Assembly: GCA_045600445.1 (NCBI GenBank)
Contig: JAZRXZ010000021.1
Location: 42,577 to 106,576 of the forward strand
Source: Bacteroidales bacterium
GTDB taxonomy: Bacteria; Bacteroidota; Bacteroidia; Bacteroidales; UBA3663
Length of the DNA stretch: 64,000 nt
Reading direction: 5' to 3'
Shown here: positions 1 through 64,000 of the stretch, one piece after another
How positions within the stretch are numbered: the stretch's first letter is position 1
How the letters are laid out: the number at the start of each line of letters is the position of its first letter
The notes under the pieces: model-generated
Seen by the model: the letters and a program-made list of their open reading frames with translations, nothing else
Databases searched by the model: none
Told to the model about the DNA's origin: nothing
Translations under genes and position numbers: made by a program

Positions 1-1580
1 TAGAAATGTCCGTCAGTAACATTGTCGTGTTTTGTACCAATGCGATAAGCACGCTGCCAACTATTGCCAGCATAAGACAAAGTATTGCCATTCTGGTTAT
101 TTACGCCATAGTAGCCATCCGTACCACCTTCTTCTGTCCAGACTTCAGCACCGGAGCTATTGTAGTTTACAGCCTCCTGGTTGATACGAAGATATACGAT
201 GGTCTGGAAATTAGCATCAAGATCGAACTCAAATTTCTTATGATATGACAATCCATTGTCAAGAGTAATCTCAAAATCGATATTGTTGTTAACTGTAGCA
301 AACTGATCTTTTGTCTTATCTCCTAAATATTCATCATACATCACGGTTGTTGCGGCCGTATAGGTCGGACGGACAATAAGATCATATACAGGAACTTTAC
401 CATACACAGTACGAACATAACCAGACTTCTCGTTTGCTGTTTTAATCTTCTGTGTTTCTGTTCCAGTTGCTTTCCCATATTCTGTATTCCAGGCTGTTTT
501 TGCGGTAGTCCAAGGCTGCTTTGTCTCACTCTCATCATTAGCCGGGAAAATATATTGTTTCTCTGCAGTCTTATAGAACATAATGAAATGCTCCGCGTCC
601 ATCACAGTTCCTGAAGCATTTACACTTCCTCTTTCATCTACGAAATGTGGTATGGCTTTACGCGCTTCTGTCCATTGAGGAGTAAGCGTAGCATGACCAG
701 TTTCGTCAATTGCTTCTTTAACACCATTCAAAACTTTTACATTGCAGAAGCGAATAGAGCTGTCTGTAGCATCTTCCTTTATTATTGTTCCACTTCCATC
801 GTTAGAATAAGAATACCCCTTAATCTTGACTCCTGTCAGCTCTGGGTCAATAAGGACGTATGCAATAACACGTGCTAGACGATGTTTGAATGGCAATTTG
901 ATACGGCTGATAGTTGCATTGATGCCCCAGTTTGCTGGCATACCTAGGTAGTGCTCCAATAACGTATAGTTGGCATTTCCAGACGTTAACGATGACGGAT
1001 CTTTGCTTTGGTCTATATTTAGATCTTGAGCAGTACCCTCTGCTTTAGTAATGTCCGTTAATGATACATTGGAAGTTGTCCTCTGTGCATCCTGATCTGG
1101 GTTATAACGAATCTCTGTAGGGACATATACACCCTCAAAGTAATGATATCCGTTTCCTTGCCATTGTGCAGGGGTACCACCGGTTCGATAATTAAGCGAA
1201 TACTCGGCCAAGCCACTGTCTGACTTCTTAATATTACTTTCTGAATAATTGCTTCCGGCCTCAATTTGATTTAGTTTAAGTATAGCCACCTTAGGAGAAC
1301 CTCCACTTATGCGATAAGTCACATCCAATCCCTTGAATAATGGTTCAAGCAACCAATCAACGGTTTCTGCATCCCTCTTAGGTTCCTCACTGGCACGAGT
1401 CTGTACAGGTTCATCTGAATTGATGGTAAGAGCTTCAGTTTCTACACCACCAATGCAGATAACGTTCGAATTATCGACAGGCTCATCCTCCACTGCAACA
1501 ATATCAGTGCAGGAAGAAAAACCTCCCACAGCCGAAAGGATGCACAAGATGCTGAATATATAAACTTTAATAGGTTCCAT
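1..1580 (-). CDS. Fimbrillin-family (type V pilin-like) surface lipoprotein, partial (C-terminus beyond window edge)
   Basis: Absent from the ORF track because it has no in-window stop. Hand translation of the minus strand from ATG at 1580 gives MEPIKVYIFSILCILSAVGGFSSCTD (lipobox FSSC). It also gives a PVQTRA site and the fimbrillin-type motif IKLPFKHRLARVIAYV. The frame stays open for 526 codons to position 3. The start overlaps the upstream stop by 14 nt (1567-1580). Confidence 0.8.
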   Translation of the reverse strand, partial: MEPIKVYIFSILCILSAVGGFSSCTDIVAVEDEPVDNSNVICIGGVETEALTINSDEPVQTRASEEPKRDAETVDWLLEPLFKGLDVTYRISGGSPKVAILKLNQIEAGSNYSESNIKKSDSGLAEYSLNYRTGGTPAQWQGNGYHYFEGVYVPTEIRYNPDQDAQRTTSNVSLTDITKAEGTAQDLNIDQSKDPSSLTSGNANYTLLEHYLGMPANWGINATISRIKLPFKHRLARVIAYVLIDPELTGVKIKGYSYSNDGSGTIIKEDATDSSIRFCNVKVLNGVKEAIDETGHATLTPQWTEARKAIPHFVDERGSVNASGTVMDAEHFIMFYKTAEKQYIFPANDESETKQPWTTAKTAWNTEYGKATGTETQKIKTANEKSGYVRTVYGKVPVYDLIVRPTYTAATTVMYDEYLGDKTKDQFATVNNNIDFEITLDNGLSYHKKFEFDLDANFQTIVYLRINQEAVNYNSSGAEVWTEEGGTDGYYGVNNQNGNTLSYAGNSWQRAYRIGTKHDNVTDGHF

Positions 1581-4500
1581 AATTTGTATCTTCTAATGGG
1601 GCAATAGAATTCTTTCGGCCTATAATATCCTCTTCTTTCTTACCCGTCTGAATCTGACCTGCTGCATTAAGAGCCTGCCACCAATTACCTTGACATCTTA
1701 CCATTGCATTAGCTAGAGCTCCAACCGTTCCATAAACAGAATATCCGATAATACCACCCCATCTAGGATGTAGGTCTTCTTCGGTATTTGTCCATGACAG
1801 CCAGCTATTACAGTCAGAAATTTCAATTTCTGGATTTACCGAGTTTTTAATAGCAGCTCCGCCAACAATTCCGCCATAATAGATCGTACCGTTAGCTGAT
1901 GGTGTAATAGCATCTGCTCTGCCATGATAAGTACAACGACTGATTTTAGCAACAACAGCCGTGTTGACGATACCTCCCACGAAATAGCTTGCCTGACCTC
2001 CAGTAGTATTTGGCAAATCAATCTTTAGTTTAGCGTTACTCTCACAGTCTTCAATCGTAGCACCGCCATAAGCGTACACTACTAATCCACTCGGATTTGA
2101 AGCTTGCACAAACTTATCACTTGCCATTTTCACCTTAATACCAGAAAGCCTTCCTGACGAAACGGAATATGCTAAAGGAGCGATAGCATCTGTAAGGTCA
2201 GAGCTCTGTTCTGACTTAATATCGTTAAGGCAAACGATCGTGAGGTCATGGACATAGCTGACAATATTAGTGAATAGCATTGGAGCCTGAGATGTTCCAT
2301 CAAGATAAACAGCACAGTTGTTACCATCTAATTCACAGAATACATTACCGATACCGGAGGCTGAAAGTTCTTCCGATTGCTGACCAATTGGAACGGCTGT
2401 TTCGCCTTGTCCTATTTTCCAATTATCATAGTTGACTGTAAAATCATCAGACAAACGAGCTCGCCTTGACGTACTATTATAATTAGAAGTTGTAATCAGC
2501 TCTTTCAGTTCTTCTTCACTATCTAACACATAATCATATAGTGAAGAGCCTGTACGAGCATTTGTAAAATAATCAGTTTCTGTAAATGCATTAGTAACGG
2601 AAGTCGGCCACTGGTTGCCACTTACGTTAGCTGCATTATACAAATTGCCTTCTGTCTCGCCCTTAACAGAAATGATATTATTAAAAAAAGAAGGATTTTG
2701 CAAAAGCGTTATTCCATATTCAAAAGTATTATTGGTAATCTTACCTTCTGCTTTTCCTACAATTCCGCCACCATAGACATTCTCCCCACCAGACACACGA
2801 GCATTGACCGTACACATGTCAATGACCGGCATCGTTGTTGTTATGGCACTACCACCCGCTTCTCGAGGGAATAGTGAGGTTCCTGCTATACCTCCAATAT
2901 AATAATCAGAAGTCTGATCTCCTGCCGAAACAGGCATATTAGAAGTGCAGCGTAAGATATTACCCAAGTTAGCATTTACCAAACCTCCATGGGTTGCCTT
3001 GATCTGCGAGCCTTTGATATTTGCAACATTTATACGTTCAATAGAACCTGCATTTGTCGGTGCAATTGCACACTCTATGGAGTTAGTTGCATTTCTATTA
3101 CCAAACTCCAAGGTACCATTGACAATTGAGCCAGAAGAGGCAATTCCGCCAGGAAAGAGCGTATGATTAACCTTAAGTGTTGCACCTGCAAGGCTCAAAG
3201 TAGCTTTAAGTTCCTTGTCAGCGATTTGAGTTATTCCACCCCAATTATCAGGATAAGCATCTTCACTGCTGCCTTGAACCTCAAGATCAATTGAGGCCGG
3301 ACTGATAAACGCAATATTTCCTGGTTTATTCAACTCTTCAGAAGCCAAGAACTCTATCAAATCCTTACGGTTTTTGATACTAATTGGTTCACTTGCATGC
3401 CCATAGTCATCGCACTTAGTGATAAACGGCCAGTCTTCCCAATCCACAACGTATGCTGTGATCAGAATCTTTCGATCTCCGGTACTAAGCGTTACATCGA
3501 TGACTAGATGATCACCAGCATTAAGATTATATCGAGACTTGACATTAGCCAACAAAGACTCTTTCATAGTCTCATCTTCTTCTTTCAGATAAGTTCCATA
3601 TTCAGTATCGTTGGCTGCATAGAATGAGAACTTCTGATTAGACACCTCAATGGCAGCGATCTTATGTTCTGACGCATAATCAGCATAAGCATGAGGTTCT
3701 ACAATCGCATCATAACATGCAGTCATATAAGGGACTTCTACACCTCGATCTGTATATTTGATCTGTCTACCACTCAAAAGAGGGCTGACTTCAGTAGGAG
3801 TATTACCTTTGTAACTGAAGATCTTCATGTGTACCTTGTCACTGGCAGTTGTGATACCATTCTCTACATCATACTGCAACTGATCACGGTTGATACCCTC
3901 TCCTGCACGCAAGATGATACTGACACGAGCACGCTGGTGCTGCATATAAAGTGGAATGGTCTTGTAATAGTCTGTTGATAAACCTTGAGGTAAACCTAAA
4001 TCCTGGTTGGCTGCATACCACTGCTTTGCTGTCAGGTAGTTAGGTGCATCAAGCTCATACTTACTTTTTGAATTCTCGTCATCCCAAGCCTTCACATAAC
4101 CATAACCCTTGATATAATCCTCAGCGAAATAAAGCGCTGCAGTCGATTGGTCTGTGGCTACAGTAGCTCCTGATGCCGGCAGATGCGAGGTTGCCTCAAA
4201 CGCGTACGGAGTGTTATTGCTTAGCCAATAGAGTGGCGTAGCATTATCTGCAAGTTTCAGATATCCATTAGCATCAAACGAAAGTATATCATTCTCATCC
4301 ATTTCAGTAACAGGGACGAGGTCTGTCATACCTTCGACACTCGGTGTTCCAGCATTATCTGTCAGCATCTTCACATTAAATGTATAAAGATCACGGACGC
4401 TCTGAAACTTATCGATTAGAGTATTATATTCTTGTTCTGCAGATACGCGGGTTCTCTCTGGCTGAGGGACATGTGCAGAAAAAAGCACTTGTTCACCAGC

Positions 4501-4629
4501 AGAAATACCACTTTCCTCATGTTCTGGAACAAGAATTGTATCTGTGCATGATGAAGTAATAGCCATCATGGCCAGCCCAAACAATATATTATTATGTATA
4601 TTTCTGTTTATCATATTATGTAGTATCAC
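1567..4629 (-). CDS. Fimbrillin-like lipoprotein fused to a C-terminal GLUG-type repeat domain (candidate pilus tip adhesin)
   Basis: 1020-aa ORF with lipobox AITSSCTD and an ERTRV site. N-terminal module carries PLYMQHQRARVSIILRAGEG and ends ILITAYVVDWEDW. The C-terminal ~600 aa carry spaced G-G-I-x-G motifs resembling the GLUG motif: YYIGGIAGTS, VYGGGIVGKAEG, YFVGGIVNTA, YYGGIVGGAAI, RWGGIIGYSV. Confidence 0.75.
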   Translation of the reverse strand: MILHNMINRNIHNNILFGLAMMAITSSCTDTILVPEHEESGISAGEQVLFSAHVPQPERTRVSAEQEYNTLIDKFQSVRDLYTFNVKMLTDNAGTPSVEGMTDLVPVTEMDENDILSFDANGYLKLADNATPLYWLSNNTPYAFEATSHLPASGATVATDQSTAALYFAEDYIKGYGYVKAWDDENSKSKYELDAPNYLTAKQWYAANQDLGLPQGLSTDYYKTIPLYMQHQRARVSIILRAGEGINRDQLQYDVENGITTASDKVHMKIFSYKGNTPTEVSPLLSGRQIKYTDRGVEVPYMTACYDAIVEPHAYADYASEHKIAAIEVSNQKFSFYAANDTEYGTYLKEEDETMKESLLANVKSRYNLNAGDHLVIDVTLSTGDRKILITAYVVDWEDWPFITKCDDYGHASEPISIKNRKDLIEFLASEELNKPGNIAFISPASIDLEVQGSSEDAYPDNWGGITQIADKELKATLSLAGATLKVNHTLFPGGIASSGSIVNGTLEFGNRNATNSIECAIAPTNAGSIERINVANIKGSQIKATHGGLVNANLGNILRCTSNMPVSAGDQTSDYYIGGIAGTSLFPREAGGSAITTTMPVIDMCTVNARVSGGENVYGGGIVGKAEGKITNNTFEYGITLLQNPSFFNNIISVKGETEGNLYNAANVSGNQWPTSVTNAFTETDYFTNARTGSSLYDYVLDSEEELKELITTSNYNSTSRRARLSDDFTVNYDNWKIGQGETAVPIGQQSEELSASGIGNVFCELDGNNCAVYLDGTSQAPMLFTNIVSYVHDLTIVCLNDIKSEQSSDLTDAIAPLAYSVSSGRLSGIKVKMASDKFVQASNPSGLVVYAYGGATIEDCESNAKLKIDLPNTTGGQASYFVGGIVNTAVVAKISRCTYHGRADAITPSANGTIYYGGIVGGAAIKNSVNPEIEISDCNSWLSWTNTEEDLHPRWGGIIGYSVYGTVGALANAMVRCQGNWWQALNAAGQIQTGKKEEDIIGRKNSIAPLEDTNYGTY

Positions 4630-4633
4630 CTAC

Positions 4634-6448
4634 TTATTCGCTGATTGTTCCATCCTCAAGGTAATTCAAGTCTTCAGAGAGCCCCCATCCTTGAATAGAT
4701 ACTCGTATTGAAGCCAGCATACCACGTGCAAGCCTGATATCATACAGATATCGTTTGCCACTCTGGAGTGTCTTCAGATCATGACTATGCTCATCGGTCG
4801 TGATTGGGAAAATCACAGAGTGAACAATTCGCTTTGATGGATCAGTCTCTCCATCAGGCAAAGGCTCTTTCCATGTTATACGTAAAGCCTGTAACAATCC
4901 GTAAGCAATAGCATTAAATGACTTTAATGAAGTTGTTGGCTTCTCTGTATCCGACATCTCGAACATGTTGAAAGATGTTTTATAAGGGTTCTCTGCCAAT
5001 TGTGCAGCTGTAAGCTTACTAACATCAACATTATCAAAGGCAGGAGCAATGGCCACACCACTTTGATTTGGCAGTGTAAATACATAACCCTTTTCGGTTA
5101 CACCCAAAAGCTCTACACTCTCTATACTCTCAGCCGTCAGATCATCGGTATTACCCTCCACCTTCTGTACATTCACCTGAATCTGTGAGAACTGATGCTT
5201 GAAGTACAGTCGCACACGGTTAGCCTCCTGTGTAGCACCTGTTGGCTTCATTTTTTCCACAGCAAGAATTGGATCTGGCTGATCGGACATCTTTGTCATT
5301 CCTTCTTTTCTAGTTAGATCGAAAGTATTGGCAGGATGCTCTTCAAAGATTTCTTCTATATCCTTCTTCTCGTAACTGAAATAGACTGTAGTTGACGGAT
5401 CTGAGAGGTCAATTCTCTCTCCACGATGTCCTTTAGAAGAATCCTCATAACCAATATTTTTCGTGTAGTCGAAGGCTACAGTCCAACATGAGTTATGGAA
5501 TGTACCATTCACAGTAGCTTCGTCTTCAGTAGGAGCTGTTCGTTCCAAATCAGCTTTCAATGCGCTCTTTTTATCATCAGCCAAATTAGATGCATCAATG
5601 GCGTTTGCAATATCATTTTTAGCATTTGCAAGCCAGGTTGCAAATTCTTCGGTATGACCAGCATTATTAAAAACAAGATGATTATGAGACCAATTAACCG
5701 GACTTTGGTTTTCTTTCACCTCAGTCAAAGTCCACGAAGCAGGTTCCTCCTCATTGTTACGAATAAATGCAAACACCGTTGCCTTCTGTGGCTGCCAAAC
5801 CACATTTTCACCCGTCTTAACCTTTCGCACGCCATCAGCCTCAGGATACATAAACAATGATCCTTGAGCAGGAACAGTTACATTGTTCTTTGTTGTAGTT
5901 GAATACTCGATTGTTTTCAGCTTATTATAATCAGTATATGCTACAAAGACATGTGGCAGACGGTTCTTCCAGTAGAAAGGCTCTACTCGAGGATCGAAAC
6001 CGTAAGTCGTGTAAGTTTCCTCGTCTAGATCATCGCTAGACAGATCTGTATAATCCCACTTCCAATAAACAGAGTTACCCAATGACTCGGTACCGGTAGC
6101 GCCAGGTTTATGCACATCGAAAACCTTCAAATAAGACGTAGCTCGAGAGTTCTCGTCCTCTACATCGAACGTAGATTCGTCTGTAGCACCCGCATTACCA
6201 TGATAATACATAGTACAGACAAAACGACCTCCAGTTTCCATATAAGGAATGACATCTGCACGTGTCGTACCAGAGACGGCTCCTACATTACCAGCTGAGA
6301 ACAGCACCATCTGGCCGATACCTTGATCATTGGTGTTACCACCTCCAGAAACTGAAGGTTCTGCCAATTCATCAGTACAAGACAAAGTCATCAATGCCGT
6401 CAGCAAATAACAGGCGCTTTTGATTATATGTATAAATCGCTGATTCAA
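4634..6448 (-). CDS. Fimbrillin-family surface lipoprotein
   Basis: 604-aa ORF with lipobox LMTLSCTDE and a GTTRAD site. It has the motif LYFKHQFSQIQVNVQK and the C-terminal strand motif SIRVSIQGWGL. There is a 4-bp gap to the downstream gene. Confidence 0.7.
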   Translation of the reverse strand: MNQRFIHIIKSACYLLTALMTLSCTDELAEPSVSGGGNTNDQGIGQMVLFSAGNVGAVSGTTRADVIPYMETGGRFVCTMYYHGNAGATDESTFDVEDENSRATSYLKVFDVHKPGATGTESLGNSVYWKWDYTDLSSDDLDEETYTTYGFDPRVEPFYWKNRLPHVFVAYTDYNKLKTIEYSTTTKNNVTVPAQGSLFMYPEADGVRKVKTGENVVWQPQKATVFAFIRNNEEEPASWTLTEVKENQSPVNWSHNHLVFNNAGHTEEFATWLANAKNDIANAIDASNLADDKKSALKADLERTAPTEDEATVNGTFHNSCWTVAFDYTKNIGYEDSSKGHRGERIDLSDPSTTVYFSYEKKDIEEIFEEHPANTFDLTRKEGMTKMSDQPDPILAVEKMKPTGATQEANRVRLYFKHQFSQIQVNVQKVEGNTDDLTAESIESVELLGVTEKGYVFTLPNQSGVAIAPAFDNVDVSKLTAAQLAENPYKTSFNMFEMSDTEKPTTSLKSFNAIAYGLLQALRITWKEPLPDGETDPSKRIVHSVIFPITTDEHSHDLKTLQSGKRYLYDIRLARGMLASIRVSIQGWGLSEDLNYLEDGTISE

Positions 6449-6498
6449 AATACTAATTCTTAATCATTAATCTATAAACGCTAGTCACGAAATAGAAG

Positions 6499-8901
6499 TT
6501 AGTCCCAGTCAAGGGTCGCATTGCCACTACCGGTCTTCTCCTCCCAAGCCTTAATCATAGCACGGAAAGAGATGGTTTCCTTACTCAAAAAAATCGTATA
6601 AATGTAATGCTTTCCTTGTTCCCATTGATTCAAATCGCTTGTTATTGGATCTCCATTTGAATCTGTGGTCTGGTACTCACATTTATTCAATTGAGCCTTA
6701 TAGGTAGCACCATTCCTAAGTGTTATAGTGATAATTGCATCATCATAGATTGTCTGAGGCACCATGACGTAATCTTTGAGAAGATTGACAGGTTTTCCAG
6801 ATTCCGGCGTAATACAATCTCCCAAAGAAGTGTCATTGCCGTTGCTCTTGGCGGGCAAGAAACCTGTATCATTTGTTGCATAAACAAATACTTTACTTGC
6901 CTTACTTCCTGTAACTTCAACTTTACCATTTTCAATAGTGATAGTACCAGTCGTGAACAAGTTCGAAATCTGGATCTTAGCCTGACTTAAGTCTAATCTT
7001 GGATTGAGCGGGTGATTATAAAGCGTCAAGTATTCATAATCATCCCACCCATCTACTGTAGCGTCCTTATTAATATCCTCCAGATTAAACGTCACCTTGC
7101 TCATGATGTGCTGGAAAGCCAGAGGCACACCACCCTTACGAGGAGGGATGGCAGCTCCGATCTCGTATACACGCTCATCGGTTTCTGATTTACCAATATG
7201 GCGAGGAGTATTTGCCCAAATGACATCATGACCATCTGCAATCGTTCCTTGAGATACAGAAGCTGGTTTATAATTATACGAATTGATTGCTCCAACACTT
7301 TCGGTATCAAACTCATTGGTTACAGTTTTACCTTTGTATATAGCCAGAGCACGGAAATAGTAATTATCCGTCTGGTTTGGCCAGTAGATTGGAGGTGTAT
7401 TCGTCCATTGGTCTTCTGAAGGGGCAGTATTGTTAGAGAAAGAACATACAGTTGAATAAGCATACTTCTCATTAGTACGCTCTTCTGAGTCATCAGTGTC
7501 ATTAGACTTCTTTACAGAGAACAAACTAAAAGCTGCACCAGTCTTGAACTTATCCTTATCAACAGTCTTAACTAAAATTTCTTCACCACTCTCAACGTTT
7601 TCGTCCGAGATATAATATTCGTCTTTGCCATTTGGCAAATCAATCTCACCCACAGCTTCTGCATTAACATCATCCCAGTTACGGATACTGGCTCTAACAT
7701 CAGTCGCCTGCTTCTTGATAGTCACTGTGATATGATAATTAACACCAGGAATGGTCATGCCACCATTACTTTCGTTATATCCAGAAGATACTAAATCTGG
7801 AGTAACCGAAGAAGCATTATAAGCAGCAAGTTTTGTACTCCACGCATCTGACTTCGTTTCTAAAGGCTCACCTTCCTTGGCATCAATGATAGCATCTGTC
7901 AGGAATACCTTATAATTATTATCATCAATGTTAGTCAGCGTGAGGAACGGATTATCTAGATCTGCCTTAAATACAGTTGGTGCAATCACAGCTTCAAACA
8001 CACACTGACGGTTATTGTTTGTAATAGCACCTTTCTTAAATATCACTTCCTTCTCATCGTCAGAGTTTGTACTAGGTGTAACTGTAGCTGTAGGTGCGGA
8101 AACGTTACATTTTGTAACCGCACTACTCAGCTTAACGACAGCATTTGCGAAGTTTCCACTCACGTTATCAAGAAAGCCATCTGCGCATATTACCGTGATA
8201 GTCACTTTACTCATAGCATGAGTATAAGGGATTTCGAGGTGACCTCTATCTGCCAGCGTATGCTTATACGCTACTGGAGACTGAGTCTTTGCAAAAAGCA
8301 GGTCGCTGGTCTTAAAAGCATTTGCAGCACCCTGATCAGCTAAAACAGTCCAATTACTTAGCAGTCCAGATGGTTCTGTGAGGGTAATAGGAGATTCAAT
8401 AGTTCTGCCATTATATCCATAACCATAATAAACCATTAAAGCGTGATTTGCAGTACGGAGGTCTGTTGTCTCAGATGCTGAATTGCTAAAATCATCCCAA
8501 TAAAGCCCTTGTGAATCTGTTACCGTCAAAGTAGAAGACGAATTATGATTGGTATAATTATCTGCTTCATTCAAATAACCATCTTTCAACACAGAAACCT
8601 TGAAATTTACCAAACGAGGTCCGACTCCTGTACCTGTTACATCTGCACTCCATACCAATGGATTAGTGGTAGCATCAGTAACAGTAACATGCTTGATATA
8701 AGCATTCAAAAGTTCGTCAGTAGTAAATTTATCGTCTGTAGCACGAGTCACAGAAGTCTCTGTCTTAAGCTTCATGTTTATCGCAATCGGAGTCTTCTCC
8801 ACCCCATTCAGGAATAAAGAAGTATCCACCACGTCATCTGTACATGATGTCAAGGCTGCTACACCTATAATACTATATATAAATTTCTTTATCATTGTCA
8901 T
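6499..8901 (-). CDS. Double-module fimbrillin-family surface lipoprotein
   Basis: 800-aa ORF with lipobox AALTSCTDD and an SVTRAT site. It has two H-x-M-S-K motifs (IPYTHAMSKVTITV, LAFQHIMSKVTFNL). It has two module-end W motifs (VRASIRNWDDV, FRAMIKAWEEK) and DNYYFRAL between the modules. Confidence 0.8.
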   Translation of the reverse strand: MTMIKKFIYSIIGVAALTSCTDDVVDTSLFLNGVEKTPIAINMKLKTETSVTRATDDKFTTDELLNAYIKHVTVTDATTNPLVWSADVTGTGVGPRLVNFKVSVLKDGYLNEADNYTNHNSSSTLTVTDSQGLYWDDFSNSASETTDLRTANHALMVYYGYGYNGRTIESPITLTEPSGLLSNWTVLADQGAANAFKTSDLLFAKTQSPVAYKHTLADRGHLEIPYTHAMSKVTITVICADGFLDNVSGNFANAVVKLSSAVTKCNVSAPTATVTPSTNSDDEKEVIFKKGAITNNNRQCVFEAVIAPTVFKADLDNPFLTLTNIDDNNYKVFLTDAIIDAKEGEPLETKSDAWSTKLAAYNASSVTPDLVSSGYNESNGGMTIPGVNYHITVTIKKQATDVRASIRNWDDVNAEAVGEIDLPNGKDEYYISDENVESGEEILVKTVDKDKFKTGAAFSLFSVKKSNDTDDSEERTNEKYAYSTVCSFSNNTAPSEDQWTNTPPIYWPNQTDNYYFRALAIYKGKTVTNEFDTESVGAINSYNYKPASVSQGTIADGHDVIWANTPRHIGKSETDERVYEIGAAIPPRKGGVPLAFQHIMSKVTFNLEDINKDATVDGWDDYEYLTLYNHPLNPRLDLSQAKIQISNLFTTGTITIENGKVEVTGSKASKVFVYATNDTGFLPAKSNGNDTSLGDCITPESGKPVNLLKDYVMVPQTIYDDAIITITLRNGATYKAQLNKCEYQTTDSNGDPITSDLNQWEQGKHYIYTIFLSKETISFRAMIKAWEEKTGSGNATLDWD

Positions 8902-8914
8902 CTTCAGTTAGATG

Positions 8915-11080
8915 TTAGAACCAGATGTCCTGACTTGCATTCACAGTTTCCCAATCGGTGACGGTGGCAGTAACAGATATAGCTGTCTTACGCACATCAA
9001 GCGTATAGATATAATGTACCCCAGCTTCCCATTTACCATTAGGAGCCACCTTATCTGTTGTAGATCCAGTTTTGAGAATTGGCTCTATGTTAGCATAGTA
9101 GATATCTGTAGTACTATCGCTATTTGTAATAGTAACCTTGAAACGAAGATACTTCGTAGTAGAAGCTTCCGTCCAAGTCAATGCTTGTGGAACAATAGCA
9201 GAATGTCGGATATTAACGGCATCCACGCCATCTCTGGCGACAACTCCATCGATAGCATCGAGTGTATAATTGCCACGACTACCAGAAACCACAGATACTC
9301 CATTTCCTAATTGAATATCTCCAGTAGTATAACCGTCAACAACTTCTACTACAGCACCAGACAAATTCACTTGATCGGTACCAGTCGAGGTCTTTAGACG
9401 CACCTCTACCTGAGACATCATATACTTGAAGTCCAAAGTTATACTTCCCGTTGTAGCACAGATACCATATTTTGACTGATCGACCTTCTTATGATCAGAG
9501 GTTTCACATTGAGTTCCCGACGCGATCACAGGCATACCGATCAGGAGGTCTGAAGGGAATGACCCGCTTGCATACTTCACATTCTTGACTGCGATGACCT
9601 GGGCCAAGTTTTCTGAATTCTTCTTTACACGAGGAGCTGCCCAATCATAACTTGCATCTGCAGTTGTAACGGTATTAGGCCACACTCCACGGAAGTGATA
9701 GTGAGTCTTATGGTTTGGCCAATAAAGGACTGGGGTCATTGTCCAAGTGCTACCAAGAGTTCCTGTTGGCTTACTCTCTGGTGCATAATAGTCATTTGCA
9801 TTCTCAGTGAAACCCTTGCTATATTCTAAAAGATTGTTCTCTGCTGGTGTCGAAGCGTACGGATCACTGGCACTTCTATACAAGCTAAAACTTGTGAACC
9901 CATCTGGTGTGGCAGTTCCTGACCCTAAATAAGAGGTGCTGATATTAATGATAGGAGCTTCAGAGGCCGTAACTTCAGTCCATGCTATCACTGAAGCAGA
10001 CACATTGATAGAGGTCTTATTGAGCGTGACATTCAAGATATAATTCTTACCACGCTCAAAGACCTTATCGGTTGCAGTATTTGCGTCATTGAGATTTTTA
10101 GCTTTCACATAATAGATATTATCATCTGCATTGATCTTAATGAGGTTATCTGCATCTGCGAACTTATTACCTGGCATAATGAGGCCATTATAGGTAACGT
10201 TATAACTGGCTGTTGGAGTAGTTTTCTCCTTTAGAGTGATCACTCCTTTCGTATCGTCGCTTCCATTTTTTGCAATAGTCGTTCCTGCTTCTATATTTAC
10301 AGTACCGTTCAAGTAGGTTTCACAAACGGTTACTACAGGAGTTGCTGTAAATTCATTGTTTGCAAAGCCATTGCCAGCTTTAAGATTAACCGTAATCTTG
10401 CTCATCGCATGGGTAAACTCCAAGAGCTTACCACTATTACGTTCTGCAAACTTATACGCATTATCATTCTCCGCTGTAGAACTATAAACTACATTATTAC
10501 TTGTCAGCAGATCATATTTCTCCCATTCTGTTTCAGCAATACTCTGTGCAGTTGGAAGTTTCCAAGTATAGTCCGTCCAAGAAGTCCCTGGGGTTTCATT
10601 TATCGTAAGTTCATTTACTGCATTATTATTCACACCAGCGCCATAGATGGTCAGGCCTTCAGTACGTCCTACTATCGCATTATCAGGATCTGCCATACCA
10701 TAGTCATCCCAATACAAAACGGTTGAGAGCGTCAGGCTATTATGCTTACTATTAGTAGCAGTTTCTGCACCGATTGTTGCAATAGTCTGTTTTTTCACAA
10801 GATTTGTGATCTCTCCATGTTTCCAGGTGCCTCTAACGTCCAGAAGCATCTTAGCACCATTGTTAATAAGTACATGATTCGCATGGTTAGCGTCAGGATT
10901 AGCCACAGCTCTTGTCTCCACATGAGAGTACCCTCCACTGATACCAGCGCTGAGGACAATAGGAGAAGGCCCCTCTCCCTGTACTGAGCTAGTAGGTTCT
11001 GTGACGGCATCATCACTACATGCCGTAAGCATCGCGAACGCTACGCTTATATATATATAATGTGTAAGCTTCATTTGCAT
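8915..11080 (-). CDS. Double-module fimbrillin-family surface lipoprotein
   Basis: 721-aa ORF with lipobox AMLTACSDD and a VETRAV site. Motifs are LEFTHAMSKITVNLKAGNG and FKYMMSQVEVRLK. Module ends are VSASVIAWTEV and VTATVTDWETV, with THYHFRGV between the modules. Confidence 0.8.
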   Translation of the reverse strand: MQMKLTHYIYISVAFAMLTACSDDAVTEPTSSVQGEGPSPIVLSAGISGGYSHVETRAVANPDANHANHVLINNGAKMLLDVRGTWKHGEITNLVKKQTIATIGAETATNSKHNSLTLSTVLYWDDYGMADPDNAIVGRTEGLTIYGAGVNNNAVNELTINETPGTSWTDYTWKLPTAQSIAETEWEKYDLLTSNNVVYSSTAENDNAYKFAERNSGKLLEFTHAMSKITVNLKAGNGFANNEFTATPVVTVCETYLNGTVNIEAGTTIAKNGSDDTKGVITLKEKTTPTASYNVTYNGLIMPGNKFADADNLIKINADDNIYYVKAKNLNDANTATDKVFERGKNYILNVTLNKTSINVSASVIAWTEVTASEAPIINISTSYLGSGTATPDGFTSFSLYRSASDPYASTPAENNLLEYSKGFTENANDYYAPESKPTGTLGSTWTMTPVLYWPNHKTHYHFRGVWPNTVTTADASYDWAAPRVKKNSENLAQVIAVKNVKYASGSFPSDLLIGMPVIASGTQCETSDHKKVDQSKYGICATTGSITLDFKYMMSQVEVRLKTSTGTDQVNLSGAVVEVVDGYTTGDIQLGNGVSVVSGSRGNYTLDAIDGVVARDGVDAVNIRHSAIVPQALTWTEASTTKYLRFKVTITNSDSTTDIYYANIEPILKTGSTTDKVAPNGKWEAGVHYIYTLDVRKTAISVTATVTDWETVNASQDIWF

Positions 11081-11107
11081 TACAATTAAAAACTCAGTTT
11101 ATCAAAA

Positions 11108-13501
11108 TTACTCAATCACTACCTCATCGTCTGGTGTAGCTACAATATTCTCCCAATCAACAACGGTGGCAGTAATGTTATCAATACCCGTCTTTTTCAA
11201 TACGAACTTATAATAATAGTTCTTTCCAGGCAGCCATTCTCCAATTACAGTAGAAGTACCGTTAACGGTGTGGGTACTGAGATTCGGAATCTTATAGACA
11301 TTTCCATCTGCAGTTGTGATCTCCATGCCTATCGTCTTAGTAACACTTCCTTCAGTATAGCTCAATGGCTGAGGGACAACGCGATATGAATAGTCATATG
11401 CTGGTATTGCTGGAGGTCCTGCTACTGCATCATGAGCATCAGACTTCATAGCTGTACCCGCGCCATCATCATAATTAGACAATTCTGTCACAAGTCCATT
11501 ACCCATCAGGAGCTTTGCGTCTTTTGCATATCGCAGGATTTTTACAGTAGCACCAGTAAGATTTACAGGGTTTGCTATAGTAGTTTCAAGATCAACAAAG
11601 ATATTACTCATCATGTGATGCTGTATCAACGTGATATTGTCTTTCGTTGCGCCTATAGCCTTATAAATCTGGCCTGCAGCATTAGTTTCAGCATTGCAGA
11701 ATCCTGTAATAGTCGAGTATTCCAAATTACTATCCTTAGGCTTGAAAGGAGCACCCCAAAGATAGTCGTTATCATCACTAATAGCACCAGACGATATGCT
11801 TACATAATCCTTAGGTTCAGATCCGTCTGGCGTTTGTACAGTCAATCCCGTATTAATAGTGCGGAAATGGTAGTATGTATCATTATTCGGCCATACCCAC
11901 TGATTGTTGCTTGCATCCTTTGCTGTATAAACTGTGCCTCCTATAGCCGACTGGGTTAATGTTGCCTTATTACCAGTTACTGTATATCCTGTATTCCAAT
12001 CATATTTAGCCCAATCATTATAATTGCTACCATTATATGTATTAGGATCTTTTGCTCGATATAAATCTACCTGAGGATCTGCTGTATTAACCGCAGTTCC
12101 TTCATCTGTCTTCAATAAAAGATTCACATAAGTATTTGATGGGGTCAGTTCATTCGCCTCAACGTTTTGCCATGAGGCAACGGTAGCAGTAATATTATTA
12201 ATGGCAGTTTTACCAATGGTAAAAGTGAAGACATAATTCTTTCCTGCCTCAAGAGGAATATAAGTTCCGTTGTTCGTTTTCTCTGTTGCTCCAGTCTTTC
12301 CCGTCAGCACATTGTACAACATACCAGATGTGATCTGATACTTATTATTATCGATGGAAAACTCCATCATAACATTTGTTGCATCATCTTTTACAAAACG
12401 ACTATGATCGTCATGTTGAGGAGTATCATAGCCCTGCATAAACTCATCAATATTAGGAACAACAAGTGCCTCTAATACATGTAGTGTTGCAGTATTAGTC
12501 TTATGATAGATCGAAGGAATATCACTATGATTATTAATCTGTTGGAAAATACCTTGCTGAATGCTAAAAAGTCCTTCAGTATTAAAGTTTGTCAACTTAA
12601 TATTCGTTGAGGTAAACTTAAAATCCGAAGAAGCATTATCTCCAGTCGTGATAAATCCATCACCTTCTTTAATATTGATAGTGATTTTGGCCATAGCATG
12701 ATAAAACCTCATCACATTATCCGTAGGGAATGTGCGATTTGTGAAATCAAACTTCAGGCTTTTATCACTTCCACCAAGACCTGTACCGCCATTTTCTAAC
12801 GAGCTAGCATTATCTACCAGATTATTACTGAATAGCAAGTCCTGACACATGACACTAGTTTCACTTTGTGCTCCTCCATCATGATGACTTGCTTTCCAGT
12901 TAAAAATAAGTGGATAAATAGGAGTAGTTTTCCAAACAATATTCTCTGTCGTCTCGTAAGGTTGTTTCTTATATGGAGATGGAGGATTATCACTATTATC
13001 ATCCACGGCAAAAGAGCATTCTGTCCAAGACATTCCCTTCTGTGCATAAGCCCAAATATTCAGTTTTGTGCTTCGTGCATGTGCATCATCCCAATACTTT
13101 TGATTATTTTCATCAAAAGTGACAGACATTCCACTATTAGTGTCATCTTTCTTCTTGACATCTCCACGAGAAACAGTATACTTAGGGTCAAGTGCAGTCC
13201 CCGTCACCTGATAGTCAGGATGAGATGTATCATATACACTCTTCATGATCATGAAGATCTTTGTATCTACATCAAATGGCTCCATATTGTCTGTGCCATC
13301 AGTAATCACAGCACGAGTCAATATGTTGCTCTCCTCACCCCCTACAGATAAAACAATAGGAGTTTTCGTTACAATCTCTGGCTCTGGTTCTGGAACTGGA
13401 GGTGTAACGACATCTTCCACACCGCCCTTATCTGCACAAGCTGCGAGAGCGAATGCAGATGAAAGGACTAAAAGATTGATATATAACTGATGTTTTTGCA
13501 T
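11108..13501 (-). CDS. Double-module fimbrillin-family surface lipoprotein
   Basis: 797-aa ORF with lipobox ALAACADK and ILTRAV (R63, 41 residues after the Cys). Motifs are RFYHAMAKITINIKEGDG and LIQHHMMSNIFVDLET. Module ends are ITATVASWQNV and ITATVVDWENI, with TYYHFRTI between the modules. Confidence 0.8.
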   Translation of the reverse strand: MQKHQLYINLLVLSSAFALAACADKGGVEDVVTPPVPEPEPEIVTKTPIVLSVGGEESNILTRAVITDGTDNMEPFDVDTKIFMIMKSVYDTSHPDYQVTGTALDPKYTVSRGDVKKKDDTNSGMSVTFDENNQKYWDDAHARSTKLNIWAYAQKGMSWTECSFAVDDNSDNPPSPYKKQPYETTENIVWKTTPIYPLIFNWKASHHDGGAQSETSVMCQDLLFSNNLVDNASSLENGGTGLGGSDKSLKFDFTNRTFPTDNVMRFYHAMAKITINIKEGDGFITTGDNASSDFKFTSTNIKLTNFNTEGLFSIQQGIFQQINNHSDIPSIYHKTNTATLHVLEALVVPNIDEFMQGYDTPQHDDHSRFVKDDATNVMMEFSIDNNKYQITSGMLYNVLTGKTGATEKTNNGTYIPLEAGKNYVFTFTIGKTAINNITATVASWQNVEANELTPSNTYVNLLLKTDEGTAVNTADPQVDLYRAKDPNTYNGSNYNDWAKYDWNTGYTVTGNKATLTQSAIGGTVYTAKDASNNQWVWPNNDTYYHFRTINTGLTVQTPDGSEPKDYVSISSGAISDDNDYLWGAPFKPKDSNLEYSTITGFCNAETNAAGQIYKAIGATKDNITLIQHHMMSNIFVDLETTIANPVNLTGATVKILRYAKDAKLLMGNGLVTELSNYDDGAGTAMKSDAHDAVAGPPAIPAYDYSYRVVPQPLSYTEGSVTKTIGMEITTADGNVYKIPNLSTHTVNGTSTVIGEWLPGKNYYYKFVLKKTGIDNITATVVDWENIVATPDDEVVIE

Positions 13502-13589
13502 CGTATATATGTTTGTTTTATGATTTAATGACTTTCGTCAATTTTTGATCGATTATTTCAACGTCGCGTACACGATGTCAGTATTCTTG

Positions 13590-13822
13590 ATGCAGGATGT
13601 GCTCACAGAGATTCGTGCAGTCCCTTCCTGCTTGCGGGAAGTGTTCCCAGTGATTCGTGCGGACCCTTCCTGCTTGCGGGAAGTGCTCCCAGTGATTCGT
13701 GCAATCCCTTCCTGCTTGCGGGAAGTGCTCGCAGTGATTCGTGCGATCCCTTCCTGCGAGAAGGAAGGGACGCCGTGCATGCAAGACATCCGTTCTTGCG
13801 TGCAGGATAGGACGGCACGAAT
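13590..13822. repeat. Tandem repeat array A: four 42-bp units plus a terminal 9-bp-stem hairpin and an inverted end motif
   Basis: ATTCGTGC recurs at 13611, 13653, 13695 and 13737, an exact 42-nt period. Each unit contains CCCTTCCTGCTTGCGGGAAGTG (CTTCC/GGAAG arms). The last unit ends in a perfect hairpin TCCCTTCCT-gcgaga-AGGAAGGGA (13747-13770). GCACGAAT, the reverse complement of the unit motif, lies at 13815-13822. The array sits in the 331-bp gap between two pilin-like genes. Confidence 0.9.
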
Positions 13823-13832
13823 TCAGATTAGC

Positions 13833-16244
13833 TTAGTTCTCAAGATTGATGTCTGTAGAGCCAGCGGTGACGGTTACCCATTGAGCTACAGAAGCCGTGA
13901 TATTTTCAATCTTGGTCTTTGAAAGCTTGAAAGTATATGTATAGGTATGATTTGGATACCAGCGAACAATCGCCTCATCTTGAACATGCTGCTGACCAGC
14001 CTGAGCTCCGACAACAGAAGCAGTTATCTTTGACAAGTCAGCCTCAACATAGTAGGTATTGCCATCCTTTGTGGTGATGGTAATACCGACGAGCTCTGCT
14101 GTTGTTGCAGCACCATCTCCAGTATGGCGATTCAATGCCTGAGGAATTACAGAACAGGTAAATGGCTTTGTCATAGGACTTTCTGTTTCCCAATAATCTG
14201 ATGAACCTGGGGCTTTAGTTGGAACTGAACCATCAACAGTTGAGCTAGGTGTAATCAAACCAGTTCCCATATCTACAGTTGCAGTAGTTGCAAGACGTGT
14301 AATGGTTACTGTTGTACCTGCAGAAAGATCAACCTTATCTGTACCAGTTGTGGTTTCCAAAACGATATTCAAGTTGCTCATCATGTGTAGCTCGGTGATC
14401 TTAATATCACTCTCAGTAGCAACGATACCTTGATGGAGGCTTGATTCATAACCCTTATCTACATCATATTTCAAAGTAGCACCATCGCCTGCACCAGCAC
14501 TTGTTTCTTTCTTCATAGGAGCACCCCAATGATAATCAGGAGAATCAGTACCTGCAGTCATTGTAAAATAACTCTTGCTGTCAGTAGTATTCTGAATATT
14601 TCCATCTTTAACGGAATTTCCTTCTGAATCTTTTGAATTAGCAGCCAAAGCATTTAACGTACGGAAATGATATGCGGTACTATTGTCTTTATAATACCAA
14701 TCTGTCTGATACTTACTAGCATTAGGAGCTGCCATTGTAGAAGTAGTTGCTGCACCTTCTGTCTTATAATCACCGCTATAATTAGTTGCAGTATAATTAT
14801 CGGTTGGCTTAGTTACAGGGGCTGTCAAAGTCTCTGCAAGACGATAGAACTGGAAACCTTCAGAACAAACAGTTCCTGATGCCGAGTACAAATCAAAGGT
14901 TACATGAGAGTTATTCATAGACAAAGAACCCTTAACTTCTGCCCAAGGAGTAAGTGTTGCGGTAATAGCAGCAATTGCGGTTTTGTTTACGGTAATTGAG
15001 AAGTTGTAATTCTTGCCTTGCTCCATAGAGATAGGACCAGTAGCACCAGCCAACATGCCATCGCCATCATTTGCGTCATACGAATTATTACCATTCTTAT
15101 CGTATGTCAAAGCGTCAAACAACATGTCCTGAGTTACATAATAGGTGTTTCCATCGATAGTAAACTCCATTACGTTGGTATCATCGCCATTTGTAAAGAC
15201 ATATTCTGGGAGCATCTGTGCCACATAAGTACCAGATGCATCTGTTTGGTCTGTAGTTTTTGCTAGAACATCAATATTCTTAACATTATCATTAGTTGAA
15301 CCAGCAGTTTTGTTAATGGTCCAAGTTCCAGTAGCAATATTTAAAGTACCCTTAACATACATGTTTAAGAGTTTTATATTTTCCGTAGCAGTTTTGAACT
15401 TAAAATCAGAACCTACACCTGCAGTAAATCCTTCTCCTTCAACCAAAGTAATAGTCATACGTGATAGTGCGTGGTTGAAGACAAGATGACCACGGTCAAA
15501 GTGACCAGGAGCACTGGTTAAGTCCTTAGTAGCGGCATCGGTATCAGTCATACCATCCTGATAGAAAAGCATCTGACCATCCTTATGTCCATTACTCCTA
15601 CCATTATTTTCAGGGTATGGATATCGGTAAATACCATTTTTTCCACCACTTTTAATATTATTACTATAAACTAAATCCTCAAGATCAATAGTCTTAGTTG
15701 GAGTATTTGCATCCGGAGCATCTTTTGTCTGTGTTCCTGTTGTAACCTGCCATGCTATGGTATTTGTGTCATCAGTACCCCAAGTAGTTTCTCCTGTATT
15801 TAGACCTGAGTTAATAAGCTCCTCCAAAGTTTTTTCATTATTCTTTAAGGAGTTACCGCCATTAGGAATTGCTACAGCATATACAGACAATAATGACTTA
15901 CGACCAAATGCATCATCCCAATAACGCTTATCACTTGTATTAAAAGTTACATCCGAATAATCATCTACACCAGAACCACCAACGGCAGCGGTGGCTACTG
16001 TTCTTGTATATTTGGCATTTGTTGTATTTCCTTTCTCGTTACCCTGAATACGCATAACCAAATGCGTAGCAGAACCTGTAAAACCTGCACGAGTGCTAGC
16101 CGCTCCATCGCTCAGCGAGAACGAAATCATCTCTTTCTGAGAATCTGGAATAGGTTGATCTACTGCGTTGACCTCATCATCGCTACAAGAGGGTGCAGCG
16201 AGAAGTGTGGCGGTGATTGCCAATGGATAGATGTACTTTTTCAT
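13833..16244 (-). CDS. Double-module fimbrillin-family surface lipoprotein
   Basis: The track ORF runs to 16412, but the signal peptide MKKYIYPLAITATLLAAPSCSDD starts at Met57 (cat at 16242-16244). The longer version would overlap the upstream gene. It has an ASTRAG site and the motifs LVFNHALSRMTITLVEGEG and ITELHMMSNLNIVLET. Module ends are ITATLTPWAEV and ITASVAQWVTV. Confidence 0.8.
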   Translation of the reverse strand: MKKYIYPLAITATLLAAPSCSDDEVNAVDQPIPDSQKEMISFSLSDGAASTRAGFTGSATHLVMRIQGNEKGNTTNAKYTRTVATAAVGGSGVDDYSDVTFNTSDKRYWDDAFGRKSLLSVYAVAIPNGGNSLKNNEKTLEELINSGLNTGETTWGTDDTNTIAWQVTTGTQTKDAPDANTPTKTIDLEDLVYSNNIKSGGKNGIYRYPYPENNGRSNGHKDGQMLFYQDGMTDTDAATKDLTSAPGHFDRGHLVFNHALSRMTITLVEGEGFTAGVGSDFKFKTATENIKLLNMYVKGTLNIATGTWTINKTAGSTNDNVKNIDVLAKTTDQTDASGTYVAQMLPEYVFTNGDDTNVMEFTIDGNTYYVTQDMLFDALTYDKNGNNSYDANDGDGMLAGATGPISMEQGKNYNFSITVNKTAIAAITATLTPWAEVKGSLSMNNSHVTFDLYSASGTVCSEGFQFYRLAETLTAPVTKPTDNYTATNYSGDYKTEGAATTSTMAAPNASKYQTDWYYKDNSTAYHFRTLNALAANSKDSEGNSVKDGNIQNTTDSKSYFTMTAGTDSPDYHWGAPMKKETSAGAGDGATLKYDVDKGYESSLHQGIVATESDIKITELHMMSNLNIVLETTTGTDKVDLSAGTTVTITRLATTATVDMGTGLITPSSTVDGSVPTKAPGSSDYWETESPMTKPFTCSVIPQALNRHTGDGAATTAELVGITITTKDGNTYYVEADLSKITASVVGAQAGQQHVQDEAIVRWYPNHTYTYTFKLSKTKIENITASVAQWVTVTAGSTDINLEN

Positions 16245-16279
16245 ATTTTGTTTTTTTATTATCGAGATAGAATTGTCTG

Positions 16280-17512
16280 TTACTTTTCGAGGTCGGTGCT
16301 CAACGAGCCAGAGATGTCTTGCCATGGCTGGAGCACGCAGGTGAAGTGGATCGGACGAGGATCGAAACGCTTCAGAACGATATAATAGGTGTAGATGGTG
16401 TTCGGCTCCCAAGTGAACTGTGTGGTGGTTGTGTTGTCTGGGAGAACGAGAACTATGTGCTCGTCATGATAAGTGACGTCACCGATCTTGAGCGATACGG
16501 TCATCTCTACATTCTGCTGTGGCATCTGAAGCAATCCGTCTGGCACTTCACACATATAAGCCTTGGCCTGCGAGGTGCACTGGTTGATCTGACGCTTCAC
16601 GTCGGGAGTAGTAGATCCGATGGCAGCAGTGAGAAGTGTCACGCCAGCGTCGGTGGTAGTCTTCGGTCCAAAGGCTCCGTCCATCATGCTGCCGGTGGTA
16701 AGGCCGGTGGCTTCATAGCCTTTGGCATCGGTGACGAAACCGCTGGAGATTACCTTGACCGTGACATCGCTGATAATTCTTCCGTCAGAGATGCTGGCTG
16801 CATCGTCATCGTCGCAATAAATACCAAAGCGCACTTTAGAGGTGAGATGGTGGAATGGCAGAGCGACAGAGCGGTTGAGCGTAGCGCTCGAAGTGTTGAT
16901 CTGCACAGGATTGCCGTCTGCATCATTGATGACATGGTCGAGGTCCTTGCCTGCTCCATCGCGTGAAACCTGTGCTACGAGATATGGCTCGGCCTGGGGT
17001 GTTGGCATAGACAACGTGCCTTCAGCGGCCGTCTGATAGCTGTAAGTCACCGTCTGTGGGATGGTGAGTTTCTGACCATCGAGCGTGAAGTTAGCAATGT
17101 CAGTATGTGCAGGACAGGGTGAGATGGCATGGAAACGATAAGGGAAATTATTGAAGTCCCAGTATCGCTCAATCTGCCTCTGGTAGAAAGATTCTGGCTC
17201 ACCGATGTAGCACCACTCTGAGGTACCATACCAATCGTTTTGCTTATACTGAACTTCATATTTGCCCATCACATCCTGTTGTTTGCTGCCAGCAAAAGCC
17301 TTCCAGCATGAGACGAGGAATCCCTGATTGAGGGCGCTGCCAGCACGGGTGCCAGCCTGCTCGCTCACATTATAGGAGGTGAAGCGCATCAGTTCGTTGC
17401 TCTCTGGTACAGAAGCCTCAGGCTCTTCGACAACTGAGTCAGAAGAGCAGGCAGATGCCAGCAGCGCAACGGACAGAAGCCAGGGAGATATTTCAGGACG
17501 AGAAAATGCCAT
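16280..17512 (-). CDS. Fimbrillin-family surface lipoprotein (single module)
   Basis: 410-aa ORF with lipobox LLASACSSD and an AGTRAG site. It has the motif LPFHHLTSKVRFGIY and the C-terminal strand FTCVLQPWQDI. It is visibly more GC-rich than the genes to its left. Confidence 0.75.
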   Translation of the reverse strand: MAFSRPEISPWLLSVALLASACSSDSVVEEPEASVPESNELMRFTSYNVSEQAGTRAGSALNQGFLVSCWKAFAGSKQQDVMGKYEVQYKQNDWYGTSEWCYIGEPESFYQRQIERYWDFNNFPYRFHAISPCPAHTDIANFTLDGQKLTIPQTVTYSYQTAAEGTLSMPTPQAEPYLVAQVSRDGAGKDLDHVINDADGNPVQINTSSATLNRSVALPFHHLTSKVRFGIYCDDDDAASISDGRIISDVTVKVISSGFVTDAKGYEATGLTTGSMMDGAFGPKTTTDAGVTLLTAAIGSTTPDVKRQINQCTSQAKAYMCEVPDGLLQMPQQNVEMTVSLKIGDVTYHDEHIVLVLPDNTTTTQFTWEPNTIYTYYIVLKRFDPRPIHFTCVLQPWQDISGSLSTDLEK

Positions 17513-17529
17513 GAACAGGAATTAGGAGA

Positions 17530-19005
17530 TTAATTGATGTTGTGGTCAGAATCCTTGGTGACGTAATCTTCGATGGTACAATCATCAAAGACAATAGGAT
17601 AAACCGTGTTGATAGGGCCAGGGGTAGGATCGGTAGGATCGATCTGGTCAGAAGGACTGGTAGAACCCGATGAGTTACGTGTGATCAAGAAGGTGTAGAT
17701 GTAACGGGTATTGTCGGCCCACGTAGTATATTCAGCAGGTACGAAGACGGTGGCGTTGTGTACGGTAATGACCTCCTGATTATCTTCAGCGATGATGCGA
17801 TAGGTAACGTGGAAGGTGAAACCTGTCTTCTGTGCAGCAGGCTGAGCCACTGGATAATAGATGGTTGGAGACCAGCTGTATGTCTGATCGGCACCGGTGG
17901 CTACCTTCTCTGGCATGGTCTTGTGAACGGTGTTTTCAAGACCGACATAGTCAGTGACGTTAGCACTCAAGGCTGCTGGAACGTTGACGGTAGGATAAGT
18001 GGCGTCAGCGGCAGGGATGGCAAACATCAGGTTCTCCTGGGTGCTGGTGGCACCATCGGTAGTACCAGCGAATGAGGCCTTGGCATCGGCATCGAAGCTG
18101 ATGACTGCACCCGATGAGGTGTAGTAGCTGGCCTTGGTGAAGGTGGCAGCGGCAGACATCTCGGCAGGTGTAGCCTGAACACCCTTCTGCTGGTCAGCCG
18201 ATGAACTGGTGGCCATGGTGCCCTCGTCGGCCGAAAGATCGAGCAACTCTACCTTATAGCCAGGAATATCCTCGTAGAAACGGATGAACATCTGTGCACC
18301 CATGTGCTTGAATGGCACGGTGATGTCGGCCAACGAAGCGTTGGTGGCCTTGACACCGGCATACATAAACTCGGAGAGCGAAGCATCGGTGCCAGCACCA
18401 GTGTAAGTACTGTTGACCGGGTTGTCGTAATGATCTTTGACGGTAGTGCCCTCGAAGGTCATCACTGCGGTACCGTCGACACCCAATGCACAGCTTACAC
18501 CGCTGGCACGGTATGGGGTGTAACAGAAGAAGTTAGTATTGGTAAACGCGAGGTCCCAGTAACGAAGGTACTGGCTCTCGTTGCCCGACATATACTCGGT
18601 CTGACTGGCGGTGTAATATCCGTCAGTGCCACTGTAAGTGTACTGCGACTTGCCCAGGCCTTCGTAGAACCAAGGTGAGGTATGATCGTCTGTCGTACCT
18701 GCGTCTCCAGCCCATGTGGAGCCATTGCTATGCTCGTAGCCGACGTTGTTGCCGCCAAAGCCTACGAGATAGTTTTCCATGACGGTCTGTGCGAGAGTAC
18801 CCGTCGCAACCTTGCTGGCCCAGACGCCGAAGTTATAGTGATAGTTATCCTGCAGGCTATTAGATGCACGAGTCACATTCTGACGGAGGGTGTTGAAGGA
18901 GATAGGTACCTGAGTTTCTGGAGCCTTCTCAACGTTGACGATGTCGTCAGAACTACAACTTGCAAGCAATGCAGCAGAAGCTGCTATAGCGAGAATTCTT
19001 TTCAT
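17530..19005 (-). CDS. Mfa1/FimA-like candidate major (stalk) pilin, paralog 2
   Basis: 491-aa ORF with lipobox LLASCSSDD and an NVTRAS site. It has VPFKHMGAQMFIRFYEDIPGYKVELLDL. Its C-terminal block GFTFHVTYRI..ATVFVP..GSTSPSDQIDPTDPT..YPIVFDD is shared with the adjacent 441-aa paralog. Confidence 0.7.
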   Translation of the reverse strand: MKRILAIAASAALLASCSSDDIVNVEKAPETQVPISFNTLRQNVTRASNSLQDNYHYNFGVWASKVATGTLAQTVMENYLVGFGGNNVGYEHSNGSTWAGDAGTTDDHTSPWFYEGLGKSQYTYSGTDGYYTASQTEYMSGNESQYLRYWDLAFTNTNFFCYTPYRASGVSCALGVDGTAVMTFEGTTVKDHYDNPVNSTYTGAGTDASLSEFMYAGVKATNASLADITVPFKHMGAQMFIRFYEDIPGYKVELLDLSADEGTMATSSSADQQKGVQATPAEMSAAATFTKASYYTSSGAVISFDADAKASFAGTTDGATSTQENLMFAIPAADATYPTVNVPAALSANVTDYVGLENTVHKTMPEKVATGADQTYSWSPTIYYPVAQPAAQKTGFTFHVTYRIIAEDNQEVITVHNATVFVPAEYTTWADNTRYIYTFLITRNSSGSTSPSDQIDPTDPTPGPINTVYPIVFDDCTIEDYVTKDSDHNIN

Positions 19006-19042
19006 ACGTATATATTATATATAATGTGTAATCGTTACATTG

Positions 19043-20368
19043 TTAATTTTTCGAACCCTGATTGATCTCGTATTCTGACTCCTCGAGAGTCCAGTCATCG
19101 ACCTTAGCGGCATCGAACACAATTGGATAGAGTGCATTCTCCGGATCGACGGTCGGATCGGCAGGATCAATGGTGTCGTCTTTATCTGGATCAGTAGAAC
19201 CGCTGGTGTTCTTCGTGATCTTGAAGATATAAGTGTAGGCGTGGTTAGCCTGCCAGTTGCAATGATCGCTCGGCACGAAGACCGTAGCGTTCTTGACGGT
19301 GATCGTCTCGCCCGTGGTTGAGGTCAAGACGAAAGATACGTGGAAGGTGAATCCGGTATCATTGTTCTTAGGGATGGCGTAATAGGTGGTAGGCGATGCA
19401 GAGGCGGTCTCTCTGGTGATGCCAATAGCCTCTTCGACGGGTTCCTTGAAGACCAATGGACGTGTGTTGGTCTCCTTGATGGCCGACACATGAGCGATCT
19501 GCGGGTTGCTGACAGAAGTAGAGAAATCAATGTTGACACCTGTCTGGCTGTAATACTCTCCTGGTGTGTACTTGCCTTCGTTTTCGATAGCAGGAGTTGC
19601 CTGCACATCGTCATACTTGCCAGGGAGGAGGTCGATCATCCGGATAGAATAGCCCTCAATCTCCTCATAGAACTTGATGTTGACCTTGGCATTGAGACGA
19701 CGGAACAGCAACCAGACGTCTTTGCCATAATCGTCCTTAGCTACAGTGGTAGCTGCATACATGTATTCACAAGCCGTAGGCTGGTCGTAACCATCGGTCA
19801 ACGAACCGCCAGGCAATGAGAGTAACTTGGACTGATTGTCAAAGGTGGCAGTGCCGGAACCATTGACGTAAGGCGCATAAGCGTAGAAGGTAGTGGTGGG
19901 AGCCTCTAAGTCCCAGTATCGCAATACCTGATTCGCATGATTGGACATCATAGTCGTCTCTGTGGCCAGGACGTAACCTTCTGAACCTACATAAGTATAA
20001 TCGGCCGAGCCAAGATGCTCATAGGCCCAGAATGACTTGCCATCGACAATCTCCTCCCAATCCCCCAGAGTGGTCTGAGCGTCGGGCGTCATGTAATAGC
20101 CGCGATGTTTGGCAGAATCATTATAACCCACCAGATAATTCTCTATGACCGGATGAGTGTCATCAGTGCTCTTATAGCCAAAGACGCCGAAGTTAAGATG
20201 ACCGTATTCCTGTAGCTTTGTAGCACGTGTGATGTTGCTTTTTGCAGCGCTAAAACTGATTGTCTTCTGACGCAAGGTAAGCTCGGGACCCGTGGTCTCG
20301 ACAAGGCTATCCTGCACGCAGCTACTTAAGAGCAGCAGAAAAGACAGATAAGAAATACGCTTTTTCAT
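19043..20368 (-). CDS. Mfa1/FimA-like candidate major (stalk) pilin, paralog 1
   Basis: 441-aa ORF with lipobox LLSSCVQD and NITRAT (R48, 31 residues after the Cys). It has LLFRRLNAKVNIKFYEEIEGYSIRMIDL. Its C-terminal block is GFTFHVSFVL..ATVFVP..GSTDPDKDDTIDPADPT..YPIVFDA. Confidence 0.7.
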   Translation of the reverse strand: MKKRISYLSFLLLLSSCVQDSLVETTGPELTLRQKTISFSAAKSNITRATKLQEYGHLNFGVFGYKSTDDTHPVIENYLVGYNDSAKHRGYYMTPDAQTTLGDWEEIVDGKSFWAYEHLGSADYTYVGSEGYVLATETTMMSNHANQVLRYWDLEAPTTTFYAYAPYVNGSGTATFDNQSKLLSLPGGSLTDGYDQPTACEYMYAATTVAKDDYGKDVWLLFRRLNAKVNIKFYEEIEGYSIRMIDLLPGKYDDVQATPAIENEGKYTPGEYYSQTGVNIDFSTSVSNPQIAHVSAIKETNTRPLVFKEPVEEAIGITRETASASPTTYYAIPKNNDTGFTFHVSFVLTSTTGETITVKNATVFVPSDHCNWQANHAYTYIFKITKNTSGSTDPDKDDTIDPADPTVDPENALYPIVFDAAKVDDWTLEESEYEINQGSKN

Positions 20369-20411
20369 ATTCTTAATATTTGTTTTTAGCTTCTTTGACT
20401 AGGAGACTGAA

Positions 20412-21605
20412 TCAGTATCCAATCGGAATCTCGTAAATCACCTCATCATAGTCTTCGACCGTTGGGACGAAGAGCGAACCTGTACCTTCTTCGACCGGGA
20501 TATCTGGCATCTCTATTTCACTGCAGTCAATAACTACGGTGATGATGCCACCGTGCGCCTGTTTGTGGCACTGGTCGGTGACGTCGAAGGTATAAGTCTT
20601 CTCTGTGCCATTACGGAAACTGAGATCGACCATCAACTGATTGATCAAATCTGTGCGAGAACCATTGTACTGATGACTTGGCGCGTCAGAATAAGAAGCC
20701 ATGTCGCACATACCGAAGGTAGTAAGCATACTGCCGATGATGTCTGCAGGCTTTCCTTCATAGTTCATACCCGTCTTATATCGAGTATTGAAATAAACCA
20801 TGGCAGGATTCATGCCAGTATGACCTGTGTTGACATCCACACTGCTGGCCACTGACGAGAGGGCTGCATTACCAGAAGTACCGGTGACACGACCATCATT
20901 ATTTACGAGAATGACCTGCACGAGGTAGATATAAACCAATGGATTGAGCTCACAGTCGATATGCTTGACCCAGCACTTCTCCTCTTCATCGTAATAGTCA
21001 TAATCTTCCATGCGACGAGAGATATAGATATCACGTGGATAGGTAGAGTAGAAGATTTCTGGCTGGTTGAAGAGCGCGATGATAGCACGACTTGCATCTT
21101 CATCCTTCTTACCACGCGAGAATCCTCGGGTGACGGTGGTAGAAGCCTGGACTGAAAGCGGATCGGACTCGTCGATGGTCAATACCTGCGAGCCGTCTTC
21201 ACTATCGATATTACTCCAGATCAGAAGATCGTAATAGCCGAACTGATAAGAGCGACGGAAACGGTTTCCGAAGATGGTAAAACCATCATAGCTGACAGGT
21301 CTTCCTCCTGGTTGATCACCAAGATAGTGTCGGCGCACCTCAAAGTTGGTTGGCTGAGGATAGGTGATCTTACCGAAAAGCTCCTCGTCTTTTTGGTCCC
21401 AACTGTAATACCAACGATGTTCCCAATCGATATCGAGGTTCCAGACGACTTCAATATCGGTAATGATGGCAGGGACATCGACCAAAACCTCTTCTGCCGG
21501 CAACTTCAGCGGTGGCTCAATGCACGACTGGAAAGTGAAGAGTGAAGAGCAAAGGGCGAAAAGGGCCATCAGGAGATGGGTGGCTTTAAGTATCATCTTT
21601 TTCAT
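20412..21605 (-). CDS. Lipoprotein, candidate pilus anchor or assembly subunit (Mfa2/FimB-like or DUF5119-like; family unresolved)
   Basis: 397-aa ORF with lipobox TFQSCIEPP. It lacks the early T-R-A site seen in all ten downstream lipoproteins. It lies second in the operon, and its start overlaps the upstream stop by 4 nt (21602-21605). Confidence 0.5.
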   Translation of the reverse strand: MKKMILKATHLLMALFALCSSLFTFQSCIEPPLKLPAEEVLVDVPAIITDIEVVWNLDIDWEHRWYYSWDQKDEELFGKITYPQPTNFEVRRHYLGDQPGGRPVSYDGFTIFGNRFRRSYQFGYYDLLIWSNIDSEDGSQVLTIDESDPLSVQASTTVTRGFSRGKKDEDASRAIIALFNQPEIFYSTYPRDIYISRRMEDYDYYDEEEKCWVKHIDCELNPLVYIYLVQVILVNNDGRVTGTSGNAALSSVASSVDVNTGHTGMNPAMVYFNTRYKTGMNYEGKPADIIGSMLTTFGMCDMASYSDAPSHQYNGSRTDLINQLMVDLSFRNGTEKTYTFDVTDQCHKQAHGGIITVVIDCSEIEMPDIPVEEGTGSLFVPTVEDYDEVIYEIPIGY

Positions 21606-23083
21606 CGTGCATCTCCTTTCTTTGCTGACTTGTTACGACGATAGAGGATATCGTAGGTGATCTGGATACCCAGGTTGGTAGGGCCGAACCAGACGAACTG
21701 ATGGTTGCGCTCCTTGAAGTTTGAGGCTGAACCGAGGTAATCATAGTAATAATCGCCATCGATCTCTCCTGAGAGCGGATTGCCATAGACGTATGGATCG
21801 TAGCGTGTGATATAAGCTCCTACGGCGGCCATGAACTCAAGGCGCCAGTTGCCGCGCTTGCTGATCGGCATCACATATCCGACAGAGAGGCCTGCACCTC
21901 CACCCTCACCTTGCCAGCCTTTGGTCTTGCTCAGGCCGATGCCGTATTTGCCGCCTTGTGCATAAAGACCAGCATAAGCGCCGAGGAATTCGCCTCCTCC
22001 ACGGAAGTAGCGACGGAGCTCGAGCTGAATGTCGCGCCACTGCCAGAACTTCTGCTGGCTCCACTTGCGGTTAGTACCCCAGGTGATGCCGGCATTGTAG
22101 GTATAATGTCCATCAAGCGGATAATATTCGAGCTGGAGGTTTGGCGAGTAGGCCATACCGAATTGTGGCATGTAGAAGAAGTCGTGCAGCAAGTTGGTGC
22201 GAAGAGCCATGAGATGGCGACGCTCCTGTGGCTGCGGCTGCTGAGGCACCTCAACTGGAGTCTGTACCTGGATGACCGGAGCTTCGATAATTATAGAATC
22301 CGGCTTCTCAATCTTCTCGATTTCGACATTGCTGACCGAGACACTCTCAAAGACTGGAGCCGGACGTGACAGCCAGAGGACAATACGTGCAGTACGAAGT
22401 TCTGGGAAATACTGCTGCTTGAGGCGCGACCATAAACGACCACCATCGAGGCGGCTGAGCTGCAACTTGCATGTCTGTTCGTCACCATTACAAGCATCAA
22501 AGATCTGCTTGACACGAGCATAGTCAACATCATTGCGCTGCTGCATCAGAGTGATGAGGTAAGCATAATCTTCGGTAACACTTTGCACATCCATCTTGAT
22601 CTCCTGTTGAGCGAAAGGTCCACCAGAGAGATCGGTCTTGATGAGAGATTGCAGGGCTTCGGTACGACCCTGTCCTAAGCGACGGTTATTTTCATACGAT
22701 CCCTCTGGCGATGCAGCGCCACGAAGGAAGAGCTGACGGAGCTGGTAGCCTTCACGCTGAAGGAAAGGTAACAGTTCACGATAGGTACGGAAGAAATCGG
22801 AATTGGTATTGATCTCGGTGCGATTGACCTGGAAACGGACACCGACAGCCAAGGCGTTGAAGAGCGAGTCTGTCATCACAGGAGCCTCATCAACATTGTA
22901 ATCAGAAACGATAACGAAAGGATACTCTGCCATGACGGAGTAGCGCTCAGTATCGAGCAAACGCTCAATCTCAGTCATTGAGGATGACAGAACAGCCGCA
23001 CGACATAGTCCTATGGAGAAGACCCATAGGAGAATCGACAAAAACAGGTGCTGTGCGGTTTTCATAAAGATACGATTAAACAA
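21602..23083 (-). CDS. Outer-membrane protein: OmpA-C-like/DUF3868-like module plus C-terminal DUF3575-like beta-barrel
   Basis: 493-aa ORF with a type I signal peptide. The N-terminal half has GAASPEGSYENNRRLGQGRTEAL. The C-terminal half (ALRTNLLHDFFYMP..NLQLEYY..ELRRYF..GAYAGLY..GLSVGYVMPIS..WRLEF) matches my memory of DUF3575 proteins that head Bacteroidales fimbrial operons. Confidence 0.65.
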   Translation of the reverse strand: MFNRIFMKTAQHLFLSILLWVFSIGLCRAAVLSSSMTEIERLLDTERYSVMAEYPFVIVSDYNVDEAPVMTDSLFNALAVGVRFQVNRTEINTNSDFFRTYRELLPFLQREGYQLRQLFLRGAASPEGSYENNRRLGQGRTEALQSLIKTDLSGGPFAQQEIKMDVQSVTEDYAYLITLMQQRNDVDYARVKQIFDACNGDEQTCKLQLSRLDGGRLWSRLKQQYFPELRTARIVLWLSRPAPVFESVSVSNVEIEKIEKPDSIIIEAPVIQVQTPVEVPQQPQPQERRHLMALRTNLLHDFFYMPQFGMAYSPNLQLEYYPLDGHYTYNAGITWGTNRKWSQQKFWQWRDIQLELRRYFRGGGEFLGAYAGLYAQGGKYGIGLSKTKGWQGEGGGAGLSVGYVMPISKRGNWRLEFMAAVGAYITRYDPYVYGNPLSGEIDGDYYYDYLGSASNFKERNHQFVWFGPTNLGIQITYDILYRRNKSAKKGDAR

Positions 23084-23108
23084 ACTTAATATTAAAATAT
23101 TATGGGTG

Positions 23109-23140
23109 CAAATTTAGCAATATTTTTCGCGAAAACCAAA
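23109..23140 (-). promoter_or_regulatory. Bacteroidetes-type promoter for the pilus operon (TTTG-N20-TAAATTTG)
   Basis: The minus strand reads TTTG (23140-23137), then 20 nt, then TAAATTTG (23116-23109). This matches the -33 TTTG / -7 TAnnTTTG consensus. It lies 26 nt upstream of the ATG at 23083. Confidence 0.6.
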
Positions 23141-23145
23141 TTTAG

Positions 23146-23181
23146 AAAAAAAAAAAAAATGGAGTTGCCCCCATTTTTTTA
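23146..23181 (-). terminator. A-tract/hairpin/T-tract intrinsic terminator after wecA, containing a 14-nt homopolymer
   Basis: The minus strand reads AAAAAAATGG-gggcaact-CCATTTTTTT followed by further T residues. On the plus strand this is an A14 run at 23146-23159. It lies between the wecA stop and the pilus promoter. Confidence 0.5.
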
Positions 23182-23222
23182 ATTTTTGCAAGGAAAAATG
23201 CAAGTAATTATACATAATGCAA

Positions 23223-23268
23223 GCTTTGTTACGGGAAAAAGCGCAATGTAACAAAGCATGTAACAAGC
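23223..23268. repeat. Inverted repeat GCTTTGTTAC-N15-GTAACAAAGC plus a third copy GTAACAAGC
   Basis: The arms lie at 23223-23232 and 23248-23257 and are perfect over 10 bp. A further direct copy at 23260-23268 abuts and overlaps the wecA stop codon (23268-23270). Confidence 0.7.
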
Positions 23269-24599
23269 TATTCCTGCCGCTCGTCCTTACCGTAAAGTCC
23301 TGATTTCTTATACTCTTCATCCTCCTCCTGCGTCTTAGGAGCAGCATGCTGGAAACGGCGTTCCAAGTGTGCCTTCACATCGAAAGAATCAAGATCCCAA
23401 CCATCTTCAGGAGCATCCAGCCACTCAGAGAAACCTCTGAATCGGCGACGTCGGCCATACAGAGGCTTGACACCGAGCTTGGCCAATCGACGCGAGCTGA
23501 CAGCTGACTGAGCTGAGAAATATCGAAGGAAATAATATGATCCCCACACAAGCGTAATGGAAGAAACGATGACCACGAAGAGCTGCGTCGTGACATCTAC
23601 CTGGAAGACAAACGCCGCGATGATCCAAACCAGGATATTGATTAGATTGATAGAAACGATGCAGAATGAAGTAAACAGATGAGAGAAGCCGACTCGGATA
23701 AAGCCATGGTGTATATGCGTCTTATCTGGTTTGAAAGGACTGCCGCCATGGATCATACGGAACGTCATCACACGCAAAGTATCGAACACCGGCACACTCA
23801 GAGCGGCCAAGGCAAATGCAGCCATGTTGGCTTTACCCAAGCCATCGAAATAGTGATATGAAGAGTCGCTACGTATGATACTGATTGTAAACCAGGAAAG
23901 CATGGCACCCATCATCATCGTACCTGCATCACCCAGGAACATACGAGAGCGGATGCCAAACACATTGTGTACAAAGAACGGTAGCAATGCACCCATCATA
24001 GCAAAAGCCAGACATGCATTAGAGACGTCTCCTGCAACGAGGAACACCACACCATAGATAAAGGAGCAAAGGATGCAAAGTCCTGAAGACAGGCCATTTA
24101 CACCATCGATCATATTGATGGCATTGATAATACCGACACTACAGAGAACAGTCAATGGCACACCGATGTCCCAACTAAAACTATCTATTCCCAGGAAGCC
24201 ATGCAATGAGTCTATACATCCATTCGTCGAATAGATAATACAAAGAGTGATCAACGTCTCGATGACAAGACGGACCAAAGGTGTCAGTCCTAAGATATCA
24301 TCAATAGCGCCGACATAGAGCATTACACAGATCACCAGAAAAACCGGCAGGAGATCTCTTGCGATTGGCAATCCGACAATTGAATAGTAGGCGACAGAAA
24401 CCATCAGACCCATGGTCAATCCCCAGAAGACCGCAATTCCTCCCATGACAGGGATTGGGTCTTTCTGCAATTTTCTTGCATCCGGGTTATCCACCAGATT
24501 CTTCACCTTGGCAATCTTCAGAATCTTGAAATAGACCCATCTCGCCGTATAGACAGCGATGAAAATTGTCACAAGCACATGCAGATACAAATACTCCAT
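23268..24599 (-). CDS. wecA: Undecaprenyl-phosphate HexNAc-1-phosphate transferase (WecA/MraY family, GT4-type initiating enzyme)
   Basis: 443-aa polytopic ORF with VDNPDARKLQKDPIPVMGGIAV, GAIDDILGL and NAINMIDGVNGL motifs. An ~80-aa charged C-terminal tail follows the last TM segment. Confidence 0.85.
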   Translation of the reverse strand: MEYLYLHVLVTIFIAVYTARWVYFKILKIAKVKNLVDNPDARKLQKDPIPVMGGIAVFWGLTMGLMVSVAYYSIVGLPIARDLLPVFLVICVMLYVGAIDDILGLTPLVRLVIETLITLCIIYSTNGCIDSLHGFLGIDSFSWDIGVPLTVLCSVGIINAINMIDGVNGLSSGLCILCSFIYGVVFLVAGDVSNACLAFAMMGALLPFFVHNVFGIRSRMFLGDAGTMMMGAMLSWFTISIIRSDSSYHYFDGLGKANMAAFALAALSVPVFDTLRVMTFRMIHGGSPFKPDKTHIHHGFIRVGFSHLFTSFCIVSINLINILVWIIAAFVFQVDVTTQLFVVIVSSITLVWGSYYFLRYFSAQSAVSSRRLAKLGVKPLYGRRRRFRGFSEWLDAPEDGWDLDSFDVKAHLERRFQHAAPKTQEEDEEYKKSGLYGKDERQE

Positions 24600-24611
24600 G
24601 TTATATTGTAA

Positions 24612-26492
24612 TTAATGATTGACGTAAGTTTTCTCTACCGGATAAGTGTACCAGTTCCAGTAGTCCATCTGAGTCACCTCTTCACTCCAGGACTTAAAGT
24701 CTTTATATGCATCCGTGATCTTCACTCCTTCTCTTGGCCAATTCCAGTAGTCAGCTACAAGTATTGCCTCTGGCATCACACCAGGGGATTCTGGCAGGCG
24801 TAAAACGTCCGTACACTCCATACAGTCACCTCTCATCACTTCTATGTAGAAGCGACGAGCATCATTGGCCATCGTATATTCTGACAGCCAAGGGACATCG
24901 GCGATATCCTTCCCCTTCACAGTCATCTCACCAGACAGCGTATTAACCTTGTCCAGATTCTCAGAGTTACCTGTCAGCAACGCGTGCATCTCACCGATTA
25001 CGACGTCACCATCCGGTCCATCATAATGCAGATACATGCGGTCTTCTGTACCGCAAGCCATCACCTTCACATTGCACGTATGGTTCTCATAATCAGGAGT
25101 CAGATAAATCACCGCATCATTAAAGTCGAAGTCGGCCTCACGATGCATATCTTCGTAGGCGATGGTCCATGGCAGGCTTGAAATCGTAGGATCGTCAGGA
25201 TTATCGATATCCGGGTTGATGACATCGGGCAACACCATGTCCATATCGGTAGCAGTCATACCGAAGACGATATCATTACAGTCAAGATCTCCACCGTCGA
25301 AGATGTTCTCCATTCCCATGAAAGTAAATTCAGGGAACTCATGGATCCAGCTTCGGTGCGCTTTCTTGCCAGAATAAGAGTAGTTAAATGCCTGTGCCGA
25401 GAAGTTATAACCAGTATACTTTTCTGGGAAGATATTATCAGGCATACCCAGTTTCGTGATCAGATTAAACTGCTCCATGCTCCTTTCCTCGTCCAGACGA
25501 AGATAGAAACCGATATGCATTCCCACCGGCACATCCACCACAAAGGTCAGGCCTCGGATACGCGACACCTGTGTTCCCATTCTCTCCCATACCAGAATAG
25601 AATTATAAGCATCATCGTTACGTCTGGCGACATTCGGCAGCTTCGTACCATCTCCAGGATCATCCTTTAAATCGAAGTTCGAGTCATACCAGACATTCGG
25701 AAAGAGGGTCGCGTTGAACGTTTTATAAGTGCTATTGAGCATATATTGCGTCTTGGCCATTCCATCCAGATAATCGTATCTCTGGACCTCTGCAATATCG
25801 ACCAGCTTCGTATCACTATATGTATTAGGCGAATGATAGTAATAACCTAAAGTATGTGGCTCATTAGAAGAACCAAAACCAGTAATAAAAGTGACTTCGA
25901 AACGACCGTTCGACACCAGCTCGTAATTGACAATCTCATTTCGCGTGCTGGCATCGACACTCTCCATACTTACCAAGCTCATCACGTCGCCCCATACTTC
26001 CTCCTTGATCTCATTATAATAGGCTCCACCTAAGATACTATATCCATAGAGAGACGGATCAAAGGCAGATCGGGTCGTAGCATGGCTGGACTGCAGATTC
26101 ACATCCACAGTCTGCTCCTGACTTCCATTGAGTATGATCGATTTCGTTACCTTCATCTGCCTGCTGACAGCAGTCAACCCTACACGGTTTCCCATTCCCT
26201 GTGGCAAAGTCAGTGTCACCATCTGAGAACCGACACACTCCTTGACATCGTAGATCACGGTATTTGCCTGACCTACCGAATAAGCCTGGACCTTCACACG
26301 GTCCTCACTGCCAGCCGAAACTTTCACATGCAGTCTCACTGCAGTTTCCCAATATTGGACAGTGTCGATGCTACTTCCTAATATCTTCTGGAAGTCTTTC
26401 TCGACATCCTCCCAGTATGAAGCCATATCGCTCTCGCTACAGCCAAACAGCAGCAGGCTACACATTATATAATATATGACGTGTCTTCTCAT
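24612..26492 (-). CDS. LruC-domain (DUF4842-like) lipoprotein
   Basis: 626-aa ORF with lipobox LLFGCSESD. It has two D-x-D-x-N-D motifs (GGDLDCNDIVFGM, EADFDFNDAVIYL) typical of the LruC domain as I remember it. The start overlaps the upstream stop by 4 nt. Confidence 0.6.
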   Translation of the reverse strand: MRRHVIYYIMCSLLLFGCSESDMASYWEDVEKDFQKILGSSIDTVQYWETAVRLHVKVSAGSEDRVKVQAYSVGQANTVIYDVKECVGSQMVTLTLPQGMGNRVGLTAVSRQMKVTKSIILNGSQEQTVDVNLQSSHATTRSAFDPSLYGYSILGGAYYNEIKEEVWGDVMSLVSMESVDASTRNEIVNYELVSNGRFEVTFITGFGSSNEPHTLGYYYHSPNTYSDTKLVDIAEVQRYDYLDGMAKTQYMLNSTYKTFNATLFPNVWYDSNFDLKDDPGDGTKLPNVARRNDDAYNSILVWERMGTQVSRIRGLTFVVDVPVGMHIGFYLRLDEERSMEQFNLITKLGMPDNIFPEKYTGYNFSAQAFNYSYSGKKAHRSWIHEFPEFTFMGMENIFDGGDLDCNDIVFGMTATDMDMVLPDVINPDIDNPDDPTISSLPWTIAYEDMHREADFDFNDAVIYLTPDYENHTCNVKVMACGTEDRMYLHYDGPDGDVVIGEMHALLTGNSENLDKVNTLSGEMTVKGKDIADVPWLSEYTMANDARRFYIEVMRGDCMECTDVLRLPESPGVMPEAILVADYWNWPREGVKITDAYKDFKSWSEEVTQMDYWNWYTYPVEKTYVNH

Positions 26493-28201
26493 AGCTTTAT
26501 CACTTTACCATTCTCAACTACCCAGCTGATTCGACCATCCAGGGCATCCATCACCGTCCGCAGGTAATCAGTCTCAGGTGACGAACCTGCCCGATTCAGG
26601 AATTTTCTGGCATCCTTCATTCGCCTTGTCTGAATCGAAGCCACAGCGGCGTTATAGTTAGCGATCTCATTCTCCGGATACTGACGTGCGGCAATGACCA
26701 ATGCATCATACCAGGCCTCAGATCCTTCTGGCACACAGAGTGCCACCTGATACATCTCCTCCACGCTAAGAGCTTCCGGATGCGTGTATATCAGTCGCTT
26801 TGCGTCCACCACCTCATACTTCTGTACCTTATATTCTATCAGATAGTCCGTATGGCGCAGACCTGGATAGATGTTTTCATACAACCACTTATAAGGCTTG
26901 CCGCCACCTACCTTCTTCAGTACCTCCTCCTTATGATCAGGATTCAAGTCACTGTCGATGACACGCAGCAGCTCCTCCCGATTACCCATTACCGGCTTAT
27001 CCACCTTATCGATACGCTTGCCACGTTCTGCCTTGAGCGGTTCACGCTCAGGATCCAGATGGTCACACACATCGACGAACGCTCTCAGGTTCTCCCAGTC
27101 TTCAGGAGTAGATTGCGTGGCGAAGATGCCGTCTTCGAACTGATATACCTGTTTCAGATAATTCACCAGAGCTGCCGTACGACCTGTCGCCAGTCGGGTA
27201 TTATTGCTATAAGGACTCTCCGGAGAAGCATATCCATGCAGGCTGATAGAGAGGATCTGAATGCTCTTGTCGAACAAAGCGCTATCCACAGAAGCGTTGA
27301 TTCTCCTCAGCTCATCCTTATTCTTTCGGTAATCCGGATAAATCACAGTCTCATTCACGGGGAAGTCCAGATAAGCAGTTCCTGAGATGAACCTCACCTT
27401 CTCGTCTTCCTTCGCAGGTAATAGCAACGGCAGATCAGGCAGTTCTCGCAGTCGGCGCGAATAGACGACTGGCGTCGTAACCGTACGTGACGTCTTCACC
27501 ACCTCCCTCAACATATAAGTGATACCAATACTGAGATTGGTGCGCATATCCCAAGGGAAATCTGCATTCTCCACGCCATTGAAATTGTCCGACACCACCG
27601 TGTGAGACAGTTCAAGTCCCAACTTCAGATTACTGTCTAACCGATAAGTTGCCGTCAGTCCGGCTCTGACACCGAAACACAGCTGGCTTTTCTTGCTGAA
27701 TGGATCCGTATAAGAGAGATAGATATCCTTCGGGAACTTATAAGTATAGAGGCCACCCACACCCGCGAAGGCCTTCAGATTGAAACTCGGCACTTCTTTA
27801 CGGTCTTTCTTACGGTTCCTGAAAGCATCCGAGAGGTCGAACGTCACATCGCCGAACAGCTCGACATCGTTCCAGTTCCACGGCTCTCCATTCTCACATT
27901 CGCGCACATTACGGCTCCTATTATTGTCGATGCCCAAAGCCAGACGCCACCCCCACAATGGAGATAGCTCCTTGCCAATACCGGCGAAAGCTCCGAAAGA
28001 AATCGGATGAATCGTAAACTCCGACCATGGCATATTCTCATTGGCAGACTTATTGATACCACCATAGAACTGTAGATAGTAAGCATCCACACCCCTCAGT
28101 GCCAGAGAGTCATTTCCATGAAGAGGCTTAGCATATCCAGACACCGCCGAACATACTATCATCAAAAGAATTACGATCCTCTTCTCCAATTTATAAATCA
28201 T
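26489..28201 (-). CDS. Outer-membrane beta-barrel protein with OmpA-C-like/DUF3868-like module and helical C-terminal region
   Basis: 570-aa ORF with a signal peptide. The N-terminal ~240 aa show alternating beta-barrel-like segments (WGWRLALGIDN, LKAFAGVGGLYTY, GVRAGLTATYRL, NLSIGITYML). These are followed by HGYASPESPYSNNTRLATGRTAALVNYLK and a helical tail. There is a 5-bp gap after wzc. Confidence 0.6.
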   Translation of the reverse strand: MIYKLEKRIVILLMIVCSAVSGYAKPLHGNDSLALRGVDAYYLQFYGGINKSANENMPWSEFTIHPISFGAFAGIGKELSPLWGWRLALGIDNNRSRNVRECENGEPWNWNDVELFGDVTFDLSDAFRNRKKDRKEVPSFNLKAFAGVGGLYTYKFPKDIYLSYTDPFSKKSQLCFGVRAGLTATYRLDSNLKLGLELSHTVVSDNFNGVENADFPWDMRTNLSIGITYMLREVVKTSRTVTTPVVYSRRLRELPDLPLLLPAKEDEKVRFISGTAYLDFPVNETVIYPDYRKNKDELRRINASVDSALFDKSIQILSISLHGYASPESPYSNNTRLATGRTAALVNYLKQVYQFEDGIFATQSTPEDWENLRAFVDVCDHLDPEREPLKAERGKRIDKVDKPVMGNREELLRVIDSDLNPDHKEEVLKKVGGGKPYKWLYENIYPGLRHTDYLIEYKVQKYEVVDAKRLIYTHPEALSVEEMYQVALCVPEGSEAWYDALVIAARQYPENEIANYNAAVASIQTRRMKDARKFLNRAGSSPETDYLRTVMDALDGRISWVVENGKVIKL

Positions 28202-28206
28202 GTTTA

Positions 28207-30618
28207 TCAGCTATTTGATAAATACGCGAAGTTATAACGGTCATAGTAACCGTAAGCATATTGGTTACCATATCGGTTGTCCAAAGCCGAGCCATTCACA
28301 ATGACAGCCATGTTCTTGAACGCACCCTTCTGGAAATCCTCCTCCAGAGTACCGAGCATATCTCTCTGGAAAAGGCCTACGCGCAGCACGAACAGCGTTC
28401 TGTCTGCCAGACGCTCAATGATGCGGGTATCAGCCATATAGCTGGCAGGCGGACAGTCAATGAAGATATACTCAAATTCCTTTCGCAACTGCGCGATTAG
28501 ATCCTTGAAGCGGTCACTTGACAGCAACTCGGTCGGGTTCGGAGGTCTCACACCCACAGGGAGGAAGAACAAGTTCGGGTACTGCTCCAGGCCTACAATT
28601 GCCTCATGAATATCATCTACCTGTCCTCCCAGATAATTAGCGATACCGACCGTCGGACGATTGACATACGAAGAAGCCGAGGTGTGTCTGAGGTCACCGT
28701 CAATCACCAACGTCTTATGGTTACGGATGGAGAACGCTGCAGCCAAGTTTGCCGAAACAAACGTCTTGCCAGAGTTCGGATTATAGGAAGCCGTGATAAT
28801 CACAGAACCTTCCTCCCTCTGTTGGCTCTGTGTCATAAACTCCACATTGGTACGTAGCAGACGGAAAGACTCATTGAGCAAGTCATGCCCATTTTCCTTC
28901 ACCAAGATTGATCTCCGTGCCACCTTGGTAAGCTTCGGTTTTTCATTCATCAAGCGAGGGACAAGAGGATCCGAATCTTCAGAATAGAAAGGAATATCGC
29001 CAAGCACAGGAACACTTATCACACCATCCAGATCCCTTGAGCCTCGAATACTTCCATTCATGGCATTCTTAGTGAATACAAGGCCGAGAGGGATCAAAAG
29101 TGCCAAAGCCAAAGCGCTCAAAATGACATTCTTATTATTCGGAGAAACAGGTGTCAGACTAGCATGCGGATTATCGAGCATCTGACGATTTCTAGCCACG
29201 TATGATTCTGACAAATCAATCTTCTCCTTCTTCTGGAGCAAATACATATATAGTTCCTCCTTGATCTTCTGCTGACGTTCTATCGACATCAGATATTTGG
29301 CCTGATCCGGATTAGATTCAATCTTCTCCGTCGCCTTATTTCCATACTGCTCGTAAGTATCCAGCTTCAAAGAAATCGTATTTATCTCATTTCTCAGCGA
29401 CTGAATCACGCTCTCTCGAAGACCATTCAGCTGCTGCTCCATATTCTCAATCAATGGATTCTGTGCTGAAGTATATCTTAAGTGGCTCTTCAAACTGAGC
29501 AACTGAGAATTGTAATCCTGGAGTTGGCTCTGTATCGAAGTATTAGTAATGCCAGAATTGACAGGAAGCAGCTCATGTGACTTACTCTTGGTATTCAAAA
29601 TATCCAAGATATACTGAACAACAGACAATTCGTTGTTTAAGCTCAGAATCTGATCATCTGAGCGACTATACTGACTGATATAAAGACTACCTGCAGTATT
29701 TACGTCAGTGATGGCATTCGTACTCTTAAACTGCGAAATATCTGTATCAATAGCATTCAGTTCTTTTTCAATTATCTGCAATCGTTCTACAATAAACGAC
29801 GAAGCTGCACGAATCAATTGTTTCTGGTCTTCAACACCGAAATCAGAATAAACCTCAGCAATGGTGCGTAAAACGGCATCTGCGCGTAAAATGTTCTGTT
29901 CGGTATATTTCAGGTCAATAATAGTTGATTCTTTATCAGGAATACTTGTCTTCAATCGATTTTTTATTTCATCTACAGCTTCATTTATTGGCCTATTAAC
30001 AACCTGATATTTTTGACGGACAATTGTTCTAAATTCGAAATAATCAGATTTTTTGAAAGACATCACTCCTATTGGAGTCTGAACAGAACTCCCATCAAGT
30101 TTTACCGTTATAGGATCTGTTCCACCTGAAGTATTGCTAAAATTAGATAATATATATTGCTCTGGAGATTCAATAAATAATTCAAATGAAGATTGTTTTT
30201 TCTCATCATCTGGTGTAAAAGTCAGCACAAAAGGAAGTTCTTCGGTATAAGGAGTAAGCACCTTAAAAGACTTACGGGCATAATATACAAGGTTAAGATT
30301 CAATCTTCGCGCGACTTCAGTCAGTACGTCTCTAGACTTAATCTCTCTTACCTCATTCTTTAAGTTGGTAGTCTTTAACTCCAACCCAAGTTCCTTAAAC
30401 TCTTCTCCGAACTCTGCATCAGAGTTTTTACCTCCTTCTTCTTTAATCAAAACAGAAACCTCTCTAACAAAAGTTTTAGGCGTGATTAGAAGATAAGCAG
30501 CCGCACCACCCATACAAATCATAAAAGATATGGCGAACCATACCCAATGATACATGCACAGATAGCCAAGATCCGACAACGAAATAAACTCCTCCTGTTT
30601 CTTCTTTTTCGTAGCCAT
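28207..30618 (-). CDS. wzc: Polysaccharide co-polymerase / tyrosine autokinase (Wzc, PCP-2a type)
   Basis: 803-aa ORF with an N-terminal TM segment, a long coiled periplasmic region and a second TM segment. It has Walker A NPNSGKTFVSANLA and VIDGDLR. The C-terminal tail is Tyr-rich: NRYGNQYAYGYYDRYNFAY. Confidence 0.85.
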   Translation of the reverse strand: MATKKKKQEEFISLSDLGYLCMYHWVWFAISFMICMGGAAAYLLITPKTFVREVSVLIKEEGGKNSDAEFGEEFKELGLELKTTNLKNEVREIKSRDVLTEVARRLNLNLVYYARKSFKVLTPYTEELPFVLTFTPDDEKKQSSFELFIESPEQYILSNFSNTSGGTDPITVKLDGSSVQTPIGVMSFKKSDYFEFRTIVRQKYQVVNRPINEAVDEIKNRLKTSIPDKESTIIDLKYTEQNILRADAVLRTIAEVYSDFGVEDQKQLIRAASSFIVERLQIIEKELNAIDTDISQFKSTNAITDVNTAGSLYISQYSRSDDQILSLNNELSVVQYILDILNTKSKSHELLPVNSGITNTSIQSQLQDYNSQLLSLKSHLRYTSAQNPLIENMEQQLNGLRESVIQSLRNEINTISLKLDTYEQYGNKATEKIESNPDQAKYLMSIERQQKIKEELYMYLLQKKEKIDLSESYVARNRQMLDNPHASLTPVSPNNKNVILSALALALLIPLGLVFTKNAMNGSIRGSRDLDGVISVPVLGDIPFYSEDSDPLVPRLMNEKPKLTKVARRSILVKENGHDLLNESFRLLRTNVEFMTQSQQREEGSVIITASYNPNSGKTFVSANLAAAFSIRNHKTLVIDGDLRHTSASSYVNRPTVGIANYLGGQVDDIHEAIVGLEQYPNLFFLPVGVRPPNPTELLSSDRFKDLIAQLRKEFEYIFIDCPPASYMADTRIIERLADRTLFVLRVGLFQRDMLGTLEEDFQKGAFKNMAVIVNGSALDNRYGNQYAYGYYDRYNFAYLSNS

Positions 30619-30623
30619 AAACT

Positions 30624-31448
30624 TTATTTTGATAAGAAGGTGATCAGAGTCATCACGAATGATGCCATCGATACCCAGAAACCAGGTGTATTAAATGTAT
30701 TACCATTCGGATTTGCCTCACGTTTACGCTTGGCATTCGGTGCCACATAAACAATATCATTCTGCTGCAAATAGAAAACTGGAGAATAATACAGATCGGC
30801 CTTGCTGCAAAGATCCACCTCGTATGTATATTCTTCATTGTCTTGCGTACGGAGTACTAATACACGATCTCTCCTACCATCAATAGTCAAATCTCCAACT
30901 GCCGCAATTGCATCGAGCAAAGTGAAATGATCCTTCTTAATATCAACATGTCCAGGATTATTTACCTCGCCGAGCACATCAATACCCATATTAACATATT
31001 CCACTGTCACAAGAGCATCTGTTACCAATTCTCGTTCCCGCAGACGCTGAGATATATAATCAGCCACCTCATTTCTTGTTTTTCCTATCACAGATATCTT
31101 TCCCAAGATCGGGAACGCAATATCACCCTGCTCATCGACAGTATAGGCAACGACTTGTCCTCCACCGCCTCCGCCATTACCTGCCATTGTTTCCGGAGAA
31201 ACAGTTCCTCCTAAAGTCTGATTACTGCCAGCTTTCAGAGAGAACTGAGAGGCCAACATTGGGTCTGCGCTATGCACGATGATATTAATCTTGTCATCCG
31301 GCTTCAGGCGCAAAAACTGCTTCTCCTGACCAAGGATTCCCTGTAGTTCTGCCGCGTCCTGAAAATAATCGATATTCAACGGAGCACTACAAGACACCAG
31401 CAAGATGGCAAATATTATATAGCAATAGATTTTATGCATTAAGCCCAT
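30624..31448 (-). CDS. wza: Polysaccharide export outer-membrane protein (Wza family)
   Basis: The lipoprotein-like signal MGLMHKIYCYIIFAILLVSCSAP is followed by Poly_export/SLBB-like sequence (LKPDDKINIIVHS.., GKISVIGKTRNEVADYI). Start chosen at Met18 (31448). The longer track ORF (31499) would overlap the upstream gene. Met21 (31439) is also possible. Confidence 0.8.
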   Translation of the reverse strand: MGLMHKIYCYIIFAILLVSCSAPLNIDYFQDAAELQGILGQEKQFLRLKPDDKINIIVHSADPMLASQFSLKAGSNQTLGGTVSPETMAGNGGGGGGQVVAYTVDEQGDIAFPILGKISVIGKTRNEVADYISQRLRERELVTDALVTVEYVNMGIDVLGEVNNPGHVDIKKDHFTLLDAIAAVGDLTIDGRRDRVLVLRTQDNEEYTYEVDLCSKADLYYSPVFYLQQNDIVYVAPNAKRKREANPNGNTFNTPGFWVSMASFVMTLITFLSK

Positions 31449-31459
31449 ATAGAATACAT

Positions 31460-32242
31460 TTAGAAAAGATATTCTTTCAACTTCAGCACATATCTGCATG
31501 CCTGAATCAGTTTATTAGAATATACACCATTCTTCTTGAAAGCTCGCTTATGATCTTCAAGGATTCGCAAATGAGACTTGATGCCACTGGTAGAAGCGCC
31601 ACCAGTACGCATAGTTACAAAATCCTTATCGACGTACTGCGTTTTGATTTCTCCCTTATAAATGACACGCAGTAGGAACTCAAAATCGGCAGCTACCTTG
31701 AATGAATTATCATAATATGACCCATCCTCTTCTCGGAATCTCTCGTATGCTGTTTTCGTCATATAAAAAGAAGGATGAGCAGGCATGAAGCCCATAATCA
31801 TCCTTTTTCGAGTGAATTTCTCACTACTATAGTAACGAATGCATAAACCTAAATCTTTTGGCATGACATAATGAATGTCTCCATAAACAGCATCCAGAGT
31901 TGGGTCTGCTTCAAATTTATCTACCACGGTAGCAAGCACATCATCACTGGTATAGAAATCGTCCGAATTCAGAATGCCAACCACATCACCCGTAGCCATG
32001 GCAATTCCCTTATTCATGGCATCATAAATACCCTTATCAGGTTCTGAGATCCATCGGAGCTGAGATCCCTTATCCTGATATCGTTGCACATATTCCTTGA
32101 TGACGCTTACTGTCTCATCTTTTGATGCGCCATCGACTATGATATGTTCAATATTAGCACACCCCTGCTTCAAAACACTTTCCAGTGTATCTGCCAGAGT
32201 CTTTGCACTATTATATGTTGCCGTAATAATTGATATTGTCAT
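31460..32242 (-). CDS. Family 2 glycosyltransferase (WcaE-like)
   Basis: 260-aa ORF with ISIITATYNSAKTL, IIVDGASKDETV and GILNSDDFY motifs. Confidence 0.8.
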   Translation of the reverse strand: MTISIITATYNSAKTLADTLESVLKQGCANIEHIIVDGASKDETVSVIKEYVQRYQDKGSQLRWISEPDKGIYDAMNKGIAMATGDVVGILNSDDFYTSDDVLATVVDKFEADPTLDAVYGDIHYVMPKDLGLCIRYYSSEKFTRKRMIMGFMPAHPSFYMTKTAYERFREEDGSYYDNSFKVAADFEFLLRVIYKGEIKTQYVDKDFVTMRTGGASTSGIKSHLRILEDHKRAFKKNGVYSNKLIQACRYVLKLKEYLF

Positions 32243-32262
32243 AATAAAGACTTTAGAATGTG

Positions 32263-32270
32263 CAAAAATA
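32263..32270 (-). promoter_or_regulatory. Possible -7 box (TATTTTTG) upstream of the GT2-wza-wzc operon
   Basis: The minus strand reads TATTTTTG, which matches TAnnTTTG, 21 nt upstream of the ATG at 32242. No well-spaced -33 TTTG was found. Confidence 0.3.
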
Positions 32271-32345
32271 ATAAAAACTAATAAATAGTCAATACTATTT
32301 TACAAATATTAACACAAATATCAAACGTTCTCTCAAAGAATTTGC

Positions 32346-32373
32346 ATAAAAGAGTAATTTTCTACTCTTTTAT
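32346..32373 (-). terminator. Hairpin overlapping the acetyltransferase stop codon
   Basis: Perfect 11-bp stem ATAAAAGAGTA / TACTCTTTTAT with a 6-nt loop. It encloses the TAG stop (32362-32364) and is followed by an AT-rich 119-bp gap. Confidence 0.5.
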
Positions 32374-32916
32374 CTCCCTATCTTTCACCTTCTTCGCAGG
32401 AATCCCTTGATAGATACTATATGCCTCACAATCTTTAGTAGCAATGCTTCCCACCGAAAGAACGGAATGACTTTTCATTGAGACACCAGGACAAACTATT
32501 GCTTTGGCGCCTACCCATGCTCCTTCTTCTATACATATTTCTCCGATTATCAGATCAAACGTAGTTTTGCTGTAATTGTGATTTCCGCAAAGCAGCATTG
32601 CACCCTGTGAAATTACTGCATTGTTTCCAATAGTGACAGGTGCCAGATTATCAATCCAAACCCCCTCGCCTATCCATGCATAATCACCGATCGTCAGATT
32701 CCATGGATATTTTATATTCACATTTGGCTTAATATTTACACCTTTCCCAATCTTGGCGCCAAACATACGAAGCAGGAAAACCTTCAATCGGCTGTTTGGC
32801 ATCCATCCACAATTGATAAACCAGACGTTAACAAAATACCATGCCAATCTTTTTAATCGGCCACCGCAAAGCGTATACCAGCTATTATCATACTTTGACA
32901 AATCAGTCTTATTCAT
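32362..32916 (-). CDS. Hexapeptide-repeat O-acetyltransferase (WcaF-like)
   Basis: MNKTDLSKYDNSWY.., LLRMFGAKIGKGVNIKPNVNIKYPWNLTIGDYAWIGEGVWIDN resembles colanic-acid WcaF. Start chosen at Met11 (32916), giving an 8-nt overlap with the upstream stop. Confidence 0.8.
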   Translation of the reverse strand: MNKTDLSKYDNSWYTLCGGRLKRLAWYFVNVWFINCGWMPNSRLKVFLLRMFGAKIGKGVNIKPNVNIKYPWNLTIGDYAWIGEGVWIDNLAPVTIGNNAVISQGAMLLCGNHNYSKTTFDLIIGEICIEEGAWVGAKAIVCPGVSMKSHSVLSVGSIATKDCEAYSIYQGIPAKKVKDREIKE

Positions 32917-34087
32917 ATACAAATGCAGGTTTATTACCACCTTCAAGAATCCATTGATACAAATCTATCATCATCTGAGCCACCTTATGCTGCTCGTATT
33001 TCTCTTCCATGAGCTTACGCCCCTTCTGCCCCATTTCCTGTAACTCCACTTCTGTCTTTGACAGGATCTCAATAATTACATCTGCAATGATCTCAGGATC
33101 ATTCGACTTCCACCAGCCACAACCATACTCATTCAGTTCTTCCCAAGGTGTACCCAAACTTGCATAGACTGGAGTTCCACAAATCAATGCCTCTGGGACA
33201 ATCATACCAAAGTTTTCCTGGGCTGATGGCACCATCAAAGCAGACAAACGAGCTAGACGGTCATATTTTTCTTTACCATCCACATACCCTACGAACTCAA
33301 CAAACTCTTCAAGATCAAGTCGTTTGACTTCATCCTTCAACCATTGCTCATACTGATCGTCAAATTTCCCCATAATCTGAAGAGATACCTTAGCTCGCAA
33401 ATCCACTGGCAATTTATCCAATGCATATATCAAGTTTTCAACCTTTTTGATGGGATGTAAACGACCTAAAAAACCTATGTATCTCTTTCCGTCTACGAAC
33501 CTAAAACTATCCGAAGTTCGGCGATAATCCTGAATGTATTCTGGGAAAACCACAGGATTTGGAATCACTGCAATCGGACCTTTATATCCATAAGCTCTAC
33601 AATATTCCATCTCCTGTACGCAAGTAGCATGCAGACAAGAGGCTTCCATCACGTCTTTCCTATACCACATCGCTCCCATCAACTTCTTTTTCCATGCACT
33701 GACTGCCAATGCAGTCGGATATAACATCCCATGAGGCGACAGGACATATTTCTTTCCTCTTTTTACTGCATTTCTGCAAGTCGCATGAGTTGGATAAAGC
33801 CATAATGTATTCGCATGGTAAAGGTCATACTCTTTCTGCATCAAATACCCATCAATGTTCTTTGACAAAGCTAATGGAGTCTTATAATCACACTCCACAA
33901 CTTTCATCCAGGGACGATCAATACCTAAAACCTTCTGTGCATCCTCTCTAGGATATGAGGACAACAGAACAACGTCAGTTTTTCCATTTTGGCTAACGTC
34001 GTATAACCCATCCATGAGTGCATTAGTACATGTAGATGGGCCACCGTGAGCCGCTAACATATAGGGAATTGTCTGTAGGATTTTCAT
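32909..34087 (-). CDS. GT4-family (GT-B) glycosyltransferase
   Basis: 392-aa ORF with the C-terminal motif PSAQENFGMIVPEALICGTPVYAS. Confidence 0.75.
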   Translation of the reverse strand: MKILQTIPYMLAAHGGPSTCTNALMDGLYDVSQNGKTDVVLLSSYPREDAQKVLGIDRPWMKVVECDYKTPLALSKNIDGYLMQKEYDLYHANTLWLYPTHATCRNAVKRGKKYVLSPHGMLYPTALAVSAWKKKLMGAMWYRKDVMEASCLHATCVQEMEYCRAYGYKGPIAVIPNPVVFPEYIQDYRRTSDSFRFVDGKRYIGFLGRLHPIKKVENLIYALDKLPVDLRAKVSLQIMGKFDDQYEQWLKDEVKRLDLEEFVEFVGYVDGKEKYDRLARLSALMVPSAQENFGMIVPEALICGTPVYASLGTPWEELNEYGCGWWKSNDPEIIADVIIEILSKTEVELQEMGQKGRKLMEEKYEQHKVAQMMIDLYQWILEGGNKPAFVYE

Positions 34088-34090
34088 AGT

Positions 34091-35281
34091 TTAAGCTTTG
34101 CTACAAGGGCCTTCCAGAATTGTGGTCTCCGAACTATTCTTCAAACAATCAATCAGAGTCAAAAAATTCTCAGCTGCGACTTGAGGTGACCACAATTCAT
34201 TCATACATTTATGAGCATTTCTCTGCATTTCCAGTCTTTCGCTTGGATGAGTAAGTAGCCACTCGACTTTCTCCGTTAATGAGTCTACATCACAGCTACG
34301 GAACAAGAATCCATTATATCCATTTTTAATTAAATATGGAGAACTTCCGATAGCATCACTTGCCACCAAAACACAGCCATTAGCCATACTTTCATTAGCC
34401 ACAGCACCCCATCCTTCGTTTTTATCAGAAGAGAAAACAAAAACAGAACTTTGCTGCATCGCCTTAATGATTTCATCATTTGGCCTGTTTCCCATTAAAT
34501 GAACATAATCCTTAACGCCCAACTCATCTATTAATCTCTTAAGCTTTTCTTTTGGGAATATAGCATCATTCTTCGCAGCGTTGCCCTCATCTCCGTACAT
34601 CTCTAGGCGGAACTTATATCCTTTTTCTTTCAATCTGCTAGCCATTGCAACAGCTAGTTCTGGATGCTTCCACACAAGGAATCTGCCGCACCACATAATC
34701 CGGACGATAGGATTACTATCATTTGCAGACATTTCTTGAAGTCTCTTCTTTTCATCATATAAGTTGTCGACTTTCGTAAAATATCCCCATTTGTACCATC
34801 TGTCCATATAAGCATGTAAGACTATGTCGTCAACTTTAGTATATGCACTAGCACATAATCTGTAGAACCCGGCTTTTCTATAATACTTATGATAATAGTA
34901 CAGCCACTTTAGTAATCTTGGAGACAGTAGATTCAACAATCCTCTTTTTAACCAGCGCTCAGCAATCTCGAAAGACAATTGTGAGGGCTTTTGTCTAGCC
35001 TGTTTTGCTCTTTCTCCAGCGAATATCATAGCGTCTGCGCCAAAGACACAAACTTCTGCTTCTCTGGCTAAACGAATCGCGTTTTCAAAAGAAGCACCAC
35101 CCTCATAGGCCCTAATACAATACTTCCTAGAAACACTATAATCAGCACCACCCTTTAATAAAGCTATGCTAGCAGGTTTTGTCGCTACAAAAGCATAGTT
35201 CTCTCCCAATAAATCATATAGAGCATCAGCAACCAGCACCTGATGATGATTTAGGTAATTACAAAAGAAAACAAGTTTCAT
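34091..35281 (-). CDS. GT4-family (GT-B) glycosyltransferase
   Basis: 396-aa ORF with SSDKNEGWGAVANESMANGCVLVASDAIGSSPYLIKNGYNGFLF. Confidence 0.75.
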   Translation of the reverse strand: MKLVFFCNYLNHHQVLVADALYDLLGENYAFVATKPASIALLKGGADYSVSRKYCIRAYEGGASFENAIRLAREAEVCVFGADAMIFAGERAKQARQKPSQLSFEIAERWLKRGLLNLLSPRLLKWLYYYHKYYRKAGFYRLCASAYTKVDDIVLHAYMDRWYKWGYFTKVDNLYDEKKRLQEMSANDSNPIVRIMWCGRFLVWKHPELAVAMASRLKEKGYKFRLEMYGDEGNAAKNDAIFPKEKLKRLIDELGVKDYVHLMGNRPNDEIIKAMQQSSVFVFSSDKNEGWGAVANESMANGCVLVASDAIGSSPYLIKNGYNGFLFRSCDVDSLTEKVEWLLTHPSERLEMQRNAHKCMNELWSPQVAAENFLTLIDCLKNSSETTILEGPCSKA

Positions 35282-35300
35282 ATAAAAAAACTAATTATTT

Positions 35301-36581
35301 TCATGCTACAGACTTCTCACTTTTATCTGAAGCATCTTCTTCGTCATCATCAAAATACTCTTCACTTGCATCACTTGCACAACCGAATACCAGCCATACA
35401 ATAAAACATAAAGAACTTCCTCCCGCAAAGATATAACCTTCTGCAATAAATGCCATACAGAAAAAGACAAATAAACCAAATAAAAGGGTATTATATGGTG
35501 TGGGATTATCTTTTAGATAAATAAAAGGAGAAAATAAAATACCAAGAATTAAAACAAGACCTATTACTCCAGTCATAGATAGAATACAAAGCCACGAACT
35601 GCCAGGTTCTATAGTTCCTGTAATCTTATTGTAAGTATCATTTCCATTGGGATCTTGCGCAGAAAAGCCGACACCGAAGACAGGGCTGCTCGCAAATTCT
35701 GCCATTCGTGCTTCCCATTTTCCAGATCTGGAACCATAGTTTCCTTCAATCTTATTGTTTGCTTCCTGCTTATTTATAATACCTTCCGCAGCACTTTCCC
35801 ATAACGGAAAAGTAAGCATTGCAACCACAACCATTGAGAACAATGTTTTAATAAACGATCCGTTTTCTTTTTGGCTTTGGTATAACATTGCTAGAAAACC
35901 AGCCATGGTAGACATCAAAGCAGACCTAGAAGCAGAAAACAGCATAGTCGCTGCTAATGCAGCCATGATTACCCAATAGACAATACGAACTTCTTTATCT
36001 TGTCTTAAAGATCGATAAAACATGTATAGTATCGAAACACCAGAAAACAAACCAAGGGCGATTGATTGAATTGTCAATCCACCGAAACTTCCTCCTGACC
36101 CCTGAAAATTATCTAGAGCACTTCCATCTGCCTGATTCTTCATATAGTTAACACCAAGAAAATAGCAAAAAAACGACCCTAATGCAACAATGCTAGTAAT
36201 AAAAAGAACCCCTGTCAGAATTCCTCGTCTCATTGTAGCAAGATATTCGCCTTTAAACAATGGAGATGCTAATGCAAATACAAGAGCAAAAAAAGCCATT
36301 CGGGTCCAAGACTGAAATACAGGATCAGGATCAGCTACAATAATATTAATAGGCAAATAAAATAAAAAAGTAGCGCATGCTTTTTCAAACGTCCAATGCC
36401 TTCCTAAATTCAAGCAAAGACATAATAGGATAAAAGGGACATGGAAATAAGGGATTTTGGGGAACGGTCCAATTTGAGAAGACAACACAGCAATGGCTGT
36501 AGCCAAAGGAAGCCACTTAGACTCTTTATAAGCAAAAAGTACTTCTTGCTTAAGTGTCAATAAAATAGTTTCAGCATCCAT
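35301..36581 (-). CDS. wzy: O-antigen/capsule repeat-unit polymerase (Wzy / O-antigen ligase family)
   Basis: 426-aa ORF with about 10 TM segments. It has an FSASRSALMSTMAGFL (Wzy_C-like) segment and a periplasmic loop. The C-terminal tail is acidic. Confidence 0.7.
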   Translation of the reverse strand: MDAETILLTLKQEVLFAYKESKWLPLATAIAVLSSQIGPFPKIPYFHVPFILLCLCLNLGRHWTFEKACATFLFYLPINIIVADPDPVFQSWTRMAFFALVFALASPLFKGEYLATMRRGILTGVLFITSIVALGSFFCYFLGVNYMKNQADGSALDNFQGSGGSFGGLTIQSIALGLFSGVSILYMFYRSLRQDKEVRIVYWVIMAALAATMLFSASRSALMSTMAGFLAMLYQSQKENGSFIKTLFSMVVVAMLTFPLWESAAEGIINKQEANNKIEGNYGSRSGKWEARMAEFASSPVFGVGFSAQDPNGNDTYNKITGTIEPGSSWLCILSMTGVIGLVLILGILFSPFIYLKDNPTPYNTLLFGLFVFFCMAFIAEGYIFAGGSSLCFIVWLVFGCASDASEEYFDDDEEDASDKSEKSVA

Positions 36582-36621
36582 TGGGAATCAATAAATAAAA
36601 AAACGACAACAAAACCAGAAT

Positions 36622-37611
36622 TTACGACTTCTCACCTACTAAAAACTGTAATTGCATTTTCCCGAAGCAATACGCGACAAAAATACTAGCTAAAATGGAT
36701 ATCGAAAAAACTAGTGGAATCAATAGGAAATATGACAGTTTATCCCCAAGCAATGAACATATGATATAAATAAACACCACATGAAATAGATATATAGGAT
36801 AACTATTACTTAAGAAATATGGCAGAACATATATTCTCTTCAGTTTTGAAAATGCCCATTTCCCAATTGGCAATATGAAAGCAATCATTGCAGATGACAA
36901 AAGTTTAAGTAAGCCAACGTCCAAAACTTGAACAGGATTAATCAGCATTAATCCACCACTAACGACAAGAGTCAATACTGCATATACAACCATTTTCTTT
37001 CCTACGAAACCATCGTTCTTGGCTATCCACATTCCAAAAATGAAATATGACATATAATGAACAGCATGAGTCAATCGGAAAAAATCAAAACCTGGCAATA
37101 TGGCAAACCAAGCCATTGATAAAAGAATTGACAATAAGTAACTAACATAAATGTTTATTTTGAGATGAGTTAGCCACCAAACCACAATAAAAACCCAGAA
37201 CAATGCGGGAAGGGACCAAAGATGACGATCCATAGCATCTATACAGCAAACAGTTTTAATTATAGTCTGGACATAATTGCAATGACTTAATCCTAAAAAA
37301 TAAAGTGTTGGTGCTAAGAATATGATTGATACCACTATGAATGGTAATAATAATCTTAAAATCTTGTTTTTCAAAAAGGAAATAAAATCTCTATACTTTC
37401 CTCTTTCAATACAGAGTTCAAATATCGCCCCACTTAATGCAATATAGAGAGGCTTGTGAAAAAGATACAATCCTTTATTTATGGTTAATAAAAATTGATT
37501 CTCTGGTAATCCAAAACTTCTTCCATTATATAGAACAAGTTTATGCCCAAGGACGACTAATAGAATGTTTATTGATTTTACTAGATCCAGATAATTCTTC
37601 ATATATTTCAT
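36622..37611 (-). CDS. Membrane acyltransferase (acyltransferase-3 family, O-acetylation)
   Basis: 329-aa polytopic ORF. The N-terminus SINILLVVLGH and the overall topology are typical of Acyl_transf_3. Confidence 0.7.
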   Translation of the reverse strand: MKYMKNYLDLVKSINILLVVLGHKLVLYNGRSFGLPENQFLLTINKGLYLFHKPLYIALSGAIFELCIERGKYRDFISFLKNKILRLLLPFIVVSIIFLAPTLYFLGLSHCNYVQTIIKTVCCIDAMDRHLWSLPALFWVFIVVWWLTHLKINIYVSYLLSILLSMAWFAILPGFDFFRLTHAVHYMSYFIFGMWIAKNDGFVGKKMVVYAVLTLVVSGGLMLINPVQVLDVGLLKLLSSAMIAFILPIGKWAFSKLKRIYVLPYFLSNSYPIYLFHVVFIYIICSLLGDKLSYFLLIPLVFSISILASIFVAYCFGKMQLQFLVGEKS

Positions 37612-38780
37612 TTACGCAACAGTCTATTTCTCGCGACAGAAACTACTTTTCCTAATATTGCAGATAGTTTTAGAGATAACGTCAACTCTCTATCGAAGGA
37701 AGGTATAATCTCTTTGTAGAAGCTATTATGTTTGAATGTTGCTTCAATATACATGTCTTTGATATAATCTGCTCTATGAGAATGATAGTAATTGACATCA
37801 AACACTTCGCAGTAATTGTCAACAACACCTAGCGCATCTAGTGTAAGAAGTGTCCTCGCACACTTGAAACAAGTACTATCATTATGAGCTTCATTAACAC
37901 AAACATTCAGATACTTATTCGCCAACTTATAATTTGCAACCACACGAGTTTTTTCAAATCTGTTCAAATTACCACCTGTTGAGTAGAATTTCATTCCATT
38001 GATTGATGCCATTTGCAAAATTAGCAAATCATAATGTTCAGAATCAAGTTCCGCATTGTGTCCTTCTCTTATGATGGTAAATTCGGCATAAGAATAACCA
38101 GATGAATAATAGTAGTTCTTTATGGCTCCCTGAATATTATAGATGCAGAATAATGCCATATATGTATTATTCTCTACATGCGAATAACCCAAATACTTAT
38201 CAATCAACAAATGAATATTTGACTCGACAAACAAGAATGCCTTACCAGCTTCTAAAGTAAAGTTTTTTGCATTTTCGAGTCTACCTTCCAATAAAGGAGA
38301 TCGTAGAGTTTTCTCTTTTCGCCTAAAAGAACTCCCTGAATTAAAGAACGCTAACGTATTTAGCTTCTGATCGTCCGGCGCATTCTCATGTTGCGCAATA
38401 GTATACAAAGAATCGATTCCGCAAGATACACCTGTAGAAACAATATGATGAGTACCAATAATACCCTTACATAAAGGAGCTTCTACATGAACTCGTGTTA
38501 ATGTATTATTTACTTGCGACAGACCATCAATAAAATGAAATTCTAGATTATAGTATAATTCATCTGTTATTGGAATTTCTGAATAGATATCATATCCTTT
38601 GCACATACAGAAGAATAAAAGCCCCCACACAAAAGCATCTATTCTATCTGTAACTGTGTATTGTCTATATTCCTCTCCAATAAAAACATCAATAACCTCT
38701 CTATTTCCTTCAATCAGAAGGGTTGCAGACAAACCGTCTGCAGTTTTATCGATATTAAGAATTTCAAGCTTCGATTTCAT
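37608..38780 (-). CDS. Uncharacterised cytoplasmic protein with PP-loop-like S-C-G-x-D-S motif (paralog A)
   Basis: 390-aa ORF. It is clearly paralogous to 43391-44548, sharing blocks DAFVWGLLFF, IPITDELYYN, STGVSCGIDSLYT, GYSHVENNTYMA, YYYSSGY, YSTGG, KYLNVCV and CFKCARTLL. It overlaps both neighbours (4 nt and 17 nt). Confidence 0.6.
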   Translation of the reverse strand: MKSKLEILNIDKTADGLSATLLIEGNREVIDVFIGEEYRQYTVTDRIDAFVWGLLFFCMCKGYDIYSEIPITDELYYNLEFHFIDGLSQVNNTLTRVHVEAPLCKGIIGTHHIVSTGVSCGIDSLYTIAQHENAPDDQKLNTLAFFNSGSSFRRKEKTLRSPLLEGRLENAKNFTLEAGKAFLFVESNIHLLIDKYLGYSHVENNTYMALFCIYNIQGAIKNYYYSSGYSYAEFTIIREGHNAELDSEHYDLLILQMASINGMKFYSTGGNLNRFEKTRVVANYKLANKYLNVCVNEAHNDSTCFKCARTLLTLDALGVVDNYCEVFDVNYYHSHRADYIKDMYIEATFKHNSFYKEIIPSFDRELTLSLKLSAILGKVVSVARNRLLRK

Positions 38781-39663
38781 GATTGCTCTTTAATTTCAAC
38801 GGACATACTTCTACTAATGCTTCTAGATCCAAATGATTCAATGGCATTTGTCTACATGCAGATACTAAAACATCTCTTGATACACACGTCGAGATGATCA
38901 AAGCATCACGGTCTTCTCGAAGGGAGAGAAAAAAATCGTGAAACTTAAAATCATCTGTCAGTTTACTTCCTTCTAACTTAATCCAGACATTAGGAATACC
39001 ATAAGCGACACTCATGATCAAACCATGCATAGAAGATGATGCAATGACCTCACACATACAAATCTGGTCAATAAAATCCAGCCAATGAGAATAATGCTTA
39101 ATATCAATCATCAGAACGTTTTTATCATTTTTTAGGTTATTCAAAAAAGGGTTATTCTGATCTGCATAATGTGCAATAACACCTAATTTGAATTTTTTTT
39201 CAACCTTCGGACAATAAAAACGAGAAATCAGCAACGCAGGATCTCCATAAATCTCTGGGCAACTAATTCCCTGTTCAAGCAATAGTTTTCTAGTCAATGG
39301 ACCTCTAACAGCTCTAACTTCTTTAGGTTTTCCTTTTACAATGCCAGAACTTGAGATAATACCGGATCCCCAAACAATGGCATTCTCCATATCAAATAAA
39401 GTTAATATTGATCCTATTCCTGCAATATATGGACGATGAAGGAATTTTGTCATCAAAGACCAATCATACGAAATAATCTTCTTTTGAGAGATTTCACTCA
39501 AGAACCAATAATTAATGTCATCTCCCCAATTGTTTTTTATAAAACTTCCGTCTCTATTAAAATAAGCCGACATTTTTACAACTTGTGTTGGTGTAAAAAG
39601 CTCTAAAATAATATTGAAAAGAAGGCGTGTTATTTTTTTTATTCTTTCAATTAATAAACTCAT
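38764..39663 (-). CDS. Polysaccharide pyruvyl transferase family protein
   Basis: 299-aa ORF. NNWGDDINYWF near the N-terminus is the NxGD motif of PS_pyruv_trans. An alternative start is Met31 (39573). Confidence 0.65.
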   Translation of the reverse strand: MSLLIERIKKITRLLFNIILELFTPTQVVKMSAYFNRDGSFIKNNWGDDINYWFLSEISQKKIISYDWSLMTKFLHRPYIAGIGSILTLFDMENAIVWGSGIISSSGIVKGKPKEVRAVRGPLTRKLLLEQGISCPEIYGDPALLISRFYCPKVEKKFKLGVIAHYADQNNPFLNNLKNDKNVLMIDIKHYSHWLDFIDQICMCEVIASSSMHGLIMSVAYGIPNVWIKLEGSKLTDDFKFHDFFLSLREDRDALIISTCVSRDVLVSACRQMPLNHLDLEALVEVCPLKLKSNHEIEA

Positions 39664-39686
39664 TGGGGAAAAGCAAGCTATTATGA

Positions 39687-40601
39687 TTATTGATTGAAAT
39701 ATACATCTTTTAAGCCATTTTCTCGCAAGTACTTTCGTAGTTCTTGCAATTGTGATTGGTTTTTTCCCTGCCCATTATTCTCGGTAAAAAGACTTGGTGA
39801 ATCATTCTTAATTGGCAGACTGACAACATTTCTCTTAGTTTGTATGACAGGAGTGTTATTCAATCTTGCCATACAATTCAGCCAAATATCATCAGCCATA
39901 GGGATAAGTGCCATGAAAAGATCTTTTCTAGTCGCTAATTCATGCAGGCAATGAGGAGGATATAATACACCACCTATACCGACTTGCATCAAATCTTTCT
40001 TCTCGTAAGGATCACCTGTAGGTCCCCAATTATTATAATGAACAGCATTACCATCCGCAGAAAACTGAATTTTCCAAGTACGATTTGCCGTGATACAATT
40101 CGGGTTCTTTCTGCTGCATTCTACAAGTCGCTCTATCATTTCCGAATCGTAGATTACGTCATCATCACAAGTTATAAAGGACTTTTCTGAATATAATAAG
40201 AGCGAATAATGATGTTTTTTGTGAGAACGTATATCTCCATCGACCATCTGAATCTCAAATAGGTCATCAACTTGATTCCATAAAGACTGAGGGATGGAAC
40301 TCGCTGATGGGAACTGATCTTTTGATAGCCATAGAATTATCCTCTCCGGCAATACGGTCTGGTTCTTTAGGCTAACCACGACTTTCCATACGTCATTGAT
40401 TCGAGCAGGAAAAGACGTAAAGGATACTATTAATCCCTTTTCAGTCTTTCCCCATGGTACGAACTTGCAACTCTTGTATTTTAAGATATGAACCTCTGTA
40501 CATTTGCGTACAAGAACTCTTGCACACTTCATTACCAATGGCAGATACGGCTTATTCGCGAGACCAGTATATATGTAAGTCAGAGTAGATAAGATATTCA
40601 T
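39687..40601 (-). CDS. Putative GT-A-type glycosyltransferase (family unresolved)
   Basis: 304-aa ORF with IVSFTSFPARI, ERIILWLSKDQF and a DxD-like FITCDDDVIY. Confidence 0.45.
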   Translation of the reverse strand: MNILSTLTYIYTGLANKPYLPLVMKCARVLVRKCTEVHILKYKSCKFVPWGKTEKGLIVSFTSFPARINDVWKVVVSLKNQTVLPERIILWLSKDQFPSASSIPQSLWNQVDDLFEIQMVDGDIRSHKKHHYSLLLYSEKSFITCDDDVIYDSEMIERLVECSRKNPNCITANRTWKIQFSADGNAVHYNNWGPTGDPYEKKDLMQVGIGGVLYPPHCLHELATRKDLFMALIPMADDIWLNCMARLNNTPVIQTKRNVVSLPIKNDSPSLFTENNGQGKNQSQLQELRKYLRENGLKDVYFNQ

Positions 40602-40604
40602 AAA

Positions 40605-41783
40605 TTATAATTCTTTCAAAAGGTGATCCATCAAATTGTCAAACTCCCGAAGTACAAAAGATTTTGTAAATGGATATTTTCCTGCATTGGACTCTAGTTT
40701 CTGTCGCAAATCATTATTAGTTAAGACGTCTACTATTGCATCAGCCATAATCGAAGGATTGTATTCTCGAAGAAGTCCATTCTCCCCATCTTGTATTTGT
40801 TCTTTGAATGCAGGAATGTTTGATGCAACTACAGCCTTTCCTAAACACAATGCCTCAGAAACCATCATTCCCCAAGATTCATAAGTACTTGGCTGAACTA
40901 CGACATCTGCAGACTTAACCAATGGCATTGGATTTGGCAGACTCCCTGCAAAAATAACTCGATTAGGGGAACACTTTTCATTTGCCTCTTGCTGTAATCT
41001 TTGTCTGCCTCCGCCATCACCGATAATTATCCATTCAAAGTCAATTCCTTTTTGTTCTATTTTTTTAGCTATATCTGGAATAATATCAAAACCCTTGGCT
41101 GAAGTAATTCTACCAACGGAAGCAATACGCATTATTGAGTCTTTCTTAGGATATTCACAGATTTCTTTTGCTCGCTCTTTACAAATATCCGCATCAATAA
41201 TATTGTGAACGACGTAATGTGGAGCCGATTTGAGGCCAATAGTGCAGACCAAGTCCTTGCCTACATATTCTGAAACAGGAACACATGCATCAACATGATC
41301 AAATGCCTGTAATACATAAGGCAATTGAGGCCAATGACTATATGGAATATGAATCCAACTGCATTTCTTTCCTTTCTTTACTTTCTTTACAATCATTGGC
41401 ACAGTGAAACCATCTTCATAACTGCATACTACATCATAGTCCTCTTTTATTACAGATAAAAAAGGCCATAAATAATAGTTTAGCTTGAAAGCTCTTTGGA
41501 AAGAAACAAGCAGACGATATAAGACTAAATCAAATCTACCACGTTCAAAAGCTTTTCTTAATGCAACTCTTAATGGCAACCTATGAACAGAATAGCAGAG
41601 TCGTTCTGGTAGTACGGTAACGTGTCCTGGTATTCTATCCATCATGCTTCCGCCATGTGACAAAACAAACAAACTGACATTATATTTATCTCTTGGCAGA
41701 GAATTCAAAAGAGCTAAAAGGCTCATTGTTGCCCCATTAACGGTAAGTTCTTCGGCAACAAAGAGAATTCTTTTTGGGGTCAT
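40605..41783 (-). CDS. GT4-family (GT-B) glycosyltransferase
   Basis: Start chosen at MTPKRILFVAEEL (41783), avoiding the extension toward wzx. The C-terminal motif is PSTYESWGMMVSEALCLGKAVVASN. Confidence 0.75.
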   Translation of the reverse strand: MTPKRILFVAEELTVNGATMSLLALLNSLPRDKYNVSLFVLSHGGSMMDRIPGHVTVLPERLCYSVHRLPLRVALRKAFERGRFDLVLYRLLVSFQRAFKLNYYLWPFLSVIKEDYDVVCSYEDGFTVPMIVKKVKKGKKCSWIHIPYSHWPQLPYVLQAFDHVDACVPVSEYVGKDLVCTIGLKSAPHYVVHNIIDADICKERAKEICEYPKKDSIMRIASVGRITSAKGFDIIPDIAKKIEQKGIDFEWIIIGDGGGRQRLQQEANEKCSPNRVIFAGSLPNPMPLVKSADVVVQPSTYESWGMMVSEALCLGKAVVASNIPAFKEQIQDGENGLLREYNPSIMADAIVDVLTNNDLRQKLESNAGKYPFTKSFVLREFDNLMDHLLKEL

Positions 41784-41828
41784 AAATATAGATATTGAAT
41801 TGCAGCAAATATTGAGCAATGATAAATG

Positions 41829-43355
41829 CTACTTCTTTATAAAAGAAACAACTTTTCTTTGGAGATACAAACGTTCTTGATTTGATAAACCTACTAAAAG
41901 AATAACGAAGACAGATAAAAAGACAGAGAGTATAATTGAACTCAGAGAACCCATAACCGACGATGGAAGAAAAATAGAAATATAATACGACAAAACACCC
42001 GCAATCAAACCAACTAGTGCACAAGGTAGAATGGACTGAATAAGGAATTGATTAATAGATAAGTTAATCATTGGTCTCAATATAACAAAGCGACCGATAT
42101 AAGCGGTACAGGCAATAAAAAGATGAACATAAAACACACTATCTGGATCACCTCCCAAATATAGAGAGATATATGCACATGGGACAATTAATAGCAATAA
42201 CCCACCAATCACAGACTGGCAGAGTTTAACGTTACCAGTTGCCGAAATGGAGACATTCAACGGATTCGACAATGCGTCAAAAATACATATCAATAACATT
42301 AATCTTAAAAAAACTACCGCATACTCAGGCACCAGACCTAGCCACATACTTAACACAAATTCTGTCTTAAGCAAAAGTGGTAGGACGAGACAAAATAGAA
42401 GAAAAAACGTAATTTTTGTACTTCTATATATTAAGGAATACATATTAGAAAGATCATCATTTGCGAATGATTTAGTAATTTGAGGGTTGATTGCTGTCTG
42501 AAAGTTAACAGCAAACATTTGCACAGAAGATTGCACTTGAACTGCAATTGCTCTAGCAGCGTTGACTGCCGGTCCGAAAAACATGTTCAATAGCACATTG
42601 ACTCCATGTGTATATAATACGCCTGCTAAATTACCCCAAAGACTCCATCCGGCAAATGATAGTACCTCTCGGAAAAGAGCTTTATCCCACACCTTTTTGA
42701 AATGGCTTTCATCAAAGTGTTTATGACAATAATGCGTGTATATATACCTAACGACAAGCTGGACAACAAGTAGTAATATGGCATAAAGTATGAGATTGTC
42801 TGCTATACCTAGCATCAACACATATATAACAGCAAGTTTTGCTATTACCTCGAATATTGAAATATAAGCAAAAGCAGACATCTTTTCATGAGCTATAATA
42901 CAAGCATTATAAGGGACACTCCATATCATAACTAATGAGGAAGCAATTGAACACTGATATATCCACATTGCAGCTGATACTCGCGAATCAGGAATTGTCA
43001 GCTTATTCATCACAAACCACAGACCTATTGTTTCTGCAAATATAAATATGATGAGCGCAATAACAAGATGAGTTATTAGACAAGTAGAAAATACCTTTTT
43101 AAGTTGATCTTTATCACCTTTCCCTAATGTAAATGTGATATATCGAGAAGTGCTTGAACTGATAGCGCCATTCAAGAACCCAAGAAACGAGACAAAACCA
43201 CCAACGACATTATAAATACCAAAATCATCCACACCAAGTGTCTGCAAGATAATACGTGAAGTATATAAAGAAATAACCATCAAGAACATCATGCGAAAAT
43301 ATAGCATGATAGTATTCTTAGCTATTCTTCCGTTATTAACTACAGACTGCGACAT
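41829..43355 (-). CDS. wzx: Wzx-type oligosaccharide flippase (MOP superfamily), copy 1
   Basis: 508-aa ORF with about 12-14 TM segments. The N-terminus KNTIMLYFRMMFLMVISLYTSRIILQTLGVDDFGIYNVVGG is typical of polysaccharide biosynthesis (PST) proteins. Confidence 0.8.
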   Translation of the reverse strand: MSQSVVNNGRIAKNTIMLYFRMMFLMVISLYTSRIILQTLGVDDFGIYNVVGGFVSFLGFLNGAISSSTSRYITFTLGKGDKDQLKKVFSTCLITHLVIALIIFIFAETIGLWFVMNKLTIPDSRVSAAMWIYQCSIASSLVMIWSVPYNACIIAHEKMSAFAYISIFEVIAKLAVIYVLMLGIADNLILYAILLLVVQLVVRYIYTHYCHKHFDESHFKKVWDKALFREVLSFAGWSLWGNLAGVLYTHGVNVLLNMFFGPAVNAARAIAVQVQSSVQMFAVNFQTAINPQITKSFANDDLSNMYSLIYRSTKITFFLLFCLVLPLLLKTEFVLSMWLGLVPEYAVVFLRLMLLICIFDALSNPLNVSISATGNVKLCQSVIGGLLLLIVPCAYISLYLGGDPDSVFYVHLFIACTAYIGRFVILRPMINLSINQFLIQSILPCALVGLIAGVLSYYISIFLPSSVMGSLSSIILSVFLSVFVILLVGLSNQERLYLQRKVVSFIKK

Positions 43356-43390
43356 ATGAATACGTTATTACAATTCGTTAGTATTTTCTT

Positions 43391-44548
43391 CTACCTTCTA
43401 AATAATTGAATAACAGCCTCAAGAATGGCATAACTCTTAAAAAAGAGAGTTAGTTTATTTTTGTACAAAGGCAAAATTTCTTTACTAAAGTCATCATGAA
43501 AGAAAGATGCAGATACCCATGACTTTCTAATGTATTTGTTTTTATTCTTTCGGAATTTTTCTACATTAAAAACATCTTTGAAATCATCCAAATGGCCAAC
43601 TGCATCTATACTTAACATGGTACGGATACACTTAAAGCAATCACCTTCATTGAACGACTCTCGAACACAAACATTCAAATATTTCTGAGCTGGTTGGTAT
43701 GTAGAAATTGCTCTTGTTTTATCAATACGCTTGATAGATCCACCAGTAGAATATACTTTCAACTGTCCTATGGATATTGTGAAGAATGTCAGGAGGTCGT
43801 ACTTTGCAGAATCGAGTTCCTCCGTTTTATGTGCCTTTAATAATTTAAAATCAGAATATGGATAACCTGCGGAATAATAATATCTGCTTATACCTTTCTG
43901 CAATAAAAGAATACAGAAAGCAGCCATATAAGAGTGGTTTGTCACATGAGAATAACCGCCATATCTATCTATCAATTGATAAATATCAGAAGTGACAGAA
44001 TAGAAAGTATATCCATATTCCTCTGCAAACTTCTTGCAATGATTATATCTGCCTTCATATAACGCCTTGTCCTTTTCTTCATCCATTCCCGTATGATGAG
44101 ACCCTATGTTATAGAAAGCCAGATGGGTAATCTTATGGGTAGGAATTTCTATGTTATCATGCACTTTTAAAGTATATAGAGCATCAACGCCACAACTTCC
44201 ACCTGTCGCAACAATTGAATCAATATGTTCGCAACATGGGATTATAGGAATATAGAGATGTGTGCGGTACAAGCCACTATTTGGAGAGGCAAGAGCATCA
44301 ATAAAATGATTTTGAATGTTATAATAAAGATCCTCAGAAATAGGGATGTCTGACTTGATATCAAAACCATGAGACATTGCAAAAAACAGCAAGCCAAAAA
44401 CAAATGCGTCGCAACGATCATCTGTTATGAATGAAAGCATATTATCAGAAACTGTAGCCGTAATTGTTTCCTCTATGCCATTAATAAAGACTGTTGCAAT
44501 GATGATATTATCATTACGACAAATACGTTTTATATGAAGAATAGCCAT
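43391..44548 (-). CDS. Uncharacterised cytoplasmic protein with PP-loop-like S-C-G-x-D-A motif (paralog B)
   Basis: 385-aa ORF, paralog of 37608-38780. Shared blocks are DAFVFGLLFF, IPISEDLYYN, ATGGSCGVDALYT, GYSHVTNHSYMA, YYYSAGY, YSTGG, KYLNVCV and CFKCIRTML. Confidence 0.6.
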   Translation of the reverse strand: MAILHIKRICRNDNIIIATVFINGIEETITATVSDNMLSFITDDRCDAFVFGLLFFAMSHGFDIKSDIPISEDLYYNIQNHFIDALASPNSGLYRTHLYIPIIPCCEHIDSIVATGGSCGVDALYTLKVHDNIEIPTHKITHLAFYNIGSHHTGMDEEKDKALYEGRYNHCKKFAEEYGYTFYSVTSDIYQLIDRYGGYSHVTNHSYMAAFCILLLQKGISRYYYSAGYPYSDFKLLKAHKTEELDSAKYDLLTFFTISIGQLKVYSTGGSIKRIDKTRAISTYQPAQKYLNVCVRESFNEGDCFKCIRTMLSIDAVGHLDDFKDVFNVEKFRKNKNKYIRKSWVSASFFHDDFSKEILPLYKNKLTLFFKSYAILEAVIQLFRR

Positions 44549-44551
44549 ATT

Positions 44552-45496
44552 CTAACTATCTTTGTGCAAACTATTATAGACCGCAGGGATTAATGTTCGA
44601 TAGTATAAACTTAATGCATCTCTAAACTTGCAATAGCGAAATAGTCCTTTATAAGTATAAATCAGTATTTCCTGTAATTGTCTTAAATACCCGAGTTTCT
44701 TCAACCAAGTAATATAGAACATCCAAAAACGGAACTTAAAACTTTTTCTCAATTCAGTCAATGAAATTCCAAGTTTCTTTTCTGTTTTACTTACTTGCTT
44801 GAGTATCTTCTTTATATGAAACTCGTATTCATCTGTACTAACACAATATTTAAGATTTGCCTCTGAAGGAGAATAACGTTGATGGTAGTGTGCTTGTGGA
44901 ATAGTTACCAAAGATTGAACATACGTGATATATTCCAAACAAAAATGTATGTCTTCTGCATTTTTCATCCCTAAAGGGAATCTAATATTGTTAGACAGAA
45001 TAACTTCTTTCTTGAATAACTTACACCATGGAGCTAAAAAAAGTGTTTTTTTTAGTAATTCTGCCCAATATGTCCGAATCTCAGTAACATTTGATCGATC
45101 TATATTTTCTGTACAAACTTCAGTTTTATTTATTTCACCAAATCTAATAAAGTTCTCAATGTATAAATCATCTCCTTTAGGGGCAAATTCTTCCAAATAA
45201 TTACTATCGACATAATCATCTGCATCAATAAATGTGATATAATCACCTTTGGCTAGCTCAATACCAATATTTCTGGCACTACTCACACCTCCGTTTTCCT
45301 GATGAATAACCTTAATTCGGTTGTCTTTCTCTGCATATTCATCACAAATTCGACCACTTCCATCAGGAGATCCATCATCTACCAGTATAAGTTCCCAATT
45401 AGGATAAGTTTGAACAAGAATACTATCGAGACATTCTCGCAGATACTGCTCAACTCGATAAACTGGAACAATAATTGTAATTAACGCGGCTGCCAT
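44552..45496 (-). CDS. Family 2 glycosyltransferase
   Basis: 314-aa ORF with IIVPVYRVEQYL, ELILVDDGSPDGS and DYITFIDADDY. Confidence 0.85.
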   Translation of the reverse strand: MAAALITIIVPVYRVEQYLRECLDSILVQTYPNWELILVDDGSPDGSGRICDEYAEKDNRIKVIHQENGGVSSARNIGIELAKGDYITFIDADDYVDSNYLEEFAPKGDDLYIENFIRFGEINKTEVCTENIDRSNVTEIRTYWAELLKKTLFLAPWCKLFKKEVILSNNIRFPLGMKNAEDIHFCLEYITYVQSLVTIPQAHYHQRYSPSEANLKYCVSTDEYEFHIKKILKQVSKTEKKLGISLTELRKSFKFRFWMFYITWLKKLGYLRQLQEILIYTYKGLFRYCKFRDALSLYYRTLIPAVYNSLHKDS

Positions 45497-45522
45497 TTTA
45501 CTATTATCGTAACCAAAAATAC

Positions 45523-46035
45523 TTATGCTTCTACAAATTCCTTAATAATTCTTGCAGGGACACCTCCGACCCTAGTATATGGTGGCACATCATGTGTAAC
45601 AAGACTTTTTGCTGCTGCATGACTCATTTCGCCAAGAGTCTTACCAGGTAAAAGTGTTGCACCTAAACCAAGTGAAGCTCCTCTACAGATTCTACAAGTA
45701 CTTGAACTTCCTTCATAACCTATGATTCTAGGACCTTCAGGTGTTATTGGATGAAATCCAGTCACAATTGTTGCATCATGGCCTACCATTCCATAGTTCT
45801 CAATAATGACAGAGCTGCCAGCATTAGTCATAATCTTAGCATCAATACCGATAAAGCAATTGTCGCCGATCTGAACCTCTCCTGCACCAAAGATTTGCGC
45901 ACCAGAAAAAATCTCAACATTATTTCCGATTTTAACACCAGCCCATCTATAAATACGAGACTTAAGACTCATACATCTGGATGTAGGTAATACTTTATTG
46001 ATCAAGTTTGCTATATATAATCTACTTGTATTCAT
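45523..46035 (-). CDS. Hexapeptide-repeat (LbH) acetyltransferase
   Basis: 170-aa ORF with repeated [LIV]-G-x4 hexapeptides (VKIGNNVEIFSGAQIFGAGEVQIGDNCFIG) and a GGVPARIIKEF end. Confidence 0.8.
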   Translation of the reverse strand: MNTSRLYIANLINKVLPTSRCMSLKSRIYRWAGVKIGNNVEIFSGAQIFGAGEVQIGDNCFIGIDAKIMTNAGSSVIIENYGMVGHDATIVTGFHPITPEGPRIIGYEGSSSTCRICRGASLGLGATLLPGKTLGEMSHAAAKSLVTHDVPPYTRVGGVPARIIKEFVEA

Positions 46036-46045
46036 AGAAACCTAT

Positions 46046-46858
46046 TTATATCCAATAAGCGGTAATACCATGAGGAGACTGACGATCTTTCTCTTCAGGC
46101 AATTTCATATAGTCATTATAATGCTGAGTAAGATAAGCCTCATAGTCTTTTATACACATATATTCCTTATTTTCAAAAGAAAGATAAGTATACTCTAGAA
46201 AGATATGATTGTCCATTAATTCTTTCTCATTATAAGCACCTACAACAGCACCACCATATATAGAATCCTCGATACTACATGAAGCCAATGTCTTCATCAA
46301 TAAATTATGAAGCTTCTTATGGGTATACTTCCATAAACAATAATATCCATTTTCAATGAGATTTGACTCCCATAAAATCCTACGCCATACCAACTGTTTG
46401 ATTGTTGCAATTTTTCGCTTGCGTATGATTCTTGTATTATATAATTTGAGTATAGATCTCAGCTTCCACATAGCATCAACCGTTTCCTTATCAGGGAAAA
46501 AGTCAATTGGGAAAATATCTATATAAACACTTTCTTCATTATCGTTTCCCAATGTACTTGTTCTCAAATCATACAGTTTTGCAAATAACCAGAAATGTTC
46601 CTTATCGTGAAGATAATAAGATAGCTTCGTATTAGTCTCTGCCCCATCAAAGTTCTTCAAAAAGTACTCATAATCCGGCCTCGGCATCATCACGTCAATA
46701 TCATCATCCCAAGGTATGAATCCCTGATGGCGGACAGCGCCGAGGAGAGTTCCTCCTCCGAGAGAATAACGTAGATTATGCTCTTCGCAGAAATCTGCAA
46801 AGATATTGAGCATGCGGAGTTGAATCTCTCTTTGCTCTTCTGGTGAGACTTTTCTCAT
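46046..46858 (-). CDS. licD: LicD-family phosphotransferase (CDP-alcohol/phosphocholine-type transfer to glycan)
   Basis: 270-aa ORF with the LicD signature LRYSLGGGTLLGAVRHQGFIPWDDDIDVMMPR. Confidence 0.8.
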   Translation of the reverse strand: MRKVSPEEQREIQLRMLNIFADFCEEHNLRYSLGGGTLLGAVRHQGFIPWDDDIDVMMPRPDYEYFLKNFDGAETNTKLSYYLHDKEHFWLFAKLYDLRTSTLGNDNEESVYIDIFPIDFFPDKETVDAMWKLRSILKLYNTRIIRKRKIATIKQLVWRRILWESNLIENGYYCLWKYTHKKLHNLLMKTLASCSIEDSIYGGAVVGAYNEKELMDNHIFLEYTYLSFENKEYMCIKDYEAYLTQHYNDYMKLPEEKDRQSPHGITAYWI

Positions 46859-47153
46859 ATGCGATTAATTAATGTCTGTGGTGTAGTGGTGGACATAAAT
46901 CCTATTTTTCGAAACTTTTTCTCCACCGCTCAATAATTCCCGTCACCATCCGGACCCCCTCGGGAATTTTTGCATTTCCGCAGAAAAGTTAAAAAACATC
47001 TCCACCATCTCCACCATTTATCAGTGAGAAGGGTTTCCAATTCGGAACGCTAATTCTTAGCTTTTTCTTCCAACGACAAAAAACGATCAAAGTCGCTGAT
47101 ATACGTCTGATCCAGAATTCAAGGTTTGTCATAATATATTGCTAGCCTATAAA

Positions 47154-47576
47154 TTAATGCTGCTTCTCCGCATATTCCCTCAACTTCATCAAAAGTCCTA
47201 CGATGATGGAGATGATGAGGACGCCAGAGGTGTTGTAGATGAGGTCATCGACCTCGAAAGTGCCGGTACAAGTATAGTATTGAAGGACTTCTATCGAGAG
47301 AGAACAAAGGAAGCCGATCAGGGTGACGAGCAGGAAATGCCAACGGAGACAGGTGAGCAGGAAGCCGAGAGGCATGAGAAGGATAATATTCAGAATGACT
47401 TCTCTCAGGATATACTGGCCATGAGAGATATAGGGATACTGCTGGATGTCCTTGATGGTCTGGAATGGCACTAAGCAGATGCGTGGTTCTGACAATGGCT
47501 CACGACCGAAGACGGTATAATAATAGACGATGGCAAGGAAAAGAACCGTCAAAATCAGGATAAATTTCTTGAACAT
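47154..47576 (-). CDS. VanZ-like membrane protein
   Basis: 140-aa ORF with 4 TM segments. NIILLMPLGFLL and SIEVLQYY..GTFEVDDLIYNTSG are typical VanZ motifs. Confidence 0.7.
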   Translation of the reverse strand: MFKKFILILTVLFLAIVYYYTVFGREPLSEPRICLVPFQTIKDIQQYPYISHGQYILREVILNIILLMPLGFLLTCLRWHFLLVTLIGFLCSLSIEVLQYYTCTGTFEVDDLIYNTSGVLIISIIVGLLMKLREYAEKQH

Positions 47577-47581
47577 GGGGT

Positions 47582-48052
47582 CTATCGCATTTTCTGATTA
47601 GCACCACGTTTTTTGCGAAGCTCCTGACGCAAGAGGTTGTAGTACTCTGGTCCTGCTTTACTTTTCGTGCCCCCCACTGTAGTACCGAGTTTTCGCTGGA
47701 AGAAGCGCCAGAGTGAATCATCGCTGGCATATCCACAGGCATGAGCGACTTCAGTAAGGGTTGCATCTGGATGCTCCTGAGTGTACTGCTGCACCTGATT
47801 GATGCGATACTGCTGAATCACGTCAATCAGTTTCATTCCCAGATCGAGCTGGATGGCACACGCTAATCTGCGTGCGTCGACATCGAGATATTCTGCGATT
47901 TCCTTACTCTCGATCAGGTGCGTCTGAAAGAGTGCATGTGCCAACGCGTTAACGATCGGTGAGGCTGTGTAGGTTTCAGCATTACCTGGATTGTAGTCAA
48001 TAACCTGCTGAAAAGTAGCAACTGGAAGGTAAGGATGTTTTTCTTTTATCAT
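47582..48052 (-). CDS. AraC-type helix-turn-helix protein (DNA-binding domain only)
   Basis: 156-aa ORF. The HTH_18-like region is SKEIAEYLDVDARRLACAIQ...TLTEVAHACGYASDDSLWRFFQRKLG. It has no sensor or receiver domain. Confidence 0.7.
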   Translation of the reverse strand: MIKEKHPYLPVATFQQVIDYNPGNAETYTASPIVNALAHALFQTHLIESKEIAEYLDVDARRLACAIQLDLGMKLIDVIQQYRINQVQQYTQEHPDATLTEVAHACGYASDDSLWRFFQRKLGTTVGGTKSKAGPEYYNLLRQELRKKRGANQKMR

Positions 48053-48250
48053 AATCCTGACATTAGGTTTGTGATGTTAGTATTCTGTATTTGTGAAGCT
48101 GACATTACGTACGTGTTGTCAGCTTTCTGTATTCGTGAAGCTGACATTACGAACGTGTTGTCAGCTTTCTGCATCTGTGAAGCTGACATTACGTACGCGT
48201 TGTCAGCTTTTTGCATCCGCGAAGCTGACATTACGTTCGTGATGTCAGCA
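48053..48250. repeat. Tandem repeat array B: four 42-bp units, each with palindrome GCTGACA-N12-TGTCAGC, plus one degenerate unit
   Basis: Units start at 48095, 48137, 48179 and 48221. The 7-bp arms are identical in all four units while loops and linkers vary. Loops contain ACGTACGT, ACGAACGT or ACGTTCGT. The degenerate copy is at 48053-48094. The SDR stop codon (48231-48233) lies inside the last hairpin loop. The array abuts the AraC start codon at 48052. Confidence 0.9.
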
Positions 48251-49262
48251 TCCACGGGATAAGATGCTCAAAAATCATTTTCAGATCATGTTTCGGCTGC
48301 CATCCGAGCTCAGTGAGCTTGGCAGATGAGAGCCGGAGACGGGATTCGGGAGCATAACCTTGCGTGTCATCGGCTTCGACACGCACCTGGATGGCTGGTG
48401 CGAAGTTGTCACGAAGGTATTCGGCCATCTGACGAGCAGAAATGTAAGTTGACTCATTGGCTACATTATAAGCCTCAGCATCAGCGCCTCTCAGCAAGAT
48501 GGTCAAGATGGCATCAATGGCATCAAGCGTATAGCAATAAGGCCGGGCAGAAGTTCCACAGGTGTGCAGGACAATGTCTTCTCCCAATGCGCCCCTTCGC
48601 GCGAACTGGTTGATGACGCGGTTGTCATCGAATGCCACTCCTACCCCAGTGGTCTGCGTCAGTCGGGCAATCTTAGCCGGTACGCCATATTGATGTACAT
48701 AGAGGCAACAGAGATTCTCGGCAGCGAGCTTGGCCATCGGATAAGAGCTGCGAGGACTCAGCGGATCGGTCTTTCCCAGCATGTTTTCGGTCACTGCGAT
48801 GCTATCATCGGTGATCTGGCCATATACCTCCAATGAGGATAGGAACACGAAACCCTTAACCGGATGCTGGAGTGAGTAGCGAAGCAGTGCGTCAGTACTA
48901 TAATATATAAAGGTGGAGGTTTCGACGGCATGCTCCACGAAATAGCGGCTTCCCGTCGGGGCAGCGCAGTGGATGATATAGTCTACATTGCCCAAGGAGC
49001 TATAGTCAAAGGTGCAGAGATCGCACTCTACGAGTTCTATCCGCCTCAGTTCGGACTCATCGAACATCGACAAGGCCTTGCTCCTATTTCTGACTGGTGC
49101 GATGATGCGAATATCCTGATTCAGAGCCAACAGGCAATGCACAAGCATAGAACCGATAAGGCCTGTGACTCCTGTAATCAGGAAAGTGCGACCTGCCAAA
49201 TCGCTACCATGCTGAAATTGGCTTGCAAAGTCTTGTTTATCTTTCTGGAGAAGTGGATGCAT
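48231..49262 (-). CDS. NAD(P)-dependent extended SDR (sugar-nucleotide epimerase/dehydratase/reductase)
   Basis: 343-aa ORF with the Rossmann motif FLITGVTGLIGSMLV and the catalytic YPMAK (YxxxK). Confidence 0.8.
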   Translation of the reverse strand: MHPLLQKDKQDFASQFQHGSDLAGRTFLITGVTGLIGSMLVHCLLALNQDIRIIAPVRNRSKALSMFDESELRRIELVECDLCTFDYSSLGNVDYIIHCAAPTGSRYFVEHAVETSTFIYYSTDALLRYSLQHPVKGFVFLSSLEVYGQITDDSIAVTENMLGKTDPLSPRSSYPMAKLAAENLCCLYVHQYGVPAKIARLTQTTGVGVAFDDNRVINQFARRGALGEDIVLHTCGTSARPYCYTLDAIDAILTILLRGADAEAYNVANESTYISARQMAEYLRDNFAPAIQVRVEADDTQGYAPESRLRLSSAKLTELGWQPKHDLKMIFEHLIPWMLTSRT

Positions 49263-49273
49263 TTAAGGAAGAA

Positions 49274-50452
49274 TCAAATCTTTACACTAAACACGGATTC
49301 TATGACTGGAGCCATATCAAAATAGCGATACTCAGCTAGACGACCGCCAAATATGACATTCTCTTCTCTTTCTGCTAATACTCTATACTGATCAGCCAAA
49401 TCTGCATTTCGAGAATCATTCACAGGATAATAAGGTTCCATACCAGGCTTGTATTCTTCTGAATACTCTTCGCTGATCACCGTGGTCGGGTTTTCATAAA
49501 CCTCCTGTCCAAATTTCTCAAAATGTTTATGCTCAATGACACGGGTGAATGGGACTTCATGGCTTGTATAATTTACGACAGCATTGCCTTGGAAATTAGG
49601 AGTATTCTCTATTCGAGTCTTAAAACTGACGGTACGCCAATCTAAATGTCCCAGCTGATAGTCAAAGTATTCGTCAAGAGGACCTGTATAGACAAGTTGT
49701 TTTGCAACACTCTGCCAATGGTCTTTTAATCTAGAATCGGTCTTAATTGCCCAAGAATTATCTACTAAATGAATATTATTGCCGAAGAAATCGCAATTAG
49801 TGATACAGTCAATGCCATCAAGCAACCCCTCAATCAACTTATTATAGCCTCCGATAGGAACCCCTTGATATTTATCATTGAAATAGTTGTTATCGAATAC
49901 CAAGCGGACAGGTAAGCGATTGATAATGAATGCTGGCAAGTCCTTACACTCTCTACCCCATTGCTTTTCGGTATATTCCTTTATAAGTTTCTCAAAAATA
50001 TCTTTACCCACCAAGCATAAAGCTTGTTCTTCAAGGTTCTGAGGTTTCCTTCCTTCCAATCTGGCTATAGCTTCTGCCCTCTGCTCTTCAAGTCTCATTT
50101 CTGCCTCTTGGGGTGTAGTAACTCCCCAAAGTTGGTTGAATGTATTCATATTAAATGGCAGATTATACAGCTCGCCTTTATAATTTGCAATGGGACTATT
50201 GGTATATCTATTGAATGGAACGATTGAATTCACAAAATCCCATACGTCCTTATTTGATGTATGGAAAATATGTGCACCATACTTATGAACATTGATTCCC
50301 TCAAGTCTCTCGCAATAAACATTGCCTCCTAAATGAGGTCGCCTGTCTATCACAAGACACTTCTTTCCTAATTTAGTTGCCCTATAAGCAAAAGTTGCAC
50401 CAAAAAGGCCAGAACCGACAATCAAATAATCATACGACATGCTATTTGTCAT
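49274..50452 (-). CDS. glf: UDP-galactopyranose mutase
   Basis: 392-aa ORF with YDYLIVGSGLFGATFA, IDRRPHLGGNVY and HKYGAHIFHTSN, which is classic Glf. The start overlaps the upstream stop by 4 nt. Confidence 0.9.
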   Translation of the reverse strand: MTNSMSYDYLIVGSGLFGATFAYRATKLGKKCLVIDRRPHLGGNVYCERLEGINVHKYGAHIFHTSNKDVWDFVNSIVPFNRYTNSPIANYKGELYNLPFNMNTFNQLWGVTTPQEAEMRLEEQRAEAIARLEGRKPQNLEEQALCLVGKDIFEKLIKEYTEKQWGRECKDLPAFIINRLPVRLVFDNNYFNDKYQGVPIGGYNKLIEGLLDGIDCITNCDFFGNNIHLVDNSWAIKTDSRLKDHWQSVAKQLVYTGPLDEYFDYQLGHLDWRTVSFKTRIENTPNFQGNAVVNYTSHEVPFTRVIEHKHFEKFGQEVYENPTTVISEEYSEEYKPGMEPYYPVNDSRNADLADQYRVLAEREENVIFGGRLAEYRYFDMAPVIESVFSVKI

Positions 50453-51468
50453 GCTTTTCTTAACTTTGCTCTCAACTTTGATTGTATTGAATGAAGGTAC
50501 AAAACCAAAGGTGTCAAAACTGGAATATCTGCCCTCCAGAAAGATACAATCGGGAATGAGCGATACTTCAGAACAAGCCTGTCATCATTCTTTATCTCAG
50601 GATATAAAGATGTGATCTGCCTATCAAACGCTCTGAATTCTCTGTATGAATAATAATGGAAAATGAAGAACTCCTGATAAGCGTACTGTATCTGCTTTAA
50701 CAGAAGGTTATACAAACAAGTTTTTCTAATCTTTTCTCCCTCGTATTCTGACCAGATCTTACCCAATGATAACATCATTGCCGCTAATGAGCTGAATGAT
50801 TTACTCTTAGAAATGCGGCTTATCGTCTGATCCTCACGACCACGAAGATAGCAATAGAATGGTTGTGGAATAAAATACACTGATCTTATTGCGACCATTG
50901 GCTTAGCAACCCACTCGTTGTCAGAGTAGGAAATACCTTCCGTTTGACAATAATTTATATCTAAAAGTAAACTACGACGATAAGCGAAATGATGTATGAA
51001 AAAAGACTGGAATGAGGGAGCGAACTCTTCAAATGAAATTGTACATCTCTCTTTGACTGATATTCTCCATTCGGATGTTTTCTTATATTCAGGATCCACT
51101 ATCGTCATATAGTTCAATACAAGATCGACATCCAATGTTTCAAGTTCTTTCAAGTATTGCTCAAATGATGATGTATCGAAATAATCGTCAGCATCAAGGA
51201 CCTTTACATATTTTCCTTTGGCAAGGGGAAGAGCTGCATTTATACAACTTCCATAATTGCCATTTTTTTTGCAGATTATAGAAAAAAGACTTGGATACTG
51301 ATCGTGAAATCCCCGAGCTATCTGCAAACTTCCATCCGTTGCACCGTCAATGACAATCAATACCTCCAATTGCTCCAGTAAACTAGTATCTAAAACGATT
51401 AAACTAGAAAGACACTTATTGAGGTACCTTTCAACATTGTAGGTAGGGATAATTATTGATAAAAGCAT
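50449..51468 (-). CDS. Family 2 glycosyltransferase
   Basis: 339-aa ORF with LSIIIPTYNVERYL, VIDGATDGS and KVLDADDY. Confidence 0.8.
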   Translation of the reverse strand: MLLSIIIPTYNVERYLNKCLSSLIVLDTSLLEQLEVLIVIDGATDGSLQIARGFHDQYPSLFSIICKKNGNYGSCINAALPLAKGKYVKVLDADDYFDTSSFEQYLKELETLDVDLVLNYMTIVDPEYKKTSEWRISVKERCTISFEEFAPSFQSFFIHHFAYRRSLLLDINYCQTEGISYSDNEWVAKPMVAIRSVYFIPQPFYCYLRGREDQTISRISKSKSFSSLAAMMLSLGKIWSEYEGEKIRKTCLYNLLLKQIQYAYQEFFIFHYYSYREFRAFDRQITSLYPEIKNDDRLVLKYRSFPIVSFWRADIPVLTPLVLYLHSIQSKLRAKLRKA

Positions 51469-51489
51469 AATAGTTGTAGAAGAAATTAA

Positions 51490-52461
51490 TTAACTATTAT
51501 GAAAGACATTCCGATGAAACAAATTCGTGCGCAAATGAACATATACATTACATGACCATTCTATAAATCTATAAAACTTTCCAAATTGCTTTTTTAATCT
51601 GTCCGCTTTGCTAATTAGCAAGAACCCATCATAGTTAACCAATAACAGTTTTGGATTACGAACCAAATCATTAACTATGGGTGGTATCTCTCCCATATCC
51701 TTAATTGTCTGATAAATACTATGGTGGGACAGTGGATAAACATCATCTTCTCCAAGTTCCCAAAAATAATGAATAATCCGAGCTTCTGGAAAGAATTTTC
51801 TGCCGCCTTGGGTTTTTATCTGACAATTCCAAAGGTCATCGAAATGATCAATTACATGACCTTCCAATTTATTTGCCCAACATAATGCCGTCTGATCAGT
51901 ATCCACTCCACTTGCCTTGGTCTTAAGCCAACAGTCGAACCACCTTTTATATAAAGAGCGCGAACGTGGGGTATCTTTAACATACATTACCCCACTGTTG
52001 AAATAGGGTTCACCATTTATTTCGGATACCAGATCTGCCTTTTCCGCAAGGAGGTTCATCCATCTATCTGTAGTCATAAAGGATGATATTCTATTATATT
52101 CCCGGACAGCGCATATATCATTCTGTAATTGGTCAATGCTTTCTAAAGAATCACAAATGATAGTATCTGTATCTATAAATAGATAATCGCCAGTTATAAT
52201 ATTTCGCAATTGGGTTTTAAGATACCGACTTTTTTGTTTTTTTGAATAATCTATGGGTGTCTCAATGACTGTTACTTTGTCAAAATAGTTATAAAAGTAT
52301 CGTCTTTTGCCATTAAGTGTCTCAGCTGTTTCCGTATCAATTACAATCTCGATAAATACCCCAGGATTGTATAATCGTGCAGAATAAGCACTGACAACAG
52401 CCTGTTCTAAATACAGGCTTGTCTCGTCGGAAACTAATACATATACAATCTTAGTTTTCAT
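51490..52461 (-). CDS. GT8-like nucleotide-diphospho-sugar transferase
   Basis: 323-aa ORF. SRYLKTQLRNIITGDYLFIDTDTII resembles the GT8 R-L..ll...YlDxD motif. Confidence 0.5.
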   Translation of the reverse strand: MKTKIVYVLVSDETSLYLEQAVVSAYSARLYNPGVFIEIVIDTETAETLNGKRRYFYNYFDKVTVIETPIDYSKKQKSRYLKTQLRNIITGDYLFIDTDTIICDSLESIDQLQNDICAVREYNRISSFMTTDRWMNLLAEKADLVSEINGEPYFNSGVMYVKDTPRSRSLYKRWFDCWLKTKASGVDTDQTALCWANKLEGHVIDHFDDLWNCQIKTQGGRKFFPEARIIHYFWELGEDDVYPLSHHSIYQTIKDMGEIPPIVNDLVRNPKLLLVNYDGFLLISKADRLKKQFGKFYRFIEWSCNVYVHLRTNLFHRNVFHNS

Positions 52462-52466
52462 AGATT

Positions 52467-53204
52467 TCAGATGCCGAATGCGCGACGATCTTCGCGCATC
52501 TTGAGGATGGCACGGAAGATGAAGAAGTCGGTGGGGGTTGTGATCTTGATATTTTCGTAGGACCCGATGCAGGAATAGAGCTGATGTCCATAGCGATGCA
52601 TCAGGGTACAGGAATCGATGTAGTCATGACGACCTTCCTCTCGGGCCTGGGTATGTGCTACCAGAATCTCACTTAGACGGAAGGTCTGTGGAGCTCGGGC
52701 TATCAACGATTCGTCGCGCTCAGGGACAAATGGCTTTCCATCTTTCGGCTTGACGACGAAGGTTTCAGTAGCCGGGACACAGGTGATGCAGTTACCACAC
52801 TCATGCGCCTTCTGGATATTGGCAGTGATCGTCTCAGGATGTACTAAGGGACGAACGCCATCGTGAATCAGGACAAAAGCATCGGTAAGCTGCTCTGCCT
52901 CTGCATAATCGTGAGCAGCACAAAGGCCGTTATAGATACTATCCTGACCCGTTTCTCCACCAGGAACGATCGAGAAGACTTTCTTGAGACCGTATTTCTG
53001 TACCAGTCCTTTAAGGTAAGGAATCCAAAGCTCTACGCAAGCGATGCAGATGGCATCGATCATAGGGTGATGCTCAAAAATCTCGAGTGTATAGATAATA
53101 ACGGGTTTGCCATCAGCATTGAGAAACTGTTTCGGAGTGCCTGGGGTCTGCATTCTGGCTCCATAACCACCGGCGAAGATGACTGCGATGTTTTTCATAT
53201 TCAA
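52467..53204 (-). CDS. IspD/TarI-family cytidylyltransferase (CDP-polyol synthesis, e.g. CDP-ribitol)
   Basis: 245-aa ORF with IAVIFAGGYGARM..PKQFL, VPGGETGQDS, LIHDGVRP, APQTF and ENIKITTPTDF. Confidence 0.8.
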   Translation of the reverse strand: MNMKNIAVIFAGGYGARMQTPGTPKQFLNADGKPVIIYTLEIFEHHPMIDAICIACVELWIPYLKGLVQKYGLKKVFSIVPGGETGQDSIYNGLCAAHDYAEAEQLTDAFVLIHDGVRPLVHPETITANIQKAHECGNCITCVPATETFVVKPKDGKPFVPERDESLIARAPQTFRLSEILVAHTQAREEGRHDYIDSCTLMHRYGHQLYSCIGSYENIKITTPTDFFIFRAILKMREDRRAFGI

Positions 53205-53210
53205 ACGAAC

Positions 53211-54497
53211 TTAGTCTTCATAACTCTCTAAACCAATGATTCCCTCCGTATTGAGTATAATCGGACGGCCGTAAGCATTGAATTTTCCCATGGATGACAG
53301 GACGGCGCAATGCTCTGCGGCAAAATAATCGCGTGTCTGTGGCTGATAGAGGATCAGATCGACTACCAGGTCACCTTTGGCGAGATACGTCGGCAGAGCA
53401 ATTTTTCTGGAGATCTGGAAATCTCCTGTTGAGAAAGTCTCGAGGCGATCTTTGTAACGACCCTCCATATAAAGAGCGACGGGGGTTCCTGAAGGATTGC
53501 GGAAGATCATCTTGACGTCGCACTTCATTGGCACATCGGTATGGCCAGCAATGTGAAGATCAATGTATTTCTGGTCGGAGGTGATGGTGCTGTGCGATAA
53601 GGTCGTGCCATTGATGCTGATGTCACTGACTGATATATAAGACTGCTTGATGACGACAGTATCGATGATTTTTGAGCCTTCGGTGTTGTTGCTTTTTGTC
53701 AGATAGAAATCTACGGCATCTGCTGAGGTTCCTTCAAAAACCTTCTGGCCATTGGACAGTACGACACCCTTCTGGCAGAGGTTCCTCACCGTGGCCATAT
53801 TATGGCTCACAAACAATACGGTTCGGCCCTCTCCTTGTGCCACATCGTTCATCTTTCCGATCGCCTTCTTCTGAAACTCAGCATCGCCCACTGTGAGCAC
53901 CTCATCGACCACAAGGATCTCCGGCTCAAGAAAGGCGGCAACAGCAAAACCAAGGCGGACGGTCATGCCTGAGGAGTAGCGCTTGACAGGGGTGTCGATG
54001 TAACGTTCAACACCTGCGAAATCAACGATCTCATCAAGCTTGCGGGTGATTTCGGACTTGGTCATGCCCATGATGGAACCATTCATGTAGATATTCTCAC
54101 GGCCAGTCATCTCTGGGTGGAAGCCGGTGCCGACTTCGAGGAGGGAGGCAATGCGACCCTGATAATTGATGCTGCCGGTGGTTGGAGAGGTGATATTACT
54201 GAGAAGCTTCAGTAGGGTACTCTTTCCTGCTCCGTTCTTGCCGATGATGCCAAGGACCTCGCCTTGCTCCACCTTGAATGTGATGTCTCGCAGAGCCCAT
54301 ACATAGTCACTCTCGCCCTTGGTCGTACGGTCATTGGTCTGACCGATCTTGAGATAAGGGTCTTCCTTGCCGAGAACGGACATCTGCCACCAGCGGTTAA
54401 GGTCATGGCTGAGAGTGCCAGTACCAACTCGACCGAGGCGGTACATCTTACCGATGTTATTGAATTCGATGGCGATGCTTGACATAAAAGGATGCAA
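53211..54497 (-). CDS. wzt: Polysaccharide/teichoic-acid ABC exporter ATP-binding protein (Wzt/TagH type) with extra C-terminal domain
   Basis: 428-aa ORF with Walker A GKNGAGKST, signature YSSGM and Walker B ILVVDE. A ~180-aa C-terminal extension could be a glycan-binding domain. Confidence 0.85.
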   Translation of the reverse strand: MHPFMSSIAIEFNNIGKMYRLGRVGTGTLSHDLNRWWQMSVLGKEDPYLKIGQTNDRTTKGESDYVWALRDITFKVEQGEVLGIIGKNGAGKSTLLKLLSNITSPTTGSINYQGRIASLLEVGTGFHPEMTGRENIYMNGSIMGMTKSEITRKLDEIVDFAGVERYIDTPVKRYSSGMTVRLGFAVAAFLEPEILVVDEVLTVGDAEFQKKAIGKMNDVAQGEGRTVLFVSHNMATVRNLCQKGVVLSNGQKVFEGTSADAVDFYLTKSNNTEGSKIIDTVVIKQSYISVSDISINGTTLSHSTITSDQKYIDLHIAGHTDVPMKCDVKMIFRNPSGTPVALYMEGRYKDRLETFSTGDFQISRKIALPTYLAKGDLVVDLILYQPQTRDYFAAEHCAVLSSMGKFNAYGRPIILNTEGIIGLESYED

Positions 54498-54502
54498 TCG
54501 GC

Positions 54503-55342
54503 TTATACGGTGTCCATAAAATTACGCTCAGTACGCGAGAAGATCACCACGCTGAGGAATAGTGTAACGAGCATGAAGACGGTGCTGTAGAGAAGTCCTC
54601 CCCAGTCGAGGGAGCCACACGAAAGACAAGAATACTTGAAGGCCTCGAAGATAGGAGTCAACGGATTGAGTGCAATGATTTCACGATACTTCTCCGGAGC
54701 CACGCTCAATGGATAAATGACCGGAGTGGCGTACATGAACAGCTGGATGCCGAACTGAATGAGGAACTTGAGGTCACGATACTTGGTAGTAAGGCTCGAA
54801 ATGATCAGTCCCCAACTCATGGAATGGAATGCCAGAAGCAGGATGAGGAAGGGGAAAAGAAGGATACTGGCATTGATGCTGATGACACCGGCTGGAAGAG
54901 TGACGTAATAGTACACATACACCAGGACGAACAGCACAAGCTGAATGAGCATCTTAAGCAGATTGCTGGTAGCACCGCTCAAAGGGACGACCAGGCGAGG
55001 GAAATAGACTTTGCCAAAGACATTGGCGTTGGCCGTAAAAATGTCGCTACAGAGGGTGAAGGTCTCAGAGAAATAGTTCCACAGCAGGATACCAGCCATG
55101 TAGAACAAAGGTTGAGGTGCTCCATCGGTACTGATGCCAGCTAAGCCACCGAAAACAAACATATACATGATTGTGGTGAAGACAGGCTGGATGACGTACC
55201 AAAGCGGGCCGAGGATGGTCTGCTTATACTTGGTGACAATGTCGCGCTTGATATACATGACATAAAGGTCGCGGTAGCGCCACAGGCCTTTGATATCAAT
55301 GTCGAGGATACCTCGGCGTGGTGTGATTACGTGCTGCTGCAT
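54503..55342 (-). CDS. wzm: ABC-2 type polysaccharide exporter permease (Wzm/TagG type)
   Basis: 279-aa ORF with 6 TM segments. The N-terminus LWRYRDLYVMYIKRDIVTKYKQTILGPLWYVIQP is typical of ABC2_membrane proteins. Confidence 0.85.
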   Translation of the reverse strand: MQQHVITPRRGILDIDIKGLWRYRDLYVMYIKRDIVTKYKQTILGPLWYVIQPVFTTIMYMFVFGGLAGISTDGAPQPLFYMAGILLWNYFSETFTLCSDIFTANANVFGKVYFPRLVVPLSGATSNLLKMLIQLVLFVLVYVYYYVTLPAGVISINASILLFPFLILLLAFHSMSWGLIISSLTTKYRDLKFLIQFGIQLFMYATPVIYPLSVAPEKYREIIALNPLTPIFEAFKYSCLSCGSLDWGGLLYSTVFMLVTLFLSVVIFSRTERNFMDTV

Positions 55343-55366
55343 ATAAAACTAGATAGTGACCAGGAG

Positions 55367-56734
55367 TTATCTTCTCTTAATACGGATGGATTCAAGGTGC
55401 TTAAGCATTCGCTTCAACAGAATCCAGGACAAGATGACACTATAGAAATCGGACAAAGACATGCTCCACCAGACGCCGGTGACTCCTATGGAATCTGGCA
55501 GGAAAAGGAGCAATGGCAACAGACAGCAGAGCTGTCGAGAAAGCGAGATAAAGGCGGATACTTTGGCCTTACGGATGGACTGGAAGAAGGCCACGGCAAT
55601 AAGCTGACTGCCGACCAGGGGCAAGGTGAAAAGTGAAATACGAAGTGCTGGAATACAGATATCAAAGAACTCGTACTCAGAAACGAACAGACGGACAAGG
55701 AACCCTGGGAAAAGGGCAATCAGCGTATATCCGACCGTGGTCAGGATCGTAATAAGAAAAATGGACTGAGAGACCGCCTGACGGACGCGTCGGAAAGAGC
55801 CTGCACCCATGTTATAGCCGACAATAGGCTGAAGACCCTGGCTGAAACCGATGGCCAGCATGATGAGCAGCTGGGTGATACGATAGGTGATGCCGTATGC
55901 ACTGATATACATATCGCCGCCATAGAACAGGAGGCTCAGTATGACAACTGTCACGATCAGACATCCACTGATGTTGGACAAGAATGGAGAGACACCGACA
56001 CCGAGAATATCGCGGATATGCTCAGAATTGATATTGAAGATATTCCGCGAGAAGAAGAGATAGTTGCGCTTATTGAAATAATAAGGCAGCAGGAACAGCA
56101 TGGCCAGCAGTTGTGCTACCATCGTAGCCAGGGCGGCACCCTTGATGCCCATGTCAAGGACGAAGATGAACAGACCATCGAGCAGGACATTCAGGATGAC
56201 TGCCAGAAGCTGCGTGTACATGGCATACTTCGGATGTCCTGTGGAACGTATCATGCTGCAAAGTGTCTGGAAGATAAAATTGGGGAGAATGCCCAACAGC
56301 AAGACGTACATGTATGGCTGAGCAAACTGCAAGGTGGTAGGAGATGCACCGAAAAAGGTGAGCAAAGACTCCAGAAAGCTAATACCGAGCAGAGTCAGCA
56401 GTGCAGCAAAAACGATATTGAGGAAAAGGACATTGCCCAAGACCTCATGCACTGTACGACGCATCTTTCGGCCCATGTAGATAGATGCCTGCGTGGTACC
56501 ACCCACGGTAGCAAGGGTTCCGAAGGCTGTAACAATATTGGTCAGCGGGAATGTAATGGCCATGCCGGCAATAGCATTAAACCCAGAGTGATTGCCTACG
56601 AATATGGTATCGCAGAAATAATAAAGCGAATTAGCAGATGTGGCAATAATGCTTGGAAGAGCAAAGCTCCATAGCAGCTTACCGATGGGTTTTGTGGCTA
56701 ATGCATGACCTTGTTCCTGGGTATATTTAGACAT
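55367..56734 (-). CDS. MATE-family transporter (MOP superfamily)
   Basis: 455-aa ORF with 12 TM segments and the N-terminus KPIGKLLWSFALPSIIATSANSLYYFCDTIFVG. Confidence 0.75.
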   Translation of the reverse strand: MSKYTQEQGHALATKPIGKLLWSFALPSIIATSANSLYYFCDTIFVGNHSGFNAIAGMAITFPLTNIVTAFGTLATVGGTTQASIYMGRKMRRTVHEVLGNVLFLNIVFAALLTLLGISFLESLLTFFGASPTTLQFAQPYMYVLLLGILPNFIFQTLCSMIRSTGHPKYAMYTQLLAVILNVLLDGLFIFVLDMGIKGAALATMVAQLLAMLFLLPYYFNKRNYLFFSRNIFNINSEHIRDILGVGVSPFLSNISGCLIVTVVILSLLFYGGDMYISAYGITYRITQLLIMLAIGFSQGLQPIVGYNMGAGSFRRVRQAVSQSIFLITILTTVGYTLIALFPGFLVRLFVSEYEFFDICIPALRISLFTLPLVGSQLIAVAFFQSIRKAKVSAFISLSRQLCCLLPLLLFLPDSIGVTGVWWSMSLSDFYSVILSWILLKRMLKHLESIRIKRR

Positions 56735-56843
56735 GAATTAAGAAAAGAATAAATAGTATGATTAGAATGAAGCAAAAGCTTCGCTAGGATCTGCCACCTC
56801 AGGTATCGGACAAACCCTACAATATGTATATATTATAACGCGG

Positions 56844-56875
56844 CAAATTTAAAGAAAAAACTGCGAAATTGCAAA
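56844..56875 (-). promoter_or_regulatory. Bacteroidetes-type promoter (TTTG-N20-TAAATTTG) upstream of the MATE-wzm-wzt operon
   Basis: The minus strand reads TTTG (56875-56872), then 20 nt, then TAAATTTG (56851-56844). It lies about 110 nt upstream of the ATG at 56734. The architecture is the same as the pilus promoter. Confidence 0.6.
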
Positions 56876-56898
56876 TCCTGCATCACATTTTTTAATAC

Positions 56899-56950
56899 TA
56901 AGCCTCAAAAAAGTGCATTTTGACTTGGAAATGCACTTTTTTGAGGCTTA
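56899..56950 (-). terminator. Perfect 22-bp-stem hairpin downstream of the propeller-sensor gene
   Basis: TAAGCCTCAAAAAAGTGCATTT-tgacttgg-AAATGCACTTTTTTGAGGCTTA. It lies 45 nt after the stop at 56995. There is no clean T-tail on the minus strand, so the terminator role is inferred from position. Confidence 0.6.
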
Positions 56951-56994
56951 ATATTTATATTAAATACGCAAAAAGATGACAAGAACTGGACGTG

Positions 56995-59343
56995 TTACAT
57001 ATCTTCAATTCGAGGACGAAGCAGGTACAAGACAATCTTGAGGATGATCCAGATACCGAACAACACATAGCCGAGGATGGCATACCAACGAAGCCAGATA
57101 GGGCTCGTCACATGGATCATACATACTTTATTGAGTTCAAACTGCGTAGAGTTGACAGCTCGCAGATCCAACTCCCAGTCTCCGGATGGGAGGTTGACCA
57201 GTCGCAGCTTTGCGCCATCGGTGAAAGGCAACCATTCCTCGATGTAACCAGGAATACGATAGGAATAATGATAATCGTCCTGATGATAGATATCATTGAC
57301 ACAACACTGAAGAGTGAGGGTACGGTTCTGATAGCTGATAATATAGTCTCCACCGGTATCTGACGGGCCATTGGCAAAAATCCAGTAATCATGCTGTGTG
57401 GCAAGAATGTCCTGCGCAGTGATACGCACGGCGCCACGGTCTCCGCCATAGAAGAGCGTTCCAGATTCTGAGCGGATACCAGAGTTCTGGAGGAACTCCT
57501 GCTGCAGCATCTCATCCTCGGAGAGGATAGCACGCTCAGCCTGACGACTATTGCAGTTGAACGAGAAGATGCCATTGCTCTCTGTAGATGCGCAAAGAAT
57601 AGAGTCGTTGAGCATCAGCACAGATCGCAGCTCAAGAGAGGGCAGCCAGGCCAATGAGTCATAATAGTCATAATGATCTGAACGTGTGTCATAGCAGACG
57701 AGTCCGCCTCCTGCGGTAGCGCACCAGACTTCATGCCCCTCACGGGTAATGATGGAACGTACAAAGTTCGAACCATTCCAACCATGCTCGGCTCCGACCT
57801 GTAGATGGTGAGAGAGTTCTCCTGACTGCTTATCAAGTAGCCAGAATCCATCAGAGGTTGCAAAGGCCAGCGTATCGTCGTTTAATGACTCGACATCAAA
57901 TGCTTGCTGAATCTCATAGTAGCACAAGGTCTCAAAGGATCCATTCGGCAAGAAGTGCAACTGAGTCAATGGCATATTGAGACCTCCGATCCAGAGGTCA
58001 CCATCAGAAGTGTCATGTATATCGTAAATATTGTCGTTGGTAGGTGCTCCACAGATAGATGGATACCATTGCTTCTGCCCGGTCTTCGGATCAAAATGCA
58101 GTAGTCCAGAGCCGAATCCTCCTGCCCAGATGGTAGAATCAGGACGGACCTTTAATGTCAGGAAACGTGACTCATGATCGAGATAAACCGTAGGTTCATG
58201 ATCCTTAGAGTCATAATGGACAATGGACTGATTGAAGGCCACCCAGAGATCTCCGTCTGGCGCGAAGTCAAGATCGTACACAAAGTTATCGGACGGAGAG
58301 ACAGCCTCCGGATTGGTCAGGGTATACATTTGATGGTTCTGGCGTAGCAGGACACAGCCTCCCATATACATGGAGAACCAGATATTGCCCTGATCGACCG
58401 TCACGTCATTGATGGCTCCTGATCGTGTGGGGAAGAGTGCATCCTGACTATCGAAAGCGATCTTCTGAAGCGTCTTAGGCTCCTTGGATACGCGATCCAG
58501 ATCGAGCTGCATAAGTCCTTGTCCATCGGTAGCCAACAACAGGCCATGCTTAGGATGATAATCTATTGCATTGACAATAAGGTCCTCGGTGCTAGGAACA
58601 AAGGTGAGGGTCAAAGGTGCTGCGACCTCGGTATAATACAAGCCTCGTCCATTGGTTCCGACCCAAAGCTTGCCATTGAAAATATTCATGCACTGTACAG
58701 GAACTCGAGGCAAATCTGCCGCCGTCGCAACTCCAGTCTTGATATTGAAGAAACCGATACCCTGATCAGATCCGACCCATAAGACCCCATCATTCCGAGC
58801 CAGAAGGCTACGCACGTTGGCCGTCTCCATGACATGAGAAAGAAGCTTGTGCTCTTTCAGGTCATAGCTCAGAATACCATTGTTCATACCCACTACCAGC
58901 ACGTCATCAGAAGTCACATAGAGCGCCTGAACGCTATAGTACTTCTCCATACTGTAGAGGTCGACAACCACCTGGAACTTGTCGTTCAGAGGGTCGAACT
59001 GATAGATCATTCCGCGCTCTGTATATGCCCAGATACGGCCTTGATAATCCAGATACAACTGTATCATCATGCCATCACGGTAACTGCGCTTACCCAGATC
59101 ACTGAGTTTATAGTGGAATGCATCAAGACCGTTATAGCAGTCAATACCATTACGGTTGGAGATCCATATAAAATGCTTATTGTCAACCAGAATGGTGTTA
59201 GCCGTCTGGCTCTGCAGACAGGTGATAGTCTGAGCGTGGAAGTCTCCGGCAGTAATTTCATTAGCCAGGACCTTGTGACAGGAAACCTTTCCGAGACAGA
59301 GCAGGAAGAGGACGAGATAGAGGAAATACTGTCGCATAATCAT
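56995..59343 (-). CDS. HTCS-type periplasmic sensor module only (two-component-regulator propeller repeats plus Y_Y_Y domain plus a single C-terminal TM)
   Basis: 782-aa ORF with a signal peptide and many propeller-like repeats (IWISNRNGIDCY, LWVGSDQGIGFF, LWVGTNGRGLYY, IWAGGFGSGLLHF, LWIGGLN). It has the Y_Y_Y-like YHYSYRIPGYIEEWLPF..LPSGDWELDLRAVN. The TM segment WYAILGYVLFGIWIILKIVLYLL is followed by only 7 residues. The start overlaps the upstream stop by 4 nt. Confidence 0.7.
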   Translation of the reverse strand: MIMRQYFLYLVLFLLCLGKVSCHKVLANEITAGDFHAQTITCLQSQTANTILVDNKHFIWISNRNGIDCYNGLDAFHYKLSDLGKRSYRDGMMIQLYLDYQGRIWAYTERGMIYQFDPLNDKFQVVVDLYSMEKYYSVQALYVTSDDVLVVGMNNGILSYDLKEHKLLSHVMETANVRSLLARNDGVLWVGSDQGIGFFNIKTGVATAADLPRVPVQCMNIFNGKLWVGTNGRGLYYTEVAAPLTLTFVPSTEDLIVNAIDYHPKHGLLLATDGQGLMQLDLDRVSKEPKTLQKIAFDSQDALFPTRSGAINDVTVDQGNIWFSMYMGGCVLLRQNHQMYTLTNPEAVSPSDNFVYDLDFAPDGDLWVAFNQSIVHYDSKDHEPTVYLDHESRFLTLKVRPDSTIWAGGFGSGLLHFDPKTGQKQWYPSICGAPTNDNIYDIHDTSDGDLWIGGLNMPLTQLHFLPNGSFETLCYYEIQQAFDVESLNDDTLAFATSDGFWLLDKQSGELSHHLQVGAEHGWNGSNFVRSIITREGHEVWCATAGGGLVCYDTRSDHYDYYDSLAWLPSLELRSVLMLNDSILCASTESNGIFSFNCNSRQAERAILSEDEMLQQEFLQNSGIRSESGTLFYGGDRGAVRITAQDILATQHDYWIFANGPSDTGGDYIISYQNRTLTLQCCVNDIYHQDDYHYSYRIPGYIEEWLPFTDGAKLRLVNLPSGDWELDLRAVNSTQFELNKVCMIHVTSPIWLRWYAILGYVLFGIWIILKIVLYLLRPRIEDM

Positions 59344-61250
59344 AGATTGATGAGATATTTTCGCTGCTCTGGAGTCTCCTTCAGCACACGGTTAAACACA
59401 CTTATCATACGGTCGATGAAGCTATCGATCGTAAACTCGGACAAGAAGAACTTATATCCCTCCTCTCCCATCGACACTCGGAGTTCCGGATTGTCAATCA
59501 GCTTGGCTATCGAGTGAGACAAGTCAATCGGATTGCGCGACTTGCAGATCAATCCTGTCTTGCCATCCTTAATCATATATGGGATACCGCCTTCCTGCGT
59601 AGAGATGATTGGCAACTTACGCTCCATGGCCTCCAGATTTACCAGCGGGAAGCACTCCTTCGCATAGTAAGTCGGGAAGACCATCATATCTGCCCTATCA
59701 AGATAGATATTCTTCTCATCGCCATATTTCGGACCGACGTAAGTGACTCGATGCTGTAGGTAGCGACTGCGAATCTCCTCCTCCAGTCGATCACCATTCA
59801 TGGCAAAAGCCTCAGCGCCGACGATCGTACAATGGAAATTATATCCTTCTCCTCTAAGCAGATACAACGCATCGAGCAAATCCAAGATTCCCTTCGATAC
59901 AAAAAGGTTAGAGAGATAGAGTATTTCTGGGACCTCATTATGACGATCAGCCTCTATCTCATTGCCGGTACTCAGGACTCGAGGGACACCATTCGGACAG
60001 AAATAGGTATCTCGGATACGTAGATACTTCTTCATGTCATCATAGAGCTGAGGAACGATTAATAGTACCTTGATGCCCTGGAAGTACTGACGATAAAGGA
60101 AATCATCGATCGCGTAAGACTGACGACGACGGACACCTTTGTTATGATAATGGCACAAGATACGGCATCCCAGAAGCTTCAGCAGGGTCACCACTACAAA
60201 ATCCTTGTAGAATGCGCCACCTGATGCATTTGGCGTAATGTAGACAAGATCCGGATTGAATTGTTTGACCACATGACGGAGATGAGATAGCAACTTCAAG
60301 AAATTAACCAGTTTCTGAAATCCTACCTTTCCGATGTCTGCGAGGCTGGCTGCTGCCGTCAGGTTAATATATCGGCAGTTAAAACTTTCATTGATTGTTT
60401 TACTGTCATGAATCCACTTTCCTACCATAGCAGCACCATGTACAGGTGGCGGCAGATGTAAAACGAAGAGAATCTTAGGCTTTTCTGAAGAATCTAAGGT
60501 CTCAACATTGTGGACGTATCTGTTACGAGAAGTATATTCCTTAATAATGTTCCAGACGAAAACGGGATTGCCTATCAGATAACGACGCCACATGCGTCGA
60601 GGATTGTGCAACAGACGGAAAAGCCACTCAAAACCATGCTTCTGCCAAGACCACGGAGCTCGTGGAGCCGTACCTGCGAAGAAGTCAAATACGGCACCAA
60701 TAGAACCTGCATGACAATGGATATCCAACTGTTCCCAATGACTGTAGAGCCACTTTTCCTGCTTGGGTGCAGTCATACCCACCCAAAGTAAGTCCGGATT
60801 GGCAGAGTTGATCGCCTTAACGACTAAATCGGAATCTTCTGGAGAAAGTTCTGACTTGAATGGTGGAGAATAGGTCACTACTTCCAGATTCGGGTATACG
60901 GTCTTCGCTTTCTCGCGAATCAAGGACAACACTTTTTCTGTCGATCCAACAAACATGACTTTACCTCCTGTCTGATTGAGCTTCTCCATCTCAATCTCAA
61001 AAAGATCCCATCCCGGACAGCGCTGTTCTGGATTATTCTTTCTCCTCAGAAGTTTACAGGCCACGACAATAGACACACCATCAGCCAGCAGATAGTCGCA
61101 CTTCGACAGGGAGTCTGCCAAAAGTTTGTCTGTCTGCGCAATGTTGTAAGTATGCGCATTAATAGTGTTAATGAGCACCTTACCCGGTGGTATCTGGGCA
61201 ATGTCTGAACGGGTTCTGACGAATTTTAGATCTCTAAGTTTGAATGACAT
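59340..61250 (-). CDS. Bifunctional glycosyltransferase: N-terminal WecG/TagA/CpsF (GT26) domain fused to C-terminal GT4 domain
   Basis: 636-aa ORF. The N-terminal ~250 aa have INTINAHTYN, LLADGVSIV and LWVGMTAPKQEKW (GT26). The C-terminal part has FPTYYAKECFPLVNLEAMERKLPIISTQEGGIPYMIKDGKTGLI (GT4). Confidence 0.7.
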   Translation of the reverse strand: MSFKLRDLKFVRTRSDIAQIPPGKVLINTINAHTYNIAQTDKLLADSLSKCDYLLADGVSIVVACKLLRRKNNPEQRCPGWDLFEIEMEKLNQTGGKVMFVGSTEKVLSLIREKAKTVYPNLEVVTYSPPFKSELSPEDSDLVVKAINSANPDLLWVGMTAPKQEKWLYSHWEQLDIHCHAGSIGAVFDFFAGTAPRAPWSWQKHGFEWLFRLLHNPRRMWRRYLIGNPVFVWNIIKEYTSRNRYVHNVETLDSSEKPKILFVLHLPPPVHGAAMVGKWIHDSKTINESFNCRYINLTAAASLADIGKVGFQKLVNFLKLLSHLRHVVKQFNPDLVYITPNASGGAFYKDFVVVTLLKLLGCRILCHYHNKGVRRRQSYAIDDFLYRQYFQGIKVLLIVPQLYDDMKKYLRIRDTYFCPNGVPRVLSTGNEIEADRHNEVPEILYLSNLFVSKGILDLLDALYLLRGEGYNFHCTIVGAEAFAMNGDRLEEEIRSRYLQHRVTYVGPKYGDEKNIYLDRADMMVFPTYYAKECFPLVNLEAMERKLPIISTQEGGIPYMIKDGKTGLICKSRNPIDLSHSIAKLIDNPELRVSMGEEGYKFFLSEFTIDSFIDRMISVFNRVLKETPEQRKYLINL

Positions 61251-61378
61251 GAGGCATTAAATTACTCTGCAAAGATAACTAAAAAGTAATTAGGTGAAAA
61301 GAAAAGTCAAGAAAAACTAATAAAAATATTAAAAATTGGCCTAATATGTCGATTTTTCACTGGTTGCAATAACAAATC

Positions 61379-62323
61379 TTATTTCATTGACAGGAGCATC
61401 TCGTTAAATCGATCATACAATAACGGATTCTGACCTTTAGAGAAAAACTCCAGTTTATAATTGACAAATGCCTTAAGATAGACCTGCCAGTCCTCCCCTG
61501 CGAAGTATTCGTCAATCATCGTACGGTGATCCTCTATCACCTTCATTCCCGATTGGGTCTTATCTAATAAAAAAGAGGTCTGAAGCACATAGGTAAAAAG
61601 GTCAAAGCCAAGAGGCATTTCTGCAGACATTTCCCAATCAATGAGATGGAGCTTTCCCCTGACAGACAGCATATTCCACGGACAGAAATCCATGTGGGCA
61701 AAACAGGTCTTCAGCGGAGCTTCTTCTGCACCATTGTTTACACAGAATGGACTAGAAGTCTCAGTATAATGCTTATCTTTTAGCATCATGAGTATACCCA
61801 TGACCTGTGAATCTTCTACACCTGACAGAACATGGTCTCCCTGTATGCATTCGCATTTCAAAAAAACGTATTCTTCAGTATCTTTGTAGGAATAGAGCTC
61901 TGGAACCAAGCCGGTACCAGCTAATGACTGATATACCTTAATCTCATTACGAGACAAATCCTTCGCTCTCTGGGAGGTAGATAACTTTGCAAAGAACCTA
62001 GATTTATTAGCAGATGATGTCAAAGTATTGGTATGGTATCCAAGAACTGACATCTTCTGATCTGGGCCTGTGGTTCCCATATTGACACCATAGATTACAT
62101 CTTCTCCCAACAGAGACTTAAGCAATGACAAGCCTTCGATATTCTTCTCTTCCACGCGAAACAAAAAGCGGAAAAGTGACACATGGCAGAAAAGCCACCA
62201 CATCAGCCGAGCACATCTCCCACCATAATTACCATACAGGGAGTAGATAAATCGACTGTCTGGAGTCAATGGTGGGAAATAATAGGTACTCTTGAATGTC
62301 TTGAATCGATAGAATGCCATCAT
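61379..62323 (-). CDS. APH/choline-kinase-like phosphotransferase
   Basis: 314-aa ORF. The catalytic-loop pattern HMDFCPWNML....LHLIDWEMSAEMPLGFDLF matches H-x-D-x4-N ... D-W-E. Confidence 0.6.
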   Translation of the reverse strand: MMAFYRFKTFKSTYYFPPLTPDSRFIYSLYGNYGGRCARLMWWLFCHVSLFRFLFRVEEKNIEGLSLLKSLLGEDVIYGVNMGTTGPDQKMSVLGYHTNTLTSSANKSRFFAKLSTSQRAKDLSRNEIKVYQSLAGTGLVPELYSYKDTEEYVFLKCECIQGDHVLSGVEDSQVMGILMMLKDKHYTETSSPFCVNNGAEEAPLKTCFAHMDFCPWNMLSVRGKLHLIDWEMSAEMPLGFDLFTYVLQTSFLLDKTQSGMKVIEDHRTMIDEYFAGEDWQVYLKAFVNYKLEFFSKGQNPLLYDRFNEMLLSMK

Positions 62324-62329
62324 AATAAA

Positions 62330-63853
62330 TCACTTACGGATAAACAGTCGCAGAACAAACTGACTGATAGCCTGTCTCTCTGAAGTTTTCAGAATCAGCT
62401 TCCATCCTAACAGGATAAACAGTACCGTAGAAATAGAAGTCGCTATAATTCTGTAGGTAACAGTATCAGTTGCTAATAAAATCAGATAATAAGGAATCAG
62501 ACTGATAACAGTCAGGGATAAACAGGTAAAGAACACTTCGAACATGAAAGTCCTGATAGGCAGACCCGTGGATCTATGGCAGAAGTATAATGCACTGAAT
62601 CCTTGTAACAGCGCTGCAGCAATCCAAACCAGATATAAATAATAAGGAGGATATCCATAATAGAAAAACAGAGCAGATACTACCAATGGCAACAGGTAAA
62701 GAATAGAGCTTACAAACGAAAACATCCGGATACTACCTTGCGCATAGATGGAAGTACTCAGGTTCTTGAACAAAAGATCGACCATGTGCCGGATAATCTG
62801 CAAACGTAGGAATATCAAAGCCCAGACAGGGACCTCGACCAGCCAAAGATTAAGGATTTCAGGAGCTAAGAGAAAGATAGGGATTGCAATAGCGACAGCC
62901 AGCATATAAGGGACTCGGCATCCGACAAGGGTATAATAATAGACCTTGTCCTTATTATTCTCTCCTTCACTCTTTGTCAAGATTGGAGAAATAACCTTGA
63001 GTGCATGGTTGGAGAGAGTTGTATAAGCAGAGCCGACCTGTGCAGACACACCTTGAGAAGCATTCACCAAGACACCAAAGAAACGGTTGAGGACCAGACT
63101 CTGACCATGATACCCCACTAAATAACTGGTTATACCTAAGAGATTCCATCCTACGAATGAAGACATCTCTTTGATGACGGCGCGAGAATAATAGGTAGCA
63201 GGACGGAAAACACATTCGCTATAATTACGGTGGCAATAGAAATACTTGATTGCCATGGTAATAAATGGAATACTTCCAATCAGCAATCCGTATATAATCA
63301 GCTTATCCTGACTAGAAAAAAGACAAGCGACGGCAGATGATAACTTCAATAAATTTTCAAGAATGCTAATCAGCGCAAACAGCTTAAAGTTCTCATGAGA
63401 ATTAATGAGTGCATCGTAAGGAGAAGATAGTACTGTTACGATGGTACTTATGACCAGACATGAGTAGACAATCCGGGAGGCAGCCAATCGTTCTATCGGG
63501 ATATTGACCAATTCATCAAAGAAGAAATAGCCAATGATGGACAAGATAGAACCTACAAGGAAAGCAATGATAATATGAAGTACAATTGACACATTATATA
63601 TTTGCTTAAGCTTGAAGGAATCTCCCTGTCCTTCACAATAATTCAGAAATCGTTGAGTCGTTTGTGCCATCGCCGAATTCAAGAATCCCAGCATGGCTAT
63701 CGCTCCACCTACAATGTTAAAGATTCCATAGTCCGTCTGGCCAAGTCCATGCAAAATAATGCGAGTAGTTAATAAGAGTACTACCAGATTAACTACTATC
63801 TTGCCATACAACCAAGCCGTATTGACTATTAATCGATTAGCAGGCGGATTCAT
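62330..63853 (-). CDS. wzx: Wzx-type oligosaccharide flippase (MOP superfamily), copy 2
   Basis: 507-aa polytopic ORF, homologous along its length to 41829-43355 (for example TTRIILHGLGQTDYGIFNIVGG versus TSRIILQTLGVDDFGIYNVVGG). Confidence 0.8.
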   Translation of the reverse strand: MNPPANRLIVNTAWLYGKIVVNLVVLLLTTRIILHGLGQTDYGIFNIVGGAIAMLGFLNSAMAQTTQRFLNYCEGQGDSFKLKQIYNVSIVLHIIIAFLVGSILSIIGYFFFDELVNIPIERLAASRIVYSCLVISTIVTVLSSPYDALINSHENFKLFALISILENLLKLSSAVACLFSSQDKLIIYGLLIGSIPFITMAIKYFYCHRNYSECVFRPATYYSRAVIKEMSSFVGWNLLGITSYLVGYHGQSLVLNRFFGVLVNASQGVSAQVGSAYTTLSNHALKVISPILTKSEGENNKDKVYYYTLVGCRVPYMLAVAIAIPIFLLAPEILNLWLVEVPVWALIFLRLQIIRHMVDLLFKNLSTSIYAQGSIRMFSFVSSILYLLPLVVSALFFYYGYPPYYLYLVWIAAALLQGFSALYFCHRSTGLPIRTFMFEVFFTCLSLTVISLIPYYLILLATDTVTYRIIATSISTVLFILLGWKLILKTSERQAISQFVLRLFIRK

Positions 63854-63874
63854 GGTAATGAAACGAAGAATTGA

Positions 63875-64000
63875 TTACAGAGACGGCAGGGACATTCCGA
63901 AGATTTTGCGATATAAATCAAGAGCGTAGACGTCGGTCATGCCACTGATATAGTCGAGGACTGCCATGATGCGCGGATAAACGCCCTCAGCTCGTGTCTC
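63875..64000 (-). CDS. dgt: dGTP triphosphohydrolase-family protein, C-terminal fragment (N-terminus beyond window edge)
   Basis: Hand translation of the minus strand gives ..ETRAEGVYPRIMAVLDYISGMTDVYALDLYRKIFGMSLPSL with a stop at 63875-63877. DYI[AS]GMTDxYA is the conserved dGTPase C-terminal motif. Confidence 0.65.
   Translation of the reverse strand, partial: ETRAEGVYPRIMAVLDYISGMTDVYALDLYRKIFGMSLPSL

Follow-up and report, generated by a model that had tools for sequence, protein, structure and literature searches.

The window analysed here, a stretch of 64,000 nt of Bacteroidales DNA, holds at positions 1–23083 a single co-directional block of genes on the minus strand behind a Bacteroides-type promoter (Table 1). 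Its reading frames and spacing match the original prediction. The block begins with a DUF3575 protein (G1) and a lipoprotein that lacks a predicted site (G2), which are followed by ten further lipoproteins (G3–G12). Intergenic distances range from −14 to 50 bp, the sole exception being the 331 bp between G6 and G7 (13502–13832). The true start of G6 is MKKYIY, rather than that of an 859-aa ORF beginning with TTG, and the start codon of G11 is uncertain (GTG at 4629, ATG at 4614, or 4569, the start used for the NCBI product).

Table 1 Features of the operon and its upstream border; a slash marks the predicted cleavage position.
Feature	Coordinates	Strand	Length (aa)	Lipobox Cys	Predicted site	Remarks
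WecA-like GT4 gene	23268-24599					Polysaccharide locus upstream of operon
Terminator-like hairpin and T-run	23153-23180	minus				Closes upstream polysaccharide locus
Bacteroides-type promoter	23109-23140	minus				−33 TTTG, 20 nt, −7 TAAATTTG
Second promoter match	23081-23112	minus				Overlaps first; motif scan
G1	21602-23083	minus				Likely start ATG 23065
G2	20412-21605	minus
G3	19043-20368	minus	441	Cys17	NITR48/A
G4	17530-19005	minus	491	Cys17	NVTR46/A
G5	16280-17512	minus	410	Cys22	AGTR56/A
G6	13833-16244	minus	803	Cys20	ASTR52/A
Repeat array	13591-13757	minus				A 42-bp repeat able to form a hairpin, four copies in tandem; TRF
G7	11108-13501	minus	797	Cys22	ILTR63/A
G8	8915-11080	minus	721	Cys21	VETR57/A
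G9	6499-8901	minus	800	Cys20	SVTR53/A
G10	4634-6448	minus	604	Cys24	GTTR63/A
G11	1567-4629	minus		Cys28	ERTR61/V
G12	3-1580	minus	at least 526	Cys24	VQTR62/A	Runs off window

Matches to the Bacteroides-type promoter motif number three in the 64 kb, two of them just upstream of G1, and three TAnnTTTG boxes cluster 5′ of the same gene. Scans for the promoter and the −7 box found no second Bacteroides-type promoter motif within the operon; the G6/G7 gap contains no TAnnTTTG (−7) box, and a −7-like box lies 23 nt ahead of G8. A scan for sigma-70 promoters and terminators gave counts at or below shuffle expectation, and no weight was placed on it. The idea of an invertible promoter was rejected, since the scan showed just short, local hairpins and no inverted repeats on either side of 23109–23140; the neighbour genes include no recombinase. 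At its distal end, the operon probably extends beyond the left end of the window. Exact-product look-ups of G9, of G11 with two starts and of product P0001 gave no match, and close relatives (loci L042–L044) were used in place of the continuation of the source contig; in three relatives the operon runs on for three genes beyond G12, which brings the lipoproteins with a site to 13, and judging from relatives the full operon would span ~34 kb, against at least 23 kb within the window.

An SpII lipobox is present in all ten of G3–G12 (that of G6, APSC, was judged by eye) and is kept in their orthologues, with acidic residues directly after the Cys in most of the pilin-like subunits. All ten also carry the T-R-(A/V) site that had been read from the sequence (NITRAT, NVTRAS, AGTRAG, ASTRAG, ILTRAV, VETRAV, SVTRAT, GTTRAD, ERTRVS and VQTRAS), the Arg lying 31, 29, 34, 32, 41, 36, 33, 39, 33 and 38 residues from the Cys in G3 to G12, respectively. 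Judged from sequence, this spacing of 29–41 residues is FimA/Mfa1-like, FimA having Cys19/Arg46 and Mfa1 Cys20/Arg49 (PMC13655056). The site is set beyond chance by its near-invariance as TRA among 37 G6 homologues and by its co-variation within genomes, where one type (TRA, TKA, SRA or KRA) is used across all subunits. Five loci have Lys at every aligned site (L007, L009, L010, L031 and L032), five are of the Ser-Arg type (L022, L023, L028, L029 and L043) and one is of the Lys-Arg type (L025). The K-type loci are spread over at least three separate clades, and 0 of 10,000 within-orthogroup shuffles matched the concerted switch. K-type genomes include JAKSJP01, JAZRWK01, JAKSJT01, CAMODD01 and ONKO01. 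Such concerted switching within genomes argues for one shared processing protease, and the R/K and T/S switches lend strong indirect support to the predicted T-R-(A/V) site as a processing site. In the AlphaFold2 models of G6 and G11, the site falls in a low-pLDDT loop right after the first strand.

The prediction that the ten lipoproteins are type V pilins stands for nine of them, by Pfam, profile–profile comparison or predicted fold. Pfam Mfa_like_1 (PF13149) matches G3 and G5–G10, with E-values of 5e-8 for G3 and 1e-7 for G10, and G4, a paralogue of G3, is 34% identical to it (hhalign probability 100%). In hhalign, G5 reaches probabilities of 99.5% against G3 and 95–97% against G6–G9, G10 reaches 88–95% against G6–G8, and the resulting profile network connects G3 through G11. 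G6 contains two Mfa_like_1 stretches, with an internal duplication at E 1.4e-12. G6–G9 are tandem double-pilin modules. The structural check proposed with the prediction was run on G6 and G11, and the best Foldseek matches in the PDB were type V pilins at probability 1.0; matches to the two models include 4k4k, 3sy6, Mfa3 (5nf4), FimA (6jzk) and Mfa2 (5nfi). The AlphaFold2 model of G6 (pLDDT 80) leaves the R52 loop and the C-terminal tail (786–803) disordered. Two transthyretin-like β-sandwich domains are indicated by model in G6 and G11, by Pfam in G3 and G5–G10, and by homology in G4. NCBIfam gave no match for G1–G10, and searches of the PDB with the single sequences of G3, G8 and G2 and with the family profiles of G6 and G2 were empty, so that neither route found a relative of G2.

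G11 fuses a pilin module (~residues 1–400) to a ~600-aa β-helix with GGIVG-type repeats. It aligns with G6–G9 at hhalign probabilities of 91–98.6%. Its AlphaFold2 model has a pLDDT of 83.6, and the linker at 379–408 is disordered; Foldseek matches the N-terminal part to type V pilins and the C-terminal part to the IgA1-protease β-helix (6xjb, 7uvk and 3n6z). G11 is a candidate tip adhesin. G12, which measures 815–937 aa in relatives, has a putative pilin module that ends near a nearly invariant W481, with a further domain after it. Its shared N-terminal architecture, a shared H-x-[LM]-[AS]-[KR]-[IV] strand motif (hhalign probability 85.6% against G5) and its site co-variation weakly support a pilin identity; it has no significant pilin match. 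Of the ten that had looked competent for polymerisation, G3–G10 have C-termini that consist of a conserved strand, a W (Y in G4) and a tail of 10–15 residues. In G11 and G12, this strand and W motif are internal and large domains follow the pilin module, a tip-like arrangement, so that not all ten look like strand donors. A ~940-aa protein after G12 in relatives has a lipobox and site, and no pilin module was detected in it. Pfam returned nothing for G11, G12 or the ~940-aa protein of L042. Two or more tip-type subunits are ill-suited to a single linear fibre.

G1 is, as had been called, a DUF3575 outer-membrane protein (Pfam PF12099, E 5e-15, 55.6 bits against a cutoff of 21.1). The DUF3575 C-terminal β-barrel comprises residues 292–477 and is preceded by a region of ~290 aa; Pfam found no match in the N-terminal 284 aa. 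The G1 stop and G2 start overlap by 4 nt, an arrangement that recurs in 26 of 33 loci. G2 had been proposed as an uncleaved anchor, and the part of this claim that stood is a lipobox without a processing site: G2 has the lipobox FQSC with Cys28, and the alignment of orthologues has an invariant IEPPLxLP after the Cys and contains no R/K motif that co-varies with the pilin sites, the first Arg of G2 lying 36 residues past the Cys in a context different from that of the T-R-A/V site. A Pfam search does not place G2 in the Mfa2/FimB family (PF08842), so the term anchor is only a guess. Its DUF5119 match is below threshold (E 2e-5; 24.9 bits where 27 are required), and DUF5119 is matched by 18 of 27 orthologues; hhalign detects no profile similarity to G3–G12. 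We regard G2 as a candidate base or anchor component.

The repeat array inside the G6/G7 gap has an RNA fold z of −5.1. Arrays with the same 42-bp period and another sequence occupy the same position in L001 and L013 (TRF) and in L019, L035 and L041 (by eye), and Rfam has no match for the array or elsewhere in the window. The array is a candidate intra-operon attenuator or RNA-stability element. The structured 331-bp gap might divide two transcripts.

A syntenic comparison, which the prediction had suggested, finds the G1–G12 order kept in 41 species-level genomes of different families; Prevotellaceae, Muribaculaceae, Cryptobacteroides and other MAGs have this order with an orthogroup of its own at each position. 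The locus had been thought unusual, and in size it is, being larger than described operons; it is not a one-off but a member of a conserved family. The conserved core comprises ~8 pilin orthogroups, and the carriers number dozens of species from the rumen and from the guts of horses and humans. The source genome itself is absent from the GTDB representatives, among which the best match is at 49% identity. In a close relative, G7–G9 are ~36% identical to their counterparts here, against 82–88% for G10–G12, and only the last ~110 nt of G9, its C-terminal tail, lie in the block that aligns with L042 (~78% DNA identity there). From these alignments, G7–G9 look to have been exchanged as cassettes. 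Lineage-specific duplications affect G3/G4, G6/G6 and G6/G7. GC3 is 0.54–0.59 in G1–G5 versus 0.30–0.36 in G6–G12, the low-GC3 part starting at G6. A fusion of two operons as the ancestral cause of this break was rejected: since the full order is conserved across families, the arrangement is ancestral, and the break reflects allele replacement rather than fusion.

In the reading that we favour, with a probability of about 0.6, the block belongs to an expanded and conserved family of operons and codes for a multi-subunit, type V pilus-like fibre on the cell surface. Whereas pilin identity, the conservation and co-variation of the site and the synteny are shown by the analysis, we infer that the subunits are cut and polymerise, in which order they stand, and what G1, G2 and the repeat array do. 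The pilin-like subunits would pass through Sec export and lipidation at the lipobox Cys to the cell surface, where one common surface protease would cut after the conserved Arg, in the loop behind the N-terminal anchor strand. This cut would open a groove, which the next subunit would fill with its C-terminal donor strand, as in FimA/Mfa1. Because they end in the C-terminal motif of a W and a short tail, G3–G10 could both accept and donate strands and would serve as stalk or adaptors, with G6–G9 bringing two pilin modules per subunit into the fibre. G11 and G12 would most likely be distal, ligand-binding subunits, and the base next to the membrane would most likely consist of the G1 barrel and the translationally coupled, uncleaved G2. 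Distal genes would probably be expressed at a lower level owing to the hairpin-repeat array that follows G6.

The same proteins might instead be non-polymerising surface lipoproteins with a pilin fold, adhesins or binding proteins, which a common protease activates or sheds off the lipid anchor, so that they end up in the medium or on vesicles; the operon would then encode monomers or small complexes that are regulated together. Concerted site switching shows shared processing, not polymerisation, and several subunits have extra, probably ligand-binding, domains. The fimbrillin-family fold also occurs in non-pilus contexts of B. thetaiotaomicron, such as iron-regulated loci (PMC10434189), and for some Bacteroides fimbrillin loci no visible fimbriae were found (PMC12632263). 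We nonetheless consider this reading unlikely, given that G3–G10 keep a donor-strand-like C-terminal strand and tail (disordered in the G6 model), that the tail of G9 is conserved along with G10–G12 although the G9 body has been replaced, and that gene order is fixed over a large evolutionary distance, which suggests physical partners.

It is also conceivable, if quite improbable, that at least two pilus systems, or alternative stalks and tips, lie end to end, here with G1–G5 native and G6–G12 horizontally acquired. Mixed pili would result, combinatorial or antigenically variable, with only some of the subunits in each fibre. The sharp GC3 drop, the structured gap after G6, the divergence of G7–G9 beside well-conserved G10–G12, the single-lineage duplications and the presence of at least two tip-like subunits all fit such an arrangement. 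Set against them are the recurrence of the whole G1-to-G12 order across families, which makes it ancestral, the single G1/G2 pair per locus and the scans that found no second promoter motif.

Within the favoured reading of a type V pilus-like fibre, a more specific form can be put forward as a speculation with the odds against it. It would be an ordered heteropolymer of 8–13 different subunits, four of them double pilins, its sequence fixed by pairwise donor-strand/groove matching, on an outer-membrane base of the DUF3575 barrel and the DUF5119-like lipoprotein, with the exposed middle subunits swapped between species as cassettes and the junction strands fixed. If this is true, no dedicated platform for assembling or anchoring type V pili would have been known before this base. 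A conserved operon with 8–13 different cleavable pilins, including double pilins and a pilin–adhesin fusion, would stretch the picture of anchor, stalk and tip. In the dominant gut phylum the main adhesive fibres are type V pili, and to our knowledge only the P. gingivalis Fim and Mfa pili are understood. The R-to-K and T-to-S switches provide a computational handle on the cognate maturation protease, via the protease repertoires of K-type versus R-type genomes, and also mark which lipoproteins of a genome share a processing pathway. The locus is testable, as it occurs in Prevotella sp. MA2016 and in the cultured Xylanibacter ruminicola strains KHT3 and D31d.

As predicted, the operon exceeds those described, with ten site-bearing subunits against ~2–6 genes per known operon. 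There are five genes in fim and five in mfa (PMC8512630), the P. vulgatus locus (BVU2678–2683) has six genes behind an invertible promoter (PMC12940148), and the 22 operons of B. fragilis 638R total 93 genes, or ~4 per operon (bioRxiv 10.1101/2024.11.15.621889). In contrast to the P. vulgatus locus, the scan here found neither inverted repeats beside the promoter nor a recombinase. Features in common with the P. gingivalis Fim and Mfa systems are lipoprotein precursors with an Arg site (~27–30 residues after the Cys in P. gingivalis), two β-sandwich pilin domains and, putatively, C-terminal donor strands and an uncleaved base subunit (PMC13655056, PMC8512630, PMC9409006). Fim and Mfa have 3–4 site-bearing subunits, whereas the window encodes 10 and close relatives 13, and four of the subunits here are tandem double pilins. 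In place of an Mfa2/FimB-family anchor, the operon opens with the DUF3575 barrel and the DUF5119-like lipoprotein. Sequence identity to the Fim and Mfa proteins is undetectable, and the carriers are Bacteroidales of the rumen and hindgut, which are not expected to have gingipains.

Among solved structures, the pilin modules of G6 and G11 most resemble the type V pilins of gut Bacteroides, with which they share Mfa_like_1. Structures of such pilins, reportedly published by Xu et al. in 2016 (Cell 165:690), include 4k4k for BACUNI_00621, 3sy6 for BF1861 and 3ufi for BACOVA_04980. Chaperone-usher fibrillae are unrelated in fold and assembly chemistry, with donor-strand exchange rather than protease-mediated strand exchange, and the operon encodes neither chaperone nor usher. 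In pap, a hairpin within the operon after the major-subunit gene sets stoichiometry. By analogy only, the P pilus (PapA-K-E-F-G-H) illustrates how several different subunits could line up in a fixed order when donor strands and grooves are matched.

Twelve co-directional ORFs fill window 1–23083 on the minus strand, running from G1, the first transcribed, to G12, which runs off the window. The spacers between them measure, in order, −4, 43, 37, 17, 35, 331, 27, 13, 50, 4 and −14 bp. The spacing is as originally described for a block behind a promoter at ~23110: one 331-bp gap and otherwise tiny gaps or overlaps. Just three Bacteroides-type promoter matches occur within the 64-kb window, two of them before G1. 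Three −7 boxes cluster at the G1 promoter, and a further one precedes G8 by 23 nt; none was found in the 331-bp G6/G7 gap. The 4-nt overlap of G1 and G2 is shared by 26 of 33 loci. G6 does not overlap G5, because its true start is MKKYIY at 16244, inside an 859-aa TTG ORF (13833–16412).

Positions of features in the window (strand as noted) and sizes of the proteins encoded after G11 in related contigs
Feature	Position	Size	Remark
Terminator-like hairpin of preceding gene	23153–23180		upstream of G1
Bacteroides-type promoter match TTTG-N-TAnnTTTG	23109–23140		between hairpin and G1
Second Bacteroides-type promoter match	23081–23112		overlapping the first
Hairpin-forming 42-bp units, G6/G7 gap	13591–13757	four copies
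42-bp-period hairpin array, polysaccharide locus	48057–48249	4.6 copies	between AraC-type HTH gene and epimerase gene
Large ORF, polysaccharide locus	24612–26492	626 aa	minus
Large ORF, polysaccharide locus	26489–28201	570 aa	minus
First gene after G11, L042–L044: G12		815–937 aa
Second gene after G11, L042–L044		~940–953 aa
Third gene after G11, L042–L044: Mfa_like_1 protein		~375–387 aa
Fourth gene after G11, L042–L044: Mfa_like_1 protein		~776–806 aa	clipped by contig end in L042

An SpII lipobox and an early T-R-(A/V) site, with a predicted protease cut after the Arg, had been proposed for ten lipoproteins, and both are confirmed in all of G3–G12. The Cys-to-Arg distance is 29–41 residues; the earlier counts of 31 and 41 were correct and belong to G3 and G7. 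The reference positions are Cys19/Arg46 in FimA and Cys20/Arg49 in Mfa1 (PMC13655056). G2, the 397-aa lipoprotein described as lacking the site, indeed has a lipobox and no T-R-(A/V). Among the proteins of the collection searched, 703 are homologues of the G6 family, most of them without a name or annotated as 'fimbrillin family protein'; TRA is almost invariant in 37 of them.

G1 is the DUF3575-like protein expected at the operon head (Pfam E 5e-15), and G2 matches DUF5119 below threshold (2e-5), a family matched by 18 of 27 orthologues. Fimbrillin-type identity by HMM search held for G3 and G5–G10, which match the pilin family Mfa_like_1 (in two stretches each in G6–G9), and not for G4, G11 and G12, which had no Pfam match. 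G4 is 34% identical to G3. G6–G9 are mutual paralogues (24–28% identity) whose two halves are homologous to each other (hhalign probability 97.7%, E 1.4e-12); judged from their sequences, they are tandem double pilins. Profile–profile comparison linked G3, G4 and G5 (probability ≥98.9%), G5 with G6–G9 (95–97%), G10 with G6–G8 (88–95%) and G11 with G6–G9 (94–98.6%). G12 reached at best only 85.6%, against G5, over a strand with a shared motif (FKHRLARVIAYV in G12; FNHALSRMTI, FTHAMSKITV and MQHQRARVSI in other pilins). Neither G1 nor G2 showed similarity to the pilins in these comparisons.

Structural likeness to type V pilins was borne out in the predicted models of G6 and of the G11 pilin module. 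The G6 model (pLDDT 80.3; first strand 42–46, disordered tail 786–803) places R52 in a low-confidence loop (49–53). Its best PDB match is the type V pilin 4k4k (E 6e-12, TM 0.65), with further type V pilin matches to 3sy6, 3ufi, Mfa3 5nf4, FimA 6jzk, Mfa2 5nfi and Mfa4 5dhm. The G11 model (pLDDT 83.6), whose site is likewise predicted in a low-confidence loop (52–60), consists of a pilin module, a disordered linker (379–408) carrying the 'module end' motif ILITAYVVDWEDW, and lastly a ~600-residue beta-helix. In Foldseek the first part matches pilins 4k4k and 4h40 and the second the IgA1-protease beta-helix (6xjb, 7uvk, 3n6z). The pilin-like part of G12 ends near an almost invariant W481, with ~300–450 residues more in relatives. 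Because these extra domains follow the pilin or pilin-like module, G11 and G12 look like tip-type pilins, which a review describes as pilins with added domains (PMC12632263). The NCBI G11 product P0121 (1000 aa) begins MMAITSSC, which puts just 7 residues ahead of the lipobox Cys, fewer than a signal peptide needs. The start in the deposited record is therefore probably wrong, and ATG 4614 or GTG 4629 appears more plausible (G11, window 1567–4629).

A scan of species-representative genomes yielded 41 loci, carried by Bacteroidales of the rumen and of the horse and human gut, among them Xylanibacter ruminicola KHT3, Ga6B6 and D31d, Prevotella sp. MA2016, and MAGs of Prevotellaceae, Muribaculaceae, Cand. 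Cryptobacteroides and Parabacteroides. In these syntenic loci, the ORFs matched to G1–G12 follow one conserved order, G1-G2-(G3 and/or G4)-G5-G6-(G7)-G8-G9-G10-G11-G12, with a core of ~8 pilin orthogroups and extra copies in the window's lineage. In three Logan contigs with closer G11 relatives (L042, 85% identity; L044, 68%; L043, 48%) the operon runs on past G11, and in L044 it ends after the fourth further gene. Lipobox and site are present in all four proteins, so that the complete operon of this lineage probably comprises 15 genes, 13 of them site-bearing, and we infer the same for the window's own genome. Four loci (L006, L012, L016, L021) have an extra ~4.1–4.3 kb lipoprotein gene between the G8 and G9 orthologues; its product (1369–1416 aa in L006, L012 and L021) has a lipobox, but neither a processing motif nor a match to any of G1–G12 was detected. 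Similar-sized ORFs occur in L002 (1297 aa) and L018 (1195 aa). In L043, where the operon is otherwise intact, an inserted DUF1016/YhcG-type (nuclease-like) gene (4277–5338) separates two double-pilin genes.

N-termini were aligned orthogroup by orthogroup, and the residues below T-R-A of the window were compared. In most genomes all subunits have T-R-A/V/S/T, in five all have T-K (L007, L009, L010, L031, L032; 5–8 sites each) and in five all have S-R (L022, L023, L028, L029, L043); L002 is mostly K, L025 K-R and L030 mostly Q/S-R. The 260 aligned sites comprise 216 R and 44 K, with five all-K loci and only three mixed. Within-orthogroup shuffles gave five all-K loci in 0/10,000 and a mean of 27 mixed loci, a comparison that ignores phylogeny; the safer argument comes from the G1 and G2 trees, where K-type loci fall into three or more separate clades, nested among R-type loci. 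In these alignments the site behaves like one recognised by a single shared protease: a specificity change in such an enzyme would predict parallel substitution of one position in 5–13 paralogues per genome. The processing enzyme is Rgp in P. gingivalis (PMC13655056); for gut Bacteroidales, a surface clostripain has been named (PMC12632263).

GC3 is 0.54–0.59 in G1–G5 versus 0.30–0.36 in G6–G12, with an abrupt break at the G5/G6 junction (window 16244/16280), and several relatives have low-GC G6 or G3 islands (L012, L013, L018, L033, L036). Between the window and L042, protein identity is 82–88% for G10–G12 and only 35–38% for G7–G9. At the DNA level, 1–5743 aligns at 87% and 5755–6609 at 78%, followed by short patches only (8778–9020, 13038–13118, 13430–13510), two of them at gene starts. 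The C-terminal tail of G9 (FRAMIKAWEEKTGSGNATLDWD) is nearly unchanged and the G9 body is replaced. This suggests that exposed middle subunits are exchanged as cassettes by allele replacement while the junction strands are retained; the donor strand of G9 may, for instance, be matched to the groove of G10.

RNA of the G6/G7 gap, which contains the 42-bp array, is predicted to fold far more stably than shuffled sequences (z = −5.1). This gap exceeds 200 bp in 8 of 23 related loci, the window not counted. TRF detected 42-bp-period arrays of unrelated sequence in the same gap of L001 and L013, and those of L019, L035 and L041 show the same array type by eye. Rfam searches returned no family for the 42-bp arrays. 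Period and position are kept while sequence is not, which points to a role of RNA or DNA structure; most likely, if speculatively, the array would act as a partial terminator or a processing/stability element setting the proximal:distal subunit ratio. The L013 gap holds three different 42-bp arrays in succession, and the 721-bp gap of L041 an unrelated short ORF-like insert.

The block is best explained as encoding a type V pilus system in expanded form, a reading to which we assign a probability of about 0.6. The lipoboxes and sites of G3–G12 could instead mark processed surface lipoproteins that do not polymerise, which we regard as unlikely, and the genes might encode several or alternative fibres end to end, which seems slightly less probable still. 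Within incomplete literature coverage, we found no description of this operon family, of DUF3575 function or of double pilins. The interest of the proposed pilus system rests mainly on operon size and conservation, concerted cleavage-site switching and cultured carriers.

Upstream, a large Wzx/Wzy-type locus for polysaccharide biosynthesis and export adjoins the operon on the same minus strand (23268–~47000 and 48231–63853). It encodes a WecA-like GT4, a Wzc-like GNVR+AAA protein, a Wza-like protein, GT1 and GT2 glycosyltransferases, Wzy, an acyltransferase, LicD, MatE-type flippases and WecG. Between 30 and 46 kb the locus is GC-poor (0.34–0.40). Two large ORFs lie between the Wzc-like and WecA-like genes; for one, the sole Pfam match is a weak one to DUF4114, and the second has none. 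The second 42-bp-period array, in this locus, is unrelated in sequence to that of the G6/G7 gap. No inverted repeats flank the promoter of the window's operon. In P. vulgatus, EPS and fimbrial loci are also adjacent, and both are phase-variable (PMC12940148).

What the first reader, a model, noticed from the sequence alone, without database searches (positions are those of the whole stretch)
13502..13832. 42-bp-period tandem array (array A) in the only large gap of the pilus operon
The one sizeable intergenic gap in the 23-kb operon is filled by four exact-period 42-bp units (ATTCGTGC at 13611, 13653, 13695 and 13737). Each unit has CTTCC/GGAAG arms. The array is capped by a perfect 9-bp-stem hairpin (13747-13770). 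It ends in GCACGAAT (13815-13822), the reverse complement of the unit motif.

There is no T-tail, so it is not a standard intrinsic terminator. 42 bp is four helical turns, so all copies face the same side of the DNA, as expected for a cooperative protein-binding array. As RNA it would be a string of stem-loops between the 803-aa and 797-aa cistrons. Either way it could set the ratio of proximal to distal pilus genes by attenuation, processing or stability. I do not recognise it as a known element.
Basis: seen in the sequence. Interest (0 to 1): 0.6.

Follow-up and report, generated by a model that had tools for sequence, protein, structure and literature searches.

The report
Docking-site repeat array inside fimbrial operon
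The 42-bp repeats are real and are one of about 80 such arrays in this uncultured gut-type Bacteroidales genome; they travel with a large family of tiny MarA-like DNA-binding proteins and are most likely docking sites for them, an arrangement I could not find described anywhere.

Summary
Observation confirmed: four exact 42-bp units (13591-13757), the 9-bp hairpin, the GCACGAAT end and the missing T-tail are all there.

It is not a device specific to this operon. The genome holds 84 arrays with exactly 42-bp period in at least 37 sequence families. All are built on one lattice of dyad centres 21 bp apart, and they sit mainly just after gene 3' ends. Array A is four units of family F2, about 1.5 units of family F3 and a decayed GTAC hairpin, all in phase.

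New link: all 13 small (95-209 aa) AraC/MarA-type HTH-only genes of the genome lie within 77 nt of such repeats. Protein clades track array families across species and in metagenome contigs (clade alpha with F2, alpha2 with F3, alpha3 with F4). Sampled genomes without these genes had no arrays. F2 shows no compensatory stem changes, and arrays as a class show no transcribed-strand folding bias.

Best reading (0.55): a double-stranded DNA docking array for clade-alpha proteins acting in trans, possibly a roadblock between proximal and distal fimbrillin genes. Five related species keep an unrelated 41/42-bp array in the same junction. Binding and effect are untested.

This scan met the class before, on array B of this window and on other genomes.

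The parts
13833..16412 (-). Upstream (proximal) double fimbrillin-like gene. The ORF runs from TTG at 16412, or 803 aa from the ATG at 16244. Its stop codon is at 13833-13835, 10 nt (13823-13832) before the repeat block, which ends at 13822.
   Evidence: ORF list. Pfam PF13149 Mfa_like_1, E 2.2e-23.
13763..13822 (.). Cap of about 1.5 units of a second unit family (F3 type, GGACG..TGCATGCA..CGTCC). It is in phase with the F2 units, with dyads at 13779.5 and about 13800.5. It ends in GCACGAAT (13815-13822).
   Evidence: Sequence. Three-way alignment with the same 4xF2 + 2xF3 composite at C140 and C159 of the genome (A1). Lattice analysis.
13747..13770 (.). Perfect 9-bp stem with a 6-nt loop at the F2/F3 junction, with its dyad at 13758.5 on the same lattice.
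   Evidence: Sequence. Dyad scan gives 9/10 matches at 13758.5.
13591..13757 (.). Four F2 units of exactly 42 bp. Each is arm GGAAGKGYTC.CA, linker GTGATTCG, arm TG.R.YCCCTTCC, linker TGCTTGCG. That makes eight 21-bp half-sites in alternating orientation, with dyads at 13632.5 + 21n.
   Evidence: TRF. The repeat finder. Dyad scan. F2 unit alignment A2.
13556..13583 (.). Decayed unit of a third type, a hairpin with a GTAC apex (GTAC at 13568-13571). Its centre at 13569.5 is exactly 63 bp (3 x 21) from the first F2 dyad.
   Evidence: Sequence. Stem-loop 13561-13578 reported. It resembles the genome's AACGTTGCGTACAGAACGTT family.
13502..13555 (-). Leader of the downstream gene. The motifs CATCGTATATATG..TTGTTTT and CTTTCGTCAA.TTTTGA are shared with the orthologous locus of species G045. 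There is no Bacteroidetes-type TAnnTTTG promoter box on the transcribed strand.
   Evidence: Comparison of upstream regions. TANNTTTG scan.
11108..13501 (-). Downstream (distal) double fimbrillin-like gene, 797 aa. It is the first of at least three further paralogues and more genes on the same strand.
   Evidence: ORF list. Pfam PF13149, E 5.2e-16.

Best explanation
Array A is a double-stranded-DNA docking array. It has about eleven 21-bp half-sites in alternating orientation on one helical face. It belongs to a genus-wide system in which an expanded family of stand-alone MarA/SoxS-like (AraC-type double-HTH) proteins is paired with tandem arrays of 42-bp double-dyad units, clade by clade.

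Shown here:
- the lattice;
- the genome-wide class and its 3'-end bias;
- the tight adjacency of small HTH genes and arrays;
- the match between protein clade and array family across species;
- the lack of RNA-type signatures.

Inferred:
- The proteins bind the arms (GGAAGG.../...CCTTCC for family F2), one monomer per 21-bp half-unit. This matches the roughly 20-bp footprint known for MarA.
- Array A has no HTH gene beside it, so it is a trans target of the clade-alpha paralogues. Its F3 cap would be a target of clade alpha2.
- A filled array acts as a bidirectional obstacle or insulator for RNA polymerase. Here that would limit read-through from the proximal fimbrial genes into the 797-, 721- and 800-aa paralogues when the proteins are present.
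For: (1) Class and geometry.
- There are 84 merged arrays with period exactly 42, against one each at 41 and 43.
- In an alignment-free hairpin census, 86 of 114 neighbour spacings are exact multiples of 21 nt.
- The lattice runs unbroken across different unit families in array A and in the G045 composite.

(2) Gene link.
- PF12833 finds 29 AraC-type genes in the genome. All 13 small ones (95-209 aa) lie 77 nt or less from a 42-bp array (12 cases) or from F3-type hairpins (C42). Only about 4.5% of intergenic gaps hold an array.
- In 19 of 22 species of the genus that have a true homologue, the best-scoring gene has a 42/43-bp array within 171 nt. The 8 species with only weak hits have none.

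(3) Clade and family match.
- Clade alpha (C4:67, C125, C122; G004 C123 and C134; G041 C73; ENA contigs at 66% and 69% identity) pairs with F2 arms GGAAGG../..CCTTCC on the 3' side.
- Clade alpha2 (G000 C42; G041; G045) pairs with F3.
- Clade alpha3 (five loci in G004, G045 and G017, plus an ENA contig at 57%) pairs with F4.
- Clade beta pairs with F1/F7. Clades gamma and delta each have their own arrays on the 5' side.
- Orthologues of the C144 protein at 92, 85, 66 and 66% identity keep the arm core GTCCGAC/GTCGGAC while loops and linkers change.

(4) Phyletic pattern.
- Sampled genomes with many such genes have arrays: G000 27 per Mb, G035 25 per Mb, G014 12 per Mb, and G004 many.
- Sampled genomes with none or only weak hits have none: G016, G040 and G008, in 172-200 kb each.

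(5) DNA-level rather than RNA-level signal.
- In 93 F2 units the palindromic register is real (78% and 75% paired, against 37-51% when slid).
- Pairing is no better than when partners are shuffled among units (77.2% and 75.0%).
- The sense strand is not the better folder (14 against 23 arrays, p = 0.11; array A -59.7 against -73.5 kcal/mol).

(6) Protein type.
- The proteins are full double-HTH AraC/XylS DNA-binding domains and nothing else. The profile matches MarA 1bl0, SoxS 7w5w and AdpA 3w6v.

(7) Position.
- Homologous fimbrial operons of G045, G043, G007, G042 and G044 carry a 41/42-bp array of unrelated sequence in the same junction. In G045 it is made of F3, F4 and F2, the three alpha-linked families.
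Against:
- Adjacency and clade-family matching could come from gene and array being inherited or moved together as one module, without binding.
- Array A has no HTH gene next to it. Its arms (GGAAGTGCTC / GGAAGGGAY) differ from the GGAAGGTATC arms beside the alpha genes of this genome.
- Two alpha-clade genes (G045 C62, G044 C30) and the best loci of G004 and G042 lack an array.
- G018 has two 41-bp arrays but only weak HTH hits.
- About 68 of 80 arrays are orphans, so most copies need action in trans.
- The roadblock function is pure inference. MarA-type proteins are classically activators.
- Gene calls used for the context statistics are crude ORF calls, arrays are not independent observations, and all genomes are drafts (G000 is 78.6% complete).
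Confidence: 0.55

Rival explanations
1. A REP/BIME-like genomic repeat that acts, if at all, as RNA. The polycistronic fimbrial mRNA folds into a row of stem-loops. These would attenuate read-through or protect the upstream message from 3' exonucleases, as the REP between malE and malF does in E. coli. The neighbouring HTH genes would be coincidental or secondary.
For: - Arrays sit after gene 3' ends. In co-directional gaps 32 of 37 are nearer the upstream stop (median 62 nt) than the next start (207 nt).
- Convergent gaps are enriched (26 observed, 13.5 expected) and divergent gaps depleted (7 observed, 19.7 expected).
- The gap folds far better than shuffles on the sense strand (z = -5.75).
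- No Bacteroidetes-type promoter box lies between array and downstream gene, so the array is probably transcribed.
- Single hairpins of several families followed by T-runs look like ordinary terminators.
- Some array is conserved in the same operon junction in five species.
Against: - No compensatory changes in 93 F2 units.
- No preference for the transcribed strand, and no G-T over A-C excess.
- Array A folds worse on the sense strand.
- Arrays lie as often after as before canonical terminators, and do not replace them (29% against 22% of gaps have one).
- This reading does not explain the strict 21-bp lattice across unrelated families.
- It does not explain the 13 of 13 adjacency to small HTH genes or the clade-family match.
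- No Rfam match even at E = 1.
Confidence: 0.2
2. A mobile or self-propagating module. The small HTH gene plus its array would be a selfish unit, comparable to a RAYT gene flanked by its REPs. Orphan arrays such as array A would be non-autonomous derivatives that spread by recombination or gene conversion into tolerated sites, with no regulatory role in the fimbrial operon.
For: - The same 4xF2 + 2xF3 composite recurs at three loci at 69-77% identity, with unrelated flanks.
- Gene and array keep a fixed side and polarity within each clade.
- Arrays are gained, lost or replaced at orthologous gaps. The C81 gap holds F2 in G000 and G004 but another family in G045. The C140 gap has arrays in G000 and G004 but only a terminator in G045.
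- Copy numbers differ between sister species (F2 4.1 against 2.2, F3 2.1 against 3.2).
- Ten of 84 arrays lie at contig ends.
Against: - The HTH-only proteins have no catalytic domain.
- No Y1 transposase (PF01797) was found in G000 or G004.
- No terminal inverted repeats or target duplications flank the composites.
- No hit on plasmids.
- Arm sequence and 42-bp phasing persist down to 66% protein identity, which needs selection or a sequence-specific maintenance process.
- This reading does not exclude binding. It only denies a host function.
Confidence: 0.15
3. An ordinary intrinsic terminator, or a neutral local duplication of one, specific to this gap.
For: Hairpins lie directly after a stop codon. 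Local tandem duplication is the simplest source of four near-identical units.
Against: - No T-tract on the transcribed strand.
- 39 matches to the array elsewhere in the genome, and 84 arrays of identical period.
- The same family occurs in two other species.
- Genes needing read-through lie downstream without a visible promoter.
Confidence: 0.03

Closest known systems
Marbox-type operators of stand-alone AraC/XylS DNA-binding proteins (MarA, SoxS, Rob; PDB 1bl0, 7w5w)
   Same: The partner proteins are essentially a bare double-HTH AraC-type domain of 110-165 aa, like MarA. The repeat half-unit of 21 bp matches the roughly 20-bp asymmetric site that one MarA monomer covers (own knowledge of the MarA-DNA structure). 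One protein type would serve many dispersed sites.
   Different: - Marboxes are single sites in promoters. Here, 4 to 20 or more half-sites are packed head-to-head and tail-to-tail without spacing, mostly after gene 3' ends.
- There are a dozen or more paralogues per genome, each clade with its own array family.
- The gene itself sits within 77 nt of an array.
- Binding is not shown.
REP elements and BIME mosaics with their RAYT transposases (E. coli, Pseudomonas, Stenotrophomonas; PMC3733652)
   Same: - Short imperfect palindromes that are extragenic and present in many copies.
- Clustered into mosaics of different unit types.
- Enriched after genes and between convergent genes.
- Each repeat family lies beside the gene of its own protein clade.
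- An intercistronic REP can set relative expression within an operon (malE-malF; own knowledge).
   Different: - No GTAG or CGTC end tag in F2.
- No Y1 transposase in G000 or G004.
- The associated protein is a non-catalytic HTH.
- Units are strictly head-to-tail on a 21/42-bp lattice with no variable spacers.
- At least 37 families in one genome.
- The host is Bacteroidales.
BrickBuilt minisatellite-MITE of Porphyromonas gingivalis (PMC4596501) and the 188-bp PINSR repeat of Prevotella intermedia (PMC4755523)
   Same: Intergenic, non-coding, dispersed repeats of Bacteroidales with no function assigned in the cited papers. BrickBuilt is also a spacer-less tandem array. Small spurious ORFs get called over PINSR, as they do over the arrays here.
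   Different: - BrickBuilt has a 23-nt unit with leader and tail segments and inverted-repeat ends. PINSR is a single 188-bp unit without inverted ends.
- The parts of the two papers that I read (term searches) do not mention a 42-bp double-dyad unit, many families sharing one lattice, or an associated DNA-binding protein family.
MIRU (mycobacterial interspersed repetitive units)
   Same: Tandem repeats of 40-100 bp that sit in intercistronic gaps of operons and vary in copy number between strains (own knowledge).
   Different: MIRUs are not palindromic, are oriented with transcription, carry short coupled ORFs, and have no associated binding-protein family.

Membership tests
REP/BIME (RAYT-associated repetitive extragenic palindromes) | Short imperfect palindromes, extragenic, many copies per genome | tested here: met
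   80 non-coding arrays totalling about 12 kb. 452 of 714 strong hairpins are intergenic. Units are double palindromes.
REP/BIME (RAYT-associated repetitive extragenic palindromes) | Conserved GTAG or CGTC tetranucleotide at one end of the palindrome (PMC3733652) | tested here: not met
   The F2 consensus GGAAGGGATCnCAGnGATTCGTGCGATACCTTCCTGCATGnA and its complement contain neither tag (A2). F3 has CGTC only inside its stem.
REP/BIME (RAYT-associated repetitive extragenic palindromes) | A cognate Y1 (IS200/IS605-like) RAYT gene in the genome, flanked by the repeats | tested here: not met
   PF01797 is not found in G000 (78.6% complete) or in its array-rich sister G004 (86% complete). The control genomes give hits.
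AraC/XylS-family operator arrays (marbox type) | A cognate AraC-type DNA-binding protein genetically linked to the site family | tested here: met
   Met for family F2 as a whole. Clade-alpha genes with F2 units at their 3' side occur in G000 (3), G004 (2), G041 (1) and two ENA contigs. Not met in cis at array A, which is flanked by fimbrillin genes only.
AraC/XylS-family operator arrays (marbox type) | Site length and phasing fit one double-HTH domain per site on one DNA face | tested here: inconclusive
   Half-unit of exactly 21 bp, and dyads on a 21-bp lattice. The proteins align to the whole MarA/SoxS domain. The fit to a roughly 20-bp footprint is inference from known structures.
AraC/XylS-family operator arrays (marbox type) | Sequence-specific binding of the protein to the site | not testable with these tools
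   Needs EMSA, DAP-seq or ChIP.
Intrinsic (Rho-independent) terminator | GC-rich hairpin directly followed by a U-tract on the transcribed strand | tested here: not met
   No such site on the minus strand of 13300-14000. Sequence read directly.
MITE | Terminal inverted repeats and target-site duplication at the borders of dispersed copies | tested here: not met
   The three composite copies align from the first F2 unit to the last F3 unit. Their flanks are unrelated and show no shared inverted ends or duplications (A1).
CRISPR array | Repeats separated by unique spacers of similar length | tested here: not met
   Units abut without spacers, with period equal to unit length of 42 bp.
Structured RNA family (Rfam) | Match to a curated covariance model, or compensatory base changes supporting a fold | tested here: not met
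   No Rfam match at gathering score in the window or at E <= 1 in the gap. Pairing in 93 F2 units is not above the column-shuffle control.

The most novel reading that the evidence does not exclude
Some uncultured Bacteroidales run a previously unknown genome-wide system. A dozen or more paralogous, non-catalytic MarA-like proteins would each recognise their own family of 42-bp double-dyad repeats. The repeats have spread to dozens of gene ends and operon junctions. Filled arrays would serve as programmable, bidirectional transcription barriers or insulators. This would be a REP-RAYT-like partnership of repeat and protein, but built for DNA binding instead of transposition. In the fimbrial operon it would decide which of the paralogous giant fimbrillins are made.
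Probability: 0.3. Interest if true: 0.85.

Novelty: new variant of a known kind. Interest (0 to 1): 0.65.

Why it matters
If the pairing reflects binding, this is a new way for bacteria to organise transcription. Instead of one operator per promoter, whole families of phased site arrays would be spread over gene ends and read by an expanded set of minimal AraC-type proteins.

It would bear on several open points:
- Why many Bacteroidales gene ends lack canonical terminators.
- How surface structures such as Mfa-type fimbriae, which come in runs of paralogues, are expressed selectively.
- What many small "HTH domain" genes of gut and rumen metagenomes do.

Practical consequences:
- The arrays break assemblies (10 of 84 lie at contig ends).
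- Because 42 bp equals 14 codons, they generate spurious 100-130-aa ORFs.
- They vary in copy number between sister species, so they matter for annotation and strain typing.

Tried and rejected
- RAYT/Y1 transposase partner: none in G000 or G004.
- Canonical terminator: none in the gap. Genome-wide, arrays neither replace nor consistently precede terminators.
- Known RNA family: no Rfam hit.
- RNA-structure selection: the sense against antisense folding test, the G-T against A-C asymmetry test and the covariation counts on 93 F2 units were all negative.
- MITE borders: none.
- Orthologous locus by DNA in 30 relatives: only repeat hits, because the fimbrillin genes are too diverged. Solved by protein search.
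- Exact-protein look-up of the 797-aa gene: not on record.
- Relatives of that gene in JGI metagenome contigs: none.
- Clade-alpha protein on plasmids: no match.
- Named NCBIfam family for the small HTH proteins: none above cut-off.
- Literature: five full-text searches found no description of 42-bp phased palindrome arrays or of their link to small AraC proteins in Bacteroidales. PINSR and BrickBuilt were read and are different.
- 21-bp TRF rows in the genome: mostly two-copy noise, or the half-period of the 42-bp arrays.

Full report
**1. The observation**

The array is exactly as described.
- Tandem Repeats Finder reports 13591-13757, period 42, 4.0 copies, 89% matches and no indels.
- The repeat finder gives four copies in register at 42-bp steps.
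- From the sequence itself, ATTCGTGC starts at 13611, 13653, 13695 and 13737.
- TCCCTTCCT (13747-13755) pairs perfectly with AGGAAGGGA (13762-13770).
- GCACGAAT is at 13815-13822.

The genes run on the minus strand.
- The array lies between the stop codon of a fimbrillin-like gene (13833-16412; 803 aa from the ATG at 16244) and the start of the next one (11108-13501; 797 aa). Both match Pfam Mfa_like_1.
- The 331-bp gap is the largest in a run of minus-strand genes from about 30.6 kb down to the window start. A 184-bp gap lies at 23084-23267.
- No hairpin plus T-run lies on the transcribed strand.
- Both strands fold better than every shuffle, with z = -5.75 for the sense strand and -5.69 for the antisense strand.

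**2. Anatomy**

Each 42-bp unit is a double palindrome: arm (13), linker GTGATTCG (8), complementary arm (13), linker TGCTTGCG (8). The array therefore has dyad centres every 21 bp, at 13632.5 + 21n.

The gap is a composite.
- To the right, the four units (family F2 in my numbering) run in phase into about 1.5 units of a different family (F3: GGACG..TGCATGCA..CGTCC; dyads at 13779.5 and about 13800.5).
- To the left lies a decayed hairpin with a GTAC apex centred at 13569.5, exactly 63 bp from the first F2 dyad.
- The same composite of four F2 and two F3 units recurs at two other loci of the genome (C140:5636-5876 and C159:5500-5732) at 69-77% identity, with unrelated flanks.

**3. A genome-wide class**

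The window lies on contig C21 of a 3.07-Mb draft genome with 197 contigs, 78.6% complete.
- TRF on the whole genome gives 95 rows with period exactly 42, against one each at 41 and 43. The next commonest long period is 84.
- Merged, these are 84 arrays. Four of them lie inside long ORFs; the three on C106 and C150 look like protein repeats.
- The remaining 80 arrays fall into at least 37 sequence families at the threshold used.
- All are double palindromes. The mean is 12.4 of 21 circular pairs Watson-Crick, against 9.2 in shuffles.
- Most have GTAC or TGCA(TGCA) at one dyad.
- An alignment-free census of strong hairpins shows the same thing: 86 of 114 neighbour spacings are exact multiples of 21 nt.

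**4. Where arrays sit**

These figures use crude ORF calls.
- 26 arrays lie between convergent genes, 37 between co-directional genes and 7 between divergent genes. Gaps of 200 nt or more would give 13.5, 36.8 and 19.7 (chi-square p = 5e-5).
- In co-directional gaps, 32 of 37 arrays are nearer the upstream stop (median 62 nt) than the next start (207 nt).
- Arrays neither replace nor consistently precede canonical terminators. Such terminators occur in 29% of gaps with arrays and 22% of gaps without, and the order is 11 against 9.

**5. Tests for an RNA role**

- In the 37 arrays with a defined transcription direction, the sense strand is the better folder in 14 and the antisense strand in 23 (p = 0.11). 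Array A folds worse on the sense strand (-59.7 against -73.5 kcal/mol).
- There is no excess asymmetry of G-T over A-C mismatches (p = 0.10).
- In 93 distinct F2 units from this genome and relatives (A2), the palindromic register is real: 78% and 75% of cells paired, against 37-51% when slid.
- Pairing is no higher than when the 3' partners are shuffled among units (77.2% and 75.0%). At the most variable pair, U-A 28, G-C 25 and unpaired 39 are close to independence.
- No Rfam family matches.
- The stems are therefore not maintained by compensatory change. What is conserved is arm sequence: GGAAG and CTTCC are invariant or at least 90% conserved.

**6. The link to small AraC-type genes**

- PF12833 finds 29 genes. 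The 13 small ones (95-209 aa) all lie within 77 nt of a 42-bp array (12 cases) or of F3-type hairpins (C42). Only about 4.5% of gaps hold an array.
- The proteins are bare double-HTH AraC/XylS domains. The profile matches MarA, SoxS, AdpA and the C-terminal domains of AraC and XylR. No named NCBIfam family applies.

Their clades track both the family and the side of the array:
- alpha (C4:67, C125, C122): F2/F9 arrays on the 3' side;
- alpha2 (C42): F3, on the 3' side;
- beta (C118, C16, C95): F1/F7, on the 3' side;
- gamma (the array-B gene, C192, C194, C144) and delta (C72, C43): each with its own unique array directly 5' of the start codon.

**7. The link holds outside this genome**

- A profile of nine of the proteins (A3) finds 12-20 copies in many of the 39 species of the genus and none in six.
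- At the best locus of each species, 19 of 22 species with a true homologue have a 42/43-bp array within 171 nt. The eight species with only weak hits have none.
- Orthologues of the C144 protein at 92, 85, 66 and 66% identity keep the arm core GTCCGAC/GTCGGAC while loops and linkers change.

Pairings found in relatives and metagenome contigs:

| Clade | Loci | Neighbouring array |
|---|---|---|
| alpha | G004 (C123, C134); G041 (C73) | F2 units on the 3' side |
| alpha | ENA contigs at 66% and 69% identity | F2 units on the 3' side |
| alpha2 | G041; G045 | F3 |
| alpha3 (more distant subclade) | five loci in G004, G045 and G017; ENA contig at 57% identity | F4 |

Two alpha genes (G045 C62, G044 C30) have no array.

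Array density in sampled DNA follows the gene family:

| Genome | Small-HTH hits | Arrays of period 41-43 |
|---|---|---|
| G000 | 13-19 | 27 per Mb |
| G035 | 14 | 25 per Mb |
| G014 | 7 | 12 per Mb |
| G004 | 19 | many (biased sample) |
| G016 | 0 | none in 200 kb |
| G040 | 0 | none in 172 kb |
| G008 | 4 weak | none in 200 kb |
| G019 (another family of the order; HTH search not run) | - | none in 123 kb |

G018 is an exception, with two 41-bp arrays but only weak hits.

The exact F2 pattern occurs in only two other species representatives, both labelled "MAG: Bacteroidales bacterium".

**8. This junction in relatives**

Protein search finds homologous operons in eight species of the genus.
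- In G045, G043, G007, G042 and G044, the gap directly upstream of the best homologue of the 797-aa gene holds a 41- or 42-bp array of unrelated sequence.
- In G041 the neighbouring gap does.
- G005 has a tight junction of about 50 nt and no array. The G017 contig ends there.
- In G045 (55% protein identity) the junction holds about 12 units of F3, F4 and F2 on one unbroken lattice. These are the three families tied to the alpha subclades.

Persistence with turnover is general.
- Two other arrays of G000 are at the same sites in the sister species G004 (about 90% identity), with other copy numbers (F2 4.1 against 2.2; F3 2.1 against 3.2; F2 4.0 against 2.7).
- One of those gaps holds a different family in G045. 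The other holds only a terminator there.

**9. Reading**

The evidence fits best with double-stranded-DNA docking arrays for the small MarA-like proteins. One monomer would bind per 21-bp half-unit. This is inference from the known roughly 20-bp MarA footprint.

Array A would be an orphan array read in trans by clade alpha, and its cap by alpha2.

I infer the action as a bidirectional obstacle to RNA polymerase, from four points:
- the position after gene ends and between convergent genes;
- the lack of orientation preference;
- the gamma and delta arrays that abut their own start codons;
- the absence of a TAnnTTTG promoter box between array A and the distal genes.

Here such an obstacle would gate expression of the distal fimbrillin paralogues. 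None of this last step is shown.

The rivals are a REP/BIME-like RNA hairpin effect and a co-inherited or mobile gene-array module without host function. Both remain open.

**10. Limits**

- All genomes are drafts, and gene calls for the statistics are ORF-based.
- Arrays and relatives are not independent samples.
- The G004 sample was chosen around repeat hits.
- Earlier notes of this scan had already met the class on other DNA (41-42-bp and 21-22-bp arrays in Prevotella-like Bacteroidales). I used them as leads only.
- I found no publication describing it.

Noticed in passing
window 47582-48249: Array B (48057-48249, 42 bp x 4.6, GCTGACA..ACGTACGT..TGTCAGC) ends 5 nt upstream of the start codon of a 156-aa HTH-only AraC-type gene (47582-48052, minus strand) of clade gamma. 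It sits on the same 42-bp design as array A.
   Followed up: partly
window 23081-23144: The 184-bp gap at 23084-23267 carries three minus-strand TAnnTTTG boxes spaced 28 bp apart (23081, 23109, 23137). This is a likely promoter region for the fimbrial gene run that contains array A.
   Followed up: no
whole genome (e.g. C118:29893-30237, C140:5606-5944, window 13553-13789): Because 42 bp equals 14 codons, 27 of 84 arrays lay inside ORFs of 100 aa or more in my crude calls. About 23 of those ORFs are short (about 100-180 aa) and made largely of repeat. Gene callers are likely to annotate them as hypothetical proteins.
   Followed up: partly
G000 C106:2572-2827 and C150:2181-2264: Two 42-bp-period repeats lie inside long ORFs (about 829 and 820 aa). 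They look like genuine 14-residue protein repeats, not members of the non-coding class.
   Followed up: no
G000 C116:11492-11529, C194:54654, C126 (one search list): Single hairpins of families F2, F1, F3, F12 and the array-B family, each followed by a T-run, look like ordinary intrinsic terminators. Array families and terminator hairpins may share ancestry.
   Followed up: partly
L037, L055, L057, L059, L062 (G014); L045 (G010); L114, L115 (G018); L164 (G014) and L165 (G003): Other species of the genus have arrays with period 41 (TTCCGAAGTTTTCGGAA-type hairpins) or 43 (next to small HTH genes) instead of 42. The period seems to be set per lineage or family.
   Followed up: partly
L188 (G045:C62:800-3000) and L192 (G044:C30:700-2900): Two clade-alpha HTH genes in different species share nearly identical 3' flanks (aaatacgataaatatgctaaatacgataaatac repeats) and have no 42-bp array. 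They may sit on a shared mobile element.
   Followed up: no
window 6499-16244: Four adjacent genes of 720-803 aa each match Mfa_like_1 in two stretches (double fimbrillin). Their homologues in seven other species also come as tandem paralogues.
   Followed up: partly
L212, L216 (G035:C5): In G035, arrays reach about 10 units, and some alternate two unit types with an 84-bp super-period (ACCAATCTTGGCCAAGA.. with CACTCTGACGGCCGACAGAGTG).
   Followed up: no

Follow-up and report, generated by a model that had tools for sequence, protein, structure and literature searches.

How Wzy-dependent capsules are retained by Gram-negative bacteria is only partly understood. Bacteroidales capsules affect how these bacteria colonise the gut, how sensitive they are to phages and how they interact with the immune system, and we know of no retention factor or outer-membrane accessory factor described for them. 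Wzi, the sole known capsule-retaining lectin, is mainly proteobacterial; it retains polymer on the surface, is dispensable for synthesis and is encoded with wza and wzc in the Wzx/Wzy capsule locus (PMC12220298). In the group 1 capsule systems of E. coli K30, Klebsiella and Acinetobacter, this protein combines one 18-stranded barrel with an N-terminal helical bundle in the periplasm. The GfcB/GfcC/GfcD (group 4 capsule), PgaA/PgaB and AlgE/AlgK systems instead encode a barrel and a lipoprotein (and TPR domains) with their export genes (PMC9603273); the barrels are pores of 16–18 strands or more. The porins paired with Class-3 OPX proteins (WzpX/S/B, PgaA-like) likewise contain a 16–18-stranded barrel, wide enough for polymer (PMC9603273).

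The locus described here lies in a 64,000-nucleotide stretch of Bacteroidales DNA, the window, and contains two adjacent genes for envelope proteins of 570 and 626 amino acids, termed O570 and O626. The pair resembles Wzi as an outer-membrane accessory component of a Wzx/Wzy locus, and a similar role is proposed for it below, but it comprises an 8-stranded OmpA-type barrel protein and a lipoprotein. Identity with Wzi was rejected: the barrel of O570 is 8-stranded and Foldseek gives no Wzi among its matches, the AF2 model of O626 shows no barrel, and neither is related to Wzi in sequence or fold. The encoding of a barrel protein and a lipoprotein with export genes recalls the Gfc, Pga and Alg systems, whose barrels are, however, larger and show no homology to O570 or O626. 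A Class-3 OPX-type polysaccharide porin was also considered for O570 and rejected, its barrel being 8-stranded and OmpA-sized by AF2 and Foldseek.

Operon structure and export proteins

All five genes are on the minus strand, in the order wza (30624–31499), wzc (28207–30618), O570 (26489–28201), O626 (24612–26492) and a WecA-like gene (23268–24599). Direct reading of the junctions shows that the wzc TGA is followed by 5 nt and the ATG of O570, that the O570 and O626 genes share an ATGA overlap, and that the O626 TAA is separated by 12 nt from the ATG of wecA. The ORF list and these junctions bear out the order and spacings given in a preliminary description of the locus. The sole terminator-like hairpin with a long T-run, a 12-pair stem at 23180–23153, lies 3′ of wecA and marks the operon end.

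The wza product is an OPX lipoprotein with Pfam Poly_export and SLBB domains and no Wza_C match in Pfam, even at E≤10. Homologues from related loci are 275–305 aa long, and the true start is probably at about 31436–31448 (MGLMHKIY..., lipobox LVSC). A hydrophobic helix at the C terminus (FWVSMASFVMTLITFLSK, 30627–30680, minus strand) is kept in all 16 homologues examined, which were drawn from beside the pair in the survey seeded with O570. Within it W2 and S4 are invariant, S7 is present in 15 of the 16 and position 11 is T or S; its amphipathicity is modestly above that of shuffled sequences. This candidate membrane-spanning segment could itself cross the outer membrane, and Wza, which carries it, is the probable pore.

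Wzc is a PCP-2a tyrosine autokinase of 803 aa (Pfam Wzz, GNVR and AAA_31), whose autokinase domain scores 124.8 bits against the NCBIfam TIGR01007 cut-off of 108; its gene is the sole full-length wzc in this 78.6% complete genome. The WecA-like protein, a GT4-family initiating phosphoglycosyl transferase of 443 aa, matches PF00953 at E 1.8e-30 and scores 149 bits with TIGR02380, under the 326-bit equivalog cut-off.

Architecture of O570 and O626

In O570, a signal peptide precedes an 8-stranded barrel of the OmpA type, which is followed by an OmpA-like domain in the periplasm and by TPR-like helices (AF2 model, pLDDT 85.7). The eight strands fall within residues 42–230 (27512–28078) and carry four conserved predicted surface loops. 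Residues 263–462 (26816–27415) form a beta-alpha-beta-alpha-beta-beta domain with a helical insert at 369–448, followed by the TPR-like domain at 463–556 (26534–26815), in which AF2 places helices over 464–554 and which gives weak TPR_19/TPR_16 matches. The best Foldseek match is the model of full-length E. coli OmpA (E 2.5e-8). Matches of the barrel, with E between 1e-6 and 6e-4, include 1bxw, 1qjp, 9fzc and the NspA, Ail and OmpX barrels; OmpA and OmpW barrels are matched as well, and the OmpA-like domain matches the OmpA C-terminal domains 3td3, 4rha and 5u1h at E of about 1e-3 and TM 0.61–0.69. Structure prediction and Foldseek thus confirm the earlier assignment of a beta-barrel/OmpA-like protein. 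A translocation role for the pair, which had also been suggested, is unlikely because the barrel has only eight strands and Wza may possess an outer-membrane helix of its own, conserved in 16 of 16 homologues.

The two-domain architecture and folds are common to O570 and OmpA/OprF, to which O570 adds the 80-residue helical insert, the C-terminal TPR-like domain and a YASPE motif. Unlike the variable loops of OmpA-type proteins, the predicted surface loops of O570, whose gene resides in a capsule locus, are conserved at 0.66–0.84, level with the strands, as against 0.34–0.61 for the periplasmic turns. More than 1200 homologues were found. O570 itself gives no PF00691 match even at E≤10; 20 of 45 relatives match that family at E≤0.001, and a paralogue in the same genome, 36% identical to O570 over the OmpA-like region, passes at 27.9 bits. 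Besides PF00691 and DUF3868, the relatives match TPR families, the three commonest in 13–14 of the 45 each. The OmpA-like motif of O570 reads HGYASPE...NNxRLAxGR. Alignment with six PF00691-matching domains from the same genome, five canonical and one from the C81 paralogue with the same variant motif, places an invariant Ser326 at the position of the motif Asp, with Asn334, Leu337 and Arg341 retained. Of the peptidoglycan-contacting Asp and Arg in the canonical motif G-x-T-D ... N-x-x-L-S-x-x-R-A, O570 thus lacks the Asp and retains the Arg, and the replacement leaves cell-wall binding by O570 uncertain.

The C-terminal 300 residues of O570 are homologous to proteins of the DUF3575 barrel plus DUF3868/OmpA-like/TPR pairs (Bacteroidales, about 480 aa), and most of the 891 representative clusters retrieved at E≤1e-30 are of this DUF3868/OmpA-like/TPR kind. 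These proteins have the same YASPE-type motif, and a small outer-membrane barrel is either fused to them or encoded as their partner. In O570, a fused OMP_b-brl-type barrel takes the place of the DUF3868 N terminus, and the partner is an LruC-like lipoprotein in a polysaccharide locus, whereas the DUF3868 kin occur in housekeeping or type V pilus loci.

O626 is predicted to contain an Ig-like domain and a beta-rich body with three invariant Asp/Asn loops (AF2 pLDDT 87.2). Its signal peptide and lipobox LFGC (26439–26492, followed by SESD, an acidic stretch resembling an export signal) end at an invariant Cys18, and the resulting N terminus, C-S-E-S-D, fits a pattern of lipobox Cys followed by polar and acidic residues. 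Family-wide, Cys is followed directly by Ser in 50 of 76 sequences, and Asp or Glu occupies the next three positions in 38%, 79% and 37%. The lipoprotein export signal of B. fragilis has the consensus SDDDD (PMC5080379). The resemblance of the O626 N terminus to this Bacteroidetes surface lipoprotein signal points to surface exposure, as a prediction from sequence.

The Ig-like beta-sandwich (residues 48–132, 26097–26351; seven strands in AF2) is the least conserved folded part of O626, at 0.50–0.57. Across a set of 50 sequences, W268, D270, N272, D274 and D277 are invariant in the loop at 268–277 (W-Y-D-x-N-F-D-x-x-D, 25662–25691), a candidate Ca2+ site. Two DUF4114-type D-x-D-x-N-D loops are likewise invariant: the first, at 400–411 (GGDLDCNDIVFG, 25260–25295), in G400, D404, C405, D407 and F410, and the second, at 448–462 (D...DFDFNDAVI, 25107–25151), in D448, D454, D456, F457, N458 and D459. 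Profile matches cover short segments. DUF4114 (PF13448) scores 33.6 bits against a cut-off of 27, over the approximately 22 residues 443–464 and model positions 61–82 of 85 only. In the C-terminal motif (residues 573–616, 24645–24776), DUF4842 (PF16130) scores 25.3 bits against 22 at model positions 167–208 of 208 only, and LruC_dom (TIGR04456) scores 25.3 bits, under its cut-off of 36, at positions 201–243 of 243 only. The earlier label of LruC-like lipoprotein consequently holds for the lipobox and for the DUF4114 and DUF4842 matches above cut-off but not for LruC_dom, and "LruC-domain" is a loose label because the C-terminal motifs alone match. About half of the 386 homologues carry PF16130 in precomputed annotation, and one is named "LruC domain-containing protein" by NCBI. 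A DUF4114 protein is the best structural match in BFVD (E 3e-6); Foldseek gave no significant match to a lectin or other solved structure, and PDB no sequence match. O626 has a lipoprotein anchor in common with Leptospira LruC and D-x-D-x-N-D loops in common with the DUF4114 domain of Myxococcus PilY1.1, but beyond its short C-terminal motifs it has no annotated relative.

Linkage of the pair to polysaccharide loci

Two independent synteny surveys, one seeded by O570 and the other by the lipoprotein and both counted over assessable loci, show that the genes travel together. The lipoprotein gene adjoins O570 on the same strand in 67 of 69 loci of the first survey, and the reverse is true in 76 of 76 loci of the second, with median intergenic gaps of 4 and 9.5 bp. 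This adjacency is far from chance. Two loci, L032 and L057, have O570 without the lipoprotein. In all of about 145 assessable loci, the pair lies within a Wzx/Wzy-type polysaccharide locus, in three main layouts, and the linkage is kept through at least four rearrangements. These counts uphold the notion that the two envelope proteins form a pair that is conserved, not previously described and linked to Wza/Wzc polysaccharide loci, and they clearly contradict a distribution random with respect to wza/wzc. No paper in the literature searched ties the O570 or O626 families, LruC-type proteins included, to polysaccharide export.

The linkage is to the locus rather than to a fixed position. The exact wzc–pair–wecA order is confined to the window's own small clade (the window and L003; in L002, of the same clade, the sequence stops before any wecA). 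Outside this clade, the pair follows wecA–wza–wzc, occupies the far end of the locus some 11–24 kb downstream, or occurs with gene order reversed. Direct placement of wzc upstream of the pair is seen in 38 of 137 loci (about 30%) and came about in no fewer than three clades of the O570 tree; in about two-thirds of loci, wza–wzc does not adjoin the pair. In 8 of 10 genomes with other layouts, the wzc closest in identity to that of the window is 11–24 kb upstream on the same strand. One O570 is present per genome, as against two to three wzc.

The pair's neighbours include Ugd, UDP-GlcNAc 2-epimerase, WecG, glycosyltransferases, Wzy, flippases, Wza, Wzc and WecA. Ugd adjoins the pair in half of the loci and UDP-GlcNAc 2-epimerase and WecG occur in many, implying uronic-acid-containing polymers. 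The hosts are gut and rumen Bacteroidales, among them Prevotella/Segatella, Alloprevotella, Prevotellamassilia, Phocaeicola plebeius and Parabacteroides. Between loci that differ in their biosynthetic cassettes, the two proteins keep identities of about 52% and 42%; a serotype-specific lectin should vary more than this, a point against a lectin reading.

Candidate roles of the pair

The favoured reading, with a probability of roughly 0.45, is that O570 and O626 form an outer-membrane accessory pair, inherited together and dedicated to one family of Wza/Wzc-dependent (Wzx/Wzy) loci, in which an anchor and a glycan-binding lipoprotein retain or organise the polymer. O570 would reside in the outer membrane with its periplasmic part tied to the cell wall, to the Wza–Wzc machine or to both, and its conserved surface loops would dock O626. 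The acidic N-terminal signal of O626 would direct its flipping to the cell surface, where it might bind the emerging polymer in a Ca2+-dependent manner and so retain or organise it. Ca2+-dependent exopolysaccharide binding has been proposed for the DUF4114 domain of Myxococcus PilY1.1 (PMC9109919). In function the pair would correspond to Wzi, the proteobacterial lectin, though made from unrelated parts, and pore function would lie outside it. Counted against retention are the absence of a lectin-like structural match for O626, the shortness of its DUF4114 match, the Ser in place of Asp in the OmpA-like motif of O570, the frequent distance of the pair from wza–wzc and the two loci that have no lipoprotein.

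In the retention reading, the two proteins are candidate factors for keeping the capsule attached to Bacteroidales cells. As a single-copy, tightly linked pair in cis with one Wzc subfamily, they offer a concrete knock-out target, and their setting places two large families, that of the DUF3868/OmpA-like/TPR proteins and that of the LruC/DUF4114 lipoproteins, in a functional context for the first time. A bolder form of the proposal, which we consider rather doubtful, is that the pair is the missing Bacteroidales capsule-retention device, spanning three layers as a wall-associated OmpA-like/TPR foot, an outer-membrane barrel whose surface face is conserved and a surface lipoprotein with Ca2+-dependent glycan binding, and so fixing exported polymer to the envelope. 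The combination of a small barrel with a YASPE-type OmpA-like/TPR module might, more generally, be a common Bacteroidales platform for anchoring surface polymers, used for the capsule at this locus and for type V pili in the operon next to it.

It is also conceivable, if unlikely, that the OmpA-like and TPR domains of O570 and a periplasm-facing O626 brace or assemble the Wza–Wzc channel through the cell wall, so that the pair would be needed for export and not for retention. TPR domains scaffold other polysaccharide secretion systems (PgaA, AlgK and BcsC), a precedent that favours such a role, as do translational coupling of the pair right behind wzc, in the window and those 38 of 137 loci, and co-occurrence with one Wzc subfamily. 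Myxococcus OPX proteins without Pfam Wza_C need outer-membrane partners (PMC9603273, PMC12819527), and the window Wza is like them in having no match to that domain. In most loci, however, the pair is 11–24 kb from wza–wzc at the opposite end of the locus, the acidic N terminus of O626 points to surface exposure, the conserved O570 loops lie on the predicted outer face, and polymer conduction through an 8-stranded barrel is impossible.

In many exopolysaccharide operons one gene codes for a lyase or hydrolase, as with AlgL, PelA, PslG and BcsZ, and O626 could by analogy be an enzyme that processes the polysaccharide. It might, for instance, be a Ca2+-dependent lyase or hydrolase, trimming an acidic polymer, releasing it or fixing its length, with O570 as its membrane anchor. 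The uronic-acid-containing polymers implied by the neighbouring genes would suit this activity, as would the invariant His, Arg, Glu and Asp residues in the large beta-rich body, which matches no known fold. An enzymatic role is nevertheless very unlikely, as searches of Pfam, NCBIfam, PDB sequences and Foldseek returned no glycoside hydrolase or polysaccharide lyase match for O626. A surface adhesin, nutrient-binding module or general envelope tether that is merely co-regulated with capsule genes and takes no direct part in making the polymer, a reading to which the occurrence of the barrel and OmpA-like/TPR module in housekeeping and pilus contexts lends some colour, is quite improbable for a pair that occupies only polysaccharide loci among the roughly 145 assessable, through those four or more rearrangements, lies within a few bases of biosynthetic or export genes and is present once per genome, in cis with wzc.

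Operon position and conservation of the pair

The minus strand of the window carries, in order, a GT2 glycosyltransferase gene (31460-32242), wza (30624-31499; Poly_export and SLBB), wzc (28207-30618; Wzz, GNVR and AAA_31, with a tyrosine-autokinase domain above the NCBIfam cut-off), the 570-aa ORF O570 (26489-28201), the 626-aa lipoprotein ORF O626 (24612-26492) and a 443-aa GT4/WecA-like gene (wecA; 23268-24599). Direct reading of the junctions gives 5 nt between the wzc stop and the O570 ATG, an ATGA in which the TGA of O570 overlaps the ATG of O626, and 12 nt between the O626 TAA and the wecA ATG; the wza-wzc-O570-O626-wecA order and spacing of the preliminary description are thereby upheld. 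The sole terminator-like hairpin with a long T-run (23180-23153) lies 3' of wecA, beyond which, across a 184-bp gap, stands a type V pilus operon (DUF3575, DUF5119 and Mfa-like fimbrillins). The promoter scan used a sigma-70 model, which is uninformative for Bacteroidales promoters. Upstream of the operon lies a Wzx/Wzy cassette encoding LicD, GT2, a flippase, GT1s, an acyltransferase and Wzy, with a G+C content of 33-42% against 44-50% for wecA-O626-O570.

Full-length homologues number more than 1200 for O570, named 'hypothetical protein' by NCBI, and 386 for O626, named 'LruC domain-containing protein'. Two surveys were made: one genome per species was scanned with O570 patterns, yielding 70 loci in which O570 is complete or almost so (in Prevotella/Segatella, Alloprevotella, Prevotellamassilia, Phocaeicola plebeius, Parabacteroides and unnamed Bacteroidales), and metagenome contigs were scanned with O626 patterns, yielding 80. 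In these samples, which were recruited via conserved peptide patterns with one genome per species and are biased towards closer relatives, so that frequencies describe the samples themselves, an O626 homologue directly adjoins O570 on the same strand in 67 of 70 loci, and O570 adjoins O626 in 76 of 80. The remaining O570-side loci comprise one truncated at a contig end and two (L032 and L057) without the lipoprotein; the other four O626-side loci end at a contig edge. The median intergenic gap is 4 bp where O570 comes first and 9.5 bp in the reverse order. Among 300 genomes drawn evenly from the order there was no further full-length O570, only relatives of its C-terminal module, and the distribution of the family is therefore patchy; such a sample being useless for co-occurrence statistics, the surveys were built on pattern-seeded loci.

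A second, old lipoprotein paralogue (~29% identity) is present in 21 loci, the copy beside O570 always being the O626 orthologue, and in some loci there is also a third paralogue, 736 aa long, that matches DUF4842 more fully (E 1.9e-21). The second LruC-like copy stands in tandem in L011, L012, L014, L021, L051, L068 and others, and these paralogues suggest that an old gene family has been maintained around O570.

Locus layouts and linkage to wza-wzc

Neighbouring ORFs, clustered and then annotated with Pfam, are polysaccharide genes throughout, and three layouts recur among the loci. Layout A reads [wecA]-wza-wzc-O570-O626-[O626']-flippase-GT2..., layout B ...GT2-Wzy-GT1-WecG-Ugd-epimerase-O570-O626-[O626'], and layout C FAD-oxidase-GFO-flippase-[CotH]-GT-O626-O570-Ugd-[736-aa paralogue], with a sub-type wza-wzc-O626-O570-DegT. 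Direct adjacency, with wzc immediately upstream of O570, is seen in 38 of 137 classifiable loci. When ten whole genomes with layouts B and C were searched for wzc, the copy most similar to that of the window (37-44% identity, against 25-31% for the others) was found on the contig and strand of O570 in eight; its distance upstream of the pair is 10.9-12.6 kb for layout B and 21-24 kb for layout C. The two remaining genomes have wzc and the pair on separate contigs. Each of the ten has one O570 and two or three wzc genes; in the window's own genome, which is 78.6% complete, both genes are single.

On an O570 tree of 135 loci, the three layout labels need 4 changes, versus 63 in shuffles, and the layouts are thus clade-specific. 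Layout C forms a single clade, and direct wzc adjacency arose at least three times, in the main A clade, in that of the window and in a sub-clade of C. The window clade consists of the window and just two loci, L003 (85% identity) and L002 (65%), and only this clade and L059 have wecA after the pair. The placement between wzc and wecA on which the preliminary description dwelt is a local variant; layouts and tree together indicate that the pair stayed together, within the same type of polysaccharide locus, through every rearrangement.

Further conserved genes around the pair in layout-C loci encode a CotH kinase-like protein bearing an F5/8 type C domain, a GFO/IDH/MocA oxidoreductase and a ~950-990-aa protein that combines FAD-oxidase with Fe-S domains; histidine-kinase and Cache/HAMP sensor genes are often present too (L016, L017, L023, L029, L034, L038, L044 and many O626-side loci). 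This accessory set is unusual for a polysaccharide locus.

Predicted folds and the candidate role in polymer retention

O570 has no significant match in Pfam or NCBIfam, only a weak one to TPR. Its AlphaFold2 model (49 input homologues, mean pLDDT 85.7) comprises a signal peptide, eight beta-strands (residues 42-230), a disordered linker, a beta-alpha-beta-alpha-beta-beta domain (263-462) broken by a helical insert (369-448), and TPR-like helices (464-554). The top Foldseek match in the PDB is a full-length E. coli OmpA model (E 2.5e-8), followed by the 8-stranded barrels of OmpA, NspA, Ail, OmpX and OmpW; a separate set of matches (E ~1e-3, TM 0.61-0.69) is to the domains that bind peptidoglycan in OprF and in the OmpA proteins of A. 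baumannii and Salmonella. PDB sequence searches with the family profiles of both proteins returned only a chance TPR match and a repeat protein. Intermediate sequences also appear to connect O570 to the OmpA family by homology: a same-genome paralogue, 36% identical to O570 over residues 243-380, passes PF00691 at 27.9 bits, and among 45 representatives of the wider family, matches at E<=0.001 are to DUF3868 in 31, to PF00691 in 20 and to each of the three most frequent TPR families in 13-14. Aligned with six PF00691-matching domains from the genome, of which five are canonical and one is that of this paralogue (C81), itself a carrier of the variant motif, O570 retains Asn, Leu and Arg in the N-x-x-L-S-x-x-R-A motif but has an invariant Ser (HGYASPE) in place of the Asp of G-x-T-D, a variant also found in the 493-aa DUF3575 protein of the adjoining pilus operon. 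With the Asp lost and the other three residues kept, peptidoglycan binding by O570 is no more than a possibility. The four predicted extracellular loops have majority fractions of 0.66-0.84, on par with the strands, and the periplasmic turns 0.34-0.61. Surface loops of small barrels are usually variable, whereas these are conserved, which points to a conserved partner at the predicted outer face.

The N-terminal lipobox of O626, LFGC, contains an invariant Cys18 and leads into S-E-S-D; of 76 family sequences, 50 have Ser directly after the Cys, and Asp or Glu occupies the next three positions in 38%, 79% and 37%. This N-terminus resembles the Bacteroidetes lipoprotein export signal, which has been demonstrated to drive surface exposure and has SDDDD as its B. 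fragilis consensus (PMC5080379). In the AlphaFold2 model (pLDDT 87.2), a large beta-rich body is preceded by an Ig-like sandwich at the N-terminus (48-132), where conservation is lowest among the folded parts. DUF4114 and DUF4842 exceed their Pfam cut-offs and span just residues 443-464 and 573-615, and the NCBIfam LruC_dom score is under its cut-off. Three acidic loops are invariant in 50 sequences: W-Y-D-x-N-F-D-x-x-D (268-277) and, both DUF4114 signatures, G-G-D-x-D-C-N-D (400-407) and D-x-D-F-N-D (454-459). The whole model found nothing in the PDB by Foldseek at E<=1e-3, and sequence and whole-chain fold comparisons with solved structures gave O626 no relative; among the predicted structures of a viral library, its top match (E 3e-6) is to a DUF4114 protein. 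In Myxococcus PilY1.1, a DUF4114 domain has been proposed as a Ca2+-dependent exopolysaccharide binder (PMC9109919), a precedent that offers a lead by analogy, no test, for O626.

The preliminary description had proposed either surface attachment or translocation of the polymer. An 8-stranded barrel is too narrow for polymer passage, and a candidate spanning helix is found in Wza; O570 was rejected as a polysaccharide pore on these grounds, and a translocation role is unlikely. The helix, hydrophobic and 17-18 residues long, is conserved at the C-terminus of all 16 Wza proteins examined in the O570-seeded survey, in the form x-W-x-S-I-A-S-x-x-x-T-L-x-A-x-x-K/R (30627-30680 in the window), with small or polar residues at i, i+3, i+7 and i+10. 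Wza homologues ending in it are ~275-290 aa long (L002-L068) and have no Pfam Wza_C match, which would place them too in Class 3 of the OPX proteins. The helix is compatible with a Wza_C-like membrane-spanning helix and may be an unrecognised variant of such an outer-membrane-spanning segment. Window Wza, with the Pfam domains Poly_export and SLBB and without Wza_C, would be Class 3 in the published classification of OPX proteins (PMC9603273), and Class 3 was shown in Myxococcus to require a separate 18-stranded porin (PMC12819527).

The reading we favour, at a probability of about 0.45, is that O570 and O626 form an outer-membrane accessory to Wzx/Wzy capsule systems that retains or organises the polymer. 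O570 would be fixed in the outer membrane with a periplasmic foot that touches the wall and/or Wza-Wzc; O626 would dock on the conserved outer face of O570, exposed at the surface, and bind the emerging polymer via its acidic, probably Ca2+-loaded loops. Holding the polymer in this way would resemble the function of Wzi, a capsule-retaining outer-membrane lectin, though the parts are unrelated to it. Counting against this reading, O626 lacks a structural relative of known function, the OmpA-motif Asp of O570 is lost, and the pair is fairly conserved across loci with differing cassettes, a pattern more easily explained by a conserved ligand or partner than by a serotype-specific lectin. A periplasmic scaffold required for export is an appreciably less probable account of the same proteins. 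Least credible, and about equally so, are a processing enzyme with its anchor and a surface module that is co-regulated with the capsule genes and functionally independent.

According to a 2025 review, understanding of capsule retention in Gram-negative bacteria is incomplete, and Wzi is mainly proteobacterial (PMC12220298); for this question the pair offers a concrete, testable candidate, its function being inferred. Cultivable carriers include isolates of Parabacteroides distasonis, Phocaeicola plebeius and Prevotellamassilia timonensis. The open literature searched (DUF4842/DUF4114/LruC, DUF3868/DUF3575 and Bacteroides/Prevotella capsule accessory proteins) contains no description of the pair and no polysaccharide-export role for any of these families.

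Relatives of O570 and surrounding glycan genes

When 1.84 billion representative proteins were searched by profile, relatives of O570 numbered 4365 at E<=1e-3 and 891 at the stricter E<=1e-30. The full fused architecture occurs in only about ten representative clusters; nearly all other relatives are ~480-aa proteins with DUF3868, OmpA-like and TPR regions that match just the C-terminal 300 residues. In Muribaculaceae and others, the ~480-aa protein comes after a separate DUF3575 barrel gene, among housekeeping genes (PpiD-like, MetK, RlmN and PdxA). The 493-aa protein of the pilus operon (21602-23083) has the parts fused in reverse order, OmpA-like first and DUF3575 barrel last. These architectures mark O570 as a specialised offshoot of a widespread envelope module of small barrel and OmpA-like/TPR parts, one drawn into a polysaccharide locus. 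The variant motif (Y/A)(A/S)SP(E/D)...NNxRLxxGR, in which the peptidoglycan-binding Asp is Ser, is common to O570, the 493-aa pilus protein and the ~480-aa proteins, and was noted at L071-L079 and in the C81 paralogue (769-2490 of its locus, L081).

The N-terminus of one 1340-aa library protein (P0284) is Wzc-like (AAA_31, CbiA) and its C-terminus O570-like. A real fusion is disfavoured, because a cytoplasmic kinase joined to a signal-peptide protein makes no topological sense, and the entry probably reflects two adjacent genes run together through a missed stop.

A second glycan module, of ABC-transporter type (47000-61300), lies farther upstream than the Wzx/Wzy cassette, on the other side of an HTH_18 regulator; its genes encode an ABC-2 permease, an ABC ATPase, an IspD-like cytidylyltransferase, GT8, GT2, UDP-galactopyranose mutase, an epimerase and a WecG-GT1 fusion. 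At the upstream border of the glycan region are a 507-aa ORF without a Pfam match (62330-63853) and a 782-aa protein with Reg_prop/beta-propeller repeats (56995-59343).
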